Notes under the pieces: model-generated
What the model saw: only the letters and a program-made list of their open reading frames with translations
What the model was told of the DNA's origin: nothing
Databases searched by the model: none
Assembly (NCBI GenBank): GCA_963729715.1
Contig: CAVSPA010000003.1
Coordinates: 96,001 to 160,000 of the forward strand
Length of the DNA stretch: 64,000 nucleotides
Reading direction: 5' to 3'
Source of the DNA: an uncultured delta proteobacterium
Lineage (GTDB): Bacteria; Desulfobacterota; Syntrophia; Syntrophales; UBA2185
In this document: positions 1-64,000 of the stretch, piece after piece
Layout: each line of letters starts with the position of its first letter
Numbering within the stretch: the stretch's first letter is position 1
Program-made: the position numbers and the translations under genes

Positions 1-854
1 ATCTTGGCGACAATCCAGGTGATTGCGTAAAATGCACCCAAGAGAACGACATCCGCTGGACCGACAGGCAAATCCAATCTATATGCGATGCAGAAACCGA
101 GGAAAGCGGCCACGCCACCGATAGAAGGGGCCAGCAGCGTAAACTGGTACATGTTGCGAACAACGAGGTGCGCCGTCAAAGCAGGAATCAGAAGGAAACC
201 GAACGCGATCAGCGGGCCGACGCTGAGCACTGCCATCGAAACAGTCAGGCCGATCAGTAAATAGAGCAGCACGTCCCAGAAAATGACATTCTTGCGCAGG
301 ATGATTGCCATCTCGCGGTCAAACGAGACAAGGAGCAACTCCTTGTGGAACAGTCCCAGCACTATGATGACGAGCGTAAGCGTGGCCGCCGTCAGCCCAA
401 GATCGAAATTGGAGATGGCGATGACCTCTCCTTTCAGCATATCGAGCCAACCGATTTCGCCGTAAGGGTTTTTTGACAGCAACAGAATGCTCATCGCGGC
501 GGCCACCACGTATGCGGTGCCAAGTCGGCCTTCGGGTTGTCCACGCCCGCCTCTTTCCAAAAACGCCAGCACCATGATCGCGGTCAACGAGAATGTAATT
601 GAGCCGACAAACGCAAGCGTGTGCGCGCTGTGTGAGCTATGTTCGGACAGATTGAATCCGAGCCACAATGGAAGCGAGAGGGCGATAGCAACGCCTGTCG
701 AAGAAATCTGCGGCAGCGCCACGCCCAAGAACACCAGTCGGCGCAGCACGAGAAACACTCCCACGAGCGGGCAGGCGAGACCAACGAGCACGCTGGTGTA
801 TATCGAATTGCGCAGGAGAAAATCGGGTGAGAGAATCTGATAAAGTGTTTCCAT
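1..854 (-). CDS. Metal ABC transporter permease (ZnuB/MntB family), 3' end outside window
   Basis: ATG at 852-854 reads METLYQILSPDFLLRNSIYTSVLVGLACPLVGVFLVLRRLVFLGVALPQISS; hydrophobic; directly follows the ABC ATPase. Confidence 0.9.
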   Translation of the reverse strand, partial: METLYQILSPDFLLRNSIYTSVLVGLACPLVGVFLVLRRLVFLGVALPQISSTGVAIALSLPLWLGFNLSEHSSHSAHTLAFVGSITFSLTAIMVLAFLERGGRGQPEGRLGTAYVVAAAMSILLLSKNPYGEIGWLDMLKGEVIAISNFDLGLTAATLTLVIIVLGLFHKELLLVSFDREMAIILRKNVIFWDVLLYLLIGLTVSMAVLSVGPLIAFGFLLIPALTAHLVVRNMYQFTLLAPSIGGVAAFLGFCIAYRLDLPVGPADVVLLGAFYAITWIVAK

Positions 855-855
855 A

Positions 856-1569
856 TTAGGCTATCTCCATTTCAAACATTTTCGCCATGCGTTCAGCAGT
901 TAGAAGTTCTTGAGTTGCGCCGTGGGACATCTTGCCTTCGTGCAGCCAGATGACTTGCTCAGCATAGTGACGCACCGCTGCAAAGTCGTGTGTGACGAGA
1001 ATGACCGTAATTTTCCTTTCTTTGTGGATCTGCGAAATAAACTCCAGCACCAAATGCTTTGTTTCACGGTCCACACTCACGGTGGGCTCATCCAGCACCA
1101 ATACATCGGGGCGCGTCGTCAGGGCGCGGGCAATGAGCACACGCTGTTTCTGGCCGCCTGAGAGTTCGGCAAAGCGCCGATGGGCAAGCCCCTCAGCACC
1201 TGCCGCACGCAGGCATTCGCGAGTGAAGGCGCGTTCGACCTGGGGGACGATACGTCCCGGCCGGACTCGCCCGTACACGCCCATAAGGGCGACGCCGAAC
1301 CCCGTGAGCAGATAAATCGGGTCGAACTGAAAAGCTTGAGGGACGTAGCCGAACTCGAGCGGTGCACCTGTCGATCCGGTATTGATGCGACCCGCGACTG
1401 GTGGAAGCAGTCCAAGCACCGTCTTGATCAGCGTCGATTTCCCCGAGCCATTGGCACCGAGAATGGCGGTGAAACTGGCACGGGCAATAGAGAGTGAAAT
1501 GCCGGACAGCACAGGTTGGTTGTTATAGCCGATACTCAGGTTGTACAGCGTGATGAGTGCTTCATTCAT
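856..1569 (-). CDS. Metal ABC transporter ATP-binding protein (ZnuC-like)
   Basis: Walker A GANGSGKS, signature LSGGQ, Walker B LVLDEP, H-loop LVTHD. Confidence 0.95.
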   Translation of the reverse strand: MNEALITLYNLSIGYNNQPVLSGISLSIARASFTAILGANGSGKSTLIKTVLGLLPPVAGRINTGSTGAPLEFGYVPQAFQFDPIYLLTGFGVALMGVYGRVRPGRIVPQVERAFTRECLRAAGAEGLAHRRFAELSGGQKQRVLIARALTTRPDVLVLDEPTVSVDRETKHLVLEFISQIHKERKITVILVTHDFAAVRHYAEQVIWLHEGKMSHGATQELLTAERMAKMFEMEIA

Positions 1570-1580
1570 AGTCTGTTGTG

Positions 1581-1611
1581 TGTGTCCGCCCGGAAAGCAC
1601 GGGCGGACACA
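1581..1611. other. Intercistronic 12-bp perfect stem-loop between binding protein and ATPase genes
   Basis: TGTGTCCGCCCG-gaaagca-CGGGCGGACACA; position typical of mRNA-stabilising or attenuating hairpins in ABC operons. Confidence 0.7.
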
Positions 1612-1623
1612 TTCTCCTTATTT

Positions 1624-2556
1624 TTATTTTCTCGATTGTACGGCAGTGACCGTTGTATTAATAATGTAATCCATCATCTTGATGTACGTTTCCGTATGCG
1701 GTACGCCGCCCGGCATAATGGGGAGAGTTATCATGGTTGCGCCGGTCTGCTCGGCGATTCTTTTTGGCACCTTTTCAGGAAACTGCGGCTCGCGCACGAC
1801 GATGGCAACATGCTCGGCCTTCATTGCTGTGACCAATTCCTGGATGTGACGCGGGGTCGGGTCGATACCCGGCTTCAGCTCAATCGTGCCGAAATAGTTC
1901 AAGCCGAAGCGTGCCGCGAAGTATGGCCAATGCTCGTGGTAGGATACAAACTTCGTCCCCCTGAGTGGCTTAACCGCTTTCTCCCATTCGGCAATCTTGG
2001 CATTGAGTTTGGTGAGATAAGCGTCGCGATTGCGCGTGAATTCAGCTTTATGCTGCGGCGCAAACGCCACCAGTGCGTTATAGATGTTCGCGATCGCAGT
2101 CTCTGCCAATACTGGATCGAGCACGTAGTGCGGATTGCCGTAGGGATGAACGTCGCCTTCGGAATGATCGGTTGATTTGGGCACGTCGCGCGGGATGATC
2201 CCCTTGGAGCAGTCAACATAACCGGGCTTATATATCTGAATACGCGGGTTCTTGCTCGCCTCCAGGAGAGCGGGAAGGAAGGCGTGCTCGCAATCAAACC
2301 CCACCAGGATCATCAGGTCCGCCCGGTTCATCATCGGCACGAAGCTCGGTTTCATCGGCACCCCGTGGGTGTCTTCGACGCCGGTCGCCAGGCTGTGAAC
2401 GTCGACCAGGTCGCCGCCGACGGCACGCGCAAAATCCGCCAGGTCGGTAAGCGTTGTAACGACGCGGATCTTCTCGGCGTGAGCGGGGGTTGCCCACCCG
2501 CACAATACACCGGTGAGCGCGATGATAAATAATAGACAATATAACTTAGATTTCAT
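1624..2556 (-). CDS. Metal ABC transporter substrate-binding protein (ZnuA/TroA family)
   Basis: Signal peptide MKSKLY..AHA; VVTT; DTHG; GDVHPYGNPHY; SYHEHWPYF; start placed at ATG 2556 after a GGAG RBS. Confidence 0.92.
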   Translation of the reverse strand: MKSKLYCLLFIIALTGVLCGWATPAHAEKIRVVTTLTDLADFARAVGGDLVDVHSLATGVEDTHGVPMKPSFVPMMNRADLMILVGFDCEHAFLPALLEASKNPRIQIYKPGYVDCSKGIIPRDVPKSTDHSEGDVHPYGNPHYVLDPVLAETAIANIYNALVAFAPQHKAEFTRNRDAYLTKLNAKIAEWEKAVKPLRGTKFVSYHEHWPYFAARFGLNYFGTIELKPGIDPTPRHIQELVTAMKAEHVAIVVREPQFPEKVPKRIAEQTGATMITLPIMPGGVPHTETYIKMMDYIINTTVTAVQSRK

Positions 2557-2569
2557 ATTGAATTTCTCC

Positions 2570-4039
2570 TTAACGTTGCTGCCAGCCATGCGAGTGTGAG
2601 CCGATGATCCATGCCCACTGCAGATAAACGGCATTATCGTCGGGCCTGCCGGACGCGGCGTTGCGCTCGGTGTACGTGTACTGAAGGCGCAGTTGACTCC
2701 AGTGACTCATTACCCAGGTGATGTAAGGCGAGTAGGCGTAGGTTTTGTCTTCATTATTCACCTGGTTCTCTACATATTCAAACAGGAACCCGGTTGACCA
2801 CTGGCGATGGAACTTGTACGTGAGATACGAGTACAGTCCGAGGGAGCCGACGGACTGGCTGGGGAGGGGGGTTCCCGATGGATCGGTTACGTCGTAGCGG
2901 TTATCGCTGTAGAGCACTTCCGTGCCCCATGTGAGGCTTTCGAACTGATTGTTGCGCAGCGGCTTGTAGCTTACAACCCAGTCTACTCCCCAAAGGCGTC
3001 GCTCGCGTTCGGTGAAGGTGTTGCCGGCTACTGTAGGAAGCGGAGGATTAACACCGCCGGGGTCTGCCCACTGTGCATCCGTACTTGGATTCCACAGGAC
3101 TGAAATGCCTGGTTCGAATGAGATATCGGGAGTCAGGTCGAAATATGTGGACAAGCGGCTCCAGTAATTTAACCCGCTGCCGTTACGGAAATCGCCGACA
3201 TAGTTTGGCGGATTATCGCCACCGAACTGATTGCCCACGCCGACGGTCAGGCTCACGTAGTGCTCGATCGGCACCAGCCAATTAAGCTGCAATCCGTCCG
3301 TCCTAGATTCACCGCCGATATATTGGGCGAGCGGCAGCGGACGGTTGACGAATGGCAGTTCATGGTCATGAATATACCCCAGTCGGCCGAACTCGCCGAA
3401 GAACCGTCCTGCCTTCAGCTCCAGGTTCCACGGCAGCGACGTCGTCTGCAGCGCGGCCTCTTCGACTCCCAAAGTCGCTTCGCCGGTAATCGGGTCGGCT
3501 GACGCGTTGACCACCGCGTAGGCCTTGGCAAACGGGTCCACAGCCGCCGCCACATTCAATTCCATTGAACGTTGAAACATATCAAACCCGCCGGGACGAT
3601 CGCTTCCCGTCTGCGTCGATCCCTTACTGCGATAACCGAAGACTGTCTCACCCACGAGCCCGATGGAGGGATTGAAAATGCCCGGGGAAGTCCTCGTCTG
3701 AGCTTCGGCCACCTGCTCCACCTTCTCCTTCAGCTCTTGCACTTGCTGCCGAATATCGCCTGACGGCGCCGCCTGCTCGGCAGCAACGCCCTCAGGCTGT
3801 GATGAGGGATACATCCGTTTGACCTCGGCCTTCAAATCTTCAATCATCTTTCGCTGCTCATCAATAGTTTGCGCCTGCTTCTTTAGGGTTTCCTGGAGGA
3901 CTTTTTGCTCCTGGATGATCTTTCCCTGCTTCTCAAGCGTTTCTTCGAGGGCTTTCAGTCGATCTTCCAAGGTTTGAGCAAATACGCCCGTGGAAAATAA
4001 AAAAACACAAAGCGTGATGAACGTGGTCATGATTTTCAT
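2570..4039 (-). CDS. Outer-membrane beta-barrel protein of a metal uptake system, with N-terminal coiled coil
   Basis: Signal peptide, coiled-coil region, alternating aromatic beta-strands, His motifs HDHELPF and C-terminal IGSHSHGW; operonic with the ZnuABC-like genes. Confidence 0.75.
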   Translation of the reverse strand: MKIMTTFITLCVFLFSTGVFAQTLEDRLKALEETLEKQGKIIQEQKVLQETLKKQAQTIDEQRKMIEDLKAEVKRMYPSSQPEGVAAEQAAPSGDIRQQVQELKEKVEQVAEAQTRTSPGIFNPSIGLVGETVFGYRSKGSTQTGSDRPGGFDMFQRSMELNVAAAVDPFAKAYAVVNASADPITGEATLGVEEAALQTTSLPWNLELKAGRFFGEFGRLGYIHDHELPFVNRPLPLAQYIGGESRTDGLQLNWLVPIEHYVSLTVGVGNQFGGDNPPNYVGDFRNGSGLNYWSRLSTYFDLTPDISFEPGISVLWNPSTDAQWADPGGVNPPLPTVAGNTFTERERRLWGVDWVVSYKPLRNNQFESLTWGTEVLYSDNRYDVTDPSGTPLPSQSVGSLGLYSYLTYKFHRQWSTGFLFEYVENQVNNEDKTYAYSPYITWVMSHWSQLRLQYTYTERNAASGRPDDNAVYLQWAWIIGSHSHGWQQR

Positions 4040-4132
4040 TATAGACACCTCCATCGTTTTGCAAAGATAAAGTGCAACTGTTCAAACCTCTCTGTCGGTT
4101 TGGCAGCCTAAGACATTACTTGGATTGATAGA

Positions 4133-4423
4133 TTACGCCTGCGAAGTTAAGGGAGGTGCCCTGTAGGCAAATGTGGGAAAAATCGGCCAGGAAATGTCGA
4201 TTATTTCCGTGTATGAATAAAGATAAGATATATCCTGCTGGAAGGTAAAACCGGCATCACCCTCCGCACCTGCACAGCAAGACGGACCGCTTGCCACGCA
4301 TATAGGGCAATCCGAATGCCGACAACTGTCTTCGTGATGATGAAATCCGATTATGATGATAGAGAAAAGGAAAATGAGAGAAAAAAGGAATACTATTTTC
4401 TGGCGGTGCAATATTGAAAACAT
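4133..4423 (-). CDS. DUF2946-like small protein / putative metal-responsive leader peptide (TM, HHH, CxxC, RAPP)
   Basis: Hydrophobic N-terminus, HHHEDSCRHSDCPIC, C-terminal YRAPP; first ORF of the metal uptake operon. Confidence 0.75.
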   Translation of the reverse strand: MFSILHRQKIVFLFSLIFLFSIIIIGFHHHEDSCRHSDCPICVASGPSCCAGAEGDAGFTFQQDISYLYSYTEIIDISWPIFPTFAYRAPPLTSQA

Positions 4424-4453
4424 GAATGTAAATTACAGACTATTTCCGTTTTT

Positions 4454-4469
4454 GTAAATACTTATTTAC
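4454..4469. promoter_or_regulatory. AT-rich inverted repeat upstream of the metal uptake operon (possible Fur/Zur-family operator)
   Basis: GTAAATA-ct-TATTTAC; a second palindrome TGTAA-a-TTACA lies just upstream of the start codon. Confidence 0.35.
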
Positions 4470-4620
4470 GGGGCTTCTTTATTTCCAATTGAAACGTCGT
4501 ATTGAAAGCCAGGAAACAAAATTCTCTCTTCCCTAGAAGCAATTGACCCCGGTGCTACGCAACGGTGTTATTCATGGAAGAAACTGGCTTTATTAAATAC
4601 AATTTTATAAAGTAGGCAGC

Positions 4621-4794
4621 GGGTGCGCCCCGGCAGTCAATATCGACTCCTCACTGGTGTTTTCATACCCGTCTAGAAGCATGGTACCGAGTTTTCTTTG
4701 GTTATTACATTGGTGACAAATCATGTCTTTTCGGCATGTCAGATCCCGTTCAGGAGATTAACCGTTTTTTACCGACTCGGGCCGGGGCATGCCC
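4621..4794 (+). ncRNA. Putative IS110 bridge RNA
   Basis: Closing stem GGGTGCGCCCCGGC/GCCGGGGCATGCCC, internal hairpins; CTAGAAGCA (4673-4681) and TCAGGAGA (4750-4757) match the left (4533-4541) and right (6247-6254) junctions. Confidence 0.65.
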
Positions 4795-4819
4795 CAAAAA
4801 CCAATCAGGGGGCAAGTTT

Positions 4820-6220
4820 ATGGGGAACAGTCTTAAAAGGCAACAAAAGAAGTTATCCGTCCAATCTAAGGATTCCGGTATGCTATCCAAGCTTAATTTA
4901 AATGCCGCCGGCATAGATATCGGTGCAGAGGAGCATTATGTCGCCGTCCCCGAAGATCGTGATAAGCGTCCCGTGCGTCCCTTCCGTTGTTTTACATCCG
5001 ATCTTCATGCGATGGCCCAGTGGCTGAAAGAGTGCCGAATCGATAGTGTTGCCATGGAGTCAACGGGTGTTTATTGGATCCCGGTGTTTCAAATTCTTGA
5101 GACTTACGGGTTTGAGGTCAAACTGGTTAATGCCCGGCATGTGAAGAATGTTCCCGGCCGTAAATCGGATGTTCAGGATTGCCAATGGCTGCAAAATCTC
5201 CATGCCTACGGTCTTTTAAGCGGTTCGTTTCGACCGGAAGACCAGATTTGTGTTATGAGGAGTTATTGGCGCCATCGTGACAATCTTCTTCGTTATGCAT
5301 CCTCTCATATCCTGCATATGCAGAAGGCGCTTACGGAGATGAATATCCAGTTGCACAAAGTCATCTCGGACATTACCGGTGTTACCGGCATGCGTATTGT
5401 TCGTGCCATCATTGCCGGTGAACGTGACCCCCTTGTTTTGGCCGACATGAGAGATCGCCGTATTATGTGCAGTGTCCAGGACATCGTCAAATCTCTGGAA
5501 GGGGACTATCGTGAAGAACATATGTTTGCTTTAAAGCAGGCCGTTGAACTTTATGATTTTTATCACCAGAAGATTGAAGCCTGCGACCGGCAGATAGAGA
5601 ATTGTTTGGCCCAATTCGACTCCAAATTAGACATAAACACTAACCCGGTGCCTCCTTCAAAAAAGGCAAACAGAAAGCGAAGACGCAACGAGCCTAAAAT
5701 CGATTTGCATACTCACTTATACCGGATAACCGGCGCCGATTTAACCCGGATTGACGGGTTGGATGTAATGACTGTCCAGACGGTCATTAGCGAGGTTGGC
5801 CTTAATCCTGGATCTTTCCCTACGGAGAAGCATTTTGCATCCTGGCTGGGATTATGCCCGGATAATCGCATTACCGGCGGAAAAGTAAAATCCAGTAAAA
5901 CCCGTAAAGTGGTAAATCGAGCCGCTGAAGCCTTTCGTATGGCCGCTGAATCTTTGCACAGCAGCGCAAGTGCCTTAGGCGCATATTACCGCCGTATGCG
6001 TGCGAGGCTTGGGGCACCCAAAGCGATTACCGCGACAGCCCATAAGCTTGCCCGCATATTCTATCGTCTTTGGAAAAACGGAGAAGCCTATCTGGACCCC
6101 GGAGTAGACTATTATGAACAAAAATACAAAGAACGAGTAATTAAAAATATTAAAACTAAAGCCAAACAATTAGGTTATGCCATTACTTTGGAACCTCTCG
6201 CTAGCAATGTACGTTCTTAG
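4820..6220 (+). CDS. IS110 family transposase/recombinase
   Basis: GIDIG, AMESTGVYW, RKSDVQDC (DEDD RuvC-like domain); FASWLGLCP and A(H)KLAR in the Tnp20-like domain. Confidence 0.96.
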   Translation: MGNSLKRQQKKLSVQSKDSGMLSKLNLNAAGIDIGAEEHYVAVPEDRDKRPVRPFRCFTSDLHAMAQWLKECRIDSVAMESTGVYWIPVFQILETYGFEVKLVNARHVKNVPGRKSDVQDCQWLQNLHAYGLLSGSFRPEDQICVMRSYWRHRDNLLRYASSHILHMQKALTEMNIQLHKVISDITGVTGMRIVRAIIAGERDPLVLADMRDRRIMCSVQDIVKSLEGDYREEHMFALKQAVELYDFYHQKIEACDRQIENCLAQFDSKLDINTNPVPPSKKANRKRRRNEPKIDLHTHLYRITGADLTRIDGLDVMTVQTVISEVGLNPGSFPTEKHFASWLGLCPDNRITGGKVKSSKTRKVVNRAAEAFRMAAESLHSSASALGAYYRRMRARLGAPKAITATAHKLARIFYRLWKNGEAYLDPGVDYYEQKYKERVIKNIKTKAKQLGYAITLEPLASNVRS

Positions 6221-6407
6221 GAAACCCTTATTGGACGTGAAGTTTCTCAGGAGAGGAAGTAGGTGAGGGTTTTGAGTTCACATATTTATCCTCAATTTAT
6301 GTGATGGGATCATACCGACGATTACCATTTGAAATGCACATATATATGTCAGGATAAGCGGCAATCCGTGAGTTTATGAAAGCCCCTACCGGAAATCAAC
6401 ATAGAGG

Positions 6408-7001
6408 TCATTTTATAGGAGACCCATCATAAAATAATTCAAAGGATTGTATCCCGTTAAGAAAACTCGGAGCGGTTCTTTGATGGTCCCCCCTGTATAC
6501 GGGTTTAAATTCTAATCTTGAGATTCCGTCTTTCACAAATATGTCAAACTCTCCTGCATATTCGTCTTCCGGAACACCTAAAAATAATTTATGCGGACCT
6601 GTTGCCAAACTTATTTTCTTGTTAAGGATATATCTGGTGCCTCTGCCGCCATCAGGTATCCTTTCACCTTCTTCATCATACGGCGAGGTAACTTCCTCTT
6701 GTCCATCGATCTTCCATACGGCAGCTTGTCCGTCGATATTAAATACGAATGGAAATCGCGGTTTTCCGGAAAATGAATCGTTTGACTCCCATAGATAATA
6801 TCCTGCGGGCAGAGTTTTAATAGACGCTTTAATAATGACATTCGCATGGCCGCCGGGGATCGCCTCGCCATTCTTGATCTCAATAAACACATCCGATCTC
6901 GTACTTAGAGATTTTGCATTTATTTCTTTTAAAGCGCGTCCGCACCCGGGAAGCAGGACTACCAACAAAACAGAGAAAAGAATCATGGATGTTTTCTTCA
7001 T
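6408..7001 (-). CDS. Hypothetical lipoprotein
   Basis: 197-aa ORF with lipobox-like LLPGC after a hydrophobic leader. Confidence 0.7.
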   Translation of the reverse strand: MKKTSMILFSVLLVVLLPGCGRALKEINAKSLSTRSDVFIEIKNGEAIPGGHANVIIKASIKTLPAGYYLWESNDSFSGKPRFPFVFNIDGQAAVWKIDGQEEVTSPYDEEGERIPDGGRGTRYILNKKISLATGPHKLFLGVPEDEYAGEFDIFVKDGISRLEFKPVYRGDHQRTAPSFLNGIQSFELFYDGSPIK

Positions 7002-7232
7002 TCTGATGCCCCCGATAACGTTTTCAGATCATGACCATTCTTCTTTCGAAACACTCCAATAATGAGCAGGACTGAAAAAAAGAGTGCACTCAGTGAAGCG
7101 ACTATAACGAGGGCTACAGGCAAATCCCATTTATACGAGGCGACAATTCCAAATGTGCTTGAGACAAGGCCGAGCAGCCACCCGGTAATCAGCACCTTAA
7201 TAGGCTTCCGCGTGAAAAGCCGCCCGGTAAAG
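6998..7232 (-). pseudogene. C-terminal remnant of a second metal ABC permease
   Basis: FTGRLFTRKPIKVLITGWLLGLVSSTFGIVASYKWDLP resembles the ZnuB-type permease tail (SY..DLP); N-terminal part missing. Confidence 0.6.
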
Positions 7233-7472
7233 AATTACAGAATGTAAACTGCCCTCGTCCATTTGTCCCTGGCTCATTCTTTTCGCTTGTTCGTCAATCC
7301 ACGTACGGACACTTGGCTGAACCTTTGGTGCCAACTTAGCATGAAGCGCCATTGCCTCAGGGGGAATTTCCGCTGGACGAACAGTATTAGCGGCGCACAG
7401 CATGCTCGGTAGCAACGCTAACAGCAACGATAGTAACAGAACACGAGCATTACGTAAGATACACGTTCTCAT
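7197..7472 (-). CDS. Secreted hypothetical protein, probably truncated
   Basis: Signal-peptide-like N-terminus with GGAGG RBS; 3' end runs out of frame into the permease remnant. Confidence 0.4.
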   Translation of the reverse strand: MRTCILRNARVLLLSLLLALLPSMLCAANTVRPAEIPPEAMALHAKLAPKVQPSVRTWIDEQAKRMSQGQMDEGSLHSVILYRAAFHAEAY

Positions 7473-7852
7473 AGTCGTTCTGCCCTCCTACGGATATTTT
7501 ATTGCATTCAACCTGAGCAAAAACAATTTATCCGGCAAACCATGGTTATTCATGCGCTTCATAGCATCGAGCCCTGCAAGTGTGGCTAGGCATTCTTATT
7601 TATAAGAAATCGCCTTATCATTATTTGATAGTACAAAAGAGAGATTTGCATGTCAACAAGAACAACAACGGGAAATACTGATTTGAATTGAATATCATTT
7701 GACAGGCTTGCCAAATCTCACCCAAGTGAATCTTTTCGCAGGCACAAAATGCATACAAAAATTTACGGCTTCCAGTCAAATTGTGAAAACTATCGGAGGC
7801 ACCGTGAGCAAGTCAATTTATTACTTGATATGTGCGAGATGATCTATATTAA

Positions 7853-8323
7853 TTATTCTGGATACACTTTTTTTAGAAAGTCTGTCATTATAATCACCAC
7901 TGCATTCTGATTATCAGACATGCTCATCTTTGCCTGGGTGCTCACTCTGAATAATTTCACGGGTTCCAATTTTATTGAAATCGAATCAGCGTCAGAAGCG
8001 AAAGTTATTGATGCCTTACTGGGGGAAATGCCGGGTGTTCTTTTTTCGATGTCTGTTGTTAATTTTATTTCCTTTGTGCCTGTTATTCCGGTACGACCAT
8101 CTGTATAGGGAACCTTTTGGATAGTGCACTCATAAGATTTGTCCTTCAGGACAGTTGCAACTTGTGCCAATACTGGATGGATTATATCTTCCACAAATTT
8201 TTCCCATTCTTTGCTTAATTCTTCTTTCTCTCTTTTCCTTATTTCGTCAGCTTCTTCTTTAGATTTCGTTTCCTCCGCTTCTCTTTTATCATGCTGATTA
8301 ATGATGTCCTTAACCCAGTTCAT
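7853..8323 (-). CDS. Hypothetical protein (AT-rich, N-terminal coiled coil)
   Basis: ORF starting MNWVKD after a GGAGG RBS. Confidence 0.6.
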   Translation of the reverse strand: MNWVKDIINQHDKREAEETKSKEEADEIRKREKEELSKEWEKFVEDIIHPVLAQVATVLKDKSYECTIQKVPYTDGRTGITGTKEIKLTTDIEKRTPGISPSKASITFASDADSISIKLEPVKLFRVSTQAKMSMSDNQNAVVIIMTDFLKKVYPE

Positions 8324-8500
8324 AGTTTGACCTCCCGGCATCTTGATAAAGGAAAAGAAAGAAATATCCCTGAATGGCATAGTGCAGCGTCTTCATCTTC
8401 AACAAGCCCTTCCATTTTAGTCTCATTAGAAAGACGTTCTTCAGTAGTCAATACTGTCCGACCTTTTGAAATCCCTTAATCTCTTTTCGCAATCCTGTGT

Positions 8501-8923
8501 TTATACTTTGGCCTTTTTCTTATCCAGGGCGGCATTGAATTTTTCTGCATTTATCACGAATCTTTCGTGAGTCGCCTCGGATATCTTTTCCACATCGTCG
8601 TATGCTTCCATGAAAAACGTCAGTTTGCGTCCTTCCATCTTTTCCAGTTTCCCTTTGACGGTGATCGTCATTCCCGCAGGAGTGGCTGCTGTATGGGTCA
8701 TATTAATGCCGACACCAACGCTCTGTTCATTCGGCCAGTCGAGATGAGGGTTCGTGGCCTTGATACAGGAAAATTCAAAGAGCGCTAAAAGAAAGCCCGT
8801 CGCAAAGACCTTGGGCATGATATGCCCCTCACTGAATTCCGGATAAATATAGGGCACGGTCTTGTTCTCCGGAACCTTGTACTTGAACTCCACGGTCAGT
8901 CCGGGCTGCAAGGAATCTTTCAT
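8501..8923 (-). CDS. Thioesterase, FlK (fluoroacetyl-CoA thioesterase)-like hotdog fold
   Basis: VFATGF..ALFE, SVG..INMTHTAATP, HERFVIN. Confidence 0.88.
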   Translation of the reverse strand: MKDSLQPGLTVEFKYKVPENKTVPYIYPEFSEGHIMPKVFATGFLLALFEFSCIKATNPHLDWPNEQSVGVGINMTHTAATPAGMTITVKGKLEKMEGRKLTFFMEAYDDVEKISEATHERFVINAEKFNAALDKKKAKV

Positions 8924-9100
8924 GGCAAACCTCCATTTTGAAATTTAAACGGCATTGCCCGCAATAAAGCGAAATTTTCCCAAGAAGTCAAACATAAAAA
9001 ATAGCCGCTCCTAGGCCATTATGTGGTAATCGGAAGTGGCAAAGACCGGCCGGAAGTGCTATTAATAATCAAGTGCGCCGGATTGCCAATGAGGAACTCT

Positions 9101-9358
9101 ATGGACGATCATACTGCCTTGAGTCAACTTGAAGGACTGGCATATATGCTCGGCATTCCCGTACGCTATGAAAAAATCGCGGAGGAAGATGTGGCGAATG
9201 CGGGCGGTCTCTGCCGGTTAAAGGGAGAAAGCGTCATAATTGTCAATTCCAGAGCACCCCTGAAAGATAAAATCCAGACCCTCACAAAGGCCCTGAAGAA
9301 TTTTGACCTCCATGATGTCTACGTACGGCCCGCTGTAAGAGAGTTATTGGAAAGATAG
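9101..9358 (+). CDS. Small hypothetical protein
   Basis: GAGG RBS; LGIPVRYE...GGLCRLKGE..IIVN pattern. Confidence 0.65.
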   Translation: MDDHTALSQLEGLAYMLGIPVRYEKIAEEDVANAGGLCRLKGESVIIVNSRAPLKDKIQTLTKALKNFDLHDVYVRPAVRELLER

Positions 9359-9733
9359 GCATTCACATATTTCATGTTAGCAAAGTACATGATCAACCTC
9401 TGATGCATTAACACATCCCCTGTCATCCATTCTTTTTTTCAAAATTAAACCCAATAATCACCTGCATGGCAGTCTCGCAATAATCATAGAAGGTCCCGCG
9501 TCCAACATTTAACCCTTACGTCGTTAAGGAGTTTAGAACAGGAAAATCAGAAAATGACCAATGGATGTTTGCATGGTCTTGTAATATGGTAATAAAAAAT
9601 AAATGTTTACAGCGAGTCTGCAGATCTTTCTTGAATTCGGTAGCGAGCGCATTCCTCGTAGCTTGCGGAAAGCTTCAATAAACGGCAGTATGAATTAGCA
9701 AGAGACGTGACTATCCTAAGAGGGGGATGCAAC

Positions 9734-10108
9734 ATGCAGAAGGCGGGTCAAAAAGCGGAAGTCAGAAGTTTCAATAAGCCCGATGAAATAAGAACTTTTC
9801 CGAAGGAAAAGCTGGAACTGTTAAAAATCGGTGGCGCAACAATCGGACGCGCCACATTCGAACCGGGATGGAAATGGTCCACCTCTGTGCAGCCGCTTGT
9901 AAAGACAAAGAGCTGCGAAGCGCCGCACTTTCAGTATCATCTCTCGGGAACCATCAAGATTGTGATGGACGCCGGAGCGCAATTTGAGTGCAGGGCCGGC
10001 GATGTATCGTTATTGCCCATGGGTCACGAGGCATGGGTGGTGGGCAATGAACCCGTCGTGGTTGTGGATTTTCAAGGCATGATAGACTATGCAAAGGTAT
10101 CCTCATAA
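9734..10108 (+). CDS. Cupin domain protein
   Basis: FEPGWKWS, CEAPHFQYHLSG, AGDV...P.GHEAWVVG. Confidence 0.88.
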   Translation: MQKAGQKAEVRSFNKPDEIRTFPKEKLELLKIGGATIGRATFEPGWKWSTSVQPLVKTKSCEAPHFQYHLSGTIKIVMDAGAQFECRAGDVSLLPMGHEAWVVGNEPVVVVDFQGMIDYAKVSS

Positions 10109-10395
10109 GATCAAATACGCCGGCAGAATTTTCGACCTCCTTCGGTCGTTTCTGCCTGAAAGAGATATAGGCGGATTTAGCCATCCGTTGATGGGGAGCT
10201 GCCGGAAACCCGATGTGTTCATCTGCCCTATCCCCAGGAAAGGGCTTGATGCCAAAGTTAAGTTTCAATTTATCCGGCTTGTGCCATTTTCCGAGGTTCT
10301 CTTCGGGATGGGGAATCAAAAGGCCGCGGACGGATTAAGAGGAATATAAAGGGGCGCACCCGCGGCAGTAGAGTTCCAGGTAAAGGGGTAAAACC

Positions 10396-10833
10396 TTGGC
10401 TGACAATATGCCCGATATACTACTCGTAGACGACGACAGATACGCTGTGGAGTTTATACTTGAGGCCCTCACGAAGCGTGACCTCAGCTACAGGCTCAAA
10501 GTTTTTAGAGATGGCGGGGAAGTCCTGAATTATCTATTTCCGGCCGAGGCGATTAACCCTCGCGATTCATATGAACTGCCCAAGGTGATCGTCCTGGATC
10601 TGAGACTGCCCAAGGTTAGCGGGTTTGAGGTTCTCCGGAAAATCAGATCCAATGAGGAAACGAAGATGATACCAGTCGTAGTTTTCACATCATCCACTGA
10701 AGACAGAGACAGGGTGGAGAGCTACAGGCTGGGAGCAAACAGCTACATTGTAAAACCTTTTGAGTATGAGAACTTCGTCAATACTGCCGCTGAAATAGGC
10801 CTGTATTGGACGTCGCAGAATATACCCCCCTGA
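10396..10833 (+). CDS. Single-domain response regulator (Rcp1-like)
   Basis: LLVDDD, LDLRLPKVSG, GANSYIVKP. Confidence 0.9.
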   Translation: MADNMPDILLVDDDRYAVEFILEALTKRDLSYRLKVFRDGGEVLNYLFPAEAINPRDSYELPKVIVLDLRLPKVSGFEVLRKIRSNEETKMIPVVVFTSSTEDRDRVESYRLGANSYIVKPFEYENFVNTAAEIGLYWTSQNIPP

Positions 10834-10906
10834 TGAAAACGGACAATAACGAGGCGGCGTTCCCTAAGCCGTTTATCTTCCTCGTGTCTTAAAGTCCTTC
10901 TTTGAC

Positions 10907-11536
10907 CTAAGCAAACCTTGGTCCGATTCCTATTTCAAAATCCATCTCCTCTGCGGGGTATGGCTTCAAGATGGAGAGCAGCATGGCTCTGTCTTCGATA
11001 CCATCGCTCATCCATGTCTGCTCATGTTTCTTTGGCACGATTGCGGGCATCCGGTCATGAACGGGCGCTATCAATTTATTCGCTTCCGTCGTGATGATTG
11101 TGCAGGATCTAATCTCCCTTTTGTCAGGTGAAGTCCACGTCTCATAGAGACCGGCAAGGCCGAAAGGCTCTCTTGACTTCAGGTGGAAATATAACGGGGT
11201 CTTCTTTGCGCCATCTTTTTTCCACTCATAAAAACCGTCGGCAACTATGAGGCACCGTCTTTTTGAAAAAGCGTTCCTGAAGCTCGGCTTTACGTCGATA
11301 GTTTCTGCCCTCGCATTGATGAGCTTATTCCCTATGGAAGGGTCTTTAGCCGTTGACGGGATGAGTCCCCAGAGAAACGGCACCAGATAGTTCCGGCCCT
11401 CTCGGCTGATAACGGCGCCGATATGCCGGCCCGGAGATACATTCCAGTCCGGCTTGAAATCATAATAGCCATCCTGGACAGCGAATTTTTCCGCGATGGC
11501 CGCTGCCTCGGAAACCAGAGCAAACCTGCCACACAT
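10907..11536 (-). CDS. SOS response-associated peptidase (SRAP/YedK, abasic-site crosslinking)
   Basis: N-terminal MCGRF, INARAET, RRCLIVADGFYEW, HDRMP. Confidence 0.95.
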   Translation of the reverse strand: MCGRFALVSEAAAIAEKFAVQDGYYDFKPDWNVSPGRHIGAVISREGRNYLVPFLWGLIPSTAKDPSIGNKLINARAETIDVKPSFRNAFSKRRCLIVADGFYEWKKDGAKKTPLYFHLKSREPFGLAGLYETWTSPDKREIRSCTIITTEANKLIAPVHDRMPAIVPKKHEQTWMSDGIEDRAMLLSILKPYPAEEMDFEIGIGPRFA

Positions 11537-11601
11537 ATTGAACTTCTCCAAATAGAAAAATTATAGCAGATAACAATTTCGGCGGATACGCAAATTTTTC
11601 C

Positions 11602-11630
11602 TTGACAATAGAACGATTGTTCTATATATG
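11602..11630 (+). promoter_or_regulatory. sigma70-type promoter with an embedded LexA-type operator GAAC-N4-GTTC
   Basis: TTGACA (11602-11607), ATAGAAC-gatt-GTTCTAT (11608-11625), TATATG at 17-bp spacing. Confidence 0.75.
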
Positions 11631-12224
11631 GCAGTTATGGAGAAAAAGAGAGGGGTCAAGGCAGTCGAAAAAGAAATCCAGTCCTTCTGTAGCGGAAAGA
11701 GGAGAATGCCCACATATAAAGAGATGCTCGACCTTCTCGGGGTCCGGTCGAAGAGCGTCGTCCACTATTGGATGGAGAAGCTTTGCGCCCAAGGCGCCCT
11801 CGCGAGAGATGCAAAGAGATTTCTTAAGCTTGTGAGGCCGGCTCCCTGTATCCCCGTGGCCGGAGCCGTAGCTGCCGGGTATCCGTCAGCTGCCGAGGAG
11901 GAGCTTCGGGACATTGTCTCCATCGATGAGTATCTTATAACCCGGCCGGAATCTTCCTTCCTTGTCAAAGTAAACGGGGATTCAATGACCGGCGCGGGCA
12001 TCATGGACGGCGACATGGTAATCGTGGAGAAGGGGAGGGAACCGGAAAATGGGGACATTGTCCTTGCGGAAGCTGATGGGGAGTGGACCATGAAGTATTT
12101 CGTGAGTAAGGGAAAAGAGATTGTTCTTGAGGCGGCAAACCCGAAATACCCGACCATCAGGCCAAAGAATGAACTGCGGCTGGGCGGCATCGTCATGGCC
12201 GTCATAAGAAAATATCACCTTTAG
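11628..12224 (+). CDS. lexA: LexA-family S24 repressor (start may be ATG 11637)
   Basis: N-terminal HTH (PTYKEM...GVRSKSVV), Ala-Gly cleavage site VAAG, catalytic GDSM and TMK. Confidence 0.85.
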   Translation: MAVMEKKRGVKAVEKEIQSFCSGKRRMPTYKEMLDLLGVRSKSVVHYWMEKLCAQGALARDAKRFLKLVRPAPCIPVAGAVAAGYPSAAEEELRDIVSIDEYLITRPESSFLVKVNGDSMTGAGIMDGDMVIVEKGREPENGDIVLAEADGEWTMKYFVSKGKEIVLEAANPKYPTIRPKNELRLGGIVMAVIRKYHL

Positions 12225-12239
12225 CAGGAACTAATAAGA

Positions 12240-12491
12240 ATGAACGCAAGCTCGAATTATAAAAGACAGGCAAATGCAGATATCCCGGCGTATATGCGGC
12301 GGATGGGGAAGGCAAGATATGTTTCACCGCCTGCGGGGTTCATTACGCGGGTCAGACGCTTCGTAGTGGATACCAACTGGGATCAGGATCTTTGGGGATT
12401 GGAGAAATGGATAGACCTCTTTTCTTGGACTGTTATCGCATCTTCCCTCCTCTTTCTTATCACTGTAACCATGTCTGTATTTGGGAAGTGA
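12240..12491 (+). CDS. Small hypothetical membrane protein
   Basis: 83-aa ORF with C-terminal TM helix, directly downstream of lexA. Confidence 0.5.
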   Translation: MNASSNYKRQANADIPAYMRRMGKARYVSPPAGFITRVRRFVVDTNWDQDLWGLEKWIDLFSWTVIASSLLFLITVTMSVFGK

Positions 12492-12554
12492 GAGAGGAGA
12501 AGTTTTTTGGATGTTCCTCAGATGCGGCGATCATAACGAATGGAGATTGGCGCA

Positions 12555-13165
12555 TCACAGCTTATGGTGGCTGATAATGTGTACTCCTCTTTCGGTCATG
12601 TGCTGCAGAGCGTTCTTGATATTGTCCGCAGGGAAATCGATGCCTCTTGTCGCATCGATGATGACATACACGTTGAAACCGAGATTCCTGGCATCGATAG
12701 CGCTGAAATAGACGCAGTAATCGGTGGCAAGGCCCGATAGATATTCTCTATCTCTAATCCCTTGAGATAATAATGGAGCCCTGTCATTGTCTTCTTGTCA
12801 TTTTCAAGGAAGGTGGAATAGGAATCTATCTCCGGGTTGCTGCCCTTCCGGATTATCAGGTCAACTGGCCGCGTGTCGAGGTCCTTATGGAATTCCGCTC
12901 CCCATGTGCCGGGAACGCAGTGTACCGGCCAGAGCACCTGCTCTACCCCCTTCAGACGGATGATATCATATTCCTTCAACCTGTGCTGCACGGCAAAGGA
13001 CATATGATTTTTCGGATGCCAGTCCTGAGTGGCGACTACCTTGTCGAAGCGCGAGGAGATCCTGTTGATGGCGGGGATTATCGCATCGCCGTCCGGAACG
13101 GCGAGGGCCCCGTCGGGACAAAAATCGTTCTGCACATCAACAATAAGCAACGCCTTTTTCTCCAT
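12555..13165 (-). pseudogene. pncA: Nicotinamidase/pyrazinamidase, frameshifted near 12737
   Basis: IVDVQNDFC, TQDWHP, WPVHC; catalytic GLATDYCV...HHKL* continues in a different frame. Confidence 0.85.
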
Positions 13166-13179
13166 TCCTGACAGCCTCC

Positions 13180-14184
13180 TCACCATTTGCCTTCTACCGG
13201 CGTCGCGCAGAACTCACATTTCCCTTCCTTCACGTGGGATTCATTGACGGTAAAATAGGTCCGCTTTGCAAGGAGGGCATGGCAGTTACAACAATACGTA
13301 TCCGATTCTTCATTGACGTTCCCCATGTAGACGTAACGGAGCCCGTGTTTTTCTCCTATGGCCTTCGCCTTTCTGAGAACACTTAAGGAAGTGGGCTCAT
13401 GGGCGTCGAACTTGTAATCCGGATGAAACCTGCTGATGTGCCATGGGATCTCTTTTCCGGTCTCGGCAATGAAGGCGGCAATCGCGTTGAGCTCCTCCTC
13501 TGAGTCGTTCTCACCGGGGATGAGGAGCGTCGTAACCTCAACCCAGATGCCAAGTTTTTTCATGAGTCTTATGGAGTCGAGGACAGGCTGAAGGCCTCCG
13601 GAGCAGACCTTTTTGTAAAAATCATCCCGGAAGCTTTTTAAATCGCAATTGGCGGCGTCGAGGACGGGATGAATTGTTTCGAGAGCTTCTTTGGTCATGA
13701 AGCCGTTGGTGACAAAGACGTTAAAGAGGCCGTTCTTTTTCGCAAGCCGGGAGATATCATAGGCATATTCAAAAAAAATTGTCGGCTCCGTGTACGTATA
13801 GGATATGGATCTGCAGCCGTTTTCGAGCGCGCCTCTGACGATATCCTCAGGCTTCGTTTCCTGGCCCGCGAAATCGCCTTTTTTTATGGAAAGCTGCGAT
13901 ATCTGCCAGTTCTGGCAGAAGCCGCACCTGAAATTGCAGCCTATGGTCGCAATGGAAAAGGATCGCGATCCCGGGAGGAAATGGTAAAGCGGTTTTTTCT
14001 CGATGGGATCTATATGGGAGGCGATGATGTTTCCGTAGGCATAAGTGTAGAGCTTCCCCTCCTCATGCCGGCGCACACCGCAAAAACCGAATTTGCTTTC
14101 GGAAATCTTACAGTGATGGTTGCAGAGAAAACAATGAAGAACTCCCTCCTTATATTCTTCATAAAACATTGCTTCTTTTTTCAT
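13180..14184 (-). CDS. amrS: AmmeMemoRadiSam system radical SAM enzyme
   Basis: CFLCNHHC, DPIEKKPLYHF, GCNFRCGFCQNW, YTYTEP, C-terminal CxxC pairs. Confidence 0.92.
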   Translation of the reverse strand: MKKEAMFYEEYKEGVLHCFLCNHHCKISESKFGFCGVRRHEEGKLYTYAYGNIIASHIDPIEKKPLYHFLPGSRSFSIATIGCNFRCGFCQNWQISQLSIKKGDFAGQETKPEDIVRGALENGCRSISYTYTEPTIFFEYAYDISRLAKKNGLFNVFVTNGFMTKEALETIHPVLDAANCDLKSFRDDFYKKVCSGGLQPVLDSIRLMKKLGIWVEVTTLLIPGENDSEEELNAIAAFIAETGKEIPWHISRFHPDYKFDAHEPTSLSVLRKAKAIGEKHGLRYVYMGNVNEESDTYCCNCHALLAKRTYFTVNESHVKEGKCEFCATPVEGKW

Positions 14185-14391
14185 GTTCCGCTTCCTCACT
14201 TTTTCCGGTTTGAGGAAAATCTCTACGGGAGATATATTTGATCTATTCGTGGCGCTCGGACAGGCATGAGCGCTTACTAACCCGGTGGACTAACTATAGA
14301 AAATAATGTTCTTCTCTGTCAAGAACAAAGGGAACAAAGGGTCGCGGAGGCAGGTTTCGCCCCTTCGCATGCATCGCGGGGAACAATCTCT

Positions 14392-14437
14392 TGTATGAGT
14401 TTTTACCTACCATTAAACTGCTATTTAACCATCATTG
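14392..14437 (+). promoter_or_regulatory. Regulon motif copy upstream of the usp gene
   Basis: CTACCATT-aaa-CTGCTATT-taaccatc-ATTG (14407-14437); left inverted half weak. Confidence 0.6.
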
Positions 14438-14600
14438 CCTTCTGCCATCAACTACACTAACTCTTACAACATGATATTGAGCTCTTTTAGTGCAAAAGAA
14501 TATCTTTAGAAAGAGTTATCTTCTTGCAGTCCATGGCGCTCTTATTGGACATCTGGCAAAGGCCTTCAACTCCGGCAATAAAGAGAAAGGAGGCATCCTT

Positions 14601-15022
14601 ATGTTTGAACCTAAGAGAATATTGGTGGCGACGGATTTTTCCAGATATTCGGACAAGGCATTAAGAATAGCAGTCGATATGGCAATGGAGTATAAGACAC
14701 ATATTTACCTTCTCCATGTCATCAGTGAGGCGGTGTATGACTGCGGCAACGATTATTGTCTCAGCGATGCGGATCTTGCGAAGATTGAGAAATACGGTTT
14801 GAAGACCTCAACGAATAAGCTGCATGCGGGGTAAATATAACCTTTGACATAAAGAGGGGACGTCCCTTCGAGATGATATTGAATGAGCAAAGGAAAAAGA
14901 ATATTGATCCCATCGTTGTTGCCTTCCACGGCAGGACGGGGGTCATGAAGTATCTCATAGGAAGCGTAGCAGAAAAGGTCCTGAGGGGCGCTAAGTGTCC
15001 CGTGCTGCTCGTCAAGTCCTGA
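14601..15022 (+). pseudogene. Universal stress protein, frameshifted/internally deleted near 14828
   Basis: ILVATDFS...LLHV, then in another frame GVNITF...HGRTG...GSVAEKVLRGAKCPVLLVKS*. Confidence 0.85.
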
Positions 15023-15134
15023 CGGACGGCTGAAAATAAAAGGGTTGATCAGTGAGGTTCCGGAGGGGGATGGTCCTGCCTCTTGGCCTTATACAAATTT
15101 TTGTACTAAATAAAGAACATTGAGGGAGGTAGTC

Positions 15135-15593
15135 ATGAGCAAGAAAGTCATCGATTTATTGAACGCCGCGAGATCAAGAGAGCTTACCGCGATTACTCAG
15201 TACATGGCCCAGCACTATGAATTGGAAGACAAAGATTTCGGCAAGCTCGCCAAGAAGATGAAAGAGATTGCCATACAAGAGATGAAGCATGCCGAAGCGC
15301 TGGCGGAAAGGATTCTGTTCCTGAAGGGTGTACCCACTACGAAGCCGGATTCGGAAATCCAGAAAGGCCAGGATATTGAGGCAATGCTGGCCACGAATGT
15401 CAAGCTCGAAAGCTACGCGGTCAAGATGTACAACGAAGCCGCCCTCGTTTGCGCGACTGAAAAAGATCAGATCTCCAAACAGCTCTTCGAAAAGCTTCTC
15501 GGTGAGGAAGAGGACCACCTCAACTTCTTCGAGAATACCGAAGACCACGTGGAAAAGCTCGGCGCGGCTTTCATGGTGACTTTGGCTGATTAA
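15135..15593 (+). CDS. bfr: Bacterioferritin / ferritin-like di-iron protein
   Basis: ELTAITQY, EMKHAE.LAERILFL.G.P, EEEDH. Confidence 0.85.
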   Translation: MSKKVIDLLNAARSRELTAITQYMAQHYELEDKDFGKLAKKMKEIAIQEMKHAEALAERILFLKGVPTTKPDSEIQKGQDIEAMLATNVKLESYAVKMYNEAALVCATEKDQISKQLFEKLLGEEEDHLNFFENTEDHVEKLGAAFMVTLAD

Positions 15594-15792
15594 TCTCGAA
15601 GGCAAACTGCATTCTTAGAAGAACAGTATTCACGGATATTATCCCTGCATGAATCCAGTGGTATGTCCGTTCGTCTACCGGTATCAGATAGGACTAAAGT
15701 GCTGCACCGTGAGAGTGATTGCGTGGTCATCGCGAGGCATGCAGTGACGAATCAATCTCATCCAATCTGTGTTCCTGTCACAGGGGGAATTC

Positions 15793-17418
15793 ATGGAATT
15801 TAACGTCGTCATCGGCGGGGAGGCGGGGCAGGGCCTTTTCTCAGTCGAACTCGGCCTGACGGATATCCTTTCACGGCTCAACTATTATTTTTTCGCGACC
15901 AAGAACTACATGTCCCGGATCCGGGGTGGCCACAACTTCCACATGATCCGCATCTCCGAGGAGCCTGTCCATGCCTTAAGCGGCCGGAGATGGGACATGG
16001 TCATCGCCCTCGACGGAGAAACGGACATCCGGCACAGGCCGGACCTCAGCGGCGACGGCATCTATCTTTCCCGGGAATTGACAAAAGAGATCGAAAAGGA
16101 AGCTAGGGAAAAGTTCCAAGACGTCAAGTTCGCAAACACGATGCTCGTCGGCTGCGTGCTTGCCGTAATCGGTGTGAGCCCCGACAGAATGACGGAGGGC
16201 GCCGAAGACGAAACCGCAAAATACTTGAGGGCGGGTTTCGACTACGCCATCATCTCTAACCTTGCCGGAAAATATCTTCTCCGACCTGTGGCAGGCGCCC
16301 ACTGCAAATTCGACGGGAATCAGGCCATAGCCTTAGGGGCGCTCTTGGGCGGCTGCCAGTTCATGGCGGGGTACCCCATGACGCCGGCCACATCCATCAT
16401 GCATTATTTTTCTACGGCAGCTCTTACGATGCCTGTCCATTTTGAACAGGCCGAGGACGAGATCTCCGCCATCAACATGGCCTTGGGCGCGTCCTATGCG
16501 GGCGTGCGATCAATGGTGGCCACTTCCGGCGGCGGCTTCGCCTTGATGCAGGAGGGGGTTTCGCTTGCAGGCATGACGGAAACGCCTGTTGTTATTGTTC
16601 TCGGCCAGCGGCCGGGCCCGGCTACAGGGCTTCCCACGCGGACCGAACAAGGGGAACTCAACCTTGTCCTTCATGCGGGCCATGGCGAATTTCCCCGGAT
16701 TATTTTTGCACCGGGCTCAATCGACGAAGCTATCGCCCTTGCCCGCAAGAGCTTCGCACTGGCCGACCGCTACCAGATACCCGTTTTTATCCTGACGGAT
16801 CAGTACTTCGCCGACTCCATCCAGATCATGCATGATGAAATACCCAAGGAATGCCTGAGCCGTGAGTACCCGGTCTTCGACGTTAGCTACAAACGATACA
16901 TGCTTACGGAAGATGGCATCTCCCCCTTAACATATCCCGGCCTTTCCGATGCGAGGGTCAGGCTCGATTCCGATGAGCACGATGAAGAAGGAAAAATCAC
17001 GGAAGATCTGGGCCTGAGGGTCCGTATGGTGGACAAGCGCCTGAAGACATTCGCACTGCTTGCGGGAGATTTCATGCCACCCACATTTTACGGTGACAGA
17101 AATGCGGCTTCCGTAATCCTCTCTTGGGGCTCGAACAAACTCATTGTGAAGGAGGCGCTGGAGAAGATCATAGAGGACGGGCAGAGCGCCGCTGCGCTTC
17201 ATTTCGGTCAGGTCCATCCCCTCACGGCGGCTATGGTTGCTCCATACGGCCTGGATGCGAAGAGGCTTATCTGTGTGGAAAATAACGCGAGGGGTCAGTT
17301 CGCAGGACTTCTGAAACGTGAACTGGGTCTTAATGTTGCCCACCCCGTGCTGAAATACAATGGCGAGTGCTTCACAGTCTCAGAGCTCTATTATATATTA
17401 AAAAAATTGTTGACGTGA
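15793..17418 (+). CDS. 2-oxoacid:ferredoxin oxidoreductase alpha subunit
   Basis: GGEAGQG, YMSRIRGGHN, AGYPMTPA, QAEDEI, RPGPATGLPT. Confidence 0.93.
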   Translation: MEFNVVIGGEAGQGLFSVELGLTDILSRLNYYFFATKNYMSRIRGGHNFHMIRISEEPVHALSGRRWDMVIALDGETDIRHRPDLSGDGIYLSRELTKEIEKEAREKFQDVKFANTMLVGCVLAVIGVSPDRMTEGAEDETAKYLRAGFDYAIISNLAGKYLLRPVAGAHCKFDGNQAIALGALLGGCQFMAGYPMTPATSIMHYFSTAALTMPVHFEQAEDEISAINMALGASYAGVRSMVATSGGGFALMQEGVSLAGMTETPVVIVLGQRPGPATGLPTRTEQGELNLVLHAGHGEFPRIIFAPGSIDEAIALARKSFALADRYQIPVFILTDQYFADSIQIMHDEIPKECLSREYPVFDVSYKRYMLTEDGISPLTYPGLSDARVRLDSDEHDEEGKITEDLGLRVRMVDKRLKTFALLAGDFMPPTFYGDRNAASVILSWGSNKLIVKEALEKIIEDGQSAAALHFGQVHPLTAAMVAPYGLDAKRLICVENNARGQFAGLLKRELGLNVAHPVLKYNGECFTVSELYYILKKLLT

Positions 17419-17427
17419 GGACTTAAG

Positions 17428-18252
17428 ATGCTGAAGAGAACAGACATGGCGTGGTGCCCGGGCTGCGGCGATTTCCCCATCCGGGACGTTCTGGAAAAAG
17501 CCCTCGACGAGCTTTCCATACCCGCGAAGGACATCGTCTTCACATCGGGGATCGGGCAGGCGGCCAAGATGCCGCATTACCTGGACGTCAATTACTTTAA
17601 CGGCCTCCATGGCAGGGCCCTGCCCCTTGCCGTGGGGATCAAACTCGCCAGACCTGACCTTACCGTCATCGCCTACTCGGGCGACGGCTGCAATTACGGC
17701 GAGGGAGGAAATCACTTCATCCATACGATCAGAAGGCGGCTGGATATTACGATACTGACATCGAATAACCAGGTATACGGGCTCACCAAAGGGCAGAGTT
17801 CTCCTACGACGGACCTATCCGTGATAAATGACCTCTCCCCCGCTGGGAACGAGAACATTCCCTTAAACCCCATAGCCCTGGCTATCACCATGGGAGCGCC
17901 TTTCGTAGCACGCTGCTACGCCTCCGACAGAGACCACATGAAAGAAGTTATTAAAGAAGCCATTCTCTTCAAAGGAACGGCGCTCGTCGACATTCTCCAA
18001 CCCTGCGTCACTTTCAACAAGATCAATACCTACCAGTGGTTGAGGGAAAGGGCGTTCAAGATCAAGAAGCCCATAGAGGACCGTTATGAGGCCATAAAGA
18101 CGGCGGAGCTATGGGGAGACAGGATTCCGATCGGCGTCATTTACAGAAACGACGCTGCCCTGTGCCGGGAAATAAAAAAAATCTTCCGCGAGAGGATAAG
18201 GGAAGAAGATATTGAAAAGCAGCTTGACATGCGTTGCGTCATGATGAGATGA
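17428..18252 (+). CDS. 2-oxoacid:ferredoxin oxidoreductase beta subunit
   Basis: WCPGCG, SGIG, LHGRALP, GDG, YGLTKGQ, LQPCVTFN. Confidence 0.93.
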   Translation: MLKRTDMAWCPGCGDFPIRDVLEKALDELSIPAKDIVFTSGIGQAAKMPHYLDVNYFNGLHGRALPLAVGIKLARPDLTVIAYSGDGCNYGEGGNHFIHTIRRRLDITILTSNNQVYGLTKGQSSPTTDLSVINDLSPAGNENIPLNPIALAITMGAPFVARCYASDRDHMKEVIKEAILFKGTALVDILQPCVTFNKINTYQWLRERAFKIKKPIEDRYEAIKTAELWGDRIPIGVIYRNDAALCREIKKIFRERIREEDIEKQLDMRCVMMR

Positions 18253-18275
18253 CGGCGCATCGTGAGGCACGCGTT

Positions 18276-18321
18276 GATGGTAGTTTATGCCTGTCAATAG
18301 ACCTTCAATTAATCACTATTG
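18276..18321 (+). promoter_or_regulatory. Regulon motif copy upstream of the small ORF at 18485
   Basis: GATGGTAG-N7-CTGTCAAT-aga-CCTTCAAT-taatcact-ATTG. Confidence 0.6.
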
Positions 18322-18484
18322 TCTTTATCATGCAGATAACATTAGCGTGTAACATGCGGGATACGCAGTGAAGAATATTAAAAGCCTGAGGCGAATGACG
18401 GTGGTTGTCAAGCTATATGCACGTTGCGCGCGCATGGGGCTTCAACTTCAGAAAGACAAATTCCTTTCCAAAGGAGAATGCATA

Positions 18485-18664
18485 ATGAATAACATGGGAA
18501 CAGACCAGGCATGGCAGCAGATACAGGCAAAAGTCGAGGAACTGCTTCGTCAATCCCTTGCGGTAAATCCATTCTACAGGAGCGAATACAAACCTTCTGA
18601 TGTAGTCCATCTCTTAGAGATGCCCCGGGAGTATGGAAAAGATTATCAAGAGATAAAGCCCTGA
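18485..18664 (+). CDS. Small hypothetical protein
   Basis: AAGGAG RBS, 59-aa ORF downstream of a regulon motif. Confidence 0.55.
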   Translation: MNNMGTDQAWQQIQAKVEELLRQSLAVNPFYRSEYKPSDVVHLLEMPREYGKDYQEIKP

Positions 18665-18735
18665 CGAAAAATCCGAAGGGGGAAAGCGCTGCATTTAAAT
18701 TAACAGTTGATTGCATTTGAAAAAAAAGTTAGGAC

Positions 18736-18758
18736 ATCCCCGCAGGGATGGGGTTTTG
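18736..18758 (+). terminator. Possible intrinsic terminator
   Basis: CATCCC-cgca-GGGATG followed by gggtttt. Confidence 0.4.
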
Positions 18759-18810
18759 TGCATAATCGTCTTCTTGTTTTGCGCAGTGCGTGAAGGAGTA
18801 AGTCGTTTCT

Positions 18811-19269
18811 GTGGATAATGTAGATATCCTGATCATCGAAGATAATCGTCACGATGCCGAGCTGATACTGGAAGCCCTGGAAGGACTGGACATTGGCAAC
18901 AGGGTTCGTGCCATACACGATGGCGTGGAGGCCTTGGATTATTTTTTTGGTCCTGACGGGTCCCTCAAGAAGGCAGACGCCCATCTGCCCAAGCTGCTCC
19001 TCCTCGATTTGAAACTGCCTAAGGTGAGCGGCCTGGAGATTCTGAAACGCATAAAGTCCGACGAACGGACCATGCACGTTCCCACCGTCATATTTACTTC
19101 CTCAAGCGAGTCGCAGGACAGGAGCGAAAGCTACAAACTCGGCGCCGACAGCTACGTCGTGAAGCCCATGGATGCTGATACGTTCTCTCGTTATGTTCAT
19201 GACATCGGAAAATACTGGCTTTCGATGAACACGACAATCTATAACGGCGGTCCGGCCCGGGCTCAATAA
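18811..19269 (+). CDS. Single-domain response regulator (Rcp1-like)
   Basis: LIIEDN, LDLKLPKVSG, GADSYVVKP. Confidence 0.9.
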   Translation: MDNVDILIIEDNRHDAELILEALEGLDIGNRVRAIHDGVEALDYFFGPDGSLKKADAHLPKLLLLDLKLPKVSGLEILKRIKSDERTMHVPTVIFTSSSESQDRSESYKLGADSYVVKPMDADTFSRYVHDIGKYWLSMNTTIYNGGPARAQ

Positions 19270-19360
19270 AGAGCATTCGCCTATGCGTTTTAGCCGAGGC
19301 GATATCCCCCTTAGTCATGCTCGCTCAGAAATGAATGCCAACCCGTCGGTGTGAGGCCAC

Positions 19361-19406
19361 AATAGTAGGTAAATACTACCAATCAACTACCAATAAATCC
19401 CTATTG
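19361..19406 (+). promoter_or_regulatory. Regulon motif copy upstream of wrbA
   Basis: AATAGTAG-N7-CTACCAAT-caa-CTACCAAT-aaatccct-ATTG. Confidence 0.7.
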
Positions 19407-19526
19407 TCTTTACCCCTCCGATGACAATAATCATAATCTGGTTTACGTAAATAATTTAAGTCCTTGCACCGCTAAGATCAGACTCAAGTTGAACACCATG
19501 AAATGGGATAAATCGCCTCAAGAGGA

Positions 19527-20156
19527 ATGGAGCACATCATGAAGGTCCTCATCGTTTACTATTCCATGTACGGCCATATTCACCGCATGGCGGAGGCCGT
19601 GGCGGAAGGTGCGAGGATGGTTAAAGGGGCTGATGTTTACGTGCATCGTGTTCCGGAAACCCTTACGGAAGAAGTCCTGGGAAAGATGGGCGCTCTCGAG
19701 GCGCAAAAGGGTCTTGCCCACGTCCCTGTCTGTACGGTGGATGAAATCGCCACTGCGGATGCTATCATCTTCGGCACGCCCACGCGCTTCGGGAATATGT
19801 GCGGGCAGATGCGGCAGTTCCTCGATGCGACAGGCGGCCTCTGGGCCAAAGGAGCCCTTATCGGCAAGGTGGGGAGCGTTTTTACAAGCAGCGCCACTCA
19901 ACACGGCGGTCAGGAATCCACCATACTTACTTTCCTTACGAATCTTCTTCACCAGGGCATGGTAGTTGTCGGCCTCCCGTACTCCTTTGACGGACAGATG
20001 CGGATCGATGAAATCACCGGCGGTTCACCCTACGGGGCTTCCACGATCGCGGGAACGCAGGGCGAGCGCATGCCGAGCGAAAATGAATTAAATGCGGCCC
20101 GGTTCCAGGGCCGGCATGTGGCTGAGATAGCGGCCAGACTGACATACAAGAGCTGA
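19527..20156 (+). CDS. wrbA: NAD(P)H:quinone oxidoreductase WrbA
   Basis: [33 protein letters not shown]. Confidence 0.96.
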
Positions 20157-20553
20157 CATAGGAGATTGCAGGTGAGCCCGACCAGAGAAGATCGGAGATT
20201 GAGGAAAGTTACTGTCAGAGGAAATTGTTTTCCGTGATTCATGTGCCGGAACGGCCTCCGAAACATAGGAAGACAAGATAGAGAGATGAGAAGAGGATAT
20301 GACGCGCTTTAAATATCTCGTGAATTTTTATCACCACACCTTTTCCATCAATTTAAATTTCACCGGCTCAAGTAATAATCTATTTTTCACACTATTTCCC
20401 ATGTCAGAAAAAATGAAAACCAAGGCTTGAATGGAAAAGGGGATTCATTTACATATGGCCGGAATATCTTAAATCCGGCAGGAGAAAAAACGGAAAAAGG
20501 AAGTAGGCGATAAATAGAACCATCCCTTTTTCCGATAAAATACTGGCGGAGCC

Positions 20554-22149
20554 ATGACGAAAAGAATACCTGCAGCAGATAAGCGCATCGATGAGCTCAG
20601 GGTGAGGGCGGAAGATGCCCTGTCCGGGAAGGCCGCAAAGCGCGGTGAGCCATCCGCCGATATCCAGAAGCTCATTCACGAACTCAATGTTCATCAGATA
20701 GAGCTGGAGATGCAGAATGAGGAACTGCGAAAGTCGCAGATGGAGACCGCCGCAGAACACCACAAGTACACCGACCTTTATGACTTCGCCCCTGTCGGGT
20801 ATTTCACCCTCGATAAGAAGGGACGTATCATTAAAGCGAATGTCACGGGCGCCTCTTTGCTCGGCTCTGAGAAGAGATCGCTCATAGGACAACCGTTCCG
20901 TCGTTTTATCACACCCGGGCATTTCAGTATCTTCCAGTCCCATCTTCAGAATGCCCATGAATCGCAAAGCAAACAGACCTGCAAACTGAAGCTCACCGGG
21001 AAGGACGGCAGCCTGTTCGACGCACTGATCGACACCATAGCAGTAATGGATGGTGACGGTAATTTTGATAACTACCGTTCTTCCGTCACTGACATCACGG
21101 AGATTACGAGGGCAGAGGAGAAGATGGCGTATCTGGCCTCGTTTCCCATGCTCAACCCGAATCCCGTGGCAGAAGTGGATTTTGCGGGGCAGGCCCATTA
21201 CCTTAACCCCGCCGCCGAGCTTTTATTCCCGGATCTCCGCGAGCGCGGAGCGGCGCATCCGTGGCTTCACGATTGGAAAGCGGTGGTTTCTGCCTTGCGC
21301 AAAAACGGGTCAAGAGAAATCGTACGGGAAGTGAATGTTGGCGAGCGCTGGTGCCAGCAAACGTTGCATTTAGTGGAAGGAGCCCAGCGCATCCGCATCT
21401 ACGGAATGGATATCACTGAGAGCAAGCATGCGGAGTTGGAGATGAGGGAAGGGAGAAGGCAATTGGAATATGCCATCAAGGAACTCGAAAGCTTCAGCTA
21501 TTCCGTCGCTCATGATCTGCGCGCCCCGCTCCGGGCCATAGACGGCTATGCGCGCCTGATCCTCAAGAGGCAGGGGGATAAGTTTGACCAAGACACCCTC
21601 GATAAATTTAACGTGATCAGGTCCAGCACGCGCCTGATGGGGCAGCTCATCGACGACCTCCTGACCTTCTCCCGCCTGGGGAGGAAGCATATATCCCCCA
21701 TGCCCTTGGATATGGATATCCTCATGAAAGACGCGTGGAAAGAAGTGCAGGTGAGCGACCCGGAGAGGGACATTAAGCTTGAAGTAGGGAGCATGCCTCC
21801 GGGCTACGGGGACATGGCCCTCATCAAACAGGTATTGATCAACCTCCTTTCCAACGCCGTAAAATTCACGAAATACAAGGATGCCGCAAATATCGAGGTG
21901 GGAGGCTACGCCAACGGCAATGAACACGTGTATTATATCAGGGACAACGGTGTAGGCTTCGACATGGCCTATTACGATAAGCTCTTCGGCGTCTTTCAGA
22001 GACTGCATAGTACGGAGCAGTTCGAAGGCACCGGCGTAGGCCTGGCGACCGTCGAGCGCCTCATACAGAGGCATGGCGGCAGGGTATGGGCGGAGGGTAA
22101 GGTGGATGAAGGGGCCTGTTTTTATTTCGCACTAAACATTAAGGAGTGA
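20554..22149 (+). CDS. Cytoplasmic PAS-domain sensor histidine kinase
   Basis: ELEMQNEEL coil, YDFAPVGY PAS, H-box FSYSVAHDLRAPL, NAVKF, DNGVGF, GTGVGLA. Confidence 0.95.
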   Translation: MTKRIPAADKRIDELRVRAEDALSGKAAKRGEPSADIQKLIHELNVHQIELEMQNEELRKSQMETAAEHHKYTDLYDFAPVGYFTLDKKGRIIKANVTGASLLGSEKRSLIGQPFRRFITPGHFSIFQSHLQNAHESQSKQTCKLKLTGKDGSLFDALIDTIAVMDGDGNFDNYRSSVTDITEITRAEEKMAYLASFPMLNPNPVAEVDFAGQAHYLNPAAELLFPDLRERGAAHPWLHDWKAVVSALRKNGSREIVREVNVGERWCQQTLHLVEGAQRIRIYGMDITESKHAELEMREGRRQLEYAIKELESFSYSVAHDLRAPLRAIDGYARLILKRQGDKFDQDTLDKFNVIRSSTRLMGQLIDDLLTFSRLGRKHISPMPLDMDILMKDAWKEVQVSDPERDIKLEVGSMPPGYGDMALIKQVLINLLSNAVKFTKYKDAANIEVGGYANGNEHVYYIRDNGVGFDMAYYDKLFGVFQRLHSTEQFEGTGVGLATVERLIQRHGGRVWAEGKVDEGACFYFALNIKE

Positions 22150-22157
22150 CTTTTTTC

Positions 22158-22601
22158 ATGGGCAATATTGATGTTCTTCTCGTCGAAGACAATCCTCACG
22201 ATGCTGAGATGATCCTGGATACCCTCAGCCGGCAGGATATCTCCAACAGGGTCCGGGCCATAAGCGATGGCGCGGAAGCTCTCGATTATTTGTTCGGGCC
22301 CGAGGGATGCCTTGCGAAGGCGGAGGTTCATCTCCCCAAGGTGATCCTCCTCGATTTGAAACTCCCCAAGGTCAGCGGCCTGGAGATTCTGAAACGCATC
22401 AAGTCCGATGAACGGACAAGGCATATCCCGGTTGTCATATTTACTTCCTCCGATGAAGAGCGAGACAGGACGGAAAGCTACAGGCGCGGGGCGAACAGCT
22501 ATATTGTTAAGCCCATGCAAGCGGCGGCGTTCTCGCGTTTTGTTGCCGAACTCGGGGCATACTGGGTATCGATGAATATAACGCCCTATGCGGATGCGTA
22601 A
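22158..22601 (+). CDS. Single-domain response regulator (Rcp1-like)
   Basis: LLVEDN, LDLKLPKVSG, GANSYIVKP. Confidence 0.92.
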   Translation: MGNIDVLLVEDNPHDAEMILDTLSRQDISNRVRAISDGAEALDYLFGPEGCLAKAEVHLPKVILLDLKLPKVSGLEILKRIKSDERTRHIPVVIFTSSDEERDRTESYRRGANSYIVKPMQAAAFSRFVAELGAYWVSMNITPYADA

Positions 22602-22716
22602 TCGCAGGGCGGATGGTCATTGGCCGATTGCAAGAGTTGCCTGGCGTGAATGTTATGATTCAGCTCAATTACGTAAAAATCTTCCCTTAGTGTCGGAGAG
22701 TTTGGAGGCTTAGACG

Positions 22717-23961
22717 ATGTCCGAGAAATTGAAAGTATTAATCCTTGAAGATGTCCCTACGGATGCGGAGTTGATGATAGAGGAGCTCGCGGATGCAGGC
22801 ATGACGTTTGTTTCGAAGCGTGTCGTCACGAAGGCGTCCTTTGTCAATGCGATTGCTGATTTTTACCCGGACATTATTCTTTCCGATTATTCTCTGCCCT
22901 CATTTGACGGTCTTGCGGCCTTGAAGATCGCGAGGGAGAGATGTCCAGATGTGCCTTTTGTTTTTGTTTCGGGAGCGCTGGGCGAGGAGATGGCGATTGA
23001 CCTTCTCAAGAAGGGTGCTACGGACTATGTTCTGAAGAACAGGTTATCGCGTTTGGAGCCGGCGGTATCGCGCGCGTTGCATGAGGTTGAGGAGCGGCGC
23101 GAGCGAGAGCGTGCGGAGCATGCGCTGAAGGAATCGGAGGTCAGGTACCGGACGATATTTGAGAACACGGGGACGGCGACGGTGATCGTTGATGAAGATG
23201 CGACTATAGTTTTGGCGAACAGGCAGTTTGAGAGGTTGACGGGTTTTTCCCGGTCGGAGATCGAGGGGAAGAAGAAGTGGACGGAATTCGTGCTTGAGGA
23301 TGATCTTCCGAAGTTGAAGCTCCTCTCGCGCGCGGTGGGCAAGCATTCCCGGACGCCCTCTGACGGCTATGAATTCCGGATCACTAATAATCACGACGGG
23401 GTTCTGAATGTCCTGGCAAATGTGGCGTCCATACCTTCCACGAAGAGGGTGGTCATGTCTTTCCTTGATATTACAGAGCGAAAAATGGCCGAAGAAGTCC
23501 TGAAGAAAAGGGAGCAGGAGCTGCAATTGAAATCGCAAAGTCTTGAGGAAGCCAATACGGCGTTGAAGGTCCTGTTGAAGCACCGGGAAGAAGATAAGGC
23601 TACCCTCGAAGAACAGGTGCTGGCCAACGTCAAAAAGCTTGTTTTACCCTACCTGGAAAAATTGAAGGGCCCGAGGCTGGATAGCAGCCAGCGGGTTCAC
23701 GTAGAGATCATTGAGGCCCATTTGAATGACATCGTATCACCCTTCTTGAGGAATCTGTCCTCCGCGTACCTCAGTCTGACACCGAGGGAAATTGAGGTGG
23801 CTACACTCGTCAAGGAAGGAAAGACGACCAAGGAAATAACCAAGCTTCTTAATATATCCACCACTGCGGTAGACTTCCATAGAAAGAATCTGCGTTCCAA
23901 GTTTGGTATAAAAAGCAAGAAAACGAATCTGAGGTCATTTCTCACGTCCCTCTATTCATAG
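22717..23961 (+). CDS. Response regulator with REC, PAS and LuxR-type HTH domains
   Basis: LILED..DYSLP REC, central PAS, C-terminal LTPREIEVA..VKEG.TTKEI...HRKNLRSK. Confidence 0.93.
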   Translation: MSEKLKVLILEDVPTDAELMIEELADAGMTFVSKRVVTKASFVNAIADFYPDIILSDYSLPSFDGLAALKIARERCPDVPFVFVSGALGEEMAIDLLKKGATDYVLKNRLSRLEPAVSRALHEVEERRERERAEHALKESEVRYRTIFENTGTATVIVDEDATIVLANRQFERLTGFSRSEIEGKKKWTEFVLEDDLPKLKLLSRAVGKHSRTPSDGYEFRITNNHDGVLNVLANVASIPSTKRVVMSFLDITERKMAEEVLKKREQELQLKSQSLEEANTALKVLLKHREEDKATLEEQVLANVKKLVLPYLEKLKGPRLDSSQRVHVEIIEAHLNDIVSPFLRNLSSAYLSLTPREIEVATLVKEGKTTKEITKLLNISTTAVDFHRKNLRSKFGIKSKKTNLRSFLTSLYS

Positions 23962-24272
23962 CAGCTTGCGCCTGCCATTACCCTGTAATTTTAGCGTCGT
24001 TGGTTCGGCTGGCAGGTCTTCCGGTTTGTGATAGGCTTGATTTATGTCTCCGTGGGTAGCTAGCGCATTCCCGGTACGAAAATAAACTCTTTTATGTCAT
24101 TCAGTGCCCGGCGACAGTAGTGTAATTATTTTTCTTGTCATCTAAAATGATAGTGAAACGAGAATTTTTTATGACGATAAGAATGACATGTTTTCCTGAT
24201 ATTACAGAGCTTCTTGGCAGGATTTAGAGATCAGTTATTTTTCCATATTGTAACACACTCGAGGAGGATGCT

Positions 24273-25688
24273 ATGGGAAGAAGAATCGGTGCTTTTTATA
24301 TTACCAAGGGTTTGTTCATTCTCGCTCTCGCTTTGATTGTTTTCGCCGCCGCTTGTCTTAATGACAAGGGGCGCACCGAGGCAGTCGGCTTTCCCCAGTC
24401 CTTTGCTGAGCTTGCCAAGAAGGTCACGCCTGCCGTTGTAAATATCAGCACAACAACGACGGTCAAGGTACCAGGCAATCCTTTCAGGCAGTTCTTCGGA
24501 CCCCGCGGCGGGCCATTCGAGGACTTCTTCGGTGACATGCCGGACAAGGAAATGAAACAGCGAAGCCTCGGCTCGGGCATCATTGTAGATAAAGAAGGAT
24601 ACATAATCACGAACAATCACGTTGTCTCCGGGTCGGGAGAGATCAAAGTCAAGCTTACGGACGGAAGGGAATACACGGCGAAAGTGATCGGCAGGGATCC
24701 CAAAACAGATCTGGCCCTGATTAAAATATCATCTATCTTCAAAGACCTTCCGACACTTGCCTTAGGTGACTCAGACATTATGCAGGTAGGCGACTGGGTG
24801 CTGGCTATCGGAAACCCCTTCGGGCTGGAACACACGGTTACGCAGGGCATTATCAGCGCCTCCGGCCGTGTTATCGGCTCCGGACCGTACGACAATTTCC
24901 TCCAAACCGATGCCCCTATCAACCCGGGAAACAGTGGGGGACCGCTGGTGAATATGAAAGGCGAGGTCATCGGGATAAACACTGCCATCGTTGCCGCGGG
25001 TCAGGGTATCGGGTTTGCAATTCCGAGCAGCACCGCAAAGGGTGTTATCGCCCAGCTTCGGGAAAAGGGCAAGGTAGTGCGGGGCTGGTTGGGGGTCTCG
25101 ATTCAGATGGTCACGCCTGAACTGGCGCCGTCCTTCGGGCTGAAAGAAGCGCGCGGAGCCATAGTTGCCGATGTTGTCAAGGGCAGTCCCGCAGAAAAGG
25201 CCGGCATCGAACAGGGAGACGTCGTCCTTGCCTTTGACGGCAAGGACGTCAAATCCTCAAACGACCTTCCATGGATCGTTGCAGAGACTCCCGTGGGGAA
25301 GACCGTTAATGTCAAGTTGATACGGCAGGGGAAAGAACTCGATGTTAAAGTGACGATAGTGGAAATGACGGAGCAGCGCCAGGCGCTGCAGGCGGGCAAG
25401 ATAAAAAACGTCTTCGGCTTTACAGTCGACAACGTAAAGCCTGAGTGGAGGAGGCAGTTTGATCTGACTGCAAAGGCGGGGGTCGTGGTTACACAGGTTG
25501 AGACGGACAGCCTCGCCGATGACGCAGGCATAGAGCCCGGCGATGTGATCGGGGAAGTGAATAAAAAAGTGATCAAAGATTTAAACGATTTCAAGACGGC
25601 AATGGCGCAGGTTAAGTCGAATGAAAGTGTGGTCTTTCTTTTGAGCCGCGATGATCAATCGTATTACGTGTCCATAGCAGTGCCTTAG
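24273..25688 (+). CDS. DegP/HtrA (Do family) serine protease with two PDZ domains
   Basis: TNNHVV, TDLAL, INPGNSGGP, two PDZ regions. Confidence 0.96.
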   Translation: MGRRIGAFYITKGLFILALALIVFAAACLNDKGRTEAVGFPQSFAELAKKVTPAVVNISTTTTVKVPGNPFRQFFGPRGGPFEDFFGDMPDKEMKQRSLGSGIIVDKEGYIITNNHVVSGSGEIKVKLTDGREYTAKVIGRDPKTDLALIKISSIFKDLPTLALGDSDIMQVGDWVLAIGNPFGLEHTVTQGIISASGRVIGSGPYDNFLQTDAPINPGNSGGPLVNMKGEVIGINTAIVAAGQGIGFAIPSSTAKGVIAQLREKGKVVRGWLGVSIQMVTPELAPSFGLKEARGAIVADVVKGSPAEKAGIEQGDVVLAFDGKDVKSSNDLPWIVAETPVGKTVNVKLIRQGKELDVKVTIVEMTEQRQALQAGKIKNVFGFTVDNVKPEWRRQFDLTAKAGVVVTQVETDSLADDAGIEPGDVIGEVNKKVIKDLNDFKTAMAQVKSNESVVFLLSRDDQSYYVSIAVP

Positions 25689-25716
25689 GTTTCTTAAGTT
25701 TGCAGAGATGAATAGC

Positions 25717-25737
25717 AGCCCGTCCTTGCGGCGGGCT
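25717..25737 (+). terminator. Hairpin downstream of the HtrA gene
   Basis: AGCCCG...CGGGCT. Confidence 0.35.
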
Positions 25738-25781
25738 AAAGGATCAATAAGTTTAAGTAAACGATGGGAAAGGAGAGAGAG

Positions 25782-26360
25782 ATGAAAAGGCAAAAGATTC
25801 TTATGAGGTTATTTTTGGTCGCGATCATTTGTGCTTTTGTTCTGCCTGCGGGATGCGCGAAGAAGGCAGTCATGAAGGAAGAGCCCGCAGTGGAAAAAGA
25901 GGCGGCCGTGGAGAAGCATGCGCCCGCGCAAGCGGCGGAGGCCGCTCCTGCGAAGGCTCCGGAAGAACAGAAGGGTAATGAAGCGGCTATGGCGGCTGCG
26001 GCACTCGCCGACAAAGAGGCCTCCGAGTTTATGGACATCCACTTCGCCTTTGACCGCTTTGACCTCAGGCCCGATGAGAGGAAGATTCTCGATATGCACG
26101 CCAAGTGGCTTAAGGCTCATCCGGAATTCACGGCCCGTATCGAGGGAAACTGTGACGAACGCGGAACAGTTGAATACAACATAGCCCTCGGTCAGAGACG
26201 GGCAACTAGCGCAATGAAATACCTCGTTGACCTCGGTGTCGCGAAGAATAGATTAAGCACGATAAGCTACGGGAAGGAACGTCCCCTCGATCCGGGTCAC
26301 AATGAAGAAGCCTGGGCAAAGAACAGAAGGGATCATTTCAGCGTTACGAGAAATAAATAA
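25782..26360 (+). CDS. pal: Peptidoglycan-associated lipoprotein
   Basis: Lipobox AGC, IHFAFD, EGNCDERGT.EYNIALG.RRA, SYGKERP, KNRR. Confidence 0.95.
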   Translation: MKRQKILMRLFLVAIICAFVLPAGCAKKAVMKEEPAVEKEAAVEKHAPAQAAEAAPAKAPEEQKGNEAAMAAAALADKEASEFMDIHFAFDRFDLRPDERKILDMHAKWLKAHPEFTARIEGNCDERGTVEYNIALGQRRATSAMKYLVDLGVAKNRLSTISYGKERPLDPGHNEEAWAKNRRDHFSVTRNK

Positions 26361-26608
26361 TTATTGTTTTTTTTACGCCCTTCACGTTTTTTCTCTTCTT
26401 TCTTGCAAAGGGGGATCGAGGGGGATTTTGCATGGCAGAGTAGGTCCTTCATTGCCCCCTTTGTCAGAAGGAGCCGATGCCGCATATACGAGCCGCTTGC
26501 GATGTTCGTCCGTGTGGGGAGGGCTTCCCGCATGACGCGGTAGTCTCAAAACTGCAGCGGGCTGCGCTTGCAATGAGTGAGTGAGTCTGCTCCGGACAGG
26601 GAGCGGGT

Positions 26609-27097
26609 CTATTGATGGGGATGGGCCTTCTGTGAATCGACGGAGAGTATCTTTTCTAGCTCATCGAGAAGCCCGATCTGGCCATTGAAGATCTTTTCTC
26701 TCGCTGCCACCATGGAAAACCATGCTGCGCGGTCGATCTCCGGGAATTCGCGTGTGATGCCCGAATGCGGCGGCCATTCGAGAGGGAATGTATTGCTCCT
26801 TGCGGCGGCGGCATCGCAGTCACCCTCTATTGCCCAGGCATATACGAGTTTGTTGTTCCGTTGCCTGACCGGTGTGAGCGCCGTGAAGTGGCCTACTGCG
26901 TTAAAACCCGTTTCCTCTTCAAATTCTTTCTTGGCGGCGGCGAGCGGGTCTTCGTTCGGGCCTAACTCCCCCTTGGGAATTGACCACGACCCCATATCTC
27001 TCTTCGCCCATATCGGTCCGCCGGGATGTACGAGAAATACTTCGAGGGCGCCATGGCGCTGCCTGTAAAGAAGTAATCCTGAGCTCTTCTTCTCCAT
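26609..27097 (-). CDS. NUDIX hydrolase
   Basis: LVHPGGP, WSIPKG...AAAKKEFEEETG, FPEIDRA. Confidence 0.92.
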   Translation of the reverse strand: MEKKSSGLLLYRQRHGALEVFLVHPGGPIWAKRDMGSWSIPKGELGPNEDPLAAAKKEFEEETGFNAVGHFTALTPVRQRNNKLVYAWAIEGDCDAAAARSNTFPLEWPPHSGITREFPEIDRAAWFSMVAAREKIFNGQIGLLDELEKILSVDSQKAHPHQ

Positions 27098-27128
27098 CCT
27101 GCATTCCTGCGAGTTACTCATCCGCGCA

Positions 27129-29657
27129 TCAGCCGTACCACAGAACCTGCGGAGCCTCGAGAGGCACCATGGCGCCGCCGAGTGCAGGAATCACGCGTGG
27201 TGTGAAGTCTGCAGGCGGCCGGCTGGTCTTGATCTCTGCTTCATAGCGATATGTATTTGTCGGCGCGTCTACGACGCTTGTGCGCGTCATTACGTGAACC
27301 TCATGCGGCTTGTCTAATACGTAATCGGTATAGAGCTGCACCTCCACTGTATCGGGATTCACGGCGCCGAGTCGGAGATCCACCCTGAAGACATGCGAGT
27401 CCGTGCCCGCGTTTTCGAGTGATAGATTATGCATCGACAACTGTGGCCAGAGCATTTCCATCGACTTCTGCCATTGGCTGATCTGCTTGGCGATTTGTGC
27501 ATCATTTGCCTGGCGCTTTGCAGAGGCCTCGATAGCCGGCATGTATATGCGCTCCACATATTCCCTCACCATTCTGTTAGAGCTGAAGGCCGGTGTCAGC
27601 TCCGACATGCTGGCGCGCATGCGCGCCACCCACTCCACCGGAATGCCTTTTTCATTCCTGTTATAGAAGCAGGGCACAACCTCCTTTTCGAGAAGACGGT
27701 ATAACTCTTCCGCTTCGTATGCGTCCCAGTTCGGGTCATCTCCGTGTTGATGGCCGTCGCCGAGGGCCCATCCAACTTCAGGGCGATAGGCCTCGGCCCA
27801 CCATCCGTCTATCTCAGACAGATTCAACCCCCCGTTGACGAGAACCTTCATGCCGCTGGTGCCGCAGGCTTCCCAGGGGCGGCGCGGCGTGTTGATCCAC
27901 AGGTCCACTCCCTGTACGAGCTTCTGCGCGAGTGTCATATCGTAGTCTGCAAGATAGACGACGTGGGGCCGCACTTCCGATTGTCTTATGAACCGGGTCC
28001 AGGCCCGGATCATGTCCCTGCCTTCATCGTCCTGCGGATGGGCTTTGCCGGCAAGTATAAGCTGTACGGGCAGCTCGGGATTGGTAAGGAGACGGATAAG
28101 CCGATCCGGATCGTGAAGGAGGAGGTTCGGTCTTTTGTAGCCTGTGAACCTCCGGGCGAAGCCGATGGTGAGGCTTTTATGATCGAGCAGTTCTTTGCAC
28201 TGCCTGATGTCCTTACCGGGGGCGCCTACGGAGGCGAGCTGCCGCGACAGCCGTTCCTGCACATACCGGATCAGCTCCTTCACGCTTTCCGTACGGAAGT
28301 TCCACAGGTTCTCTTCCGGCACCTCTTTCAGGTTCTGCTCAATCAATTCGAGCGTTCCCTGCCAGCGTGCATCGCCGCAGAAATCGGTCCACAGCGTATC
28401 GGCTACGGCAGAATCCCAGGAGGGCACATGCACTCCGTTGGTGACGTGCGTGACAGGGACTTCATGCTGAGGGATGCGGGGGAATAGGGGCTGAAAGATG
28501 TTGCGGCTGACCTCGCCATGCAGCCGGCTCACGGCGTTGACGGTTCCCGACCCTCTGATGGCAAGATACGCCATATTGAGAGGTTCTTCCTGATCCGAGG
28601 GGTTCTTACGGCCCAGTGCGAAGAGGCCATCAAGGCCAATTCCCAATTCATTTGCGTAAGAAGCGAGATAGTGTTCTATCATGTACGGTGGAAATCTGTC
28701 AAAGCCGGCTTCGACCGGTGTGTGGGTTGTGAAGACGTTGGCGCTTCGCGTTGCCGTTAAAGCGACGTTGAAGGTATGCTCTGTCGCAGCCATGAAATTT
28801 CGCACCCTCTCCAAAACGGCGAGCGATGCGTGTCCCTCATTGAGATGGCATATCTGAGGTTGAATGCCGAGCTTGGAGAGTACGCGCCAACCGCCGATGC
28901 CGAGGGCGATCTCCTGCTGTAGACGGAGTTCCGGCCCGCCTCCGTAAAGTTCGCTCGTGATGCCCCGGTCAATGGCGCTATTGGTAAGATCATTACTGTC
29001 CAGAAGATAGAGCTTGATCTGTCCCACTGTGGCTTCCCATACGCGGAGGCGTACCATACGTCCGGGGAACTCAAGTTCCACGTGCAGCCATTCCCCCTCC
29101 TGATCGCGAACGGGCACGACGGGCAGCTGAGTCGGATCGTTGTAGGGATAAACTTCTCTCTGGCTGCCGTCTGCATTCAGCGTCTGGCGGAAATAACCCT
29201 GCTGATAGAGGAGACCAACGCCTACGGCTGCCACCCCGAGGTCGCTCGCCGTCTTGAGGTAATCACCGGCAAGGATTCCGAGTCCCCCGGAGTAGATGGG
29301 GAGGGCTTCCCCGAGGCCGTACTCCATGCTGAAATAGGCGACAGTAACCGGCGACAGGGGGTAGGCCTGCTGAAACCAGCGGATGGTTTGCAGAGACTCC
29401 CGGTGGGCGGTCAAATATTTTTCCATCAGCTCATGAAACTTCTCATCGGTTTTGAGCGCCTCAAGCCTGGTGCGGGATACCGTCTGCAGGATGAGCCAGG
29501 GGTTGCCGGTAAGATTCCATATATCGGGATCGATATATTCCCACAGCGGGTCTGCCGTATGGCTCCATGACCACCGGAGGTTGAGCGCTAATTCCGTGAG
29601 CCCCTCCAGCCCCTCTGGCATGGGAGGTAAGAAGTAGTTTGCCGGTGCCGTTGCCAT
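27129..29657 (-). CDS. glgP: Alpha-glucan (glycogen) phosphorylase
   Basis: YSGGLGILAGD, HLNEGH, FARRF..YKR, EACGTSGMK. Confidence 0.96.
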   Translation of the reverse strand: MATAPANYFLPPMPEGLEGLTELALNLRWSWSHTADPLWEYIDPDIWNLTGNPWLILQTVSRTRLEALKTDEKFHELMEKYLTAHRESLQTIRWFQQAYPLSPVTVAYFSMEYGLGEALPIYSGGLGILAGDYLKTASDLGVAAVGVGLLYQQGYFRQTLNADGSQREVYPYNDPTQLPVVPVRDQEGEWLHVELEFPGRMVRLRVWEATVGQIKLYLLDSNDLTNSAIDRGITSELYGGGPELRLQQEIALGIGGWRVLSKLGIQPQICHLNEGHASLAVLERVRNFMAATEHTFNVALTATRSANVFTTHTPVEAGFDRFPPYMIEHYLASYANELGIGLDGLFALGRKNPSDQEEPLNMAYLAIRGSGTVNAVSRLHGEVSRNIFQPLFPRIPQHEVPVTHVTNGVHVPSWDSAVADTLWTDFCGDARWQGTLELIEQNLKEVPEENLWNFRTESVKELIRYVQERLSRQLASVGAPGKDIRQCKELLDHKSLTIGFARRFTGYKRPNLLLHDPDRLIRLLTNPELPVQLILAGKAHPQDDEGRDMIRAWTRFIRQSEVRPHVVYLADYDMTLAQKLVQGVDLWINTPRRPWEACGTSGMKVLVNGGLNLSEIDGWWAEAYRPEVGWALGDGHQHGDDPNWDAYEAEELYRLLEKEVVPCFYNRNEKGIPVEWVARMRASMSELTPAFSSNRMVREYVERIYMPAIEASAKRQANDAQIAKQISQWQKSMEMLWPQLSMHNLSLENAGTDSHVFRVDLRLGAVNPDTVEVQLYTDYVLDKPHEVHVMTRTSVVDAPTNTYRYEAEIKTSRPPADFTPRVIPALGGAMVPLEAPQVLWYG

Positions 29658-29836
29658 GATGCCCTCCTATGAAATGTCTATATGCGGTGAGCCGCTGTGG
29701 GATGCTCCTGAGTAAAGTTTCTTATTCCGGACAGTCGCCAAGAGGATTCCGGGAGCTCGAGCATCTTATCCCGTATTTAACTTTCAACGATCTTCCTAAA
29801 AATGATAAAAAAAATAGATTATCCAATAGTTAGATT

Positions 29837-29905
29837 CAATAAGGGTAAAATGGTCGTGAATTGGTAGGAAATAGCTCCCATTCCTCTTCCATTTAATACT
29901 CATTG
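29837..29905. promoter_or_regulatory. Back-to-back pair of regulon motifs serving glgP (-) and the gene at 29991 (+)
   Basis: Shared palindrome ATTGGTAG-N7-CTCCCATT, with a direct repeat and ATTG at the conserved spacing on each strand. Confidence 0.7.
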
Positions 29906-29990
29906 CTTTCCCGCATGCACCGCGCTTACTTTATAGGGGACATATTGTATTTCCTATTCCTGAACGCAATCCTTGAAAATACGGAGGTCT

Positions 29991-30371
29991 ATGATGAAGC
30001 GACAAGCTAGTCCCTCGATTCTTGCATGGAAGGCAGCCTTGATCTTGTTGACCCTTTACTGTCTGTATCCCCAGGTGTCTTTTGCCACGTCGCCTTAGGA
30101 CGTGAAACTTGCATACGACGCAGGCACGCAAATGCTGACAGTCACGATCACACACCCGTCTTCCTTTCCCAGTTATCACTATATAAAATATGTCGCAATC
30201 ACGAAGAACGGAGCCGACGTGATGAAAAACACTTATGAAAGTCAGCCCGACACGGATACCTTTGCCTACACATTCAAAGTGCCTGCCGCCGAAGGCGAAA
30301 CGCTGGAGGTGACAGCCACGTGCAGTTTGTAAGGATACAAGACGGTGAATCTGACTGTCGGCAAAAAGTAG
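29991..30371 (+). pseudogene. Secreted small beta-sandwich protein (desulfoferrodoxin/SoxZ-like), two in-frame stops
   Basis: GGAGG RBS, signal peptide, ITHP...HYI...TCS; TAG at 30096-30098 and TAA at 30330-30332 in frame. Confidence 0.65.
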
Positions 30372-30544
30372 CATACCGAGAGCTTTCCGTCCAGAGATAA
30401 GGACGGACGTTATAAAGATCCCCTCTCTCCCCTTTGCAAAGTGGGATTTTCGGCGCGGCCCTTCTTCTGATTTCATTGAAGATGATATTTTCAAAATAAC
30501 AGGCCGCAGCTATTTAATCCCAGGTCATTTTCCCATTCGTATCG

Positions 30545-30590
30545 ACAGGTAGCTTATACCTACCATTCTTCTTCTATTTTATCCTCATTG
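30545..30590 (+). promoter_or_regulatory. Regulon motif copy upstream of the small Cys-rich gene
   Basis: ACAGGTAG-N7-CTACCATT-ctt-CTTCTATT-ttatcctc-ATTG. Confidence 0.7.
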
Positions 30591-30706
30591 CCTTCCTTTG
30601 CTTGGCAAAGTAGTTTACAGAAATAAAATACTCATTCGCTCAATCCGGGCATGGATATACAGATCCGAGAGAAAAGGCCAGGTTATCCGCATTATATGTC
30701 TGACAA

Positions 30707-30904
30707 TTGAGGCGGGAATGCGAAGGGGGACTGCAAAAAGTCCGTGAGATAGTGAAGAAAAGGGGCATTGATATCAGGGTGGGCCGCAAGAAAGAGGACA
30801 TGATCCGCGACTACCAGATGATCGAAGGCTATTCGCCGTGCTTCCATACGAAGGATTCATGCGCAGAGGATTGTATGTGGAAGGAAGACTGCCTTAACGT
30901 CTGA
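30707..30904 (+). CDS. Small SAP-like domain protein with four C-terminal Cys
   Basis: KKEDMIR.YQ..EGY.PCF....C...C.W..DC; start uncertain. Confidence 0.65.
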   Translation: MRRECEGGLQKVREIVKKRGIDIRVGRKKEDMIRDYQMIEGYSPCFHTKDSCAEDCMWKEDCLNV

Positions 30905-30994
30905 TGTGTCCGGATATCTTTTTCCGCCATTTGATATGACCGCTGCGCCGGCGGGAGTTGTATACACAAGGATGGATAAGGGGAGCCGGGATCG

Positions 30995-31153
30995 ATGGGC
31001 AATCTACACATTATATCAAGAAGTGGCCATCCCTTCTCCGATAGAAAAGAGGCGGGGGGCCTCCTCGGCGATGAACTGAAAAAACTGGGGCTCGAAAAAG
31101 CAAAACCGCTGGTGGTCGCGATTTTGCGCGGGGGAATGTTCAAGATTCCATAG
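30995..31153 (+). pseudogene. N-terminal fragment of a phosphoribosyltransferase
   Basis: PFSDRKEAG.LL...LVVAILRGG then stop; parallels the intact gene at 34042. Confidence 0.65.
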
Positions 31154-31660
31154 AGCGCTCAAGCAGAAGGATGAGAGAATCCTTTCGAGCTACGATCACG
31201 CAGCCATACGTATGCTATGCAAAAAGGCTGAGGGAAAACGCCCTGACTATGAAGAAGTTTTGAAAATGATGATAGGACAATGTCTGTCGGAGGCGGAATT
31301 AAAGCAAAGTGATCCGGAGTCGTTCTGCTACAATCACTTTTATGCTTATAAATGCTGATCTCAACATATTTTAAAATAGACCGTGGGCACGACTGAAGAG
31401 GCCTCTAACTCTTGAAATGACCGGGACGCCGCAGGGCACGCGGGCGGCACATAAGGGCCGGTCATATTTTGAGGTGCACGCGGAAAGAACAATCCTCTAT
31501 CGCCAGTTCGTGTTGTTCTTCTCTCCTGTGGCGGAGGGTGCTGCCTCTTCACCCTCCGCCAGACACATTTCCCGGAGATTCTTTTCTGAATCGGAGAACT
31601 CTGATGGGCGCGGCCGGTTTGGAGATTACGAAGTGCGGCGCTCTTTGCGGAGGACCAGCC

Positions 31661-31897
31661 ATGAGATTTGTATTGATATTTTTTATTATTGCGCTTTTCT
31701 GTCAGGTCATCATTCATTTACCCGTCGAATCGCGGACAATATTCGGTCCGGTGCACTGGCAGTCGGAGCGTGAGAAGAAGGAATTTCATAGATTGCTCAA
31801 GAAACACGGGCAGCACAGACAGATATCCGTGATCTTTGATGACGGGTCAAAGACGTATTTCATCAACGACAAAGGCGAGAAGTGCCTCTTTAAGTAG
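31661..31897 (+). CDS. Small hypothetical exported protein
   Basis: GGAGG RBS, hydrophobic N-terminus. Confidence 0.5.
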   Translation: MRFVLIFFIIALFCQVIIHLPVESRTIFGPVHWQSEREKKEFHRLLKKHGQHRQISVIFDDGSKTYFINDKGEKCLFK

Positions 31898-31981
31898 GAT
31901 GGAAAAGGCTGGACAGAAAGCACGACCTTCTTATACATATTGGTATCTGACCTACATAGAAAGGCGAGAAGGATTGTGAAC

Positions 31982-32632
31982 ATGGCCAAGATGCGTCAAA
32001 AAGAAGTTCTCATCCCGGCAGGCAATCTGAACCTGGCGGGGATTTTCAGTCTTCCTCCCAAACCAACTGGCGTAATTGTCTTCGCCCATGGAAGCGGGAG
32101 CGGCCGTCTCAGCCCGCGCAATGCATTTGTTGCCGGGATATTGCAGGAGACCGGTTTCGCGACGCTTCTTTTTGATCTACTCGATCTCTCTGAAGAACTG
32201 GATCGCAGAAAGGTTTTTGACATCTCTCTTCTTGCCGAGCGCCTTCTTACGGGTGTGAGGTGGATGCAAACTGAAAGCGGAATGCAGGGACTGAAGCTCG
32301 GCTACTTCGGAGCAAGCACCGGCGCGGCAGCCGCCCTCGAGGCCGCAGCTAAGGAGCCCAAAGGCATTGCCGCCATAGTGTCAAGGGGAGGGCGCCCCGA
32401 CCTTGCCAGGGATTATCTTCCTAAGGTCAAGGTGCCGACCTTGCTAATCGTCGGAGGCAATGACAGGCCTGTCATTGCGATGAACCGGGAAGCCTTTGAG
32501 AATCTCCAGTGCAAGAAAGACATCGTTGTCATACCGGGAGCGACCCATCTCTTTGAGGAGCCCGGCACCCTCGATGAGGTGGCCAAACTTGCTGCAAACT
32601 GGTTTCTCAAACACATGAGCCCCAAGAAATAG
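31982..32632 (+). CDS. Alpha/beta hydrolase (dienelactone-hydrolase-like, PRTase-associated type)
   Basis: FAHGSGS.R.SPRN, GYFGASTG, SRGGRPDL, ATHLFEE. Confidence 0.9.
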   Translation: MAKMRQKEVLIPAGNLNLAGIFSLPPKPTGVIVFAHGSGSGRLSPRNAFVAGILQETGFATLLFDLLDLSEELDRRKVFDISLLAERLLTGVRWMQTESGMQGLKLGYFGASTGAAAALEAAAKEPKGIAAIVSRGGRPDLARDYLPKVKVPTLLIVGGNDRPVIAMNREAFENLQCKKDIVVIPGATHLFEEPGTLDEVAKLAANWFLKHMSPKK

Positions 32633-32637
32633 TCCTC

Positions 32638-33879
32638 ATGCGTTTCCTTGCAGACCTTCACATCCATTCAAGATATTCCATAGCGACGAGCACTGACCTG
32701 TCCCCCGAAACTATATGGAAATGGGCGCAGCTCAAAGGTATCACGGTCATCGGCACGGGGGATTTCACTCACCCGCTATGGCTGGCGGAATTAAGAAAGA
32801 AGCTGGAAAGAGCGGATAATGGACTATTCCGCCTGAAGAATAAATTCCACGGGCATGAAATTCCTGATGCATGTAAAGCCCCTGTATTCTTTCTTCTCTC
32901 CGCAGAGATAAGCTGCGTCTATAGAAAGGACGGGAAGACCAGGAAAGTACACTCCATCGTATTTGTCCGTGACTTTTCCGATGCCGCAAAATTGACCAGG
33001 GTGCTGACAAAAATTGGGAGTCTCGCCTCGGACGGGAGACCCATCTTGAAGCTGTATGCAAAGGATCTCTTGAAAATAGTACTGGATTCATCTGCTCATG
33101 CCATGCTTGTCCCTGCGCACGCGTGGACGCCGCATTTTTCCATATTCGGCGCGGCATCCGGATTTTCCTCTCTTGACGAATGCTTTGAAGAATTGACGCC
33201 AAATATCTATGCTATTGAAACAGGACTCTCCTCAGACCCGGCCATGAATTGGCGGCTCTCATCCCTTACCAGGATAACCTTGATATCCAATTCCGATGCA
33301 CATTCTCCATACACCATCGGCCGTGAAGCAAGCATATTTGACTGCGAAGTCTCATATGCGGCGATTACGGATGCCATAAAATCTAAAAAAGGTCTTGTCG
33401 CTACAATCGAATTCTTCCCGCAGGAGGGGAAATATTATTACGACGGCCACCGCTCCTGCGCCGTAAGCATGAATCCGGCAGAAACGATCCGGCATAAGTA
33501 TTTGTGTCCTGTGTGCGGCAGGAAATTAACCATGGGCGTCATGCATAGAATTGAACAGCTCGCGGACAGAAGGATGGGATTCAAGCCAAGAGGTGCACCG
33601 CCTTTTTATTCCGTAATCCCTCTCCGGGAGATTATTGCAGAAGTACTCCAGCGGGGCGTAAAAACGAAAACAGTCGATAACGAATATATGAGATTGCTCA
33701 AGGAACTGGGCAACGAAATGAGCATCCTCATAACGGTACCTCTGAAAGATATAGGGCGTGCCGGTTCGCCCCGTCTTGCGGAGGCCGTCTCACGCATGCA
33801 GAGGGGAGATATCAATATCATGCCCGGTTTCGACGGCGAATACGGGAAGGTGAAAATCTTTGACAAAGCTGACAGGTGA
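32638..33879 (+). CDS. Endonuclease Q family protein (PHP domain plus Zn finger)
   Basis: DLHIHSRYS, GTGDFTHP, PAHAWTP, ETGLSSD, SNSDAHS, GKYYYDGHR.C, CPVCG, PGFDGEYG. Confidence 0.9.
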   Translation: MRFLADLHIHSRYSIATSTDLSPETIWKWAQLKGITVIGTGDFTHPLWLAELRKKLERADNGLFRLKNKFHGHEIPDACKAPVFFLLSAEISCVYRKDGKTRKVHSIVFVRDFSDAAKLTRVLTKIGSLASDGRPILKLYAKDLLKIVLDSSAHAMLVPAHAWTPHFSIFGAASGFSSLDECFEELTPNIYAIETGLSSDPAMNWRLSSLTRITLISNSDAHSPYTIGREASIFDCEVSYAAITDAIKSKKGLVATIEFFPQEGKYYYDGHRSCAVSMNPAETIRHKYLCPVCGRKLTMGVMHRIEQLADRRMGFKPRGAPPFYSVIPLREIIAEVLQRGVKTKTVDNEYMRLLKELGNEMSILITVPLKDIGRAGSPRLAEAVSRMQRGDINIMPGFDGEYGKVKIFDKADR

Positions 33880-33934
33880 GCCGGGAAGCTATTGCTGGAC
33901 TCCCGCCTATGAGGGAGTGACATAATCCTCTTTC

Positions 33935-33963
33935 TTGTCATTTCGAGTGGAATGAGAAATCTT
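33935..33963. repeat. Degenerate GTCATT-type intergenic repeat
   Basis: TTGTCATTTCGAGTGGAATGAGAAATCTT; a related sequence occurs reverse-complemented near 49056-49080. Confidence 0.35.
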
Positions 33964-34041
33964 GTTGATCATTCAATCAGAAAGGTTATTTTGTTGCTAT
34001 AATATAGTGCATGAAGATGGGAGTCGTCAGAGGTATCCGCC

Positions 34042-34686
34042 ATGGTCCTATTTAAGAACAGATTAGATGCCGGGACGAAACTTGCGGAAAAAATTCATCT
34101 CGGAAAGGACGATAAGAATCTCATTGTCCTCGGCATACCGAGAGGCGGGATCTCCGTCGGCTACCCTATGGCCCTCAAGTTGAATTGTCCTTTGGAGCCG
34201 ATAACGCTCCGCAAGCTTCCCATACCGCAGAATGACCAGATGGGCTTCGGCGCCGTCACCCTGAACAGGAAGGTCATGCTGAATAAAAGATTGATTGACG
34301 TCGGCTACGTTTCGAAGAATGAAATCGAGGAAATTGTGGACGAGGTATACGAAGAGGTGCTGCGGAGAGACAGATTATACCGCGGTTCAAAGCCATTCCC
34401 CGACCTGCAAGGCCGAACCGTTATCATCGTTGACGACGGGCTTGCCACGGGATTTACCATGCTTGCCGCCATAAGCTTCGCAAAGGAAAACCATGCCCTT
34501 AAAATCATATGCGCAGTTCCTGTCGCCCATGACGATGCCTACAATCTGGTGAGTCAGGAGGCCGATTCCATCATATGCCTCCACATCTACAGGGGATACT
34601 CCTTTGCCGTCGCCTCTTTTTACCAGAGTTTCTCTGATATGGAGGATAGAGAGGTCATATCGCTATTGAAAAAGATTCACACTTAA
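34042..34686 (+). CDS. Phosphoribosyltransferase family protein
   Basis: FKNRLDAG..LA, LGIPRGG, PRPP motif VIIVDDGLATG. Confidence 0.92.
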   Translation: MVLFKNRLDAGTKLAEKIHLGKDDKNLIVLGIPRGGISVGYPMALKLNCPLEPITLRKLPIPQNDQMGFGAVTLNRKVMLNKRLIDVGYVSKNEIEEIVDEVYEEVLRRDRLYRGSKPFPDLQGRTVIIVDDGLATGFTMLAAISFAKENHALKIICAVPVAHDDAYNLVSQEADSIICLHIYRGYSFAVASFYQSFSDMEDREVISLLKKIHT

Positions 34687-34813
34687 ACCAAGCATCCACA
34701 ATACGATTTTTACTTGACCTGCAAAAACCACATCTCTATACTTGGCGCGCCTCAAAGACTTGATCCGCGCGATGGCAAGGCATATAAGAATTTCATGAGA
34801 AGTGGTTTGGAAC

Positions 34814-35827
34814 ATGTTTAAATCAAGAGGAACAAAAGAAGCCCTGATCTTAATTGCCCTTTCCGCGATTACCCTTTTCTTCCCGTGCTGCCAGAAAGGG
34901 AGCGGGGGAAAATATGCCGGGCCCGTCGAAAAGATCACCTTGGGTGCGGTGGCTGTAGAAAGCTCATCTCTTATGTACATCGCTGACGCACTTGGTATGT
35001 TCAAGGCCCACGGACTTGATGTGACGGTCATAGATTTCCCCGATGGCGTAAAGGCGTCAGACGATCTTCTGAAAGACAGGCTTGATGTAGCAGCGGTATC
35101 GGACTTTGTATTTGTCACCAAGAGTTTCATGCGGAATGATCTCAGGATATTTGGATCTATCTTCCGTGGGGACACGTTTGAAGTCATCGCGAGGAAAGAC
35201 CACGGGATCACTAAACCCGCCCATTTAAAAGGCAGACGGATCGGACTCACGCGCGGTACCGTTCTGGATTTCTTCATGGAGACGTTCCTTTCCCTGCATG
35301 GTATCGCCCCAGGAAGTGTCAGGCTCGTGGACCTGAAGCCTTCTGAAATCCCGGCTGCCATCTCTTCCGGCGCTGTGGATGCTGTTTATGCATGGGAGCC
35401 TTATGCCGGACAGATTAAGAAAAGTCTCGGCCCGAATGCAGTAAACTGGCCAGGACAAAGCGGTCAGAGTTATCAATTCGTGCTGATTGCCAAAGAGGAA
35501 TTCATCAAAGAACGGCAGATTGCGGTTGAACACCTCCTCAATGCCCTGTTGGAGGCGGAAAAATATTCCTCGGAGCACACTGCGGATGCCCAAAACATCA
35601 TTGCCTCGCGACGGGGCTACGATCGTGCCTTGTTGCAATCAGTATGGAAACGGAGTGATTTCCGGGTAAGACTCGACCAGGATCTCGTGATCCTGATGGA
35701 AGACGAAGCAACGTGGGCCATGCGCCGCAGACTGACAGGAAAAATGGAAATGCCGAATTATCTTCGTTTCATACATTGGGAAAACCTTGCGCGGATAAAG
35801 CCGGAGGCAGTTAGAATCATCCATTGA
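34814..35827 (+). CDS. NrtA/SsuA/CpmA-family substrate-binding protein
   Basis: Lipoprotein-like leader, G.FK.HGLDV, LKGRRIG..RGT, AWEP. Confidence 0.85.
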   Translation: MFKSRGTKEALILIALSAITLFFPCCQKGSGGKYAGPVEKITLGAVAVESSSLMYIADALGMFKAHGLDVTVIDFPDGVKASDDLLKDRLDVAAVSDFVFVTKSFMRNDLRIFGSIFRGDTFEVIARKDHGITKPAHLKGRRIGLTRGTVLDFFMETFLSLHGIAPGSVRLVDLKPSEIPAAISSGAVDAVYAWEPYAGQIKKSLGPNAVNWPGQSGQSYQFVLIAKEEFIKERQIAVEHLLNALLEAEKYSSEHTADAQNIIASRRGYDRALLQSVWKRSDFRVRLDQDLVILMEDEATWAMRRRLTGKMEMPNYLRFIHWENLARIKPEAVRIIH

Positions 35828-35834
35828 GGGTATC

Positions 35835-38468
35835 ATGTCTATAAGAACCAAACTTTTGATCAATGTTCTCCTGATGGTAGTTTCTTTTCTTGTCATTGCA
35901 TTCGTCCTCAACATTGCGAGAAATGGAATAGCCGACTCTGTCAGGAGAGCCGACTTCGCCGACCAGGTCGCCATCGGCGTCTCCGACATGAACACCATCA
36001 CATACGACTACTTGATGAGGCCGGGTGAACGCGCCCGGCAGCAATGGCAAATGAAGCATGCCTCGCTTGATGATCTCATGAAAGGCGCAAATTTCAAGAG
36101 AAAAGAGGTGATGGTGATCCTGCAGAGGATCATGAAGAGCCATGAAGAGACGGCCCTGTTTTTTAAACAGCTCGTTGAAAACAGCGAGAAAAAGAAACAC
36201 GCCTCCGCCTCCCTACGGGCTTTTCTCGATGAAAATGATAAAAGGAACGTGACGCAGCTCATGGCCAGGTCTCAGATCATGGCCAGTGAATCGCACTTGT
36301 TTGCCCGGGAAGGCGAAGTTACAATTCAAAAAGCGCTTACACGGTCTGTCTGGTTTATCACCGTTACGCTTATCATAATGATAGTGATTTCAGGCGCCAT
36401 ATCCTATTTCCTGAGCGGGAATATAACGGCATCTATCAAGACCCTCAAAAACGGAACGGAGATAATTGCCCGGGGCGATCTCGAATGCAGGGTGCCCATA
36501 AGAGGCCGGGATGAGATTGCGTCACTGTCCCTTTCATTCAATGAGATGGCAGGGAAACTGAAGAACGCCAATGCAAGTCTGCGGGCGGAGATAGAGGAAA
36601 GGGAAAAGGCCAGGGAAGCGCTCCGCATCGCCAGTCTTTATATGCGCAGCCTCATTGAGGTGAGCCTGGACCCGCTGGTTACGATCAGCGCCGAAGGCAG
36701 GGTGATGGATGTGAACAAAGCCACGGAGGATGTTACCGGCGTGCCTCGTGAGAAACTCATCGGCAGTGATTTCTCCGACTATTTCACCGAGCCCGAGAAG
36801 GCGCGGGAAGGATACAATAGGGTTTTCTCTCAGGGGTTTGTTAAAGACTATCCCCTCGCCATCCGCCATATGTCGGGCCGAATAACAGAGGTTCTTTACA
36901 ACGCCGCAACTTATGCGGACTATAAGGGAGAAGTGCAGGGGGTTTTCGCGGCAGCCCGGGACGTAACGAAACTCAGGGCGGCACAAAAGGCATTACAGAA
37001 ATCATACGATGAATTAGAACGGCGGGTCGAGGGAAGAACGGCCGAGCTTCGGGAAAGCGAGGAACGCCTGACGCATGCGCTCGAAGCAGGTGAGCTCGGC
37101 ATATGGGGACTCGACACGAAAACAGGAAAGGCCTGGCGTTCGCTCCGCCACGATCAGATCTTCGGTTACGATACAATTCTCCCTGAGTGGACATATCAGA
37201 TGTTCCCCGAACATGTGGTAGCGGAAGATCGCAATGAAGTAAACGAGAAGTTCGGGTATGCGATATCGAGAGGCGCGGAATGGAATTTTGAGTGCCGCAT
37301 CCGCAGGACCGATGGGGACGTCCGCTGGATATGGGCGCAGGGAATGCCCAGGCTGAACGAACGGAATGAAGTCGTTTCCATGGTCGGCCTCGTGAGGGAT
37401 ATTACCGGCCGCAAGCAGGCGGAAGCGGAAACGGAACGCTTGGCAACGTTTCCCAGGCTGAACCCGAGTCCTATAGTAGAGACGGATATGGCGGGCAGTA
37501 TCCAGTTTCTCAATCCTGCCGCCGAACGATTGTTCCCCAATATCCGTGAGCGCGGGCTCGCACATCCGTGGCTTGCACATTGGGAGGCGCTGGTGCGCGC
37601 CTGCCGTGAGGGAGGAGTGGAATGCGGCGAGTGTGAAGTGACCGCAGAAGGAAGATGGTACCTGCAAACGATACATTTTGTAAAAGATGTTGAACGCATC
37701 CGCATATACGGACTGGACATTACCGAGCGCCGATTGGCAGAAATGGAACTCAAGGAACGGACAGTTCAGCTCGAAGCGGCCAACAAGGAACTGGAGGGTT
37801 TCAGCTACTCGGTCTCCCACGACCTTCGGGCGCCACTGCGGGCCATAGACGGCTTCTCCATAAGACTCATACGGGACTTTGAAGGCAAGCTTGAAGAAGA
37901 CGGCGTGAGAAAGCTTCATGCCATAAGCAGGAACGTCCAGCAGATGGGCCAGCTCATTGATGATCTTCTTTCTTTTTCAAGATTGAGCCGTAAGGAAATG
38001 CATATGTCCCGGGTAAATATGGAAGCAATGGCGCACGATGTATGGAGCGAGATCAAAGAATTAAACCCGAACCGCGAGCTTGACGTCAAGATCGTCAATA
38101 TGATACCTGTCTTTGGCGACGCCTCCCTCATCAGACAGGTCGTAGTCAATCTTCTTTCCAATGCCGTCAAGTTTACAAGGGGCAGAAAACCTGCTGCGAT
38201 TGAAATAGGCAGTCGCAACGAGGGGAGTGAAATAACTTATTACGTGAAGGATAACGGTGCGGGTTTCGACATGAGATATTCCGACAAGCTCTTTGGCGTC
38301 TTCGAACGGCTGCATCGGCCGGACGAGTTTGAGGGAACGGGTGTTGGGCTCGCCATCGTCCAGCGCATTATTCACCGCCACGGCGGCCGGGTTTGGGCGG
38401 AAGGCAAAGTGAACGGGGGAGCAACAATTTATTTTACCATTGCCGGAAAGGAGAAAACAATTGCTTGA
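35835..38468 (+). CDS. Membrane-bound HAMP/multi-PAS histidine kinase
   Basis: Two TM helices, HAMP (DEIASLSLSFNEM), three PAS-like regions, FSYSVSHDLRAPL, HATPase boxes. Confidence 0.95.
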   Translation: MSIRTKLLINVLLMVVSFLVIAFVLNIARNGIADSVRRADFADQVAIGVSDMNTITYDYLMRPGERARQQWQMKHASLDDLMKGANFKRKEVMVILQRIMKSHEETALFFKQLVENSEKKKHASASLRAFLDENDKRNVTQLMARSQIMASESHLFAREGEVTIQKALTRSVWFITVTLIIMIVISGAISYFLSGNITASIKTLKNGTEIIARGDLECRVPIRGRDEIASLSLSFNEMAGKLKNANASLRAEIEEREKAREALRIASLYMRSLIEVSLDPLVTISAEGRVMDVNKATEDVTGVPREKLIGSDFSDYFTEPEKAREGYNRVFSQGFVKDYPLAIRHMSGRITEVLYNAATYADYKGEVQGVFAAARDVTKLRAAQKALQKSYDELERRVEGRTAELRESEERLTHALEAGELGIWGLDTKTGKAWRSLRHDQIFGYDTILPEWTYQMFPEHVVAEDRNEVNEKFGYAISRGAEWNFECRIRRTDGDVRWIWAQGMPRLNERNEVVSMVGLVRDITGRKQAEAETERLATFPRLNPSPIVETDMAGSIQFLNPAAERLFPNIRERGLAHPWLAHWEALVRACREGGVECGECEVTAEGRWYLQTIHFVKDVERIRIYGLDITERRLAEMELKERTVQLEAANKELEGFSYSVSHDLRAPLRAIDGFSIRLIRDFEGKLEEDGVRKLHAISRNVQQMGQLIDDLLSFSRLSRKEMHMSRVNMEAMAHDVWSEIKELNPNRELDVKIVNMIPVFGDASLIRQVVVNLLSNAVKFTRGRKPAAIEIGSRNEGSEITYYVKDNGAGFDMRYSDKLFGVFERLHRPDEFEGTGVGLAIVQRIIHRHGGRVWAEGKVNGGATIYFTIAGKEKTIA

Positions 38469-38901
38469 CGATATAATCGATGTCTTACTCATAGAGGATA
38501 ACTCTGACGATGTGGATCTGACCCTTGACGCGCTTAATGTGCATAAACTTGCCAACCGCGTTAAGGTATTGCGGGACGGTGCGGAGGCGCTTGATTATAT
38601 ATTCTGCACAGGGCAGTTTGCGGACCGGGACATTTGCGTCGGTCCGAAGGTGATTCTCCTTGACCTCAAGCTTCCGAAGGTCGACGGCATTGAGGTCTTG
38701 CGCAGAATCAGGTCTGATGAGCGGACAAAGACACTGCCCGTCGTCGTTCTCACTTCTTCTAACGAACAGAAGGACCGGGTCGACAGTTACGAACTCGGGG
38801 TGAACAGTTATATCGTGAAACCAGTTGAATTTGAAAATTTTGCACGTGCGGTGGCCGACATAGGATTCTACTGGGTCTTGCTGAACAAAGTGCCTTTCTG
38901 A
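38461..38901 (+). CDS. Single-domain response regulator (Rcp1-like)
   Basis: LLIEDN, LDLKLPKVDG, GVNSYIVKP. Confidence 0.92.
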   Translation: MLDDIIDVLLIEDNSDDVDLTLDALNVHKLANRVKVLRDGAEALDYIFCTGQFADRDICVGPKVILLDLKLPKVDGIEVLRRIRSDERTKTLPVVVLTSSNEQKDRVDSYELGVNSYIVKPVEFENFARAVADIGFYWVLLNKVPF

Positions 38902-38960
38902 GCTTTATCGGAATTCCCATTGCGGGCGAAGAGAAGCAACCCCATGCGTCGCAAACAGTC

Positions 38961-39013
38961 GTAGTGCAGGACTTTAGCCCTGGCAATTGAGCAGACATGA
39001 ATGTCTGCACTGC
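38961..39013. repeat. GTAG-type REP doublet
   Basis: GTAGTGCAGG-ACTTTAG-CCCTG...GCAGAC-ATGAAT-GTCTGCACTGC in inverted arrangement. Confidence 0.55.
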
Positions 39014-39376
39014 GTTTTTTCATCTTCGTTTCATCCTCCTTTTACCCGCTTCATTCTTTTTCTCGTTTCACATAAGACATTTCGCAGTCCACAATAATGG
39101 ATCCTGCCTATGGCATCTGGCAATAATTTGTAATATCCTTTGGCCAGGAGTATCGTGTGAATAGAAAGGAGAAGGGCCACATGAAAAGGCTATCCTCGAG
39201 AGATACTATATTGTTCATGGCCGGCATGCTTTTGCTTCTGCTCCCGGTAGTGACACGCGCCCAATCCGGGGGTCCGCCGCCGACTGAAAGGAGAGTCTTC
39301 GGCCCGGCCGCTCACGAGGGAGAGACTATACATCCGTCCGCCAGCGGCGGAAGTATGAGAAGATAGATGTCTGTCG

Positions 39377-40183
39377 CTATTTCCTGAAAATCTTGTGCAG
39401 GAATTTTTGCAGTTCCTCCCGGGATTTCATGTCCGCATCGCGGTTGTATGCAATGGGGATATTGTACTTCTTTCCTAATTCATCAGCCTCAGGATTAGTG
39501 AAGCTGTGAACCGCACCCGGATAGGAGATGAACTTGAAATCAGCGCCCGCTGCTTTCATCTCGTTTTTGAAAGCCTCGACCTGGTCTCTTGTAACGAAGT
39601 TGTCGTCCGCGCCGTGAAGGACGAGTATCTTTGCCTTGATGGAGCTCGGCTGGGCGGGCCTGACTGCCGTCAGGTTTCCATGAAAGCTCGCAACACCCTT
39701 TAGATCAACTCCCTGCCGCGCCATGTTGAGCACAATCCCGCCGCCGAAGCAATAGCCAGTGGCTGCGATCCGCGTGGGGTCGGCGGCGGGTTGGCCTTTG
39801 AGAAAATCCATTGCTGCCATGAAGCGCGCCTTCCCGACGTCGAAATTCTTCATGAGCGCTGAAGAGAATTTTCCCGCATCGTCAGGATGCTGTGCTACCT
39901 TGCCTTCGCCGTACATGTCCACTACGAGGGCGGTATATCCCAGCTATGCGAACATGCGCGCCCGCTTGCGGGCGTAGTCATTGAGGCCCCACCACTCATG
40001 GACTACCAACACTCCCGGGCGTTTCCCCTTCATATTTTCATCATAGGCTAGGTAGCTTTTCATCATGACACCCTCTGCGCTATAGGACGCTTGCTTCCCC
40101 AGGATCCTTGGATCCGCATGGGCGATACCCGCCATGCACAGAATCAATGCAAAGACAGAGAGCATTCCGAATAAATTTTTCAT
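39377..40183 (-). pseudogene. Secreted dienelactone hydrolase family protein with an in-frame TAG
   Basis: Signal peptide, HEWWG, ARMFA*LGY (TAG 39944-39946), GYCFGG, HSFTNP, all in one frame. Confidence 0.85.
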
Positions 40184-40265
40184 GACCTCCCCCTTTCGCA
40201 TTTTTTGATTTGATCATTTGGATTCTGAAACTGCCGGCAACCTTATCAGCTTCAGAACTATGATT

Positions 40266-41483
40266 CTAAAACAAAACGTTCAACACCTTGTCCATTTCCT
40301 TGAGGGTGGAGAGGATATCCGCGGCCTCATCCGGTTTCAGGGCCTCCGGCTTGATCACCGTGAGAAGAGACTGCACGGCATCGATGGCTTCTCCGACACG
40401 CAGGTCATTATCCATATGCCGGGCAAAGGCAAGCTTAAGGCGGACGCCCGCTTGAGAACGCTCGGGGGGCTTGCCGGACGCCCTTGCCGCGATGCCATGC
40501 ATGAGGCTTCTTAACTCGAGAAGATTCTCTTTTGCGCGGCGCATATTCTTCTCCGTATAGTTGATCCGCTTCCGATAGTGATTCGCTATCAGGAAGAACC
40601 TGATTTCCGCGGGACTGTATCCTTCGGCGAGTAATGTCTCAGTATAGTAGATATTTCCCTTGCTCTTGGACATCTTCTGTCCCTGTATAAACAGATGCTG
40701 GCAGTGGAGCCAGTATCGCGCCATGTCATAAGGCCGCACGGACTCGAGAATGGCGCGCGTGTAGTCGTGATGGCGGATCAGGTTGTCGATTCCTCCGCAG
40801 TAGATAGAGAGGCTCTCCTGGAAATACCGGTTTACCATGCTTGCGTCCTGAATGTTCCATGCGGGCCTGCCTTGTCCTATTGATGTCTTCCAGTAGTCCC
40901 TTTCTCCCACCTTGCGGCCGTGCCAGAGAATAAAGTCGCCGAGATTCCAGCGCATGCCCGGATAGGTGTCTTTACTGAAGCGCCTTTTCGTCTTCGGCCA
41001 CCGCGACATATCGAGGCCGTAAATTTTTCCGAAACCTTTAAATTTCAACGGATCAAAATAGACGTCGCCCCGATGCCAGTATGCTGCGCCGCACGCGACA
41101 AGGCCCTTGATGATCTTTACCGCCTCGTCGACCGAGCGGGAAGCGCGGGGAAGATAATCCGGTTTCTTGATCTTGAGGAGGAACATTTCATCGAGAAAGG
41201 ATTTGATATTTTCTTCTGTCAGCCGCTTTACTGTTGTATGCCTTTTTTCCGCTTCGAGGACAGCCTTATCCTCGATATCGGTGAAGTTCATTCCCCGTCT
41301 CACCTTACAGCCGGAATATTCAAGATATCTGACGAGGACATCCTCGAACGTGAATGTCCTGAAATTGCCGATATGAGCCCGCTGGTAGACGGAAGGGCCG
41401 CAGGTAAATATATTCACGACTTCCGGGTTAACGGGGTGAAAAACCTGCAATTGCTTTCCCATTGAATTGTAGAGGTGCAGCAT
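40266..41483 (-). CDS. Cysteine--tRNA ligase-like protein (atypical, short class I paralogue)
   Basis: TCGPSVY..AHIGN, NFTDIEDK, DFILW, GRPAW, KMSKS; 405 aa. Confidence 0.85.
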   Translation of the reverse strand: MLHLYNSMGKQLQVFHPVNPEVVNIFTCGPSVYQRAHIGNFRTFTFEDVLVRYLEYSGCKVRRGMNFTDIEDKAVLEAEKRHTTVKRLTEENIKSFLDEMFLLKIKKPDYLPRASRSVDEAVKIIKGLVACGAAYWHRGDVYFDPLKFKGFGKIYGLDMSRWPKTKRRFSKDTYPGMRWNLGDFILWHGRKVGERDYWKTSIGQGRPAWNIQDASMVNRYFQESLSIYCGGIDNLIRHHDYTRAILESVRPYDMARYWLHCQHLFIQGQKMSKSKGNIYYTETLLAEGYSPAEIRFFLIANHYRKRINYTEKNMRRAKENLLELRSLMHGIAARASGKPPERSQAGVRLKLAFARHMDNDLRVGEAIDAVQSLLTVIKPEALKPDEAADILSTLKEMDKVLNVLF

Positions 41484-41545
41484 TTATCGCTGTCTCCTTT
41501 CGCTGGTCATATAATCACGAAGCCCGACGTTTTAGGATTTCTCAT

Positions 41546-42919
41546 TTATTTCAATTCCAGCCTCTTCCATTTCCCCCGGTGAAACCACCAGGCCATCATC
41601 AGCCCCTGGCAGGCCATAGAGACCACCATGGCAGACCAGACGCCCGGAGCCCCGAATCCCATATACAGCGCCAGGAATACGGCAAGGGGGAGCCGGATTA
41701 ACCACATGGTAATAATGATGACCCACATGGTCCCCCGTGTATCACCCGCTCCTTGAAGGCCACCTCCCATCACCGTACTTAAGGCGAGGAAGGGTTCGGA
41801 AACCATGTTGAATCTGAGATACCGCGCCGTTTCCGCAAGGACGGCCGGCTCCGAAGTCAGTGTGGATGCGAAGCTCTCCGCCCAGATAAAGATGATAACG
41901 GCCATAATGCTGGTAACCACTATCCCCAAGCCGGCAAGCTTCCAGCCCATCTTTTCGGCCCTTTCCGGATCACCGGCGCCCATGTTCTGGCCCACGATGA
42001 CCGATGCAGCCATATTAAAGGCAAAGGCAGGAAGGAAAATGATCGCCTCAATCCGAAGCCCATTGGCAATAGACGCGAGGGCGGTGATGCTTGCCTCTTT
42101 CAATCTTGCGAGAACATTATACAGCAGTATGCTCGCCATATTCCAGGCGACTTGAAGAAATCCGGCGGGCCAGCCAATGTTGAAAATTGTTTTGATGGTA
42201 TCAAGAGATACTGCCCAGAAATGTGAAAAAACCCGGCGCCACCTCTCACTGATCCACAAGAAGACCAGATTCATCAGGGTTCCCAACAGCGTCGAAATGG
42301 CCGTAGAAAAAGCAATTCCCGCGTAACCGAGTTTCGGAAAAGGGGGAATGCCGAACACAAGCAGGAAATCCAGGGCGATGTTTACGATACTGATAATAAA
42401 CATTGTTACGAGGGGTTTTTTCACCTCCGCGCCGGCACGGAAAATAGTATTCGAAATGATTAGCAGGTAATTGGGTCCGAGAGCGAAGGCGAAGATCTGC
42501 AAGAAATTTTCGGCAATGTCCGTAATCTCCGGCGGGAAGCCGGCCGCTGATATGATGCCGCGATAAAATATGAAGCAAACCGCAGTGAGGGCGACGGAAA
42601 TCAAGAGTCCCAGAAGGAGCGACTGCTTTGCAGCATCAATGGCCCGCTCCTCGTCTCTGGCGCCGATGGCCCTCGAAATCACGGCCAATGAGCCTATGCT
42701 GATGGCATTTGCAACAATGATGACGAGGAAATAGATCTGGGTAATGAAGCCGACTGCCGCTTGAACATTCGCGCCGATAAGACCGGCGACGTAGACATCG
42801 GTGAAGCCGACCAGGAAACCGAAGATCATCATGATGAGCATGGGCCAAGAAAGTTTCCAGATGCCGGTCCAGATATTTCCCGTGGTAACGTCGATGATCC
42901 GGTCTTTGAACATTGCCAT
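41546..42919 (-). CDS. MATE family efflux transporter
   Basis: Multiple TM helices, two repeats (TD...AG.IG, GQN.GAG), VNI.LD. Confidence 0.93.
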   Translation of the reverse strand: MAMFKDRIIDVTTGNIWTGIWKLSWPMLIMMIFGFLVGFTDVYVAGLIGANVQAAVGFITQIYFLVIIVANAISIGSLAVISRAIGARDEERAIDAAKQSLLLGLLISVALTAVCFIFYRGIISAAGFPPEITDIAENFLQIFAFALGPNYLLIISNTIFRAGAEVKKPLVTMFIISIVNIALDFLLVFGIPPFPKLGYAGIAFSTAISTLLGTLMNLVFLWISERWRRVFSHFWAVSLDTIKTIFNIGWPAGFLQVAWNMASILLYNVLARLKEASITALASIANGLRIEAIIFLPAFAFNMAASVIVGQNMGAGDPERAEKMGWKLAGLGIVVTSIMAVIIFIWAESFASTLTSEPAVLAETARYLRFNMVSEPFLALSTVMGGGLQGAGDTRGTMWVIIITMWLIRLPLAVFLALYMGFGAPGVWSAMVVSMACQGLMMAWWFHRGKWKRLELK

Positions 42920-42983
42920 AGAACCCGCGCGTGAGAACTTTTTCCGCAGAATGCAGAGTAGGGGGTATGTCAAGCGATGTTAG

Positions 42984-43979
42984 CTATGCCGATATTGAGC
43001 TCATCAGATAGTTCTGAAGGGTTTGATACATCTCAACATCAGTGTCAACCAAAGAAGCGCCAATCTTGGTTCCTTGATCAGACCGAAACACACGTTGGGG
43101 CACGCACTGGATGCTAAGGGGCTTCTTACTTTCAGGCAGTGCGAAGGTGATGGTCATCCTGGACGCATCCCCGTCTCCCTGCTTCTTGAATTTATAGGTG
43201 CTCGGGATCGATATCTGTAATCCGCCTAGAGAAATATCTACGACCAATGCGGTTTGTAACAGCGCCTTATCCTCCAATCCACAGCCGCCCACCAAAGCGG
43301 GAAGAGAGACGGCCTTTCTCGGATGCCGGCGTTTTTCTCCCTCCACTTTCTTGTTCCGGGAAAATTCAGGATAGAGCTTCTTCACGCAATCGGGACAGAT
43401 GCTGTGCGTAAAATCGAGAGCGGAATGGCTCTTCAGATAGGATTCAACTTGTATCCAGTAGCCGTCATCATTGCGTATATTCTTGCAGTTAGCGCAGATG
43501 GGGAGAAGTCCGCTCAATGTTTTTATATTATCGAGCGCCTCTTTCAGTTCCGTTATTAGTCTTTCCTTCTCCCTTATATTGTTGAAGCGTTCTATGGAAT
43601 ATTTTATGGAACGATGAAGCAGAGTGCTGTCCGTCCTGTTCTTATTTAGATAGTCCTGAACACTGTGCTGCAAAGCCTGTATGGCTGTGGCTTCATCATC
43701 GAGGCCGGTGAGGACGATAATGGGTGCATTCTTTTCTCTCTCCCCCATTTTTTTTACGGTGTCAAGGCCCTTGCTGTCAGGGAGGGACAAGTCGAGGAGA
43801 ATTACATCCACCACATTTTCAGCCAAATATTTTAAGGCGTCACGGAGCCGTTCTTTGTGGACCAATTCGTAATTGACATCTTTAGATCCGTTTACGTCGG
43901 CCTGATAGATCATATCTTGAATCAATACGGCATCCGTTATGTTATCCTCGACGAGCAGTATCCTTAGTGCATTTTCCAT
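42984..43979 (-). CDS. Response regulator: REC, Cys-rich (CxxC..CxxC) domain and PilZ domain
   Basis: LLVED..LDLSLPD, LPICANCK...HSICPDC, RRHPR...DISLGG. Confidence 0.88.
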   Translation of the reverse strand: MENALRILLVEDNITDAVLIQDMIYQADVNGSKDVNYELVHKERLRDALKYLAENVVDVILLDLSLPDSKGLDTVKKMGEREKNAPIIVLTGLDDEATAIQALQHSVQDYLNKNRTDSTLLHRSIKYSIERFNNIREKERLITELKEALDNIKTLSGLLPICANCKNIRNDDGYWIQVESYLKSHSALDFTHSICPDCVKKLYPEFSRNKKVEGEKRRHPRKAVSLPALVGGCGLEDKALLQTALVVDISLGGLQISIPSTYKFKKQGDGDASRMTITFALPESKKPLSIQCVPQRVFRSDQGTKIGASLVDTDVEMYQTLQNYLMSSISA

Positions 43980-44002
43980 TATCCTGTCCTCTTGATTTGT
44001 AT

Positions 44003-45667
44003 TCAGGTTAGGGGTCTGCCGTTCAGCCTCTGGTAAACCTTCACGTACTCATCAACCATAGTGTCTAAACCGTATCTCTTTCTTGCCTCCCTCATGATCC
44101 TCTTTATCTGCTGCTCTCTTATCTCCAGAGGTTTCCTGTGGAACTGCACACTCATAGAGAGTCCGTGCCATAACCCGCCAGGGTCGTAATTACAGAAGAG
44201 GAATCCGTTTCCCTCGTCGCAAGAAGCGCCATCGCACCTCAATTGTAACTCCTCTATCTTATCGCTATAACCGCCGGTGTCACGATTCGTCGCCGTGGCG
44301 CCGAAGAGATTGCCTATCTGGTCTATCTGACCGCAAGGCTCGTAGAGGGATGCACCGAATACATCGCTCGCCGCTGCGTAGCCGAGCATGGAGAGGGGTT
44401 CGCTGAATCGCTGGTACGTTATCTTGCCGCCCGAGGCGCAGGCGATCCTCCCCATAATCTCCTCGTGGGTCTGATCGCCCTCAACGCCATTACCGACAAC
44501 GGCAATCTGAACGTCGCCGTTTTCTATGACAAATCTAAGAGCAATGTCTTCGAGAAGCTCACATCCTTTCTGCGTTTCATCGAGCCGCGATGGCCAGTAG
44601 AGAAGTATCGCATCCGGATTCACGACGAGTCCCGTCCTCTTCTGAAATTCCACCAGGTTTTCCCTCTTTGCCGTCATGACATCGTCATCGGGACCGTACT
44701 TCCTTGCAAGGTGCTCACACCTTTCCGGATACATCCGAGGGGACGGCGCATTGATGATAGAGAATACCGCACCGTGATTGTACTTTTCCTTGACTTCCTG
44801 TCTAACGCTCGGAGGGATGAATGATCTATCCAGAAAATAGTCTTCGATGATCTCCCTGAGGAACTTTTCCCCGACAAAATTGACCAGGGTGGCGCTCTTA
44901 ATGGCTGTAGCCTGGGAGTCTATGCATATCCTTCCATTTTCTTTCGAGAAGTAGATGTTCCATGTGAGGCTGTCGATATCTACGCCAAAAAGCATATCTA
45001 AAGGGACGTGGCCTGTGTGAACGTTGTGCACCGTGTGCAGTACGGGGCAGTCCCTCGATTTGGCGTAGGCCGTAACGGCGCCGCCTGCCATCCAGTCGTG
45101 GCTGTGCACGATCAGCCTCCCTCCGCACCTCGCCCGCACTGTCTTGATGGTGTTGTTTACCAGTTCCTTCTGAAATTCAGCGGCATTGGAAAGCGGATCC
45201 CCAGAATATGGGCTGAGAAGGTTCGCATAGATAGACGAGCTTACCAGGTGGATCTTGTCAGGATCAACCTTATCTCTTACCTGACGCCATGCATGTTCAT
45301 CCATGCCGCTCTCCTCTTTGAAGCGTCTTCTCAGATTAATCGTCGCCAGGTGGCAGTTGATCCCCCGCGCCAGAAGCCCCTCGGAGAGCGCGGAAACTAC
45401 CTCTCCCAAGCCCCCCGACTTGCCGGATATGTATCTCGCAAGACTTCCCATGTCTTCCGGCAGCCGGCCTGTCTCCGGAGCTACAAGGAGCACCGCCGTC
45501 TTTCCTGCCTTCTTCAGGATCGTAAATGTCTTTACATTCTTCATCCCCTTCACAGGACGGTTCCCTTGACGCCGGCGCGGCCGGTTTTTTACATACATAC
45601 CCTGAGGGTTATCCGCCCTGTAGCCGGAAGCCATATTCATCTGGGGCTTATGAAGTTTTCTTGCCAT
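44003..45667 (-). CDS. Glycogen/starch synthase-like glycosyltransferase (start may be 45544)
   Basis: KSGGLG, HSHDW, HTVHN, SRL...QKG, SLYEPCG. Confidence 0.88.
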   Translation of the reverse strand: MARKLHKPQMNMASGYRADNPQGMYVKNRPRRRQGNRPVKGMKNVKTFTILKKAGKTAVLLVAPETGRLPEDMGSLARYISGKSGGLGEVVSALSEGLLARGINCHLATINLRRRFKEESGMDEHAWRQVRDKVDPDKIHLVSSSIYANLLSPYSGDPLSNAAEFQKELVNNTIKTVRARCGGRLIVHSHDWMAGGAVTAYAKSRDCPVLHTVHNVHTGHVPLDMLFGVDIDSLTWNIYFSKENGRICIDSQATAIKSATLVNFVGEKFLREIIEDYFLDRSFIPPSVRQEVKEKYNHGAVFSIINAPSPRMYPERCEHLARKYGPDDDVMTAKRENLVEFQKRTGLVVNPDAILLYWPSRLDETQKGCELLEDIALRFVIENGDVQIAVVGNGVEGDQTHEEIMGRIACASGGKITYQRFSEPLSMLGYAAASDVFGASLYEPCGQIDQIGNLFGATATNRDTGGYSDKIEELQLRCDGASCDEGNGFLFCNYDPGGLWHGLSMSVQFHRKPLEIREQQIKRIMREARKRYGLDTMVDEYVKVYQRLNGRPLT

Positions 45668-45801
45668 GGTAATCTTCACTGCACGCGTCCTTCGTGCGAA
45701 AACAGGGTGAATATCCTTTCGCCCCAAGATAGATCACTTGCTGCACTGCTCCGGGTGGAAGGCCAATTTATTAGTATTACACTACCATTGGCAGCGCTAA
45801 G

Positions 45802-45847
45802 CAATGAGGATTAAATGGAAGAGTAATGGTAGTCATAAGCTACCTAA
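45802..45847 (-). promoter_or_regulatory. Regulon motif copy upstream of the glycogen synthase-like gene
   Basis: Minus strand TTAGGTAG-N7-CTACCATT-act-CTTCCATT-taatcctc-ATTG. Confidence 0.7.
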
Positions 45848-45903
45848 GAGTTTGGAATATGTAGAGGAACCGCAATGGGGTAATAAGAGCTTAAGCAAAT
45901 GTT

Positions 45904-46866
45904 TTATTTGGAATTTTTATCCTTCAGCACGACCTCCTGCTTTTTCAGAAACAGCTCCGTATCAGGCGGCACCGAGTCAGTAATCCAAACGTTACCGCCG
46001 ATCACCGAACGGGCTCCGATGACGGTCTTCCCGCCCAGCACGGTGGCATTTGCATAGATGATAGCATCATCTTCAATGGTCGGATGGCGCTTCTTGTTTC
46101 GGAGGCTCTCCAGCTCTTCGCGGCCGAGCGACAGGGCGCCGAGTGTCACACCCTGATAGATCCTGACACGTTTGCCGATGTTGGTCGTCTCTCCGATTAC
46201 TACACCCGTACCGTGATCGATGAAGAAACTCTCTCCGATATCGGCGCCGGGATGGATATCTATTCCTGTTCTGCTGTGGGCGTGTTCCGTCATGATGCGC
46301 GGGATAAGGGGAATGTCGCTCGTGTGCAGCTGATGAGCAATGCGATAGACGGTGATGGCGAAAAGCCCCGGATAACTGAAGATGATTTCATCGAAGCTCT
46401 TGGCGGCGGGGTCTCCTTCATAGGCCGCCTTAATGTCCGTAGCAAGCAGGACACGCAATTTGGGCATGCCGCTGAGAAAGCCGACGGCGGCCTGCTGGCC
46501 GCGCTCTTCGCAGTTTGTGCAGACCTGATTGTGTCGGATGCAGTCATGCCGTATGGCGAGCATAATCTGTTCGGAGAGGGCTTCAAAAAGAGCTGTTAAC
46601 TCCTGACCGAAATAGTATCCCACGTTGATCTCATCCACACGTGTGCGAATAAAATACCCGGGATAGAGAATGCGGCACGCCATATGTACGGCGTCGATAA
46701 TGGCCTCCCGCGAGGGAATGGGTTCGGGACCCACGTGGTCAAAGCAATCGTGGCGGGTGCAGGACGCCGTCAGCTCGTCAACAATGGGCGGTATTTCGTC
46801 GCGAAATTTTTGGGCTATCCCAATATCCATTTTGCACTGATCCGTCTTAGCTTTGTCATCATCCAT
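45904..46866 (-). CDS. cysE: Serine O-acetyltransferase
   Basis: GDPAA, YPG..AI..YR.AH, GIDIHPGA.IG, FIDHGTGVVIGET, KRHPT. Confidence 0.94.
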   Translation of the reverse strand: MDDDKAKTDQCKMDIGIAQKFRDEIPPIVDELTASCTRHDCFDHVGPEPIPSREAIIDAVHMACRILYPGYFIRTRVDEINVGYYFGQELTALFEALSEQIMLAIRHDCIRHNQVCTNCEERGQQAAVGFLSGMPKLRVLLATDIKAAYEGDPAAKSFDEIIFSYPGLFAITVYRIAHQLHTSDIPLIPRIMTEHAHSRTGIDIHPGADIGESFFIDHGTGVVIGETTNIGKRVRIYQGVTLGALSLGREELESLRNKKRHPTIEDDAIIYANATVLGGKTVIGARSVIGGNVWITDSVPPDTELFLKKQEVVLKDKNSK

Positions 46867-46882
46867 GGTGATTTTCCCTCCT

Positions 46883-48064
46883 TTACTGGACCGAGCATAC
46901 CTGGTCGGCTGCATTCCAGTATGGCGACATGCTGCGCAACCTTTCGATTATGGAAGGCAGCTTTTCTGCGACAAAGTCTATTTCTTCTTCCCTATTATAG
47001 ATTGAGAGGCTGAACCTGATGGAGCCGTGGGCCATGGTGAAAGGAACACCCATGGCGCGGAGCACATGGGATGGCTGCAATGACCCGGACGTGCAGGCGG
47101 AACCGGACGATGCGCATATCCCATAGTCGTCCATAAGCAGCAGGATGGCCTCGCCCTCGACGAACTCAAAGCTGATGTTTGTCGTATTGGGGAGCCTGTG
47201 CAGTCTGGTTCCATTCACCCGGCTGTTGGGAATGCGGGAGAGAGTCTCGGCCTCCAGTTTGTCCCGGAGGTGCAGAACTAATCTGTTCTCTGTATCCATG
47301 TTGCGTGCCGCCAATTCGCAGGCCTTCCCCAGTCCGATAATGCTGGGTGTGTTTTCCGTACCGCCCCGACGCCCATTCTCCTGATGCCCGCCAATAAGGA
47401 AAGGCGAGAACCGCGTTCCCCTGCGGACATAAAGGATGCCGATGCCCTTTGGCGCATGAAGCTTATGACCCGATATGGAGAGCATGTCGATGGCATTCGT
47501 CTTCATGTTTATGGGAATCTTTCCCACTGCCTGGACTGCATCTGTGTGAAACAGAATGCCTCTTTCCGCTGCAAGCTCTGCGGCCTTTTCCACGGGAAAG
47601 AGAACCCCCGTTTCGTTGTTGGCCCACATGAGGCTGACGATGGCCGTATCCGGCGTGAGAGCCCTTTCATACTGGGCCATGTCGAGAATGCCGTCCTTGT
47701 CAACAGGGAGCTCCGTGATGCGGTAGCCCTGTCTGGAAAGATGGGCACACAGAGACTTGACCGCGGGATGCTCGACGCGGCTTGTCAAAACGTGGCGCCT
47801 GTCGGGATGGGCCGCCAAGGCTGACCGGATGGCTGCATTGTCGCTTTCCGTACCGCAGCTCGTGAAGATGATTTCCTCCGGCCCTGCGCCGATCAGGGCT
47901 GCCGCTTGTTCGCGGGCCTCACGTATTTTTCGTCCGACCTGACCTCCGAAGGAATGCATGCTGGACGGGTTTCCGTAAAGGTCGCGGAAATACGGGAGCA
48001 TGACATCGAGAACCTCTTCTGCAACCTGCGTTGTTGCATTGTTGTCAAGATAGATCGTCTTCAT
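46883..48064 (-). CDS. nifS: Cysteine desulfurase NifS
   Basis: YLDNNATT, HTDAVQ, SGHKLH, SSGSACTS. Confidence 0.95.
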   Translation of the reverse strand: MKTIYLDNNATTQVAEEVLDVMLPYFRDLYGNPSSMHSFGGQVGRKIREAREQAAALIGAGPEEIIFTSCGTESDNAAIRSALAAHPDRRHVLTSRVEHPAVKSLCAHLSRQGYRITELPVDKDGILDMAQYERALTPDTAIVSLMWANNETGVLFPVEKAAELAAERGILFHTDAVQAVGKIPINMKTNAIDMLSISGHKLHAPKGIGILYVRRGTRFSPFLIGGHQENGRRGGTENTPSIIGLGKACELAARNMDTENRLVLHLRDKLEAETLSRIPNSRVNGTRLHRLPNTTNISFEFVEGEAILLLMDDYGICASSGSACTSGSLQPSHVLRAMGVPFTMAHGSIRFSLSIYNREEEIDFVAEKLPSIIERLRSMSPYWNAADQVCSVQ

Positions 48065-48885
48065 GGGGTCACCTCTTCAATAACAAGCTCCGGCGATACG
48101 AAATCACGGAGTTTTAATTCGACGAAATGTTTAAGCGTGATATCCGCCGCCTTGCAGGTTGCACAGGTTCCTCTTGTGGCAACGAGGACGCGGTTGCCGA
48201 TGACATCGACGAGTTCAATGTCGCCGCCGTCCTTCTTCAGGGAGGGCCGAATCTCGCGATCGATGGTCTCCTCGATCATCTTGATCTTCTGGACGTTGGA
48301 AAGCTTCGGCCTGGCTGCGGGCGCGGCCTCGGCCCGTACCCTCTCGATAATCTCCCTGATGGCGTCATGACATCCCCCGCAGCCGCCGCCGGCTTTGGTG
48401 TAGTTCGTTACCTCTTCAACGGTCGAGAGATTATTCTCCCTCACGGCCTGCTCGATTTCCCGTTCCGTTACGCCGAAGCACTCGCAGATGATCTGCGCCG
48501 CTGGTTCCGTGGGGGGGGCGCCCTTGTAATTCTCAATAGCCTTCTCCATGGCCTGCTTTCCCATGACAGAGCAGTGCATTTTTTCCTGGGGCAGGCCCCC
48601 GAGATAGGCCGCGATATCCTGGTTTGTCACCTTCATGGCTTCATCGAGGGTCATCCCTTTGACCATCTCCGTCAATGCGGACGATGTCGCAATCGCGCTG
48701 GCGCAGCCAAAGGTCTTGAACTTGATGTCCTTGATCCTCCTATTCTCATCCAATTTGAAGGAAAGTTTGAGGGCATCTCCGCAGGCGATGGAACCTACTT
48801 CGGCTACGCCATCGGGGTTCTCAACTTCTCCGACATTGCGGGGATTGAGGAAGTGCTCCTTGACCTTTTCCGTATATTCCCACAT
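48061..48885 (-). CDS. nifU: Fe-S cluster assembly protein NifU
   Basis: IscU domain (CGD, GC, KMHCS), [2Fe-2S] CECF...GGGCGGC, C-terminal Nfu-like DGGD..CATC. Confidence 0.95.
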   Translation of the reverse strand: MWEYTEKVKEHFLNPRNVGEVENPDGVAEVGSIACGDALKLSFKLDENRRIKDIKFKTFGCASAIATSSALTEMVKGMTLDEAMKVTNQDIAAYLGGLPQEKMHCSVMGKQAMEKAIENYKGAPPTEPAAQIICECFGVTEREIEQAVRENNLSTVEEVTNYTKAGGGCGGCHDAIREIIERVRAEAAPAARPKLSNVQKIKMIEETIDREIRPSLKKDGGDIELVDVIGNRVLVATRGTCATCKAADITLKHFVELKLRDFVSPELVIEEVTP

Positions 48886-49125
48886 AAGCTCACTCCTTTT
48901 CAGAATAGCAAATAATATTTATCCAGTTGTCTAAGATTAACCCTGCCTTGCAAGTGAACCACAGCACCGGTAATGCCACTTTCGGCTTACTATGTCCTTT
49001 TTCCGACGATTGCTTCAGGCCGCACCTCAAGCGTCAAGCCTTCCTACCTTAACAAGGAGTCTTTTCGCACAGAATGACAAGAAGGAAAATTGTGATACAG
49101 TCCAGGAGGAAAGGAAACGCCTTTC

Positions 49126-49464
49126 CTAATTCTTCAACACATGGGTCATATAATCAATTATGGCCTTAGTCTCTTCGGGCTTGAGATTTATAGCCGGCAT
49201 CACGCCCTTGCCTTTCTTGATAACCTGTTCGATCTTCTGCCCGTCGAGTCCCTTCCATGCATCGGGGTCGGTGAAATCCTTCGGCCTGTATTGGCGATAA
49301 TAAGCGGAAGGGTAATTATCATCACCCTTGAGGTTGTGGCAGAACTGACAGTTCTTCTTAAATAGTGTTTGCCCTGCACTGTAATCGTAACCGCCGGCAT
49401 TTCCGAAAAGGAAGAGCATTCCCCCTAATGCCAATGTTATGGTAGAGATGAGAATCTTCTTCAT
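49126..49464 (-). CDS. Monoheme c-type cytochrome
   Basis: Signal peptide, CQFCH, distal GVMP. Confidence 0.88.
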   Translation of the reverse strand: MKKILISTITLALGGMLFLFGNAGGYDYSAGQTLFKKNCQFCHNLKGDDNYPSAYYRQYRPKDFTDPDAWKGLDGQKIEQVIKKGKGVMPAINLKPEETKAIIDYMTHVLKN

Positions 49465-49630
49465 AGTATGCCCCCTCTCATTGTCGCATCAATGTCCCGA
49501 CTCTTCTTACATTTTTAGTGTTAAATTATATTATGTCAAGACTTTAATAACTTACCGGCAGAAATAATAACCGGGAGGTCTGCGTGGTGGGTCTGATCCT
49601 AAGAATATGATTTTTCTTGTATGGAGGCGC

Positions 49631-52153
49631 TTAAAGATTAACTCTCTGATAAAATATCTTTTTTGCGAGCTCCGCCACAAGGATATAGAGGACCACAATT
49701 AAGCCCATCATCGTCAGAAAAGAAAGAGGAAGCGACACAAATCCGAAAAGCGTCCCGATGGGAGTAAGAGGAAAAACGAGTGTGGCTATGACGGCAGCGA
49801 CCGTGGCAACGCACAGATACTTTCCCGGCCGGCTCTTGAAGAAAGGCCTGCGGCTGCGGATTACCAGCACAATGATGGCGGCAGAAATGACAGATTCCAT
49901 GAACCATCCCGTTCTAAACTGCTCCGGTGTAGCGTGGAGTATAAGGAGCAGAACTGCGAAGGTGAGGTAATCAAAAATTGAACTGACAAGGCCGAAGGTG
50001 AACATGAATTTCCGTATAAAAGAAATGTTCCAGCGCCGGGGCTGATTCAACATCTCTATGTCTACATGGTCCGCGGCAATGGTCATTTCCGGAAAATCCG
50101 TCATCAGATTAGTAAGCAGTATCTGCTTGGGAAGTAAGGGGAGAAAGGACAAGAAGAGAGATGCGCCGGCCATGCTGAACATGTTTCCGAAATTAGCGCT
50201 CGTGGCCATAAAGACATACTTCAAGGTGTTGGCAAAGGTTGTTCTTCCTTCGCGCACGCCTTGCACAAGGACGGCCAGATTTTTTTCCATGAGGACGATA
50301 TCCGCGGATTCTTTAGCTACGTCCACCGCTGTGTCCACCGAAATGCCGACATCCGCTGCATGCAGGGCGGAGGCGTCATTGATCCCGTCGCCCATATATC
50401 CCACGACATGGCCGGCCTTCCTGAGTGCAAGGATAATCCGCTCCTTCTGGTTGGGCTCTACCTCCGCGAATATGTCCGTCTCTGTTACCCTTGATAAAAG
50501 AGCATCATTACTTGTTTCATGAAGCTCACTTCCTGTAACTATTCTTGCATCCCCCATTCCCACCTCCTCGCTGACCTTACGGGCGACGAGGCAGTTATCT
50601 CCGGTAATGATTTTCAGAGAAATGCCGAGTTGCCTGAGGCGGTTGATAGTCTCTGCTATCTCCGCTTTTGGCGGATCGAAAAAAACCAGGAATCCGAGGA
50701 AGGTCATATCCTTCTCGCAATCCTTATCAATGCGAGGTTCTGCCCCCATATCCCGAGAAGCAATTCCCAAGAGGCGAAAACCCTGATTGCTGAGCGTCTC
50801 GAATTTCTGCTGGATCTCCTGTTTCACCGAAGCTATATCCATCTTATCTCCCGAGGGAGCCTCCGCCTTAGAACAGATGCCAATCACGTTGGGAAGGGGC
50901 CCCTTGGTCACCATCAAGGAAATACCGTCCTTTAGTACCAGGATACTCAAGCGCTTCCTGAAGAAGTCGTAAGGCACCTCGTCCGCCTTTTCATACCCGG
51001 AAACATCAGGCTGTTTGTAAGAGCGAATCGCTTCATCGATAGGATTTGAAAAGCCCTTTTCAAAAAATGAGTTCAAATAGGCGTGAAAAAAGACCCGCTC
51101 ACTGGAATTACCTGCGAGATCTAATGCAGAATGTAGATGCACTGTTCCCTCGGTCAGGGTTCCCGTCTTGTCGGAGCAGAGGACATCCATGCTCCCGAAA
51201 TTCTCTATGGCGGCGAGCCGCTTCACAATGACCTTTTGCTGTGCCATCTTCTTAGCGCCATGAGCCAGATTGATACTGATGATAGCGGGCAGCAGTTGAG
51301 GCGTCAGCCCCACCGCAAGGGCGAGAGAAAAAAGGAACGATTCGAGGACGGGCCGGTGGAAATAGACATTGACGGCAAAAATCAGGAAGACCAGGGCCAG
51401 CGTAACTTCGAGCAACAAATACCCGAATTGCCGGACGCCGCGCTCAAATTCGGTTTCCTGGGGTCTCAGCTTCAGCCTTTCCGATATTTTACCGAACTCC
51501 GCTTCCTTTCCCGTGAAAACAACAACGGCTTGGGCCGTGCCGCTGACGACATGGGTTCCCATGAAGAGGCAGTTGGCGCGCCCGTTCAAGGACGTCTGCG
51601 CCGGTAATTGACCGGCTTTCTTGTCGACGGGGTACGTTTCCCCTGTCAGGGTTGCCTCATCCACAAAGAGATCTGTTGATTCGAGAATCAAGCAGTCTGC
51701 GGGTATGGCATCACCTGCATTCAGGATAACGATGTCTCCCGGGACGACGTCTTCTATGGGGATGTCTATGGGGTTGCCGTCACGGAGAACCGTCGTCTTG
51801 ATTCTGACGATGGACAGGAGCTTTTCTACGGCATCAGCGGCGCCGCGTTCCTGCCAGAACCCGAGAAGGCCGCTCACCAGAACAATGAAAAGAATAATAG
51901 CGCCGTCCACATGATCCTTCAGGAAGAAAGATAATCCGGCAGCAAAAACAAGGGTGAGGATAATGGGGCTCTTGAATTGGGAAAAAAGAAGCGCAGCAGC
52001 GTCGGATCGCTTAGGCGGCTTTAGTAGATTAGCCCCGCAATTAACCAGCCGCCGCCTCGCCTCACCGCTCTCCAACCCTTCCTGTCGGGCATCGAGCCCT
52101 GCCAGCACATCGGCCTGTGGGATGCTCCAGAAATCAGACGGCTGCTTAATCAT
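49631..52153 (-). CDS. mgtA: Magnesium-translocating P-type ATPase
   Basis: LTGE, AVGLTP, DKTGTLT, PYDF.RKR, TGDN, MGDGINDA, SANFGN. Confidence 0.93.
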   Translation of the reverse strand: MIKQPSDFWSIPQADVLAGLDARQEGLESGEARRRLVNCGANLLKPPKRSDAAALLFSQFKSPIILTLVFAAGLSFFLKDHVDGAIILFIVLVSGLLGFWQERGAADAVEKLLSIVRIKTTVLRDGNPIDIPIEDVVPGDIVILNAGDAIPADCLILESTDLFVDEATLTGETYPVDKKAGQLPAQTSLNGRANCLFMGTHVVSGTAQAVVVFTGKEAEFGKISERLKLRPQETEFERGVRQFGYLLLEVTLALVFLIFAVNVYFHRPVLESFLFSLALAVGLTPQLLPAIISINLAHGAKKMAQQKVIVKRLAAIENFGSMDVLCSDKTGTLTEGTVHLHSALDLAGNSSERVFFHAYLNSFFEKGFSNPIDEAIRSYKQPDVSGYEKADEVPYDFFRKRLSILVLKDGISLMVTKGPLPNVIGICSKAEAPSGDKMDIASVKQEIQQKFETLSNQGFRLLGIASRDMGAEPRIDKDCEKDMTFLGFLVFFDPPKAEIAETINRLRQLGISLKIITGDNCLVARKVSEEVGMGDARIVTGSELHETSNDALLSRVTETDIFAEVEPNQKERIILALRKAGHVVGYMGDGINDASALHAADVGISVDTAVDVAKESADIVLMEKNLAVLVQGVREGRTTFANTLKYVFMATSANFGNMFSMAGASLFLSFLPLLPKQILLTNLMTDFPEMTIAADHVDIEMLNQPRRWNISFIRKFMFTFGLVSSIFDYLTFAVLLLILHATPEQFRTGWFMESVISAAIIVLVIRSRRPFFKSRPGKYLCVATVAAVIATLVFPLTPIGTLFGFVSLPLSFLTMMGLIVVLYILVAELAKKIFYQRVNL

Positions 52154-52508
52154 TTGCTTACCTGTGGCGATTGGGCGCATGAATTGTCCGCAAATTTAGC
52201 CTTGATCACGACTATATGCAATATAAGGGAAGGCAGTTCCCCTGTCAAGTACACTGAGGCAACAGTCAATCGAAATCACATCTCTCAAAGCCCCATCCCC
52301 ATAGGGAGTGTCTTTCAGGAAATGCTTCAGCTGGATAAGGAACATCATCAGATCGCAAGGATGAATTCCGATAAATTGAGACGCAATGTAACCGGAAGCA
52401 AGAGGCATAAAATAGCCGTAAAATGGGAGTATAGACCTACGTAGAAAGAGCGGGCAGACCAAGTTTGTCTCTGCTGCATCACCTTGAGAAAGGGCAATGT
52501 CCGTCACA

Positions 52509-53696
52509 TCAAAGCGCGGCTATTGTTCTGGTCTTGCTGTCTTCCTGGTATCGTAGGAGGGCGCTGAGCAGGAATCCGGCCAACGGAAGGATCATGATGG
52601 ACTTGAGGGCGACGGGCACGCCGAAATGATCGGCAATGACTCCGAGGAGCGTGACACAGACGCCGCCTGCCCCGATAGCAAAACCCACCATGAGGCCGGA
52701 GGCAACGCCGAGATTCTTCGGCAGCAACTGTTGTGCCATGACAATGGTGACAGTAAAGGTTGAAATCAAGGTCATGCCGAGAAATCCGAGTACAAGAAAC
52801 AGCATGTAGCCGTCAACGACGAATATCAGGGGCAGAATAAGGGTGCTGAGAAACATGGACAGCAGCAGATAGCGTTTATGACCCCACCTGTCAGCCAAAG
52901 GCGCTCCCCCCAAGGTGCCGATGACGCCTCCGAGAAGAAGAACAAAAACGAGTTTACCCGCATAAAGGGGATCTCCCTTGAGATGGTTTATGAAGTAAAA
53001 AGGGATGTAGCTCATAAGACCCATCTGCGTCCATGACCTCATAATCACGATTGCGATCACCATTGATAAAGATGTGTAAGCACCCTTTCGCGGCTCGAGT
53101 GCCACCTCTCCATCCGCTACCCTCTCCCGTTTGATTTCGGTAATGGATATGTCCCGCCAATAGAAGATAATGATTGCAACAAAAGCGACCGAAGGGACAA
53201 TTATAACGGGCAGTGAAGAAAATCCCATGTACTTGATTATGTAGATTGCGATTATCGGACCTAAGGCGAACCCCACATTTCCGCCGACCGAGAATATCGC
53301 CATCCCTGTTACCCGCCTCTCGCCTGTAAAAAAATGGGCGGTCTTGTATCCTTCGGGATGGTATGACGCGATGCCGAAGCCGCTCACTATGACAAGCACG
53401 AGGATAAGCGCATAACTTGAAGGGAAGGACAACAAAGAGAATCCGGCGCCGGCGCACAGGCACCCGAGAGGCAGAAGGAAGGCCTTTTCCTGTCTGTCCG
53501 AAAGATATCCGAAAAGAGGCTGGATCAGAGAGGATGTGAAATTCGCCGCCAACAGGATGATACCGGCCATAGTGTAAGAGAGGGAAAGGTTCTCTTTCAG
53601 AAAGGGGAGTATGGCAGGAAGCGCACTCTGGTATATATCTGTTACCAGATGCCCTAATGAAAGGACCATGAGAATTTTCAGGTTGAATTTGCTCAT
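52509..53696 (-). CDS. MFS transporter (Fsr-like)
   Basis: GH...D.YQ, QPLFGYLSDR, YHPEG, FSVGGN.G. Confidence 0.9.
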   Translation of the reverse strand: MSKFNLKILMVLSLGHLVTDIYQSALPAILPFLKENLSLSYTMAGIILLAANFTSSLIQPLFGYLSDRQEKAFLLPLGCLCAGAGFSLLSFPSSYALILVLVIVSGFGIASYHPEGYKTAHFFTGERRVTGMAIFSVGGNVGFALGPIIAIYIIKYMGFSSLPVIIVPSVAFVAIIIFYWRDISITEIKRERVADGEVALEPRKGAYTSLSMVIAIVIMRSWTQMGLMSYIPFYFINHLKGDPLYAGKLVFVLLLGGVIGTLGGAPLADRWGHKRYLLLSMFLSTLILPLIFVVDGYMLFLVLGFLGMTLISTFTVTIVMAQQLLPKNLGVASGLMVGFAIGAGGVCVTLLGVIADHFGVPVALKSIMILPLAGFLLSALLRYQEDSKTRTIAAL

Positions 53697-53980
53697 CGCA
53701 AGTGCCCGGCAATAAGAATCAGGATGCAAGGTTTATAAGGGGAAAGCGCCTGCATGTCAATGAGATTAAACCGGGGATTTTTCTGACCGGACGAATAGAT
53801 TCTCATGCAGCCCTGAATGCCTATTCTACCGGATAAACGATTGCTTTATTCACCTTCGAAGACCTCGGATCGTGTAGAAAAGGATTAGGATTTGTTTAAT
53901 AAGCGATATGTCATTTGAGAAAAAGTTACATTGTCGCGGTGTCATTAATCGCCGTATCGGCTATTCGCGATGCGCTCTCA

Positions 53981-54415
53981 TTACGGGGGGGCATTTTGCA
54001 ATGCCCAATAGGAACCTATTTCGGTGACAGTCTCAACAAATTTATCATACGCTATCGGTTTTATGATGAAGCTGTTTGCTCCCAGCCGGTAGCTGTCTAT
54101 CCTGTCCTGGTCGTTGGTCGATGACGAGAAAACCACTACGGGGATCATCCTTGTCGTCTCATTAGTTCTTATCATTCGCAGAAGCTCAAGCCCGTCCACC
54201 TTCGGCAACCTCAGGTCCAGAAGAATCACGCTGGGTTGTTTAAGGGAATAGCGGTCCGCATACTCACATGCTGCAAAAAGATAATCCAGGGCTTCCCCGC
54301 CGTCACGAAAAACCTTGACCCTATGGGCCAGGTTATGCTGACTCAGGGCTTCGAGTATAAACTCCACGTTGTATTTATTATCTTCCACAAGTAGGATATC
54401 AAACATTTTTTCCAT
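53981..54415 (-). CDS. Single-domain response regulator (Rcp1-like)
   Basis: LLVEDN, LDLRLPKVDG, GANSFIIKP. Confidence 0.9.
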   Translation of the reverse strand: MEKMFDILLVEDNKYNVEFILEALSQHNLAHRVKVFRDGGEALDYLFAACEYADRYSLKQPSVILLDLRLPKVDGLELLRMIRTNETTRMIPVVVFSSSTNDQDRIDSYRLGANSFIIKPIAYDKFVETVTEIGSYWALQNAPP

Positions 54416-54751
54416 CGTTAATCCACCTTTTCTTCCTGTATTGCAAAATGGCAGACCCGACTCGTTTATCGTCACACCGCCTTCGCGGGCGCCGCACCGA
54501 ATCTACCTTTTCCAGTAAGCATAGCTTACGCGCGAATAAAGGCAATGCGTCAATGACTGATTTCAGGGCACTTTATACCTTAAGATGATATAGGTGATCG
54601 ATGAGAAGTTTACAGGAATTGTTTCTCAAGGCAAGTGGATGACTTGGACTATCCGGACAATTGTTGTGCCTGCCGCTCTGAAGAAGTATTGACTAGTTTG
54701 TAAGCAACGCATAAAATGAAAAACGTTGATACTACGTAGACGGAGGCGATT

Positions 54752-57451
54752 GTGAAAAGAGCCCATACACGAATCTCAGAAATCAGCTTCGTAATTCTGA
54801 TCCTTGCGGTGGTCTTCATCTTCCTGCTGCCTGCTGCCGGGGCATCGCCTGAAGAAAGAACAGGCGATGAGAATATACTAAGAGCCACTCTGCAGAATGG
54901 ATTGCGGGTGGTTATTGTCCGAAACACCCAGGCTCCGGTTGTCACGACAATGGTGAATTATCTTGTCGGTTCAAACGAGGCGCCGGCAGGTTTTCCCGGC
55001 ATGGCCCACGCCCAGGAGCACATGATGTTCAGGGGCAGCCCGGGTCTTTCAGCGGACCAGCTCGCAGACATCATCGCCTTGCTGGGCGGAGATTTCAATG
55101 CGGATACGCAGCAGACAGTCACGCAATATTTCTTCACCTGCGCGGCGGAAGATCTGGACATAGCCCTGCACATAGAATCAATCCGGATGAGGGGCGTATT
55201 CGACGCTGAGGAATCGTGGAAGGAGGAAAGGGGCGCTATCGAGCAGGAAGTGGCCCAGGACATCTCCGATCCCGACTACATCTTTTACGCAAAGCTGCTC
55301 GAAATTATGTTCGACGATACCGCATATGCGCATACGCCTCTCGGAACGATTCCTTCCTTTGAGAAGACAACAGGGGCCATGCTCAAAACATTTCATGACA
55401 CATGGTATGCACCCAACAATGCTATTCTCGTGATCGTGGGCCATGTCGAACCCCGGAACGCGCTTAAGGCCGTCGAGAAATATTTTTCTCCCATATCGCG
55501 GAAGAACGTTCCGCAACGTTCTGCCGTACGTCTTCGACCCGTGAAGCCGGAATCTTTCACGATGACGACGGACCAGTCGCACGGGCTTGCGGCTATTTCT
55601 TTCCGCATGCCCGGTTATGGAAGCGGCGATTACGCGGCAAGTGAAGTCCTTGCGGACGTATTGAGCAGCCAGCGGGGAAGCCTATTCGAATTGGTGGTTC
55701 AAGGAAAAGCGCTCGACATTGACTTCAGTATGCTCACCCTCCCTGACGCAGGTCTGGCCTACGCAGCGGCGTCCTTCCCGAAGGGAACCGATCCTCAGCC
55801 TCTGATTAAGGAGGTCCGGAGGATTCTTGCGGACGATGTGAAGAAAGGGTTCTCAGCCGACCTTGTTGAGGCGGCCAAACGCAACAGGCTGACGAAGGCC
55901 GAACTTCAGAAAAATTCCGTTCCTGGTCTTGCCATGGCGTGGTCTCAGGCGCTGGCGGTGGAAGGGAGGCAATCACCGGACGACACCTTAAGCGCCATCC
56001 AGAAGGTTTCTGTGGCCGACGTCAACAGGGTGGCTACGAGGTACCTGCAACTTCATCGATCCGTAGAAGCCATTCTCATCCCGGAAGCCGCTGGCAAGCC
56101 CGTCTCTGCAAGGCCGCGCGGGGGAATGGAGTCTTTTGCGCCGAAAGAGACGAAAAGCGTTAAGCTTCCCGGCTGGGCGGACAAGGCATTGAAACGGCTT
56201 TTCATGCCGGCTTCCACGGTGAATCCTGAGGTTATAGTTCTTCCCAACGGACTCAAACTTATCATTCAGTATGCTTCTGTGAGCGACACTGCAAGTATAT
56301 ACGGCCATGTGAAAAACAATCCTTACCTTCAGACTCCGGAGGGAAAGGAAGGATTGGATCGTGTGTTGGAACCGCTTTTTTCTTTCGGTACTACTTCTCT
56401 GGACAGACTGGCTTTCCAGAAAGCTCAGGACGACATAGGGGCGGAAATATCCGTGAACACGGATTTCTCTCTACAGGCTCTCGCCAAACACTTTGATCGC
56501 GGCGTCGAGCTTCTTGCGGACAATTTGCTTCACCCGGCGCTGCCCGGGGAAGCATTCGAAACGTTGCGGAAACAGGTGGCGGATGAAGTGGCGGGCGAAG
56601 TTGAAAGTCCCGACTACCTGACAAAACGGACACTACGAGTTTCCCTCTTTCCTAAAAAAGACGCAGCGCTCCGCGAGGCCACGCCGTCGACCATTTCTTC
56701 TCTTACCCTCGACGACGTGAAATCATATTACCAGAAGGTGTTCCGGCCGGACCTGACGACAATCGTCTTTATCGGCAAGGTGCCGCCGGACGTGGTCAGG
56801 AAGGTGATTGGGAAATACTTCGGATCATGGAAGGCCGAAGGGCCAAAGCCCGAGACACTCCTGCCTCCGGTTCCGCCGAATAGATCATCCGCCACGGCCG
56901 TCCCGGATCTCAGCCGGTCTCAGACCAATGTGATTCTCGCCGAAACACTCGGCTTGACCAGATCTCACCCGGATTACTACGCCCTGGAATTAGGGAACCA
57001 CGTGCTCGGCGGCGCTTTCTACTCAACCTGGCTATACCGGGATCTCAGAGAAAAGACGGGGCTCGTTTATCACGTTTCTTCATCATTCGACGTGGGTAAA
57101 ACGCGATCCCTTTATGAAGTCAGGTATTCCTGCGACCCTGACAATGTGTCTAAAGCGCGAGCCATCATCGAACATGATCTGACAAAGATGCAGGAGGAAC
57201 CCGTCACGCCGGATGAGCTCTCCAAAGCTCAATCTCTCGCCCTCCGGGAGATGCAGCTTGCCGAGGCCTCCGCCGACGGCATAGCGCTGGGACTTATTTA
57301 TAGGGCGACTCATGACCTGCCCCTTGATGAGCCTGTTATCGCTGCAGGAAGATTCTTGAAATTGACCCCTCAAGACATAAAGGCTGCCTTCTCGAAGTGG
57401 CTTCGCGTCGACAATATGGTTCAGGTTACTCAAGGGCCCTTTCCAAGGTAA
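54752..57451 (+). CDS. M16 family zinc peptidase (pitrilysin-like), exported
   Basis: Signal peptide, L.NGL, inverted Zn motif HAQEHMMFRG, second half with LREKTGLVY. Confidence 0.92.
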   Translation: MKRAHTRISEISFVILILAVVFIFLLPAAGASPEERTGDENILRATLQNGLRVVIVRNTQAPVVTTMVNYLVGSNEAPAGFPGMAHAQEHMMFRGSPGLSADQLADIIALLGGDFNADTQQTVTQYFFTCAAEDLDIALHIESIRMRGVFDAEESWKEERGAIEQEVAQDISDPDYIFYAKLLEIMFDDTAYAHTPLGTIPSFEKTTGAMLKTFHDTWYAPNNAILVIVGHVEPRNALKAVEKYFSPISRKNVPQRSAVRLRPVKPESFTMTTDQSHGLAAISFRMPGYGSGDYAASEVLADVLSSQRGSLFELVVQGKALDIDFSMLTLPDAGLAYAAASFPKGTDPQPLIKEVRRILADDVKKGFSADLVEAAKRNRLTKAELQKNSVPGLAMAWSQALAVEGRQSPDDTLSAIQKVSVADVNRVATRYLQLHRSVEAILIPEAAGKPVSARPRGGMESFAPKETKSVKLPGWADKALKRLFMPASTVNPEVIVLPNGLKLIIQYASVSDTASIYGHVKNNPYLQTPEGKEGLDRVLEPLFSFGTTSLDRLAFQKAQDDIGAEISVNTDFSLQALAKHFDRGVELLADNLLHPALPGEAFETLRKQVADEVAGEVESPDYLTKRTLRVSLFPKKDAALREATPSTISSLTLDDVKSYYQKVFRPDLTTIVFIGKVPPDVVRKVIGKYFGSWKAEGPKPETLLPPVPPNRSSATAVPDLSRSQTNVILAETLGLTRSHPDYYALELGNHVLGGAFYSTWLYRDLREKTGLVYHVSSSFDVGKTRSLYEVRYSCDPDNVSKARAIIEHDLTKMQEEPVTPDELSKAQSLALREMQLAEASADGIALGLIYRATHDLPLDEPVIAAGRFLKLTPQDIKAAFSKWLRVDNMVQVTQGPFPR

Positions 57452-57762
57452 CGGCAATTTTGATATTGCCACAAGAGGATGTCTTTCTTAAACCGGCACA
57501 TTTACTCCGGGAAAGAAGCCCTGAGTATGCTTAAAAGCCCATGTTGTTTATTCCGCCTACCGCATGACGGGTTGACGCGTCATATTCTTCTTTCATGCAT
57601 AATCGCACAATCCTTCTCAACTGTTCCGCTGGCCCCGGCGGCAGGTGGATATGAGCCTTTTCACAGTGGCAATTTTTCTCAATATTACGGCAGCGGATAG
57701 CGCCGGCCTTGATAATGGCATTCACTGCATCATCATTAGTCGCCGCATGAACCTTTATTTAT

Positions 57763-57950
57763 CTGTCAAAACCACTGACATTGTCAGTGGTGGGGTGTGG
57801 GGGCGGAGGCCCCACACCTTAAGTGAACCAACAATGTTGGTGAACAATATTTTAGAATAGCCGTTTCAACCCTTAGCAGGCAAGGCGAAGGACATTGTCC
57901 GTAGGCTTGCCGCATTTTGAAGGCCACCGACAAGGTCGGTGGTAGTTTAC
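57763..57950 (+). mobile_element. Non-autonomous IS200/IS605-derived miniature element (PATE/MITE-like)
   Basis: Preceded by TTTAT; left hairpin ACCACTGACA-t-TGTCAGTGGT; right hairpin CCACCGAC-aag-GTCGGTGG ending TAGTTTAC; no transposase. Confidence 0.6.
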
Positions 57951-58595
57951 TTCATGATCACAGGGTACGGGACAGGCAAATGAGTATGTCATAGCCCTTC
58001 GCTCCTCTCACAAAAAAATTCCCTTCGTTAAACCAAGTCTAAGAAGAGTGCGTTGGATAGCCATCTTGCTGTTTTCCCGAAAGGCAGAGATCATAAACAT
58101 GATCCGACGTCGAGCGCTTTTCCGACTTGTCACGGCTCCCATCTTAATTATTCTCAACACAAATTTCTATCCTGCAATCCCTGATTATCTGCACCGATAT
58201 TCTTGATTATCGACGCGCATCTGACTGATGTCATGTAGAGGAAAGGAGTAAGGAATAAGAAAATTGATATCCGCATGTCGGGGCAGGCGCCGGCTTTCCC
58301 GTGATACATTACCGCTCGTAGAATGCATACGCGCCGCGGCCTCTGCGAGTAGCCGCTCTTCTTGCCGAACAGCATTTGCCGTCTTTCCTGAATTTGATCC
58401 ATCTAAGATATTTTCAGGTAATAAATGAGTGAATCCCTTATGGAACTATTCTGCATATCTAATATCATTCAAATTGTGGACTGTTGCTCTGCTCGTTAGC
58501 GCAGCAAGGCCCCTACTAAACTGAAATGCATACAGGCGTACCTTGGGGAGCACAAGATGCAATATGACTTCCGGACGGGGAGTATGGATCGGGTA

Positions 58596-58626
58596 TTGAC
58601 AGGCAAGTGAGCACTTGCTATATAAT
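58596..58626 (+). promoter_or_regulatory. sigma70 promoter with a palindromic TetR-type operator
   Basis: TTGACA...TATATAAT with GCAAGTG-ag-CACTTGC (58603-58618) between -35 and -10. Confidence 0.8.
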
Positions 58627-58631
58627 TAAAC

Positions 58632-59312
58632 ATGAAGAGAGAGGGAAGAATATCGCGTGAAGAAAGGCGAAAACTTATACTGATAAGGGTTCGCGAACTC
58701 TTCGCCAAGAAAGGTCTCGATGGAGCGACTACGCGGGAGCTGGCGGAGTCGGCGGGCATTTCGGAGGGCCTGTTATTCAAAATATTCCCCAATAAGGAGG
58801 CGCTCTATCATGCCATGCTTGCTTTGTTCTCGGACAACATTTCCGAGAAGACGAAGAAAATGATGTCTCTCAAGCCTTCTACCGAGGCGCTCGTGCTGAT
58901 AGTCCACTTACTGGTATCGGAACTCATATCTGTCAGGTTGGCTGAACGCGATGATTTTATCCGGCTCTACATCCGCAGTCTCGCAGGGGATGGAGAATTT
59001 GCGCATCACGTAATGGAAGAGGCTAAGAGCCAGCTGATCCCGATACTCCGGGCAAATATCAAAGCGGCCATCGCAGCTGGCGATGTCGTGGACAACCCGG
59101 TGCCGCACAATTTGCGCGCCTGGTTTACGGATCGCTTACCCTTCGTCATCATGATGGATTTTGTGCCGACGGCCCCCGTCTTGAATTACGGCGTTTCGGG
59201 GGGGGAACTCGTCAAGCATGTCGTCTGGTTTTTGCTGCGTGGCATAGGCCTGAAGGAAGAGTCTATACGCCGCCATTATAACGCCAAGGGATTGGCCATT
59301 GTAAAACGCTGA
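58632..59312 (+). CDS. TetR/AcrR family transcriptional regulator
   Basis: LFAKKG..GATTRELA..AGISEG.LF..FPNKEAL. Confidence 0.93.
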   Translation: MKREGRISREERRKLILIRVRELFAKKGLDGATTRELAESAGISEGLLFKIFPNKEALYHAMLALFSDNISEKTKKMMSLKPSTEALVLIVHLLVSELISVRLAERDDFIRLYIRSLAGDGEFAHHVMEEAKSQLIPILRANIKAAIAAGDVVDNPVPHNLRAWFTDRLPFVIMMDFVPTAPVLNYGVSGGELVKHVVWFLLRGIGLKEESIRRHYNAKGLAIVKR

Positions 59313-60868
59313 TGTTTGAAATACTTCGTGAGGACATCAATATGTTTGTCGCTGCAGAAAGACCTTTGTTGTGCAAATGTGCGAAAGCCGTTTGGCGTTC
59401 TGTGACAGCAGTCTTGGCGATGAGCATCTGCGTCTTCTTGGGGTGCGCCGTGGGGCCAGACTTTCAGACGCCGAAGGCCCCGTCCACAAAAGCATATACT
59501 GCGGAGGCGCTGCCGGCGAAGACGGATGCGGCACCCGGAACTGCGGGAGCGTCACAGCGTTTTGCCTCGGGGAAAGATATTCCTCAAGAATGGTGGACTC
59601 TCCTGCAGTCGGCGGAATTGGATCAATTGATCCGGCAGGCGTTGGCAGAAAGCCCGACAATCGCGGCAGCTAAAGCAAGGCTGCGGGAGGCGGATGAAAA
59701 CAGGCGGGCCCAATACGGATCCCTCTTCCCTGCCGTGGACGCCAACATCTCCGCTTCGCGTCAGAAGATCTCCGGCACCGGTTTTGGCCAGCCGGACACG
59801 GACATAAGCGTCTTCAACCTGTACAACGCCTCCGTGAATGTTTCGTATTCAGCCGATCTTTTCAGCGGCACCCGGCGTAAGCTCGAGGCACTTCAATCGC
59901 AGATAGACTACCAGCGGTTTCAGCTGGAGGGCGTGTATCTTACGCTTACAGCCAATATTGTCACTACGGCCGTGAAAGACGCGTCACTGCGCGCCCAGAT
60001 AGGGGCGATGCGTGAAATCATAGAGGCGCAGGAAAAGCAGCTGGACGTAGTGGAAGAGCAGCTCCAACTTGGGGGGGCGTCGCGTTCCGACGTGCTCGCC
60101 CAGCGCGCGCAACTCGCACAGACGGAGGCCTTACTGCCGCCGCTGGAAAAGCAGCTTGCCCAGACCCGCCACCAACTTGCGGTGCTTGCAGGAAGGCTGC
60201 CCTCCGAAGCGGCGCTGCCTGAATTCGATTTGAACGATTTCCAACTGCCTGAGGAGCTGCCGGTAAGCCTGCCGTCATTGCTTCTGCGCCAGCGGCCTGA
60301 CATAAGAGCTGCGGAAGAGACCCTCCACGCGGCGAGCGCGCAGGTTGGCGTGGCCACGGCAAACCTGTACCCGCAGATCACACTGACGGGCAGTTTCGGC
60401 CTGGAGGCCAGTACAGTCGGCGATCTTTTCAACAGCAGCGCGGCCATATGGAGTCTCAGCGCCGGTTTGCTGCAGCCCATATTCCACGGCGGCGCACTGA
60501 CCGCACAGCGGCGCGCCGCGATCGCCGTTTACGATCAGGCTGCGGCGCAGTATCGCGATACGGTCTTGCAGGCCTTTCAGGGTGTGGCTGACGTGCTCCG
60601 CGCCCTCGCGGATGATGCGAGGACGCTGAAGGCGCAGGCAGAAGCCGAAGCGGCCGCCAGCGACACTCTTGATCTCACGGAGAAACAGTTTCAGCTCGGT
60701 GCAGTAAGCTATCTGTCGCTGCTCAATGCGGAACGCCAGCATGAACAGGCGCGACTGGCTCTGGTTCAGGCGCAGGCCGCGCGCTTTGCGGATACTGCGG
60801 CGTTATATCAGGCGCTCGGCGGCGGCTGGTGGAACCGCAGTCCTCAAGCGGAGGCGGCTGCACGGTGA
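59312..60868 (+). CDS. RND efflux outer-membrane lipoprotein (NodT/OprM family); true start may be slightly downstream
   Basis: LGCAVGPDF, WW, RPDIRAAE, LYQALGGGW. Confidence 0.93.
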   Translation: MFEILREDINMFVAAERPLLCKCAKAVWRSVTAVLAMSICVFLGCAVGPDFQTPKAPSTKAYTAEALPAKTDAAPGTAGASQRFASGKDIPQEWWTLLQSAELDQLIRQALAESPTIAAAKARLREADENRRAQYGSLFPAVDANISASRQKISGTGFGQPDTDISVFNLYNASVNVSYSADLFSGTRRKLEALQSQIDYQRFQLEGVYLTLTANIVTTAVKDASLRAQIGAMREIIEAQEKQLDVVEEQLQLGGASRSDVLAQRAQLAQTEALLPPLEKQLAQTRHQLAVLAGRLPSEAALPEFDLNDFQLPEELPVSLPSLLLRQRPDIRAAEETLHAASAQVGVATANLYPQITLTGSFGLEASTVGDLFNSSAAIWSLSAGLLQPIFHGGALTAQRRAAIAVYDQAAAQYRDTVLQAFQGVADVLRALADDARTLKAQAEAEAAASDTLDLTEKQFQLGAVSYLSLLNAERQHEQARLALVQAQAARFADTAALYQALGGGWWNRSPQAEAAAR

Positions 60869-61004
60869 GCTTAAATATATATTGAATCGAGAAAACGGCT
60901 TATTCACGGGCGCGATGTGCAGCGGAAAAATGTACTCGAGGTGTGTCCGAGTCCATGCAGTTTATAACAGCAGCGACATATATGTGTAGAGGAAGGAGCT
61001 TCTG

Positions 61005-62135
61005 ATGGGAAGGCGAATGTTAATCATGCTGGCGGTGGTCGGCCTGCTGTTTGGCGGCATTTTCGGGTATCATGTCTTCAAGGCGCATATGCTCAAGAAA
61101 TCCCTGGCCGGTATGCAGATGCCGCCCGCTACGGTAACCGCGATAAAAGCAGAACTGCATGGCTGGCAGCCGCAGCTCAAAGCCGTCGGCTCGCTCCGTG
61201 CCGTGCGGGGAGTCGACGTAACCAGCGAAATTTCAGGACTCGTACGGACCCTGCACTTCAAGTCGGGAGACGACGTCAAGGCTGGAAAAGTGCTGGTGCA
61301 GCTCAACGCCGACTCCGACATTGCCCAACTGCGGTCTCTTCAGGCCGCTGCCGAATTGGCGGGTACGGTTTACATGCGCGACCGGAAGCAATTTGACGCG
61401 CAGGCCATAAGTCAGGCCGCCCTCGACGCGGACATCGCCGATCTTAAGAGCAAGCGCGCCCAGGTTGCGCAGCAGGTGGCCCTCGTGGATAAGAAGACCA
61501 TTCGCGCCCCGTTCGCCGGGCGGCTCGGCATCAGCACCGTAAATCCCGGCCAGTATATAAATCCCGGGGACAAGATTGTCACGCTGCAATCGCTCGACTC
61601 GACCTACTGCGACTTTTTACTGCCGCAGCAGGAACTTTCACGGGTATCGCTCGGACAGAAGGTCATCGTCACTTCCGACACATATCCGGGCCGCAGGTTC
61701 GATGGCCGTATAACCGCTATCAACCCCCAGGTGGATGCGGCCACACGGAATTTCCAAGCGGAGGCGACCCTTGCCAATCCGAAGCACGAGCTGCTGCCGG
61801 GGATGTATGCATCGGTCGAGGTTCAGGCGGGCGCTGTGGAGCGCCACCTGACGCTGCCGCAGACGGCAGTGACCTACAACCCCTATGGCGATACCGTGTT
61901 TATCGTGGAGGAGAGCGGGAAGGGGCCGGACGGTAAACCTCTTCTCACGGCGAGGCAGACTTTCGTAACAGTTGGGAGCACCCGCGGCGACCAGGTTGCA
62001 GTCGCTCAAGGGATCAAGGAAGGCGACGTGGTAGTTACGAGCGGGCAGATCAAACTCAAGAACGGGAGCCAGGTGATCATCAATAACCAGGTGCAGCCCG
62101 CCAATGAAGCCGCCCCCCAGCCGGTGGACGAGTAG
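61005..62135 (+). CDS. RND efflux membrane fusion protein
   Basis: N-terminal TM, IRAPFAG, LLPGMY, G..EGD.VV.SG. Confidence 0.94.
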   Translation: MGRRMLIMLAVVGLLFGGIFGYHVFKAHMLKKSLAGMQMPPATVTAIKAELHGWQPQLKAVGSLRAVRGVDVTSEISGLVRTLHFKSGDDVKAGKVLVQLNADSDIAQLRSLQAAAELAGTVYMRDRKQFDAQAISQAALDADIADLKSKRAQVAQQVALVDKKTIRAPFAGRLGISTVNPGQYINPGDKIVTLQSLDSTYCDFLLPQQELSRVSLGQKVIVTSDTYPGRRFDGRITAINPQVDAATRNFQAEATLANPKHELLPGMYASVEVQAGAVERHLTLPQTAVTYNPYGDTVFIVEESGKGPDGKPLLTARQTFVTVGSTRGDQVAVAQGIKEGDVVVTSGQIKLKNGSQVIINNQVQPANEAAPQPVDE

Positions 62136-62151
62136 CACAAAGGGCAGACAC

Positions 62152-64000
62152 ATGCACTTCACGGATATCTTCATTCGCCGCCCCGTCCTTGCCACCGTGG
62201 TCAGCCTGCTGATCCTCGTTCTGGGACTGCGTTCTGTGGGGCTCTTGCAGGTGCGCCAGTATCCCTTCACCCAAAACGCCGTGGTGACCGTCGCAACCGT
62301 CTATACGGGCGCCGCCCCGGCGCTGGTTGCTGGTTTTATAACTACTCCGCTTGAAAACTCGATCGCTCAAGCGAACGGAATAGACTATCTTACTTCGGCG
62401 AGCACGCAGAGTCTCAGCACCATCCAGGCCAACCTGCGCTTGAACTATGATCCGAACAAGGCTTTGACCGAGATCAACACCAAGGTTAACGCCGTGCTGA
62501 ACCAGATCCCGAAAGATTCACAACTGCCGGTGATAACCGTCGCCATCGGCGAGACAATCGATTCGATGTACATCGGGTTCTACAGCAAGGTGTTGCCCAC
62601 GAATAAGATCACGGATTATCTGCTACGTGTGGTACAGCCAAAGCTGCAGGCAGTCGAAGGTGTACAGACGGCGGAGGTTCTCGGCAAACGCACGTTTGCC
62701 CTACGTGCATGGCTGGACCCGGGAAAAATGTCAGCATACGGCCTGACGGCCACGGATGTCAGCAATGCGCTCGCCAACAATGACTTCATCTCGGCGGTCG
62801 GGCGGACCCAGGGGCAGATGGTTACAGTGAATCTCATCGCCTATACGGGTCTGCATTCGGTTGAGGAGTTCCGCAACTTGATTCTAAAGTCGCAGAACGG
62901 GGCGATCATACGTCTCGGCGATGTCGCCAAGATTACGCTTGGCTCGGAAGATTATGACACGGCGGTCGCCTTCGACGGGGAGAGCGCCGTTTACATCGGC
63001 ATCAAAGTGGCGCCGACTGCCAACCTGCTTACGGTAATTGACAGTGTGCGCAAGGCGTTCCCCCCTATCGAAGAGCAATTGCCGGAAGGGCTGCAAGGGA
63101 AAATTGTTTATGACGCCACCAAGTATGTAAACAGTTCCATCAAAGAGGTGATAAGCACGCTGATCAAGGCCCTGGTGATCGTGACGGCGGTGATCTTCCT
63201 TTTTCTGTGCTCGATACGATCGGTGATAATACCTACCGTCGCCATGCCGCTGTCGCTTGTCGGGGCGTTTTTCATCATGCTTGTCCTGGGCTATACGATC
63301 AACCTTTTGACGCTGCTGTCACTGGTGCTGGCGATCGGTCTGGTCGTTGATGACGCCATAATAGTCGTGGAAAATGCACAACGACATATAGAGGGTGGTA
63401 TGCCGCCCATGCAGGCGTCGATCGAGGGTGCGCGAGAACTGGCGGCGCCTATCATTGCGATATCGGTGGTTCTGGTAGCGGTATATGTACCGATAGGTTT
63501 CATGGGTGGCCTGACGGGCGCCCTTTTTACCGAGTTCGCCTACACTCTCGCGGGAACGGTGGGCGTATCGGCGATCATTGCACTCACCCTTTCGCCCATG
63601 ATGTGCTCGCGCCTTCTCAAATCAGCGGAAGACTGCGGCCGGCACCGCCTCCTGGGTTTTATCGACAATCAGTTCAGGCGAATTCGCAACGGCTATGAAG
63701 TGCTTCTTCGCGGCGCGCTGCATTACCGGTTGGTGACCGCTGTATTTGCCGTAATCATCCTCTGCAGCAATTACTTCCTGTTCGTGAGCTCGAAGAGTGA
63801 ACTCGCGCCTCTCGAGGATCAGGGGATTGTCATTGCTTTAATTACCGCAGCCCCCAACGCCTCCTTGGAGCAAACGCAATTGTATTCTCGGCAGTTGTAC
63901 AAGATAGTCAGCAGTTACCCGGAGACGGACCATGTGTTTCAGCTCGACGGCATCAGCGGGCTGAACACGGGCATTGCGGGTATGGTATTTAAACCATGGG
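62152..64000 (+). CDS. RND efflux permease (AcrB/MexW-like), truncated by window end
   Basis: MHFTDIFIRRPVLATVVSLLIL, LAIGLVVDDAIIVVEN, ALTLSPMMC. Confidence 0.94.
   Translation, partial: MHFTDIFIRRPVLATVVSLLILVLGLRSVGLLQVRQYPFTQNAVVTVATVYTGAAPALVAGFITTPLENSIAQANGIDYLTSASTQSLSTIQANLRLNYDPNKALTEINTKVNAVLNQIPKDSQLPVITVAIGETIDSMYIGFYSKVLPTNKITDYLLRVVQPKLQAVEGVQTAEVLGKRTFALRAWLDPGKMSAYGLTATDVSNALANNDFISAVGRTQGQMVTVNLIAYTGLHSVEEFRNLILKSQNGAIIRLGDVAKITLGSEDYDTAVAFDGESAVYIGIKVAPTANLLTVIDSVRKAFPPIEEQLPEGLQGKIVYDATKYVNSSIKEVISTLIKALVIVTAVIFLFLCSIRSVIIPTVAMPLSLVGAFFIMLVLGYTINLLTLLSLVLAIGLVVDDAIIVVENAQRHIEGGMPPMQASIEGARELAAPIIAISVVLVAVYVPIGFMGGLTGALFTEFAYTLAGTVGVSAIIALTLSPMMCSRLLKSAEDCGRHRLLGFIDNQFRRIRNGYEVLLRGALHYRLVTAVFAVIILCSNYFLFVSSKSELAPLEDQGIVIALITAAPNASLEQTQLYSRQLYKIVSSYPETDHVFQLDGISGLNTGIAGMVFKPW

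Follow-up and report, generated by a model that had tools for sequence, protein, structure and literature searches.

A conserved 46-base promoter element of Syntrophales bacteria and the candidate LuxR-type regulator of a predicted stress regulon

The 46-base motif that recurs in the window (the whole stretch of DNA under analysis, 64,000 nucleotides from a member of the Syntrophales) is real, and it is a promoter element conserved among Syntrophales. Comparison of sequences indicates that it is probably the operator of a REC-PAS-hairpin-LuxR protein encoded at 22717-23961, which, when phosphorylated, would activate a general/oxidative stress regulon. In a literature search with most of the subscription literature and RegPrecise outside its scope, neither a publication on the motif or the regulator family nor any Syntrophales regulon was found.

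All seven copies of about 46 bp listed in the initial annotation were recovered on their strands and at their coordinates, with one correction. The site ahead of usp is present, but its start was moved from 14407 to 14392 (14392..14437, + strand) and its left arm is degenerate; it precedes a frameshifted usp gene (14601-15022), a bacterioferritin-like gene (15135-15593) and 2-oxoacid:ferredoxin oxidoreductase genes (15769-18252). The site at 18276..18321 (+) lies ahead of a small ORF of 59 aa (18485-18664) and a single-domain receiver gene (18811-19269), and that at 19361..19406 (+) ahead of wrbA (19527-20156), after which the kinase, receiver and regulator genes come next on the same strand; the latter site is possibly an autoregulatory promoter. 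The sites at 29837..29882 (-) and 29860..29905 (+) have one dyad in common (29860-29882), with the former preceding an alpha-glucan phosphorylase gene (27129-29657, TIGR02094) and the latter a secreted-protein pseudogene (29991-30371) with two in-frame stops, of which the relatives' copies are intact. Behind the site at 30545..30590 (+) stands a small cysteine-rich ORF (about 30728-30904), followed by a truncated PRTase remnant (30995-31150), a dienelactone-hydrolase-like gene (31940-32632) and a TIGR00375-like gene (32638-33879). The site at 45802..45847 (-) precedes a GT5 glycogen-synthase-like gene (44003-45727) that scored 130.5 bits, under the glgA cut-off. Two further sites bring the window total to nine. 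One, at 23957..24002 (+), overlaps the stop codon of the regulator gene ahead of degP/htrA (24273-25688) and has a poor -10 box in this genome; the other, at 52399..52444 (-), lies ahead of a P-type ATPase gene (49631-52180) and inside a 103-aa ORF without a Pfam match, and near-identical sites are found in genomes G002, G004, G005 and G006.

Leave-one-out scans placed every held-out site within the top 3-12 of 7.5 million positions. The matrix scan proposed in the initial annotation was performed with a cross-genus matrix trained solely on 44 sites from other genera, some of them orthologous to window sites, and ranked all seven copies within the genome's eight best hits. With this matrix, 20 sites above 20 bits were found in the genome, versus none with each of six column-shuffled matrices. 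The intergenic placement noted at the outset is seen genome-wide: 18 of the 20 sites lie wholly outside ORFs of at least 100 aa, and 84% of the genome is coding. Conservation upstream of orthologues was likewise evident from glgP, where the site is present at 8/8 orthologous loci; upstream of 21 more distant phosphorylase loci, no site was found. The plasmids searched contained two partial motif matches only.

The motif consists of an 8-bp inverted repeat with a 7-bp spacer, followed by two weaker copies in direct orientation with an 11-bp period and by a terminal TTG. Agreement with the half-site amounts to 6.7 of 8 bases in the register at position 16, 5.4 at position 27 and 4.6 at position 38, with mostly 1-3.7 of 8 bases matching in other registers. 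The earlier suggestion that ATTG starts a -35 box was borne out by TAnnnT being present exactly 17 bp further on in 75 of 170 sites, versus 1-23 sites at the other spacings between 13 and 21 bp. In genome G144, which was outside the training set, a -10 box at 17 bp was found in 15/30 sites; among the nine window sites, only four have a strict TAnnnT at 16-18 bp. The motif fits an operator that is joined to a predicted sigma70 promoter.

That the same regulator acts at this site as a repressor, covering the -35 box until the signal changes, is unlikely. The third repeat (positions 38-45) does overlap the TTG of the -35 box, but the spacing to this box is fixed in the motif and remains identical in the operators of paralogous regulators despite their other letters, and the core promoter is weak. 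A fixed -35 spacing together with a weak core promoter is typical of activators that contact the polymerase.

The proposed activator (22717..23961, +) is a protein of 414 aa, comprising REC, a signalling helix (residues 107-149), PAS, a helical hairpin (253-352) and a LuxR/GerE helix-turn-helix (356-413). In the REC phosphorylation pocket, E11, D12, D57 and K107 are invariant and S85 is present in at least 90% of 62 sequences. The LuxR/GerE domain scored 51.4 bits (PF00196), and the C-terminal fold matched the DNA-binding domains of NarL (1je8) and DosR (1zlk) with a Z score of 8.7 and an rmsd of 1.7-2.0 over 62-63 residues. For the hairpin, the best non-HTH structural match was the DHp of ERS1 (Z 8.0, rmsd 5.3, 93 aligned), with generic helical matches scoring alike; a profile search with the hairpin gave no significant match to kinases, and Foldseek with the hairpin model gave no match at E 0.001 or better. 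In a FastTree tree, the orthologues form a single clade (support 0.98) with a distinct, clade-specific recognition helix. Across 24 loci, the N-terminal REC is constant (24/24) and PAS is found in 15; a receiver gene lies directly upstream of the regulator at 18 of these loci and an adjacent kinase, with varying sensor domains, at 12 only. The window encodes at these places a cytoplasmic PAS-HisKA-HATPase sensor kinase (20554..22149, +), which is the likely phosphodonor and for which the best NCBIfam model is LvrA (239.5 bits, below the cut-off of 1200), and a single-domain receiver protein (22146..22601, +), which we take to be Rcp1-like.

Site and regulator occur together. In the discovery set of 31 genomes, the orthologue was present in exactly the 15 with at least three sites. 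In a sample of 201 genomes of the order, all 30 orthologue carriers have at least one site and 27 have at least three, the remaining three showing just 1-2 pattern matches; of the 171 genomes without the orthologue, one has at least three sites and 15 have 1-2, and a reversed control pattern matched in 14/201 genomes. The orthologue profile was built on 18 orthologues, two of which had been sought since their genomes carried sites, and Fisher values overstate the co-occurrence because the genomes are related. Joint gain or loss of site and gene was seen within genera g4, g21, g42, g54 and g58. Linkage on the chromosome was apparent as well, with a site at most 8 bases from the stop codon at 19 of 30 orthologue loci and a same-strand site at most 9 kb upstream of the regulator at 16/24 loci. 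By score, about 7 of the 30 orthologues are in clusters forming compact islands, so that co-transfer could inflate the linkage.

It is distinctly improbable that the site is read by a different factor that moves together with the stress island, for instance an OmpR/PhoB-type protein or an alternative sigma factor. The direct repeats across the -35 box resemble a pho box in their 11-bp period alone, and an rpoH-like gene is among the targets in G144. Further, genome G157 (90% complete) carries 10 good sites, ahead of genes named from sequence as wrbA-like, katG-like and Hsp20-like, and three queries found no orthologue of the regulator clade in it. Against this, no second regulator is conserved among the island maps listed, and LuxR-family paralogues have private versions of the same layout.

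A NarL-type response regulator encoded on contig C4 (278855-279508) is very improbable as the reader of the motif. A site of 43.5 bits lies upstream of its kinase operon and is conserved in three close relatives, and the kinase shares an N-terminal module of 770 bp with the window regulator at 94.5% identity. With 15 candidates scored per genome, however, this regulator was found in only 13 of the 28 genomes with at least three sites, and of the 46 genomes that carry it, 33 fall short of that number; it was rejected as reader on this poor co-occurrence and is better read as a target. An RNA hairpin, REP-like repeat or mobile-element end would account for the inverted repeat inside the motif and for its recurrence, but has next to no probability, the hairpin being rejected on the absence of covariation between the arms at any of 11 pairs and of any Rfam match in the window, and the motif holding 43 bits versus 1.2 bits in the upstream flanks and lying upstream of the predicted promoter, pointing toward genes.

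Among the genes downstream of sites are usp, ferritins, wrbA, SODs, hcp, pfpI, degP and glycogen genes, supporting the view of the initial annotation that glycogen and redox-stress genes are united in one regulon. Glycogen genes stand behind the site in part of the order only, with phasin-like and DUF3141 genes in other lineages, and many targets are not stress genes, above all in G144. WrbA, ferritins, SodC, PfpI, Cfa, OsmC and glycogen enzymes are classes of the RpoS and SigB regulons. The likeness to these systems lies in the shared target classes; the difference is that here a response regulator would act at sigma70-type promoters, with no alternative sigma factor.

We propose that a sensor kinase such as that at 20554-22149 phosphorylates D57 of the regulator, with the single-domain receiver serving as sink or relay. 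REC and the signalling helix would then dimerise, as is reported for LvrB. The dimer would occupy the inverted repeat, whose centre, given a canonical start site, would lie near -67. Further subunits would attach to the weaker copies, which follow 11 and 22 bp downstream on the same DNA face, reaching the -35 box and recruiting RNA polymerase to the weak promoter. The regulator's own block of genes and another kinase/NarL-type pair would be among the targets, giving feedback and a cascade. The signal, which is the weakest step, would most likely be exposure to oxygen or oxidants or energy stress.

The initial annotation had related the half-site to NarL-type heptamers. NarL sites are TACYNMT heptamers in a 7-2-7 arrangement; this likeness did not hold, as the heptamer fits 2/7 sites and the 7-2-7 form 0/7. 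A phosphorylatable REC, a LuxR helix-turn-helix and a TACC-like half-site are common to NarL/FixJ proteins and the system described here. In contrast, the motif has oppositely facing half-sites with a 7-bp spacer, and NarL/FixJ proteins are of the two-domain REC-HTH type, whereas the window regulator has four modules, with signalling helix, PAS and hairpin in between.

A link to the DosR regulon had also been drawn. It stands as an analogy of gene content and nothing beyond, with GGGACT halves present in 0/7 sites; such halves make up the 18-bp palindrome of the Dev box, and the table of the DosR regulon lists Usp, the P-type ATPase ctpF and Rv0571c (PMC3177182). DosR/DevR resembles the present system in a NarL-type DNA-binding fold, divergent promoters with common sites, autoregulation and similar target classes, as well as in a strong site that has weaker neighbours in helical phase beside the promoter, here at sequence level (PMC3177182). 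It differs in that the motif has CTACCATT halves in an 8-7-8 dyad, to which single direct copies at 11 bp are added, and in that the window regulator adds a signalling helix, an optional PAS and a hairpin of 100 residues. The DosR regulon is induced by hypoxia, NO or CO, and its sensor kinases are haem-GAF proteins, whereas the adjacent kinase here consists of PAS, HisKA and HATPase, with no GAF found by Pfam. By analogy, the regulator would work like DosR, but it is neither DosR nor NarL.

PimM-type PAS-LuxR activators of Streptomyces are pathway-specific and bind a 16-bp site, CTVGGGAWWTCCCBAG; they share with the window regulator PAS and a LuxR domain and a palindromic site at the -35 region (PMC9774167). 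The motif consensus, compared by eye, is unlike that site, and the regulator clade has a constant N-terminal REC and an optional PAS. In Leptospira, LvrB is 47% identical over REC and signalling helix (about 150 residues; PDB 8vc9), and LvrA is the best-scoring model for the neighbouring kinase. REC and signalling helix of LvrB are reported to dimerise, and its output passes via a kinase core to an anti-sigma factor (PMC13269768). In the window regulator, in contrast, the LvrB-like input module is on a DNA-binding domain, and neither score comes near its family cut-off (158.6 bits versus 500 for the regulator with the LvrB-type NCBIfam model); the regulator has no HATPase domain and lacks the Rec-DHp-CA architecture.

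Of 42 paralogues, 12 have the same layout behind their stop codon with different half-site letters, against a background of 6/2697 for other genes and 3/400 for AT-rich gene ends. One sister pattern was found at five loci, once per genome, and was absent from the other 26 genomes; it was built from the same five loci, and so it shows only the single occurrence per genome and the absence elsewhere. The shared layout with differing letters suggests a readable protein-DNA code. Tentatively, and with slightly less than even confidence, we extend this to the proposal that Syntrophales expanded an undescribed class of activators sharing one promoter template (8-7-8 dyad, 11-bp repeat, fixed -35 box), in which each paralogue would write its own half-site, often behind its own stop codon. 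One member would have become master regulator of stress and oxygen survival in these strict anaerobes, in the role of RpoS, SigB or DosR, via an Lvr-like phosphorelay, and pairs of helix and half-site would be a code for the targets of orphan regulators.

Syntrophales degrade fatty acids and aromatics in methanogenic soils, sediments and digesters and are mostly uncultured. For these bacteria, a named candidate regulator, a predicted operator and target lists are now at hand for work in vitro or in a laboratory host, and the regulon may mark out lineages that are likely to withstand oxygen or starvation. With the family-wide template, orphan paralogues could be paired with operators from sequence alone, such pairs offering a natural series for specificity change in LuxR-type helices; if true, the code would link hundreds of orphan regulators from uncultured syntrophs to their targets. 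Each activator of the proposed class would combine input domains with a kinase-like helical hairpin and a LuxR head.

All seven copies of the ~46-bp element (14392..45847) were found as described in the initial annotation, confirming the recurring motif. When the 3.76-Mb genome was scanned with a matrix of these copies, 19 sites scored above 21 bits; in the leave-one-out scan, every held-out copy came out among the top 3-12 of the 7.5 million positions. With an independent matrix, trained on 44 sites from other genera only, the seven copies were all among the top 8 matches; 20 sites exceeded 20 bits, and six column shuffles gave 0. The intergenic placement proposed initially held for 18 of these 20 sites, which lay outside ORFs of at least 100 aa. 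In total, the window contains nine sites, the further two being 23957 (+) and 52399 (-), and the paired sites 29837 and 29860 have one dyad in common.

Contig C1 of the same genome carries the divergent glgP promoter pair once more, in decayed form (22255-22795); the secreted gene is intact there, and no glgP was seen beside the pair. An AT-rich bidirectional palindrome of 19-20 bits between divergent genes on contig C4 (630691-630737) is probably another factor's operator. The stress cluster is preceded by SRAP and S24-peptidase genes in divergent orientation and by an IS110 transposase (10907-12224, 4736-6220).

The anatomy was derived from 170 non-redundant sites. After an inverted repeat (positions 1-8 and 16-23; core AG-N7-CT; half-site CTACCATT), the half-site recurs in weaker direct copies that begin at 27 and at 38; positions 34-37 form a T-W-W-A patch, and 44-46 read TTG. 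In 75 of the 170 sites, a TAnnnT box was present 17 bp past the TTG hexamer; this spacing recurred in G144, a relative's genome outside the training set, at 15 of its 30 sites. As the repeat arms showed no covariation across the 170 sites and the motif had no Rfam match, it was regarded as a DNA element. If a canonical start site is assumed, the dyad would be centred near -67, with the direct copies at about -48 and -38; the T-W-W-A patch would fall near -43, the usual position of the alpha-subunit tail. We are nearly certain in predicting a protein-binding operator fused to a promoter.

Among the nearest relatives, which are Syntrophales, 15 of 31 carried 3-26 sites by the corrected pattern, and the reversed control gave none; 74 of 75 sites lay outside ORFs of at least 150 aa. 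In an order sample of 201 genomes, 46 had at least one match and 28 at least three; outside the order, 1 of 339 genomes of a phylum sample had a single match with 2 mismatches allowed. Conservation upstream of orthologues was borne out at 8/8 close glgP orthologues, and the site was absent upstream at 21 more distant phosphorylase loci.

The first candidate for the reading protein, a NarL-type regulator on contig C4 (278855-279508) whose operon is preceded by a site, was rejected, being found in only 13 of the 28 site-rich genomes when 15 candidates were scored per genome. The window gene 22717-23961, encoding REC, PAS and LuxR domains, fits the site distribution far better: within the discovery set, the 15 site-rich genomes, and no others, have its C-terminal part at ≥72% identity. 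An order-wide profile search separated 30 orthologues (≥253 bits) from paralogues (≤237 bits). The site was found in 30/30 orthologue genomes, with at least three sites in 27/30, and at least three occurred in 1 of 171 genomes without an orthologue. G157 departs from this: it carries 10 sites, and a search with three queries revealed no orthologue in it. Sixteen orthologue genomes outside the discovery set had 1-33 sites each, and presence or absence of site and orthologue was concordant within several genera. The orthologues form a single clade with a distinct recognition helix, and at 19 of the 30 loci a site sits within 8 bases of the stop codon. It is very likely that this candidate regulator reads the site, and quite likely that it acts by activation.

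Paralogues with other recognition helices revealed the same layout in other letters, at the same place behind the stop codon. On a letter-independent score of palindrome, 11-bp repeat and TTG at 44-46, the threshold of ≥10/16 was attained by 12 of the 42 paralogues, as it was by 11 of the 23 distinct orthologues, with a background of 6/2697 other gene ends and 3/400 AT-rich gene ends. This grammar is the strongest independent evidence for this protein family reading these sites. In one paralogue clade, the operator occurs once per genome, adjoining its gene, by a search pattern that is circular, having been built from the five loci it found. Every member of the stress clade has K390; paralogue helices lack K at this position and mostly have N or D. 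K390 aligns with a base-reading lysine of NarL and may contact the CC of the half-site. In the source genome, a sister operator with a different half-site stands at C9:91301 (+), directly after the stop of paralogue C9:88858-91302, and C3:375507 and C18:28600 resemble it.

Like DosR (PMC3177182), the system would pair a strong site with weak ones in phase, regulate itself and govern genes of stress and storage. The NarL reading of the initial annotation was not upheld, the sites failing the NarL 7-2-7 test; Dev-box and PimM tests failed likewise. No description of the motif or regulator family was found in the literature searched, coverage of which was incomplete.

The predicted regulator structure (mean pLDDT 85.5, pTM 0.50) is modelled as REC, helix 107-149, PAS, a hairpin (helices 253-317 and 323-352) and a helix-turn-helix matching NarL and DosR. 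REC and helix match Leptospira LvrB, in which phosphorylation is reported to drive coiled-coil formation (PMC13269768). REC was present at all 24 relative loci and PAS at 15; 18 had a single-domain receiver upstream and 12 had a kinase adjacent. At 16, a same-strand site lay ≤9 kb upstream of the regulator, several of the remaining loci being short. Kinase sensor domains differ among loci (PAS only, weak Cache match, or MEDS-PAS). The source genome has several related kinases and nine single-domain receivers of this type, five of these receivers in the window (10396-10833, 18811-19269, 22146-22601, 38440-38901 and 53981-54475), which suggests a many-input network. Over 770 bp, the REC-PAS coding region 22717-23493 shares 94.5% identity with C4:277013-277782, the N-terminus of a HisKA_3-type kinase, so that one input module would drive two outputs. 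Many assemblies break at this shared region, and contig C72 of G007 links a window-type kinase and receiver to a C4-type pair, be this real or mis-assembled.

Outside the window, targets in the source genome included sodC, a phosphofructokinase-like gene, two secreted paralogues, the kinase/NarL-type operon, and a small gene with a polyphosphate-kinase-like gene behind it, named from sequence except for sodC, whose G007 counterpart was confirmed. Profile-supported genes downstream of sites in relatives included Usp, ferritin-like proteins, WrbA, hybrid cluster protein, PfpI, Cfa, Cu/Zn and Fe/Mn superoxide dismutases, transketolase, SufC-like, SppA, FKBP, flavin reductase, a sigma factor and OsmC (a superoxide-reductase-like gene lying further along); KatG-like, Hsp20-like and phasin-like targets carry names from sequence only. 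Glycogen genes were seen behind the site in G041 and in the family to which the window belongs, and many of the target genes encode proteins that are secreted or uncharacterised. Three targets in the source genome are broken, their sites still being there. Oxygen or general stress is somewhat favoured as the signal to the regulon.

In four or more families of the order, the operator is followed by a small secreted protein family with no Pfam match (window 29991-30371, with two in-frame stops; L129, L173, L289, L344) and, in distant lineages, by an unannotated 54-66-aa protein alike by eye (window 18485-18664; L179, L277, L282). At loci L322 and L336 (G134, G186), phasin-like, DUF3141 and CoA-transferase genes follow the operator beside the regulator, which suggests that this lineage stores polyester rather than glycogen. 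In G144, an RpoH-like sigma factor gene (L324:1944-2795) immediately follows a strong site and is 4.6 kb away from the regulator.
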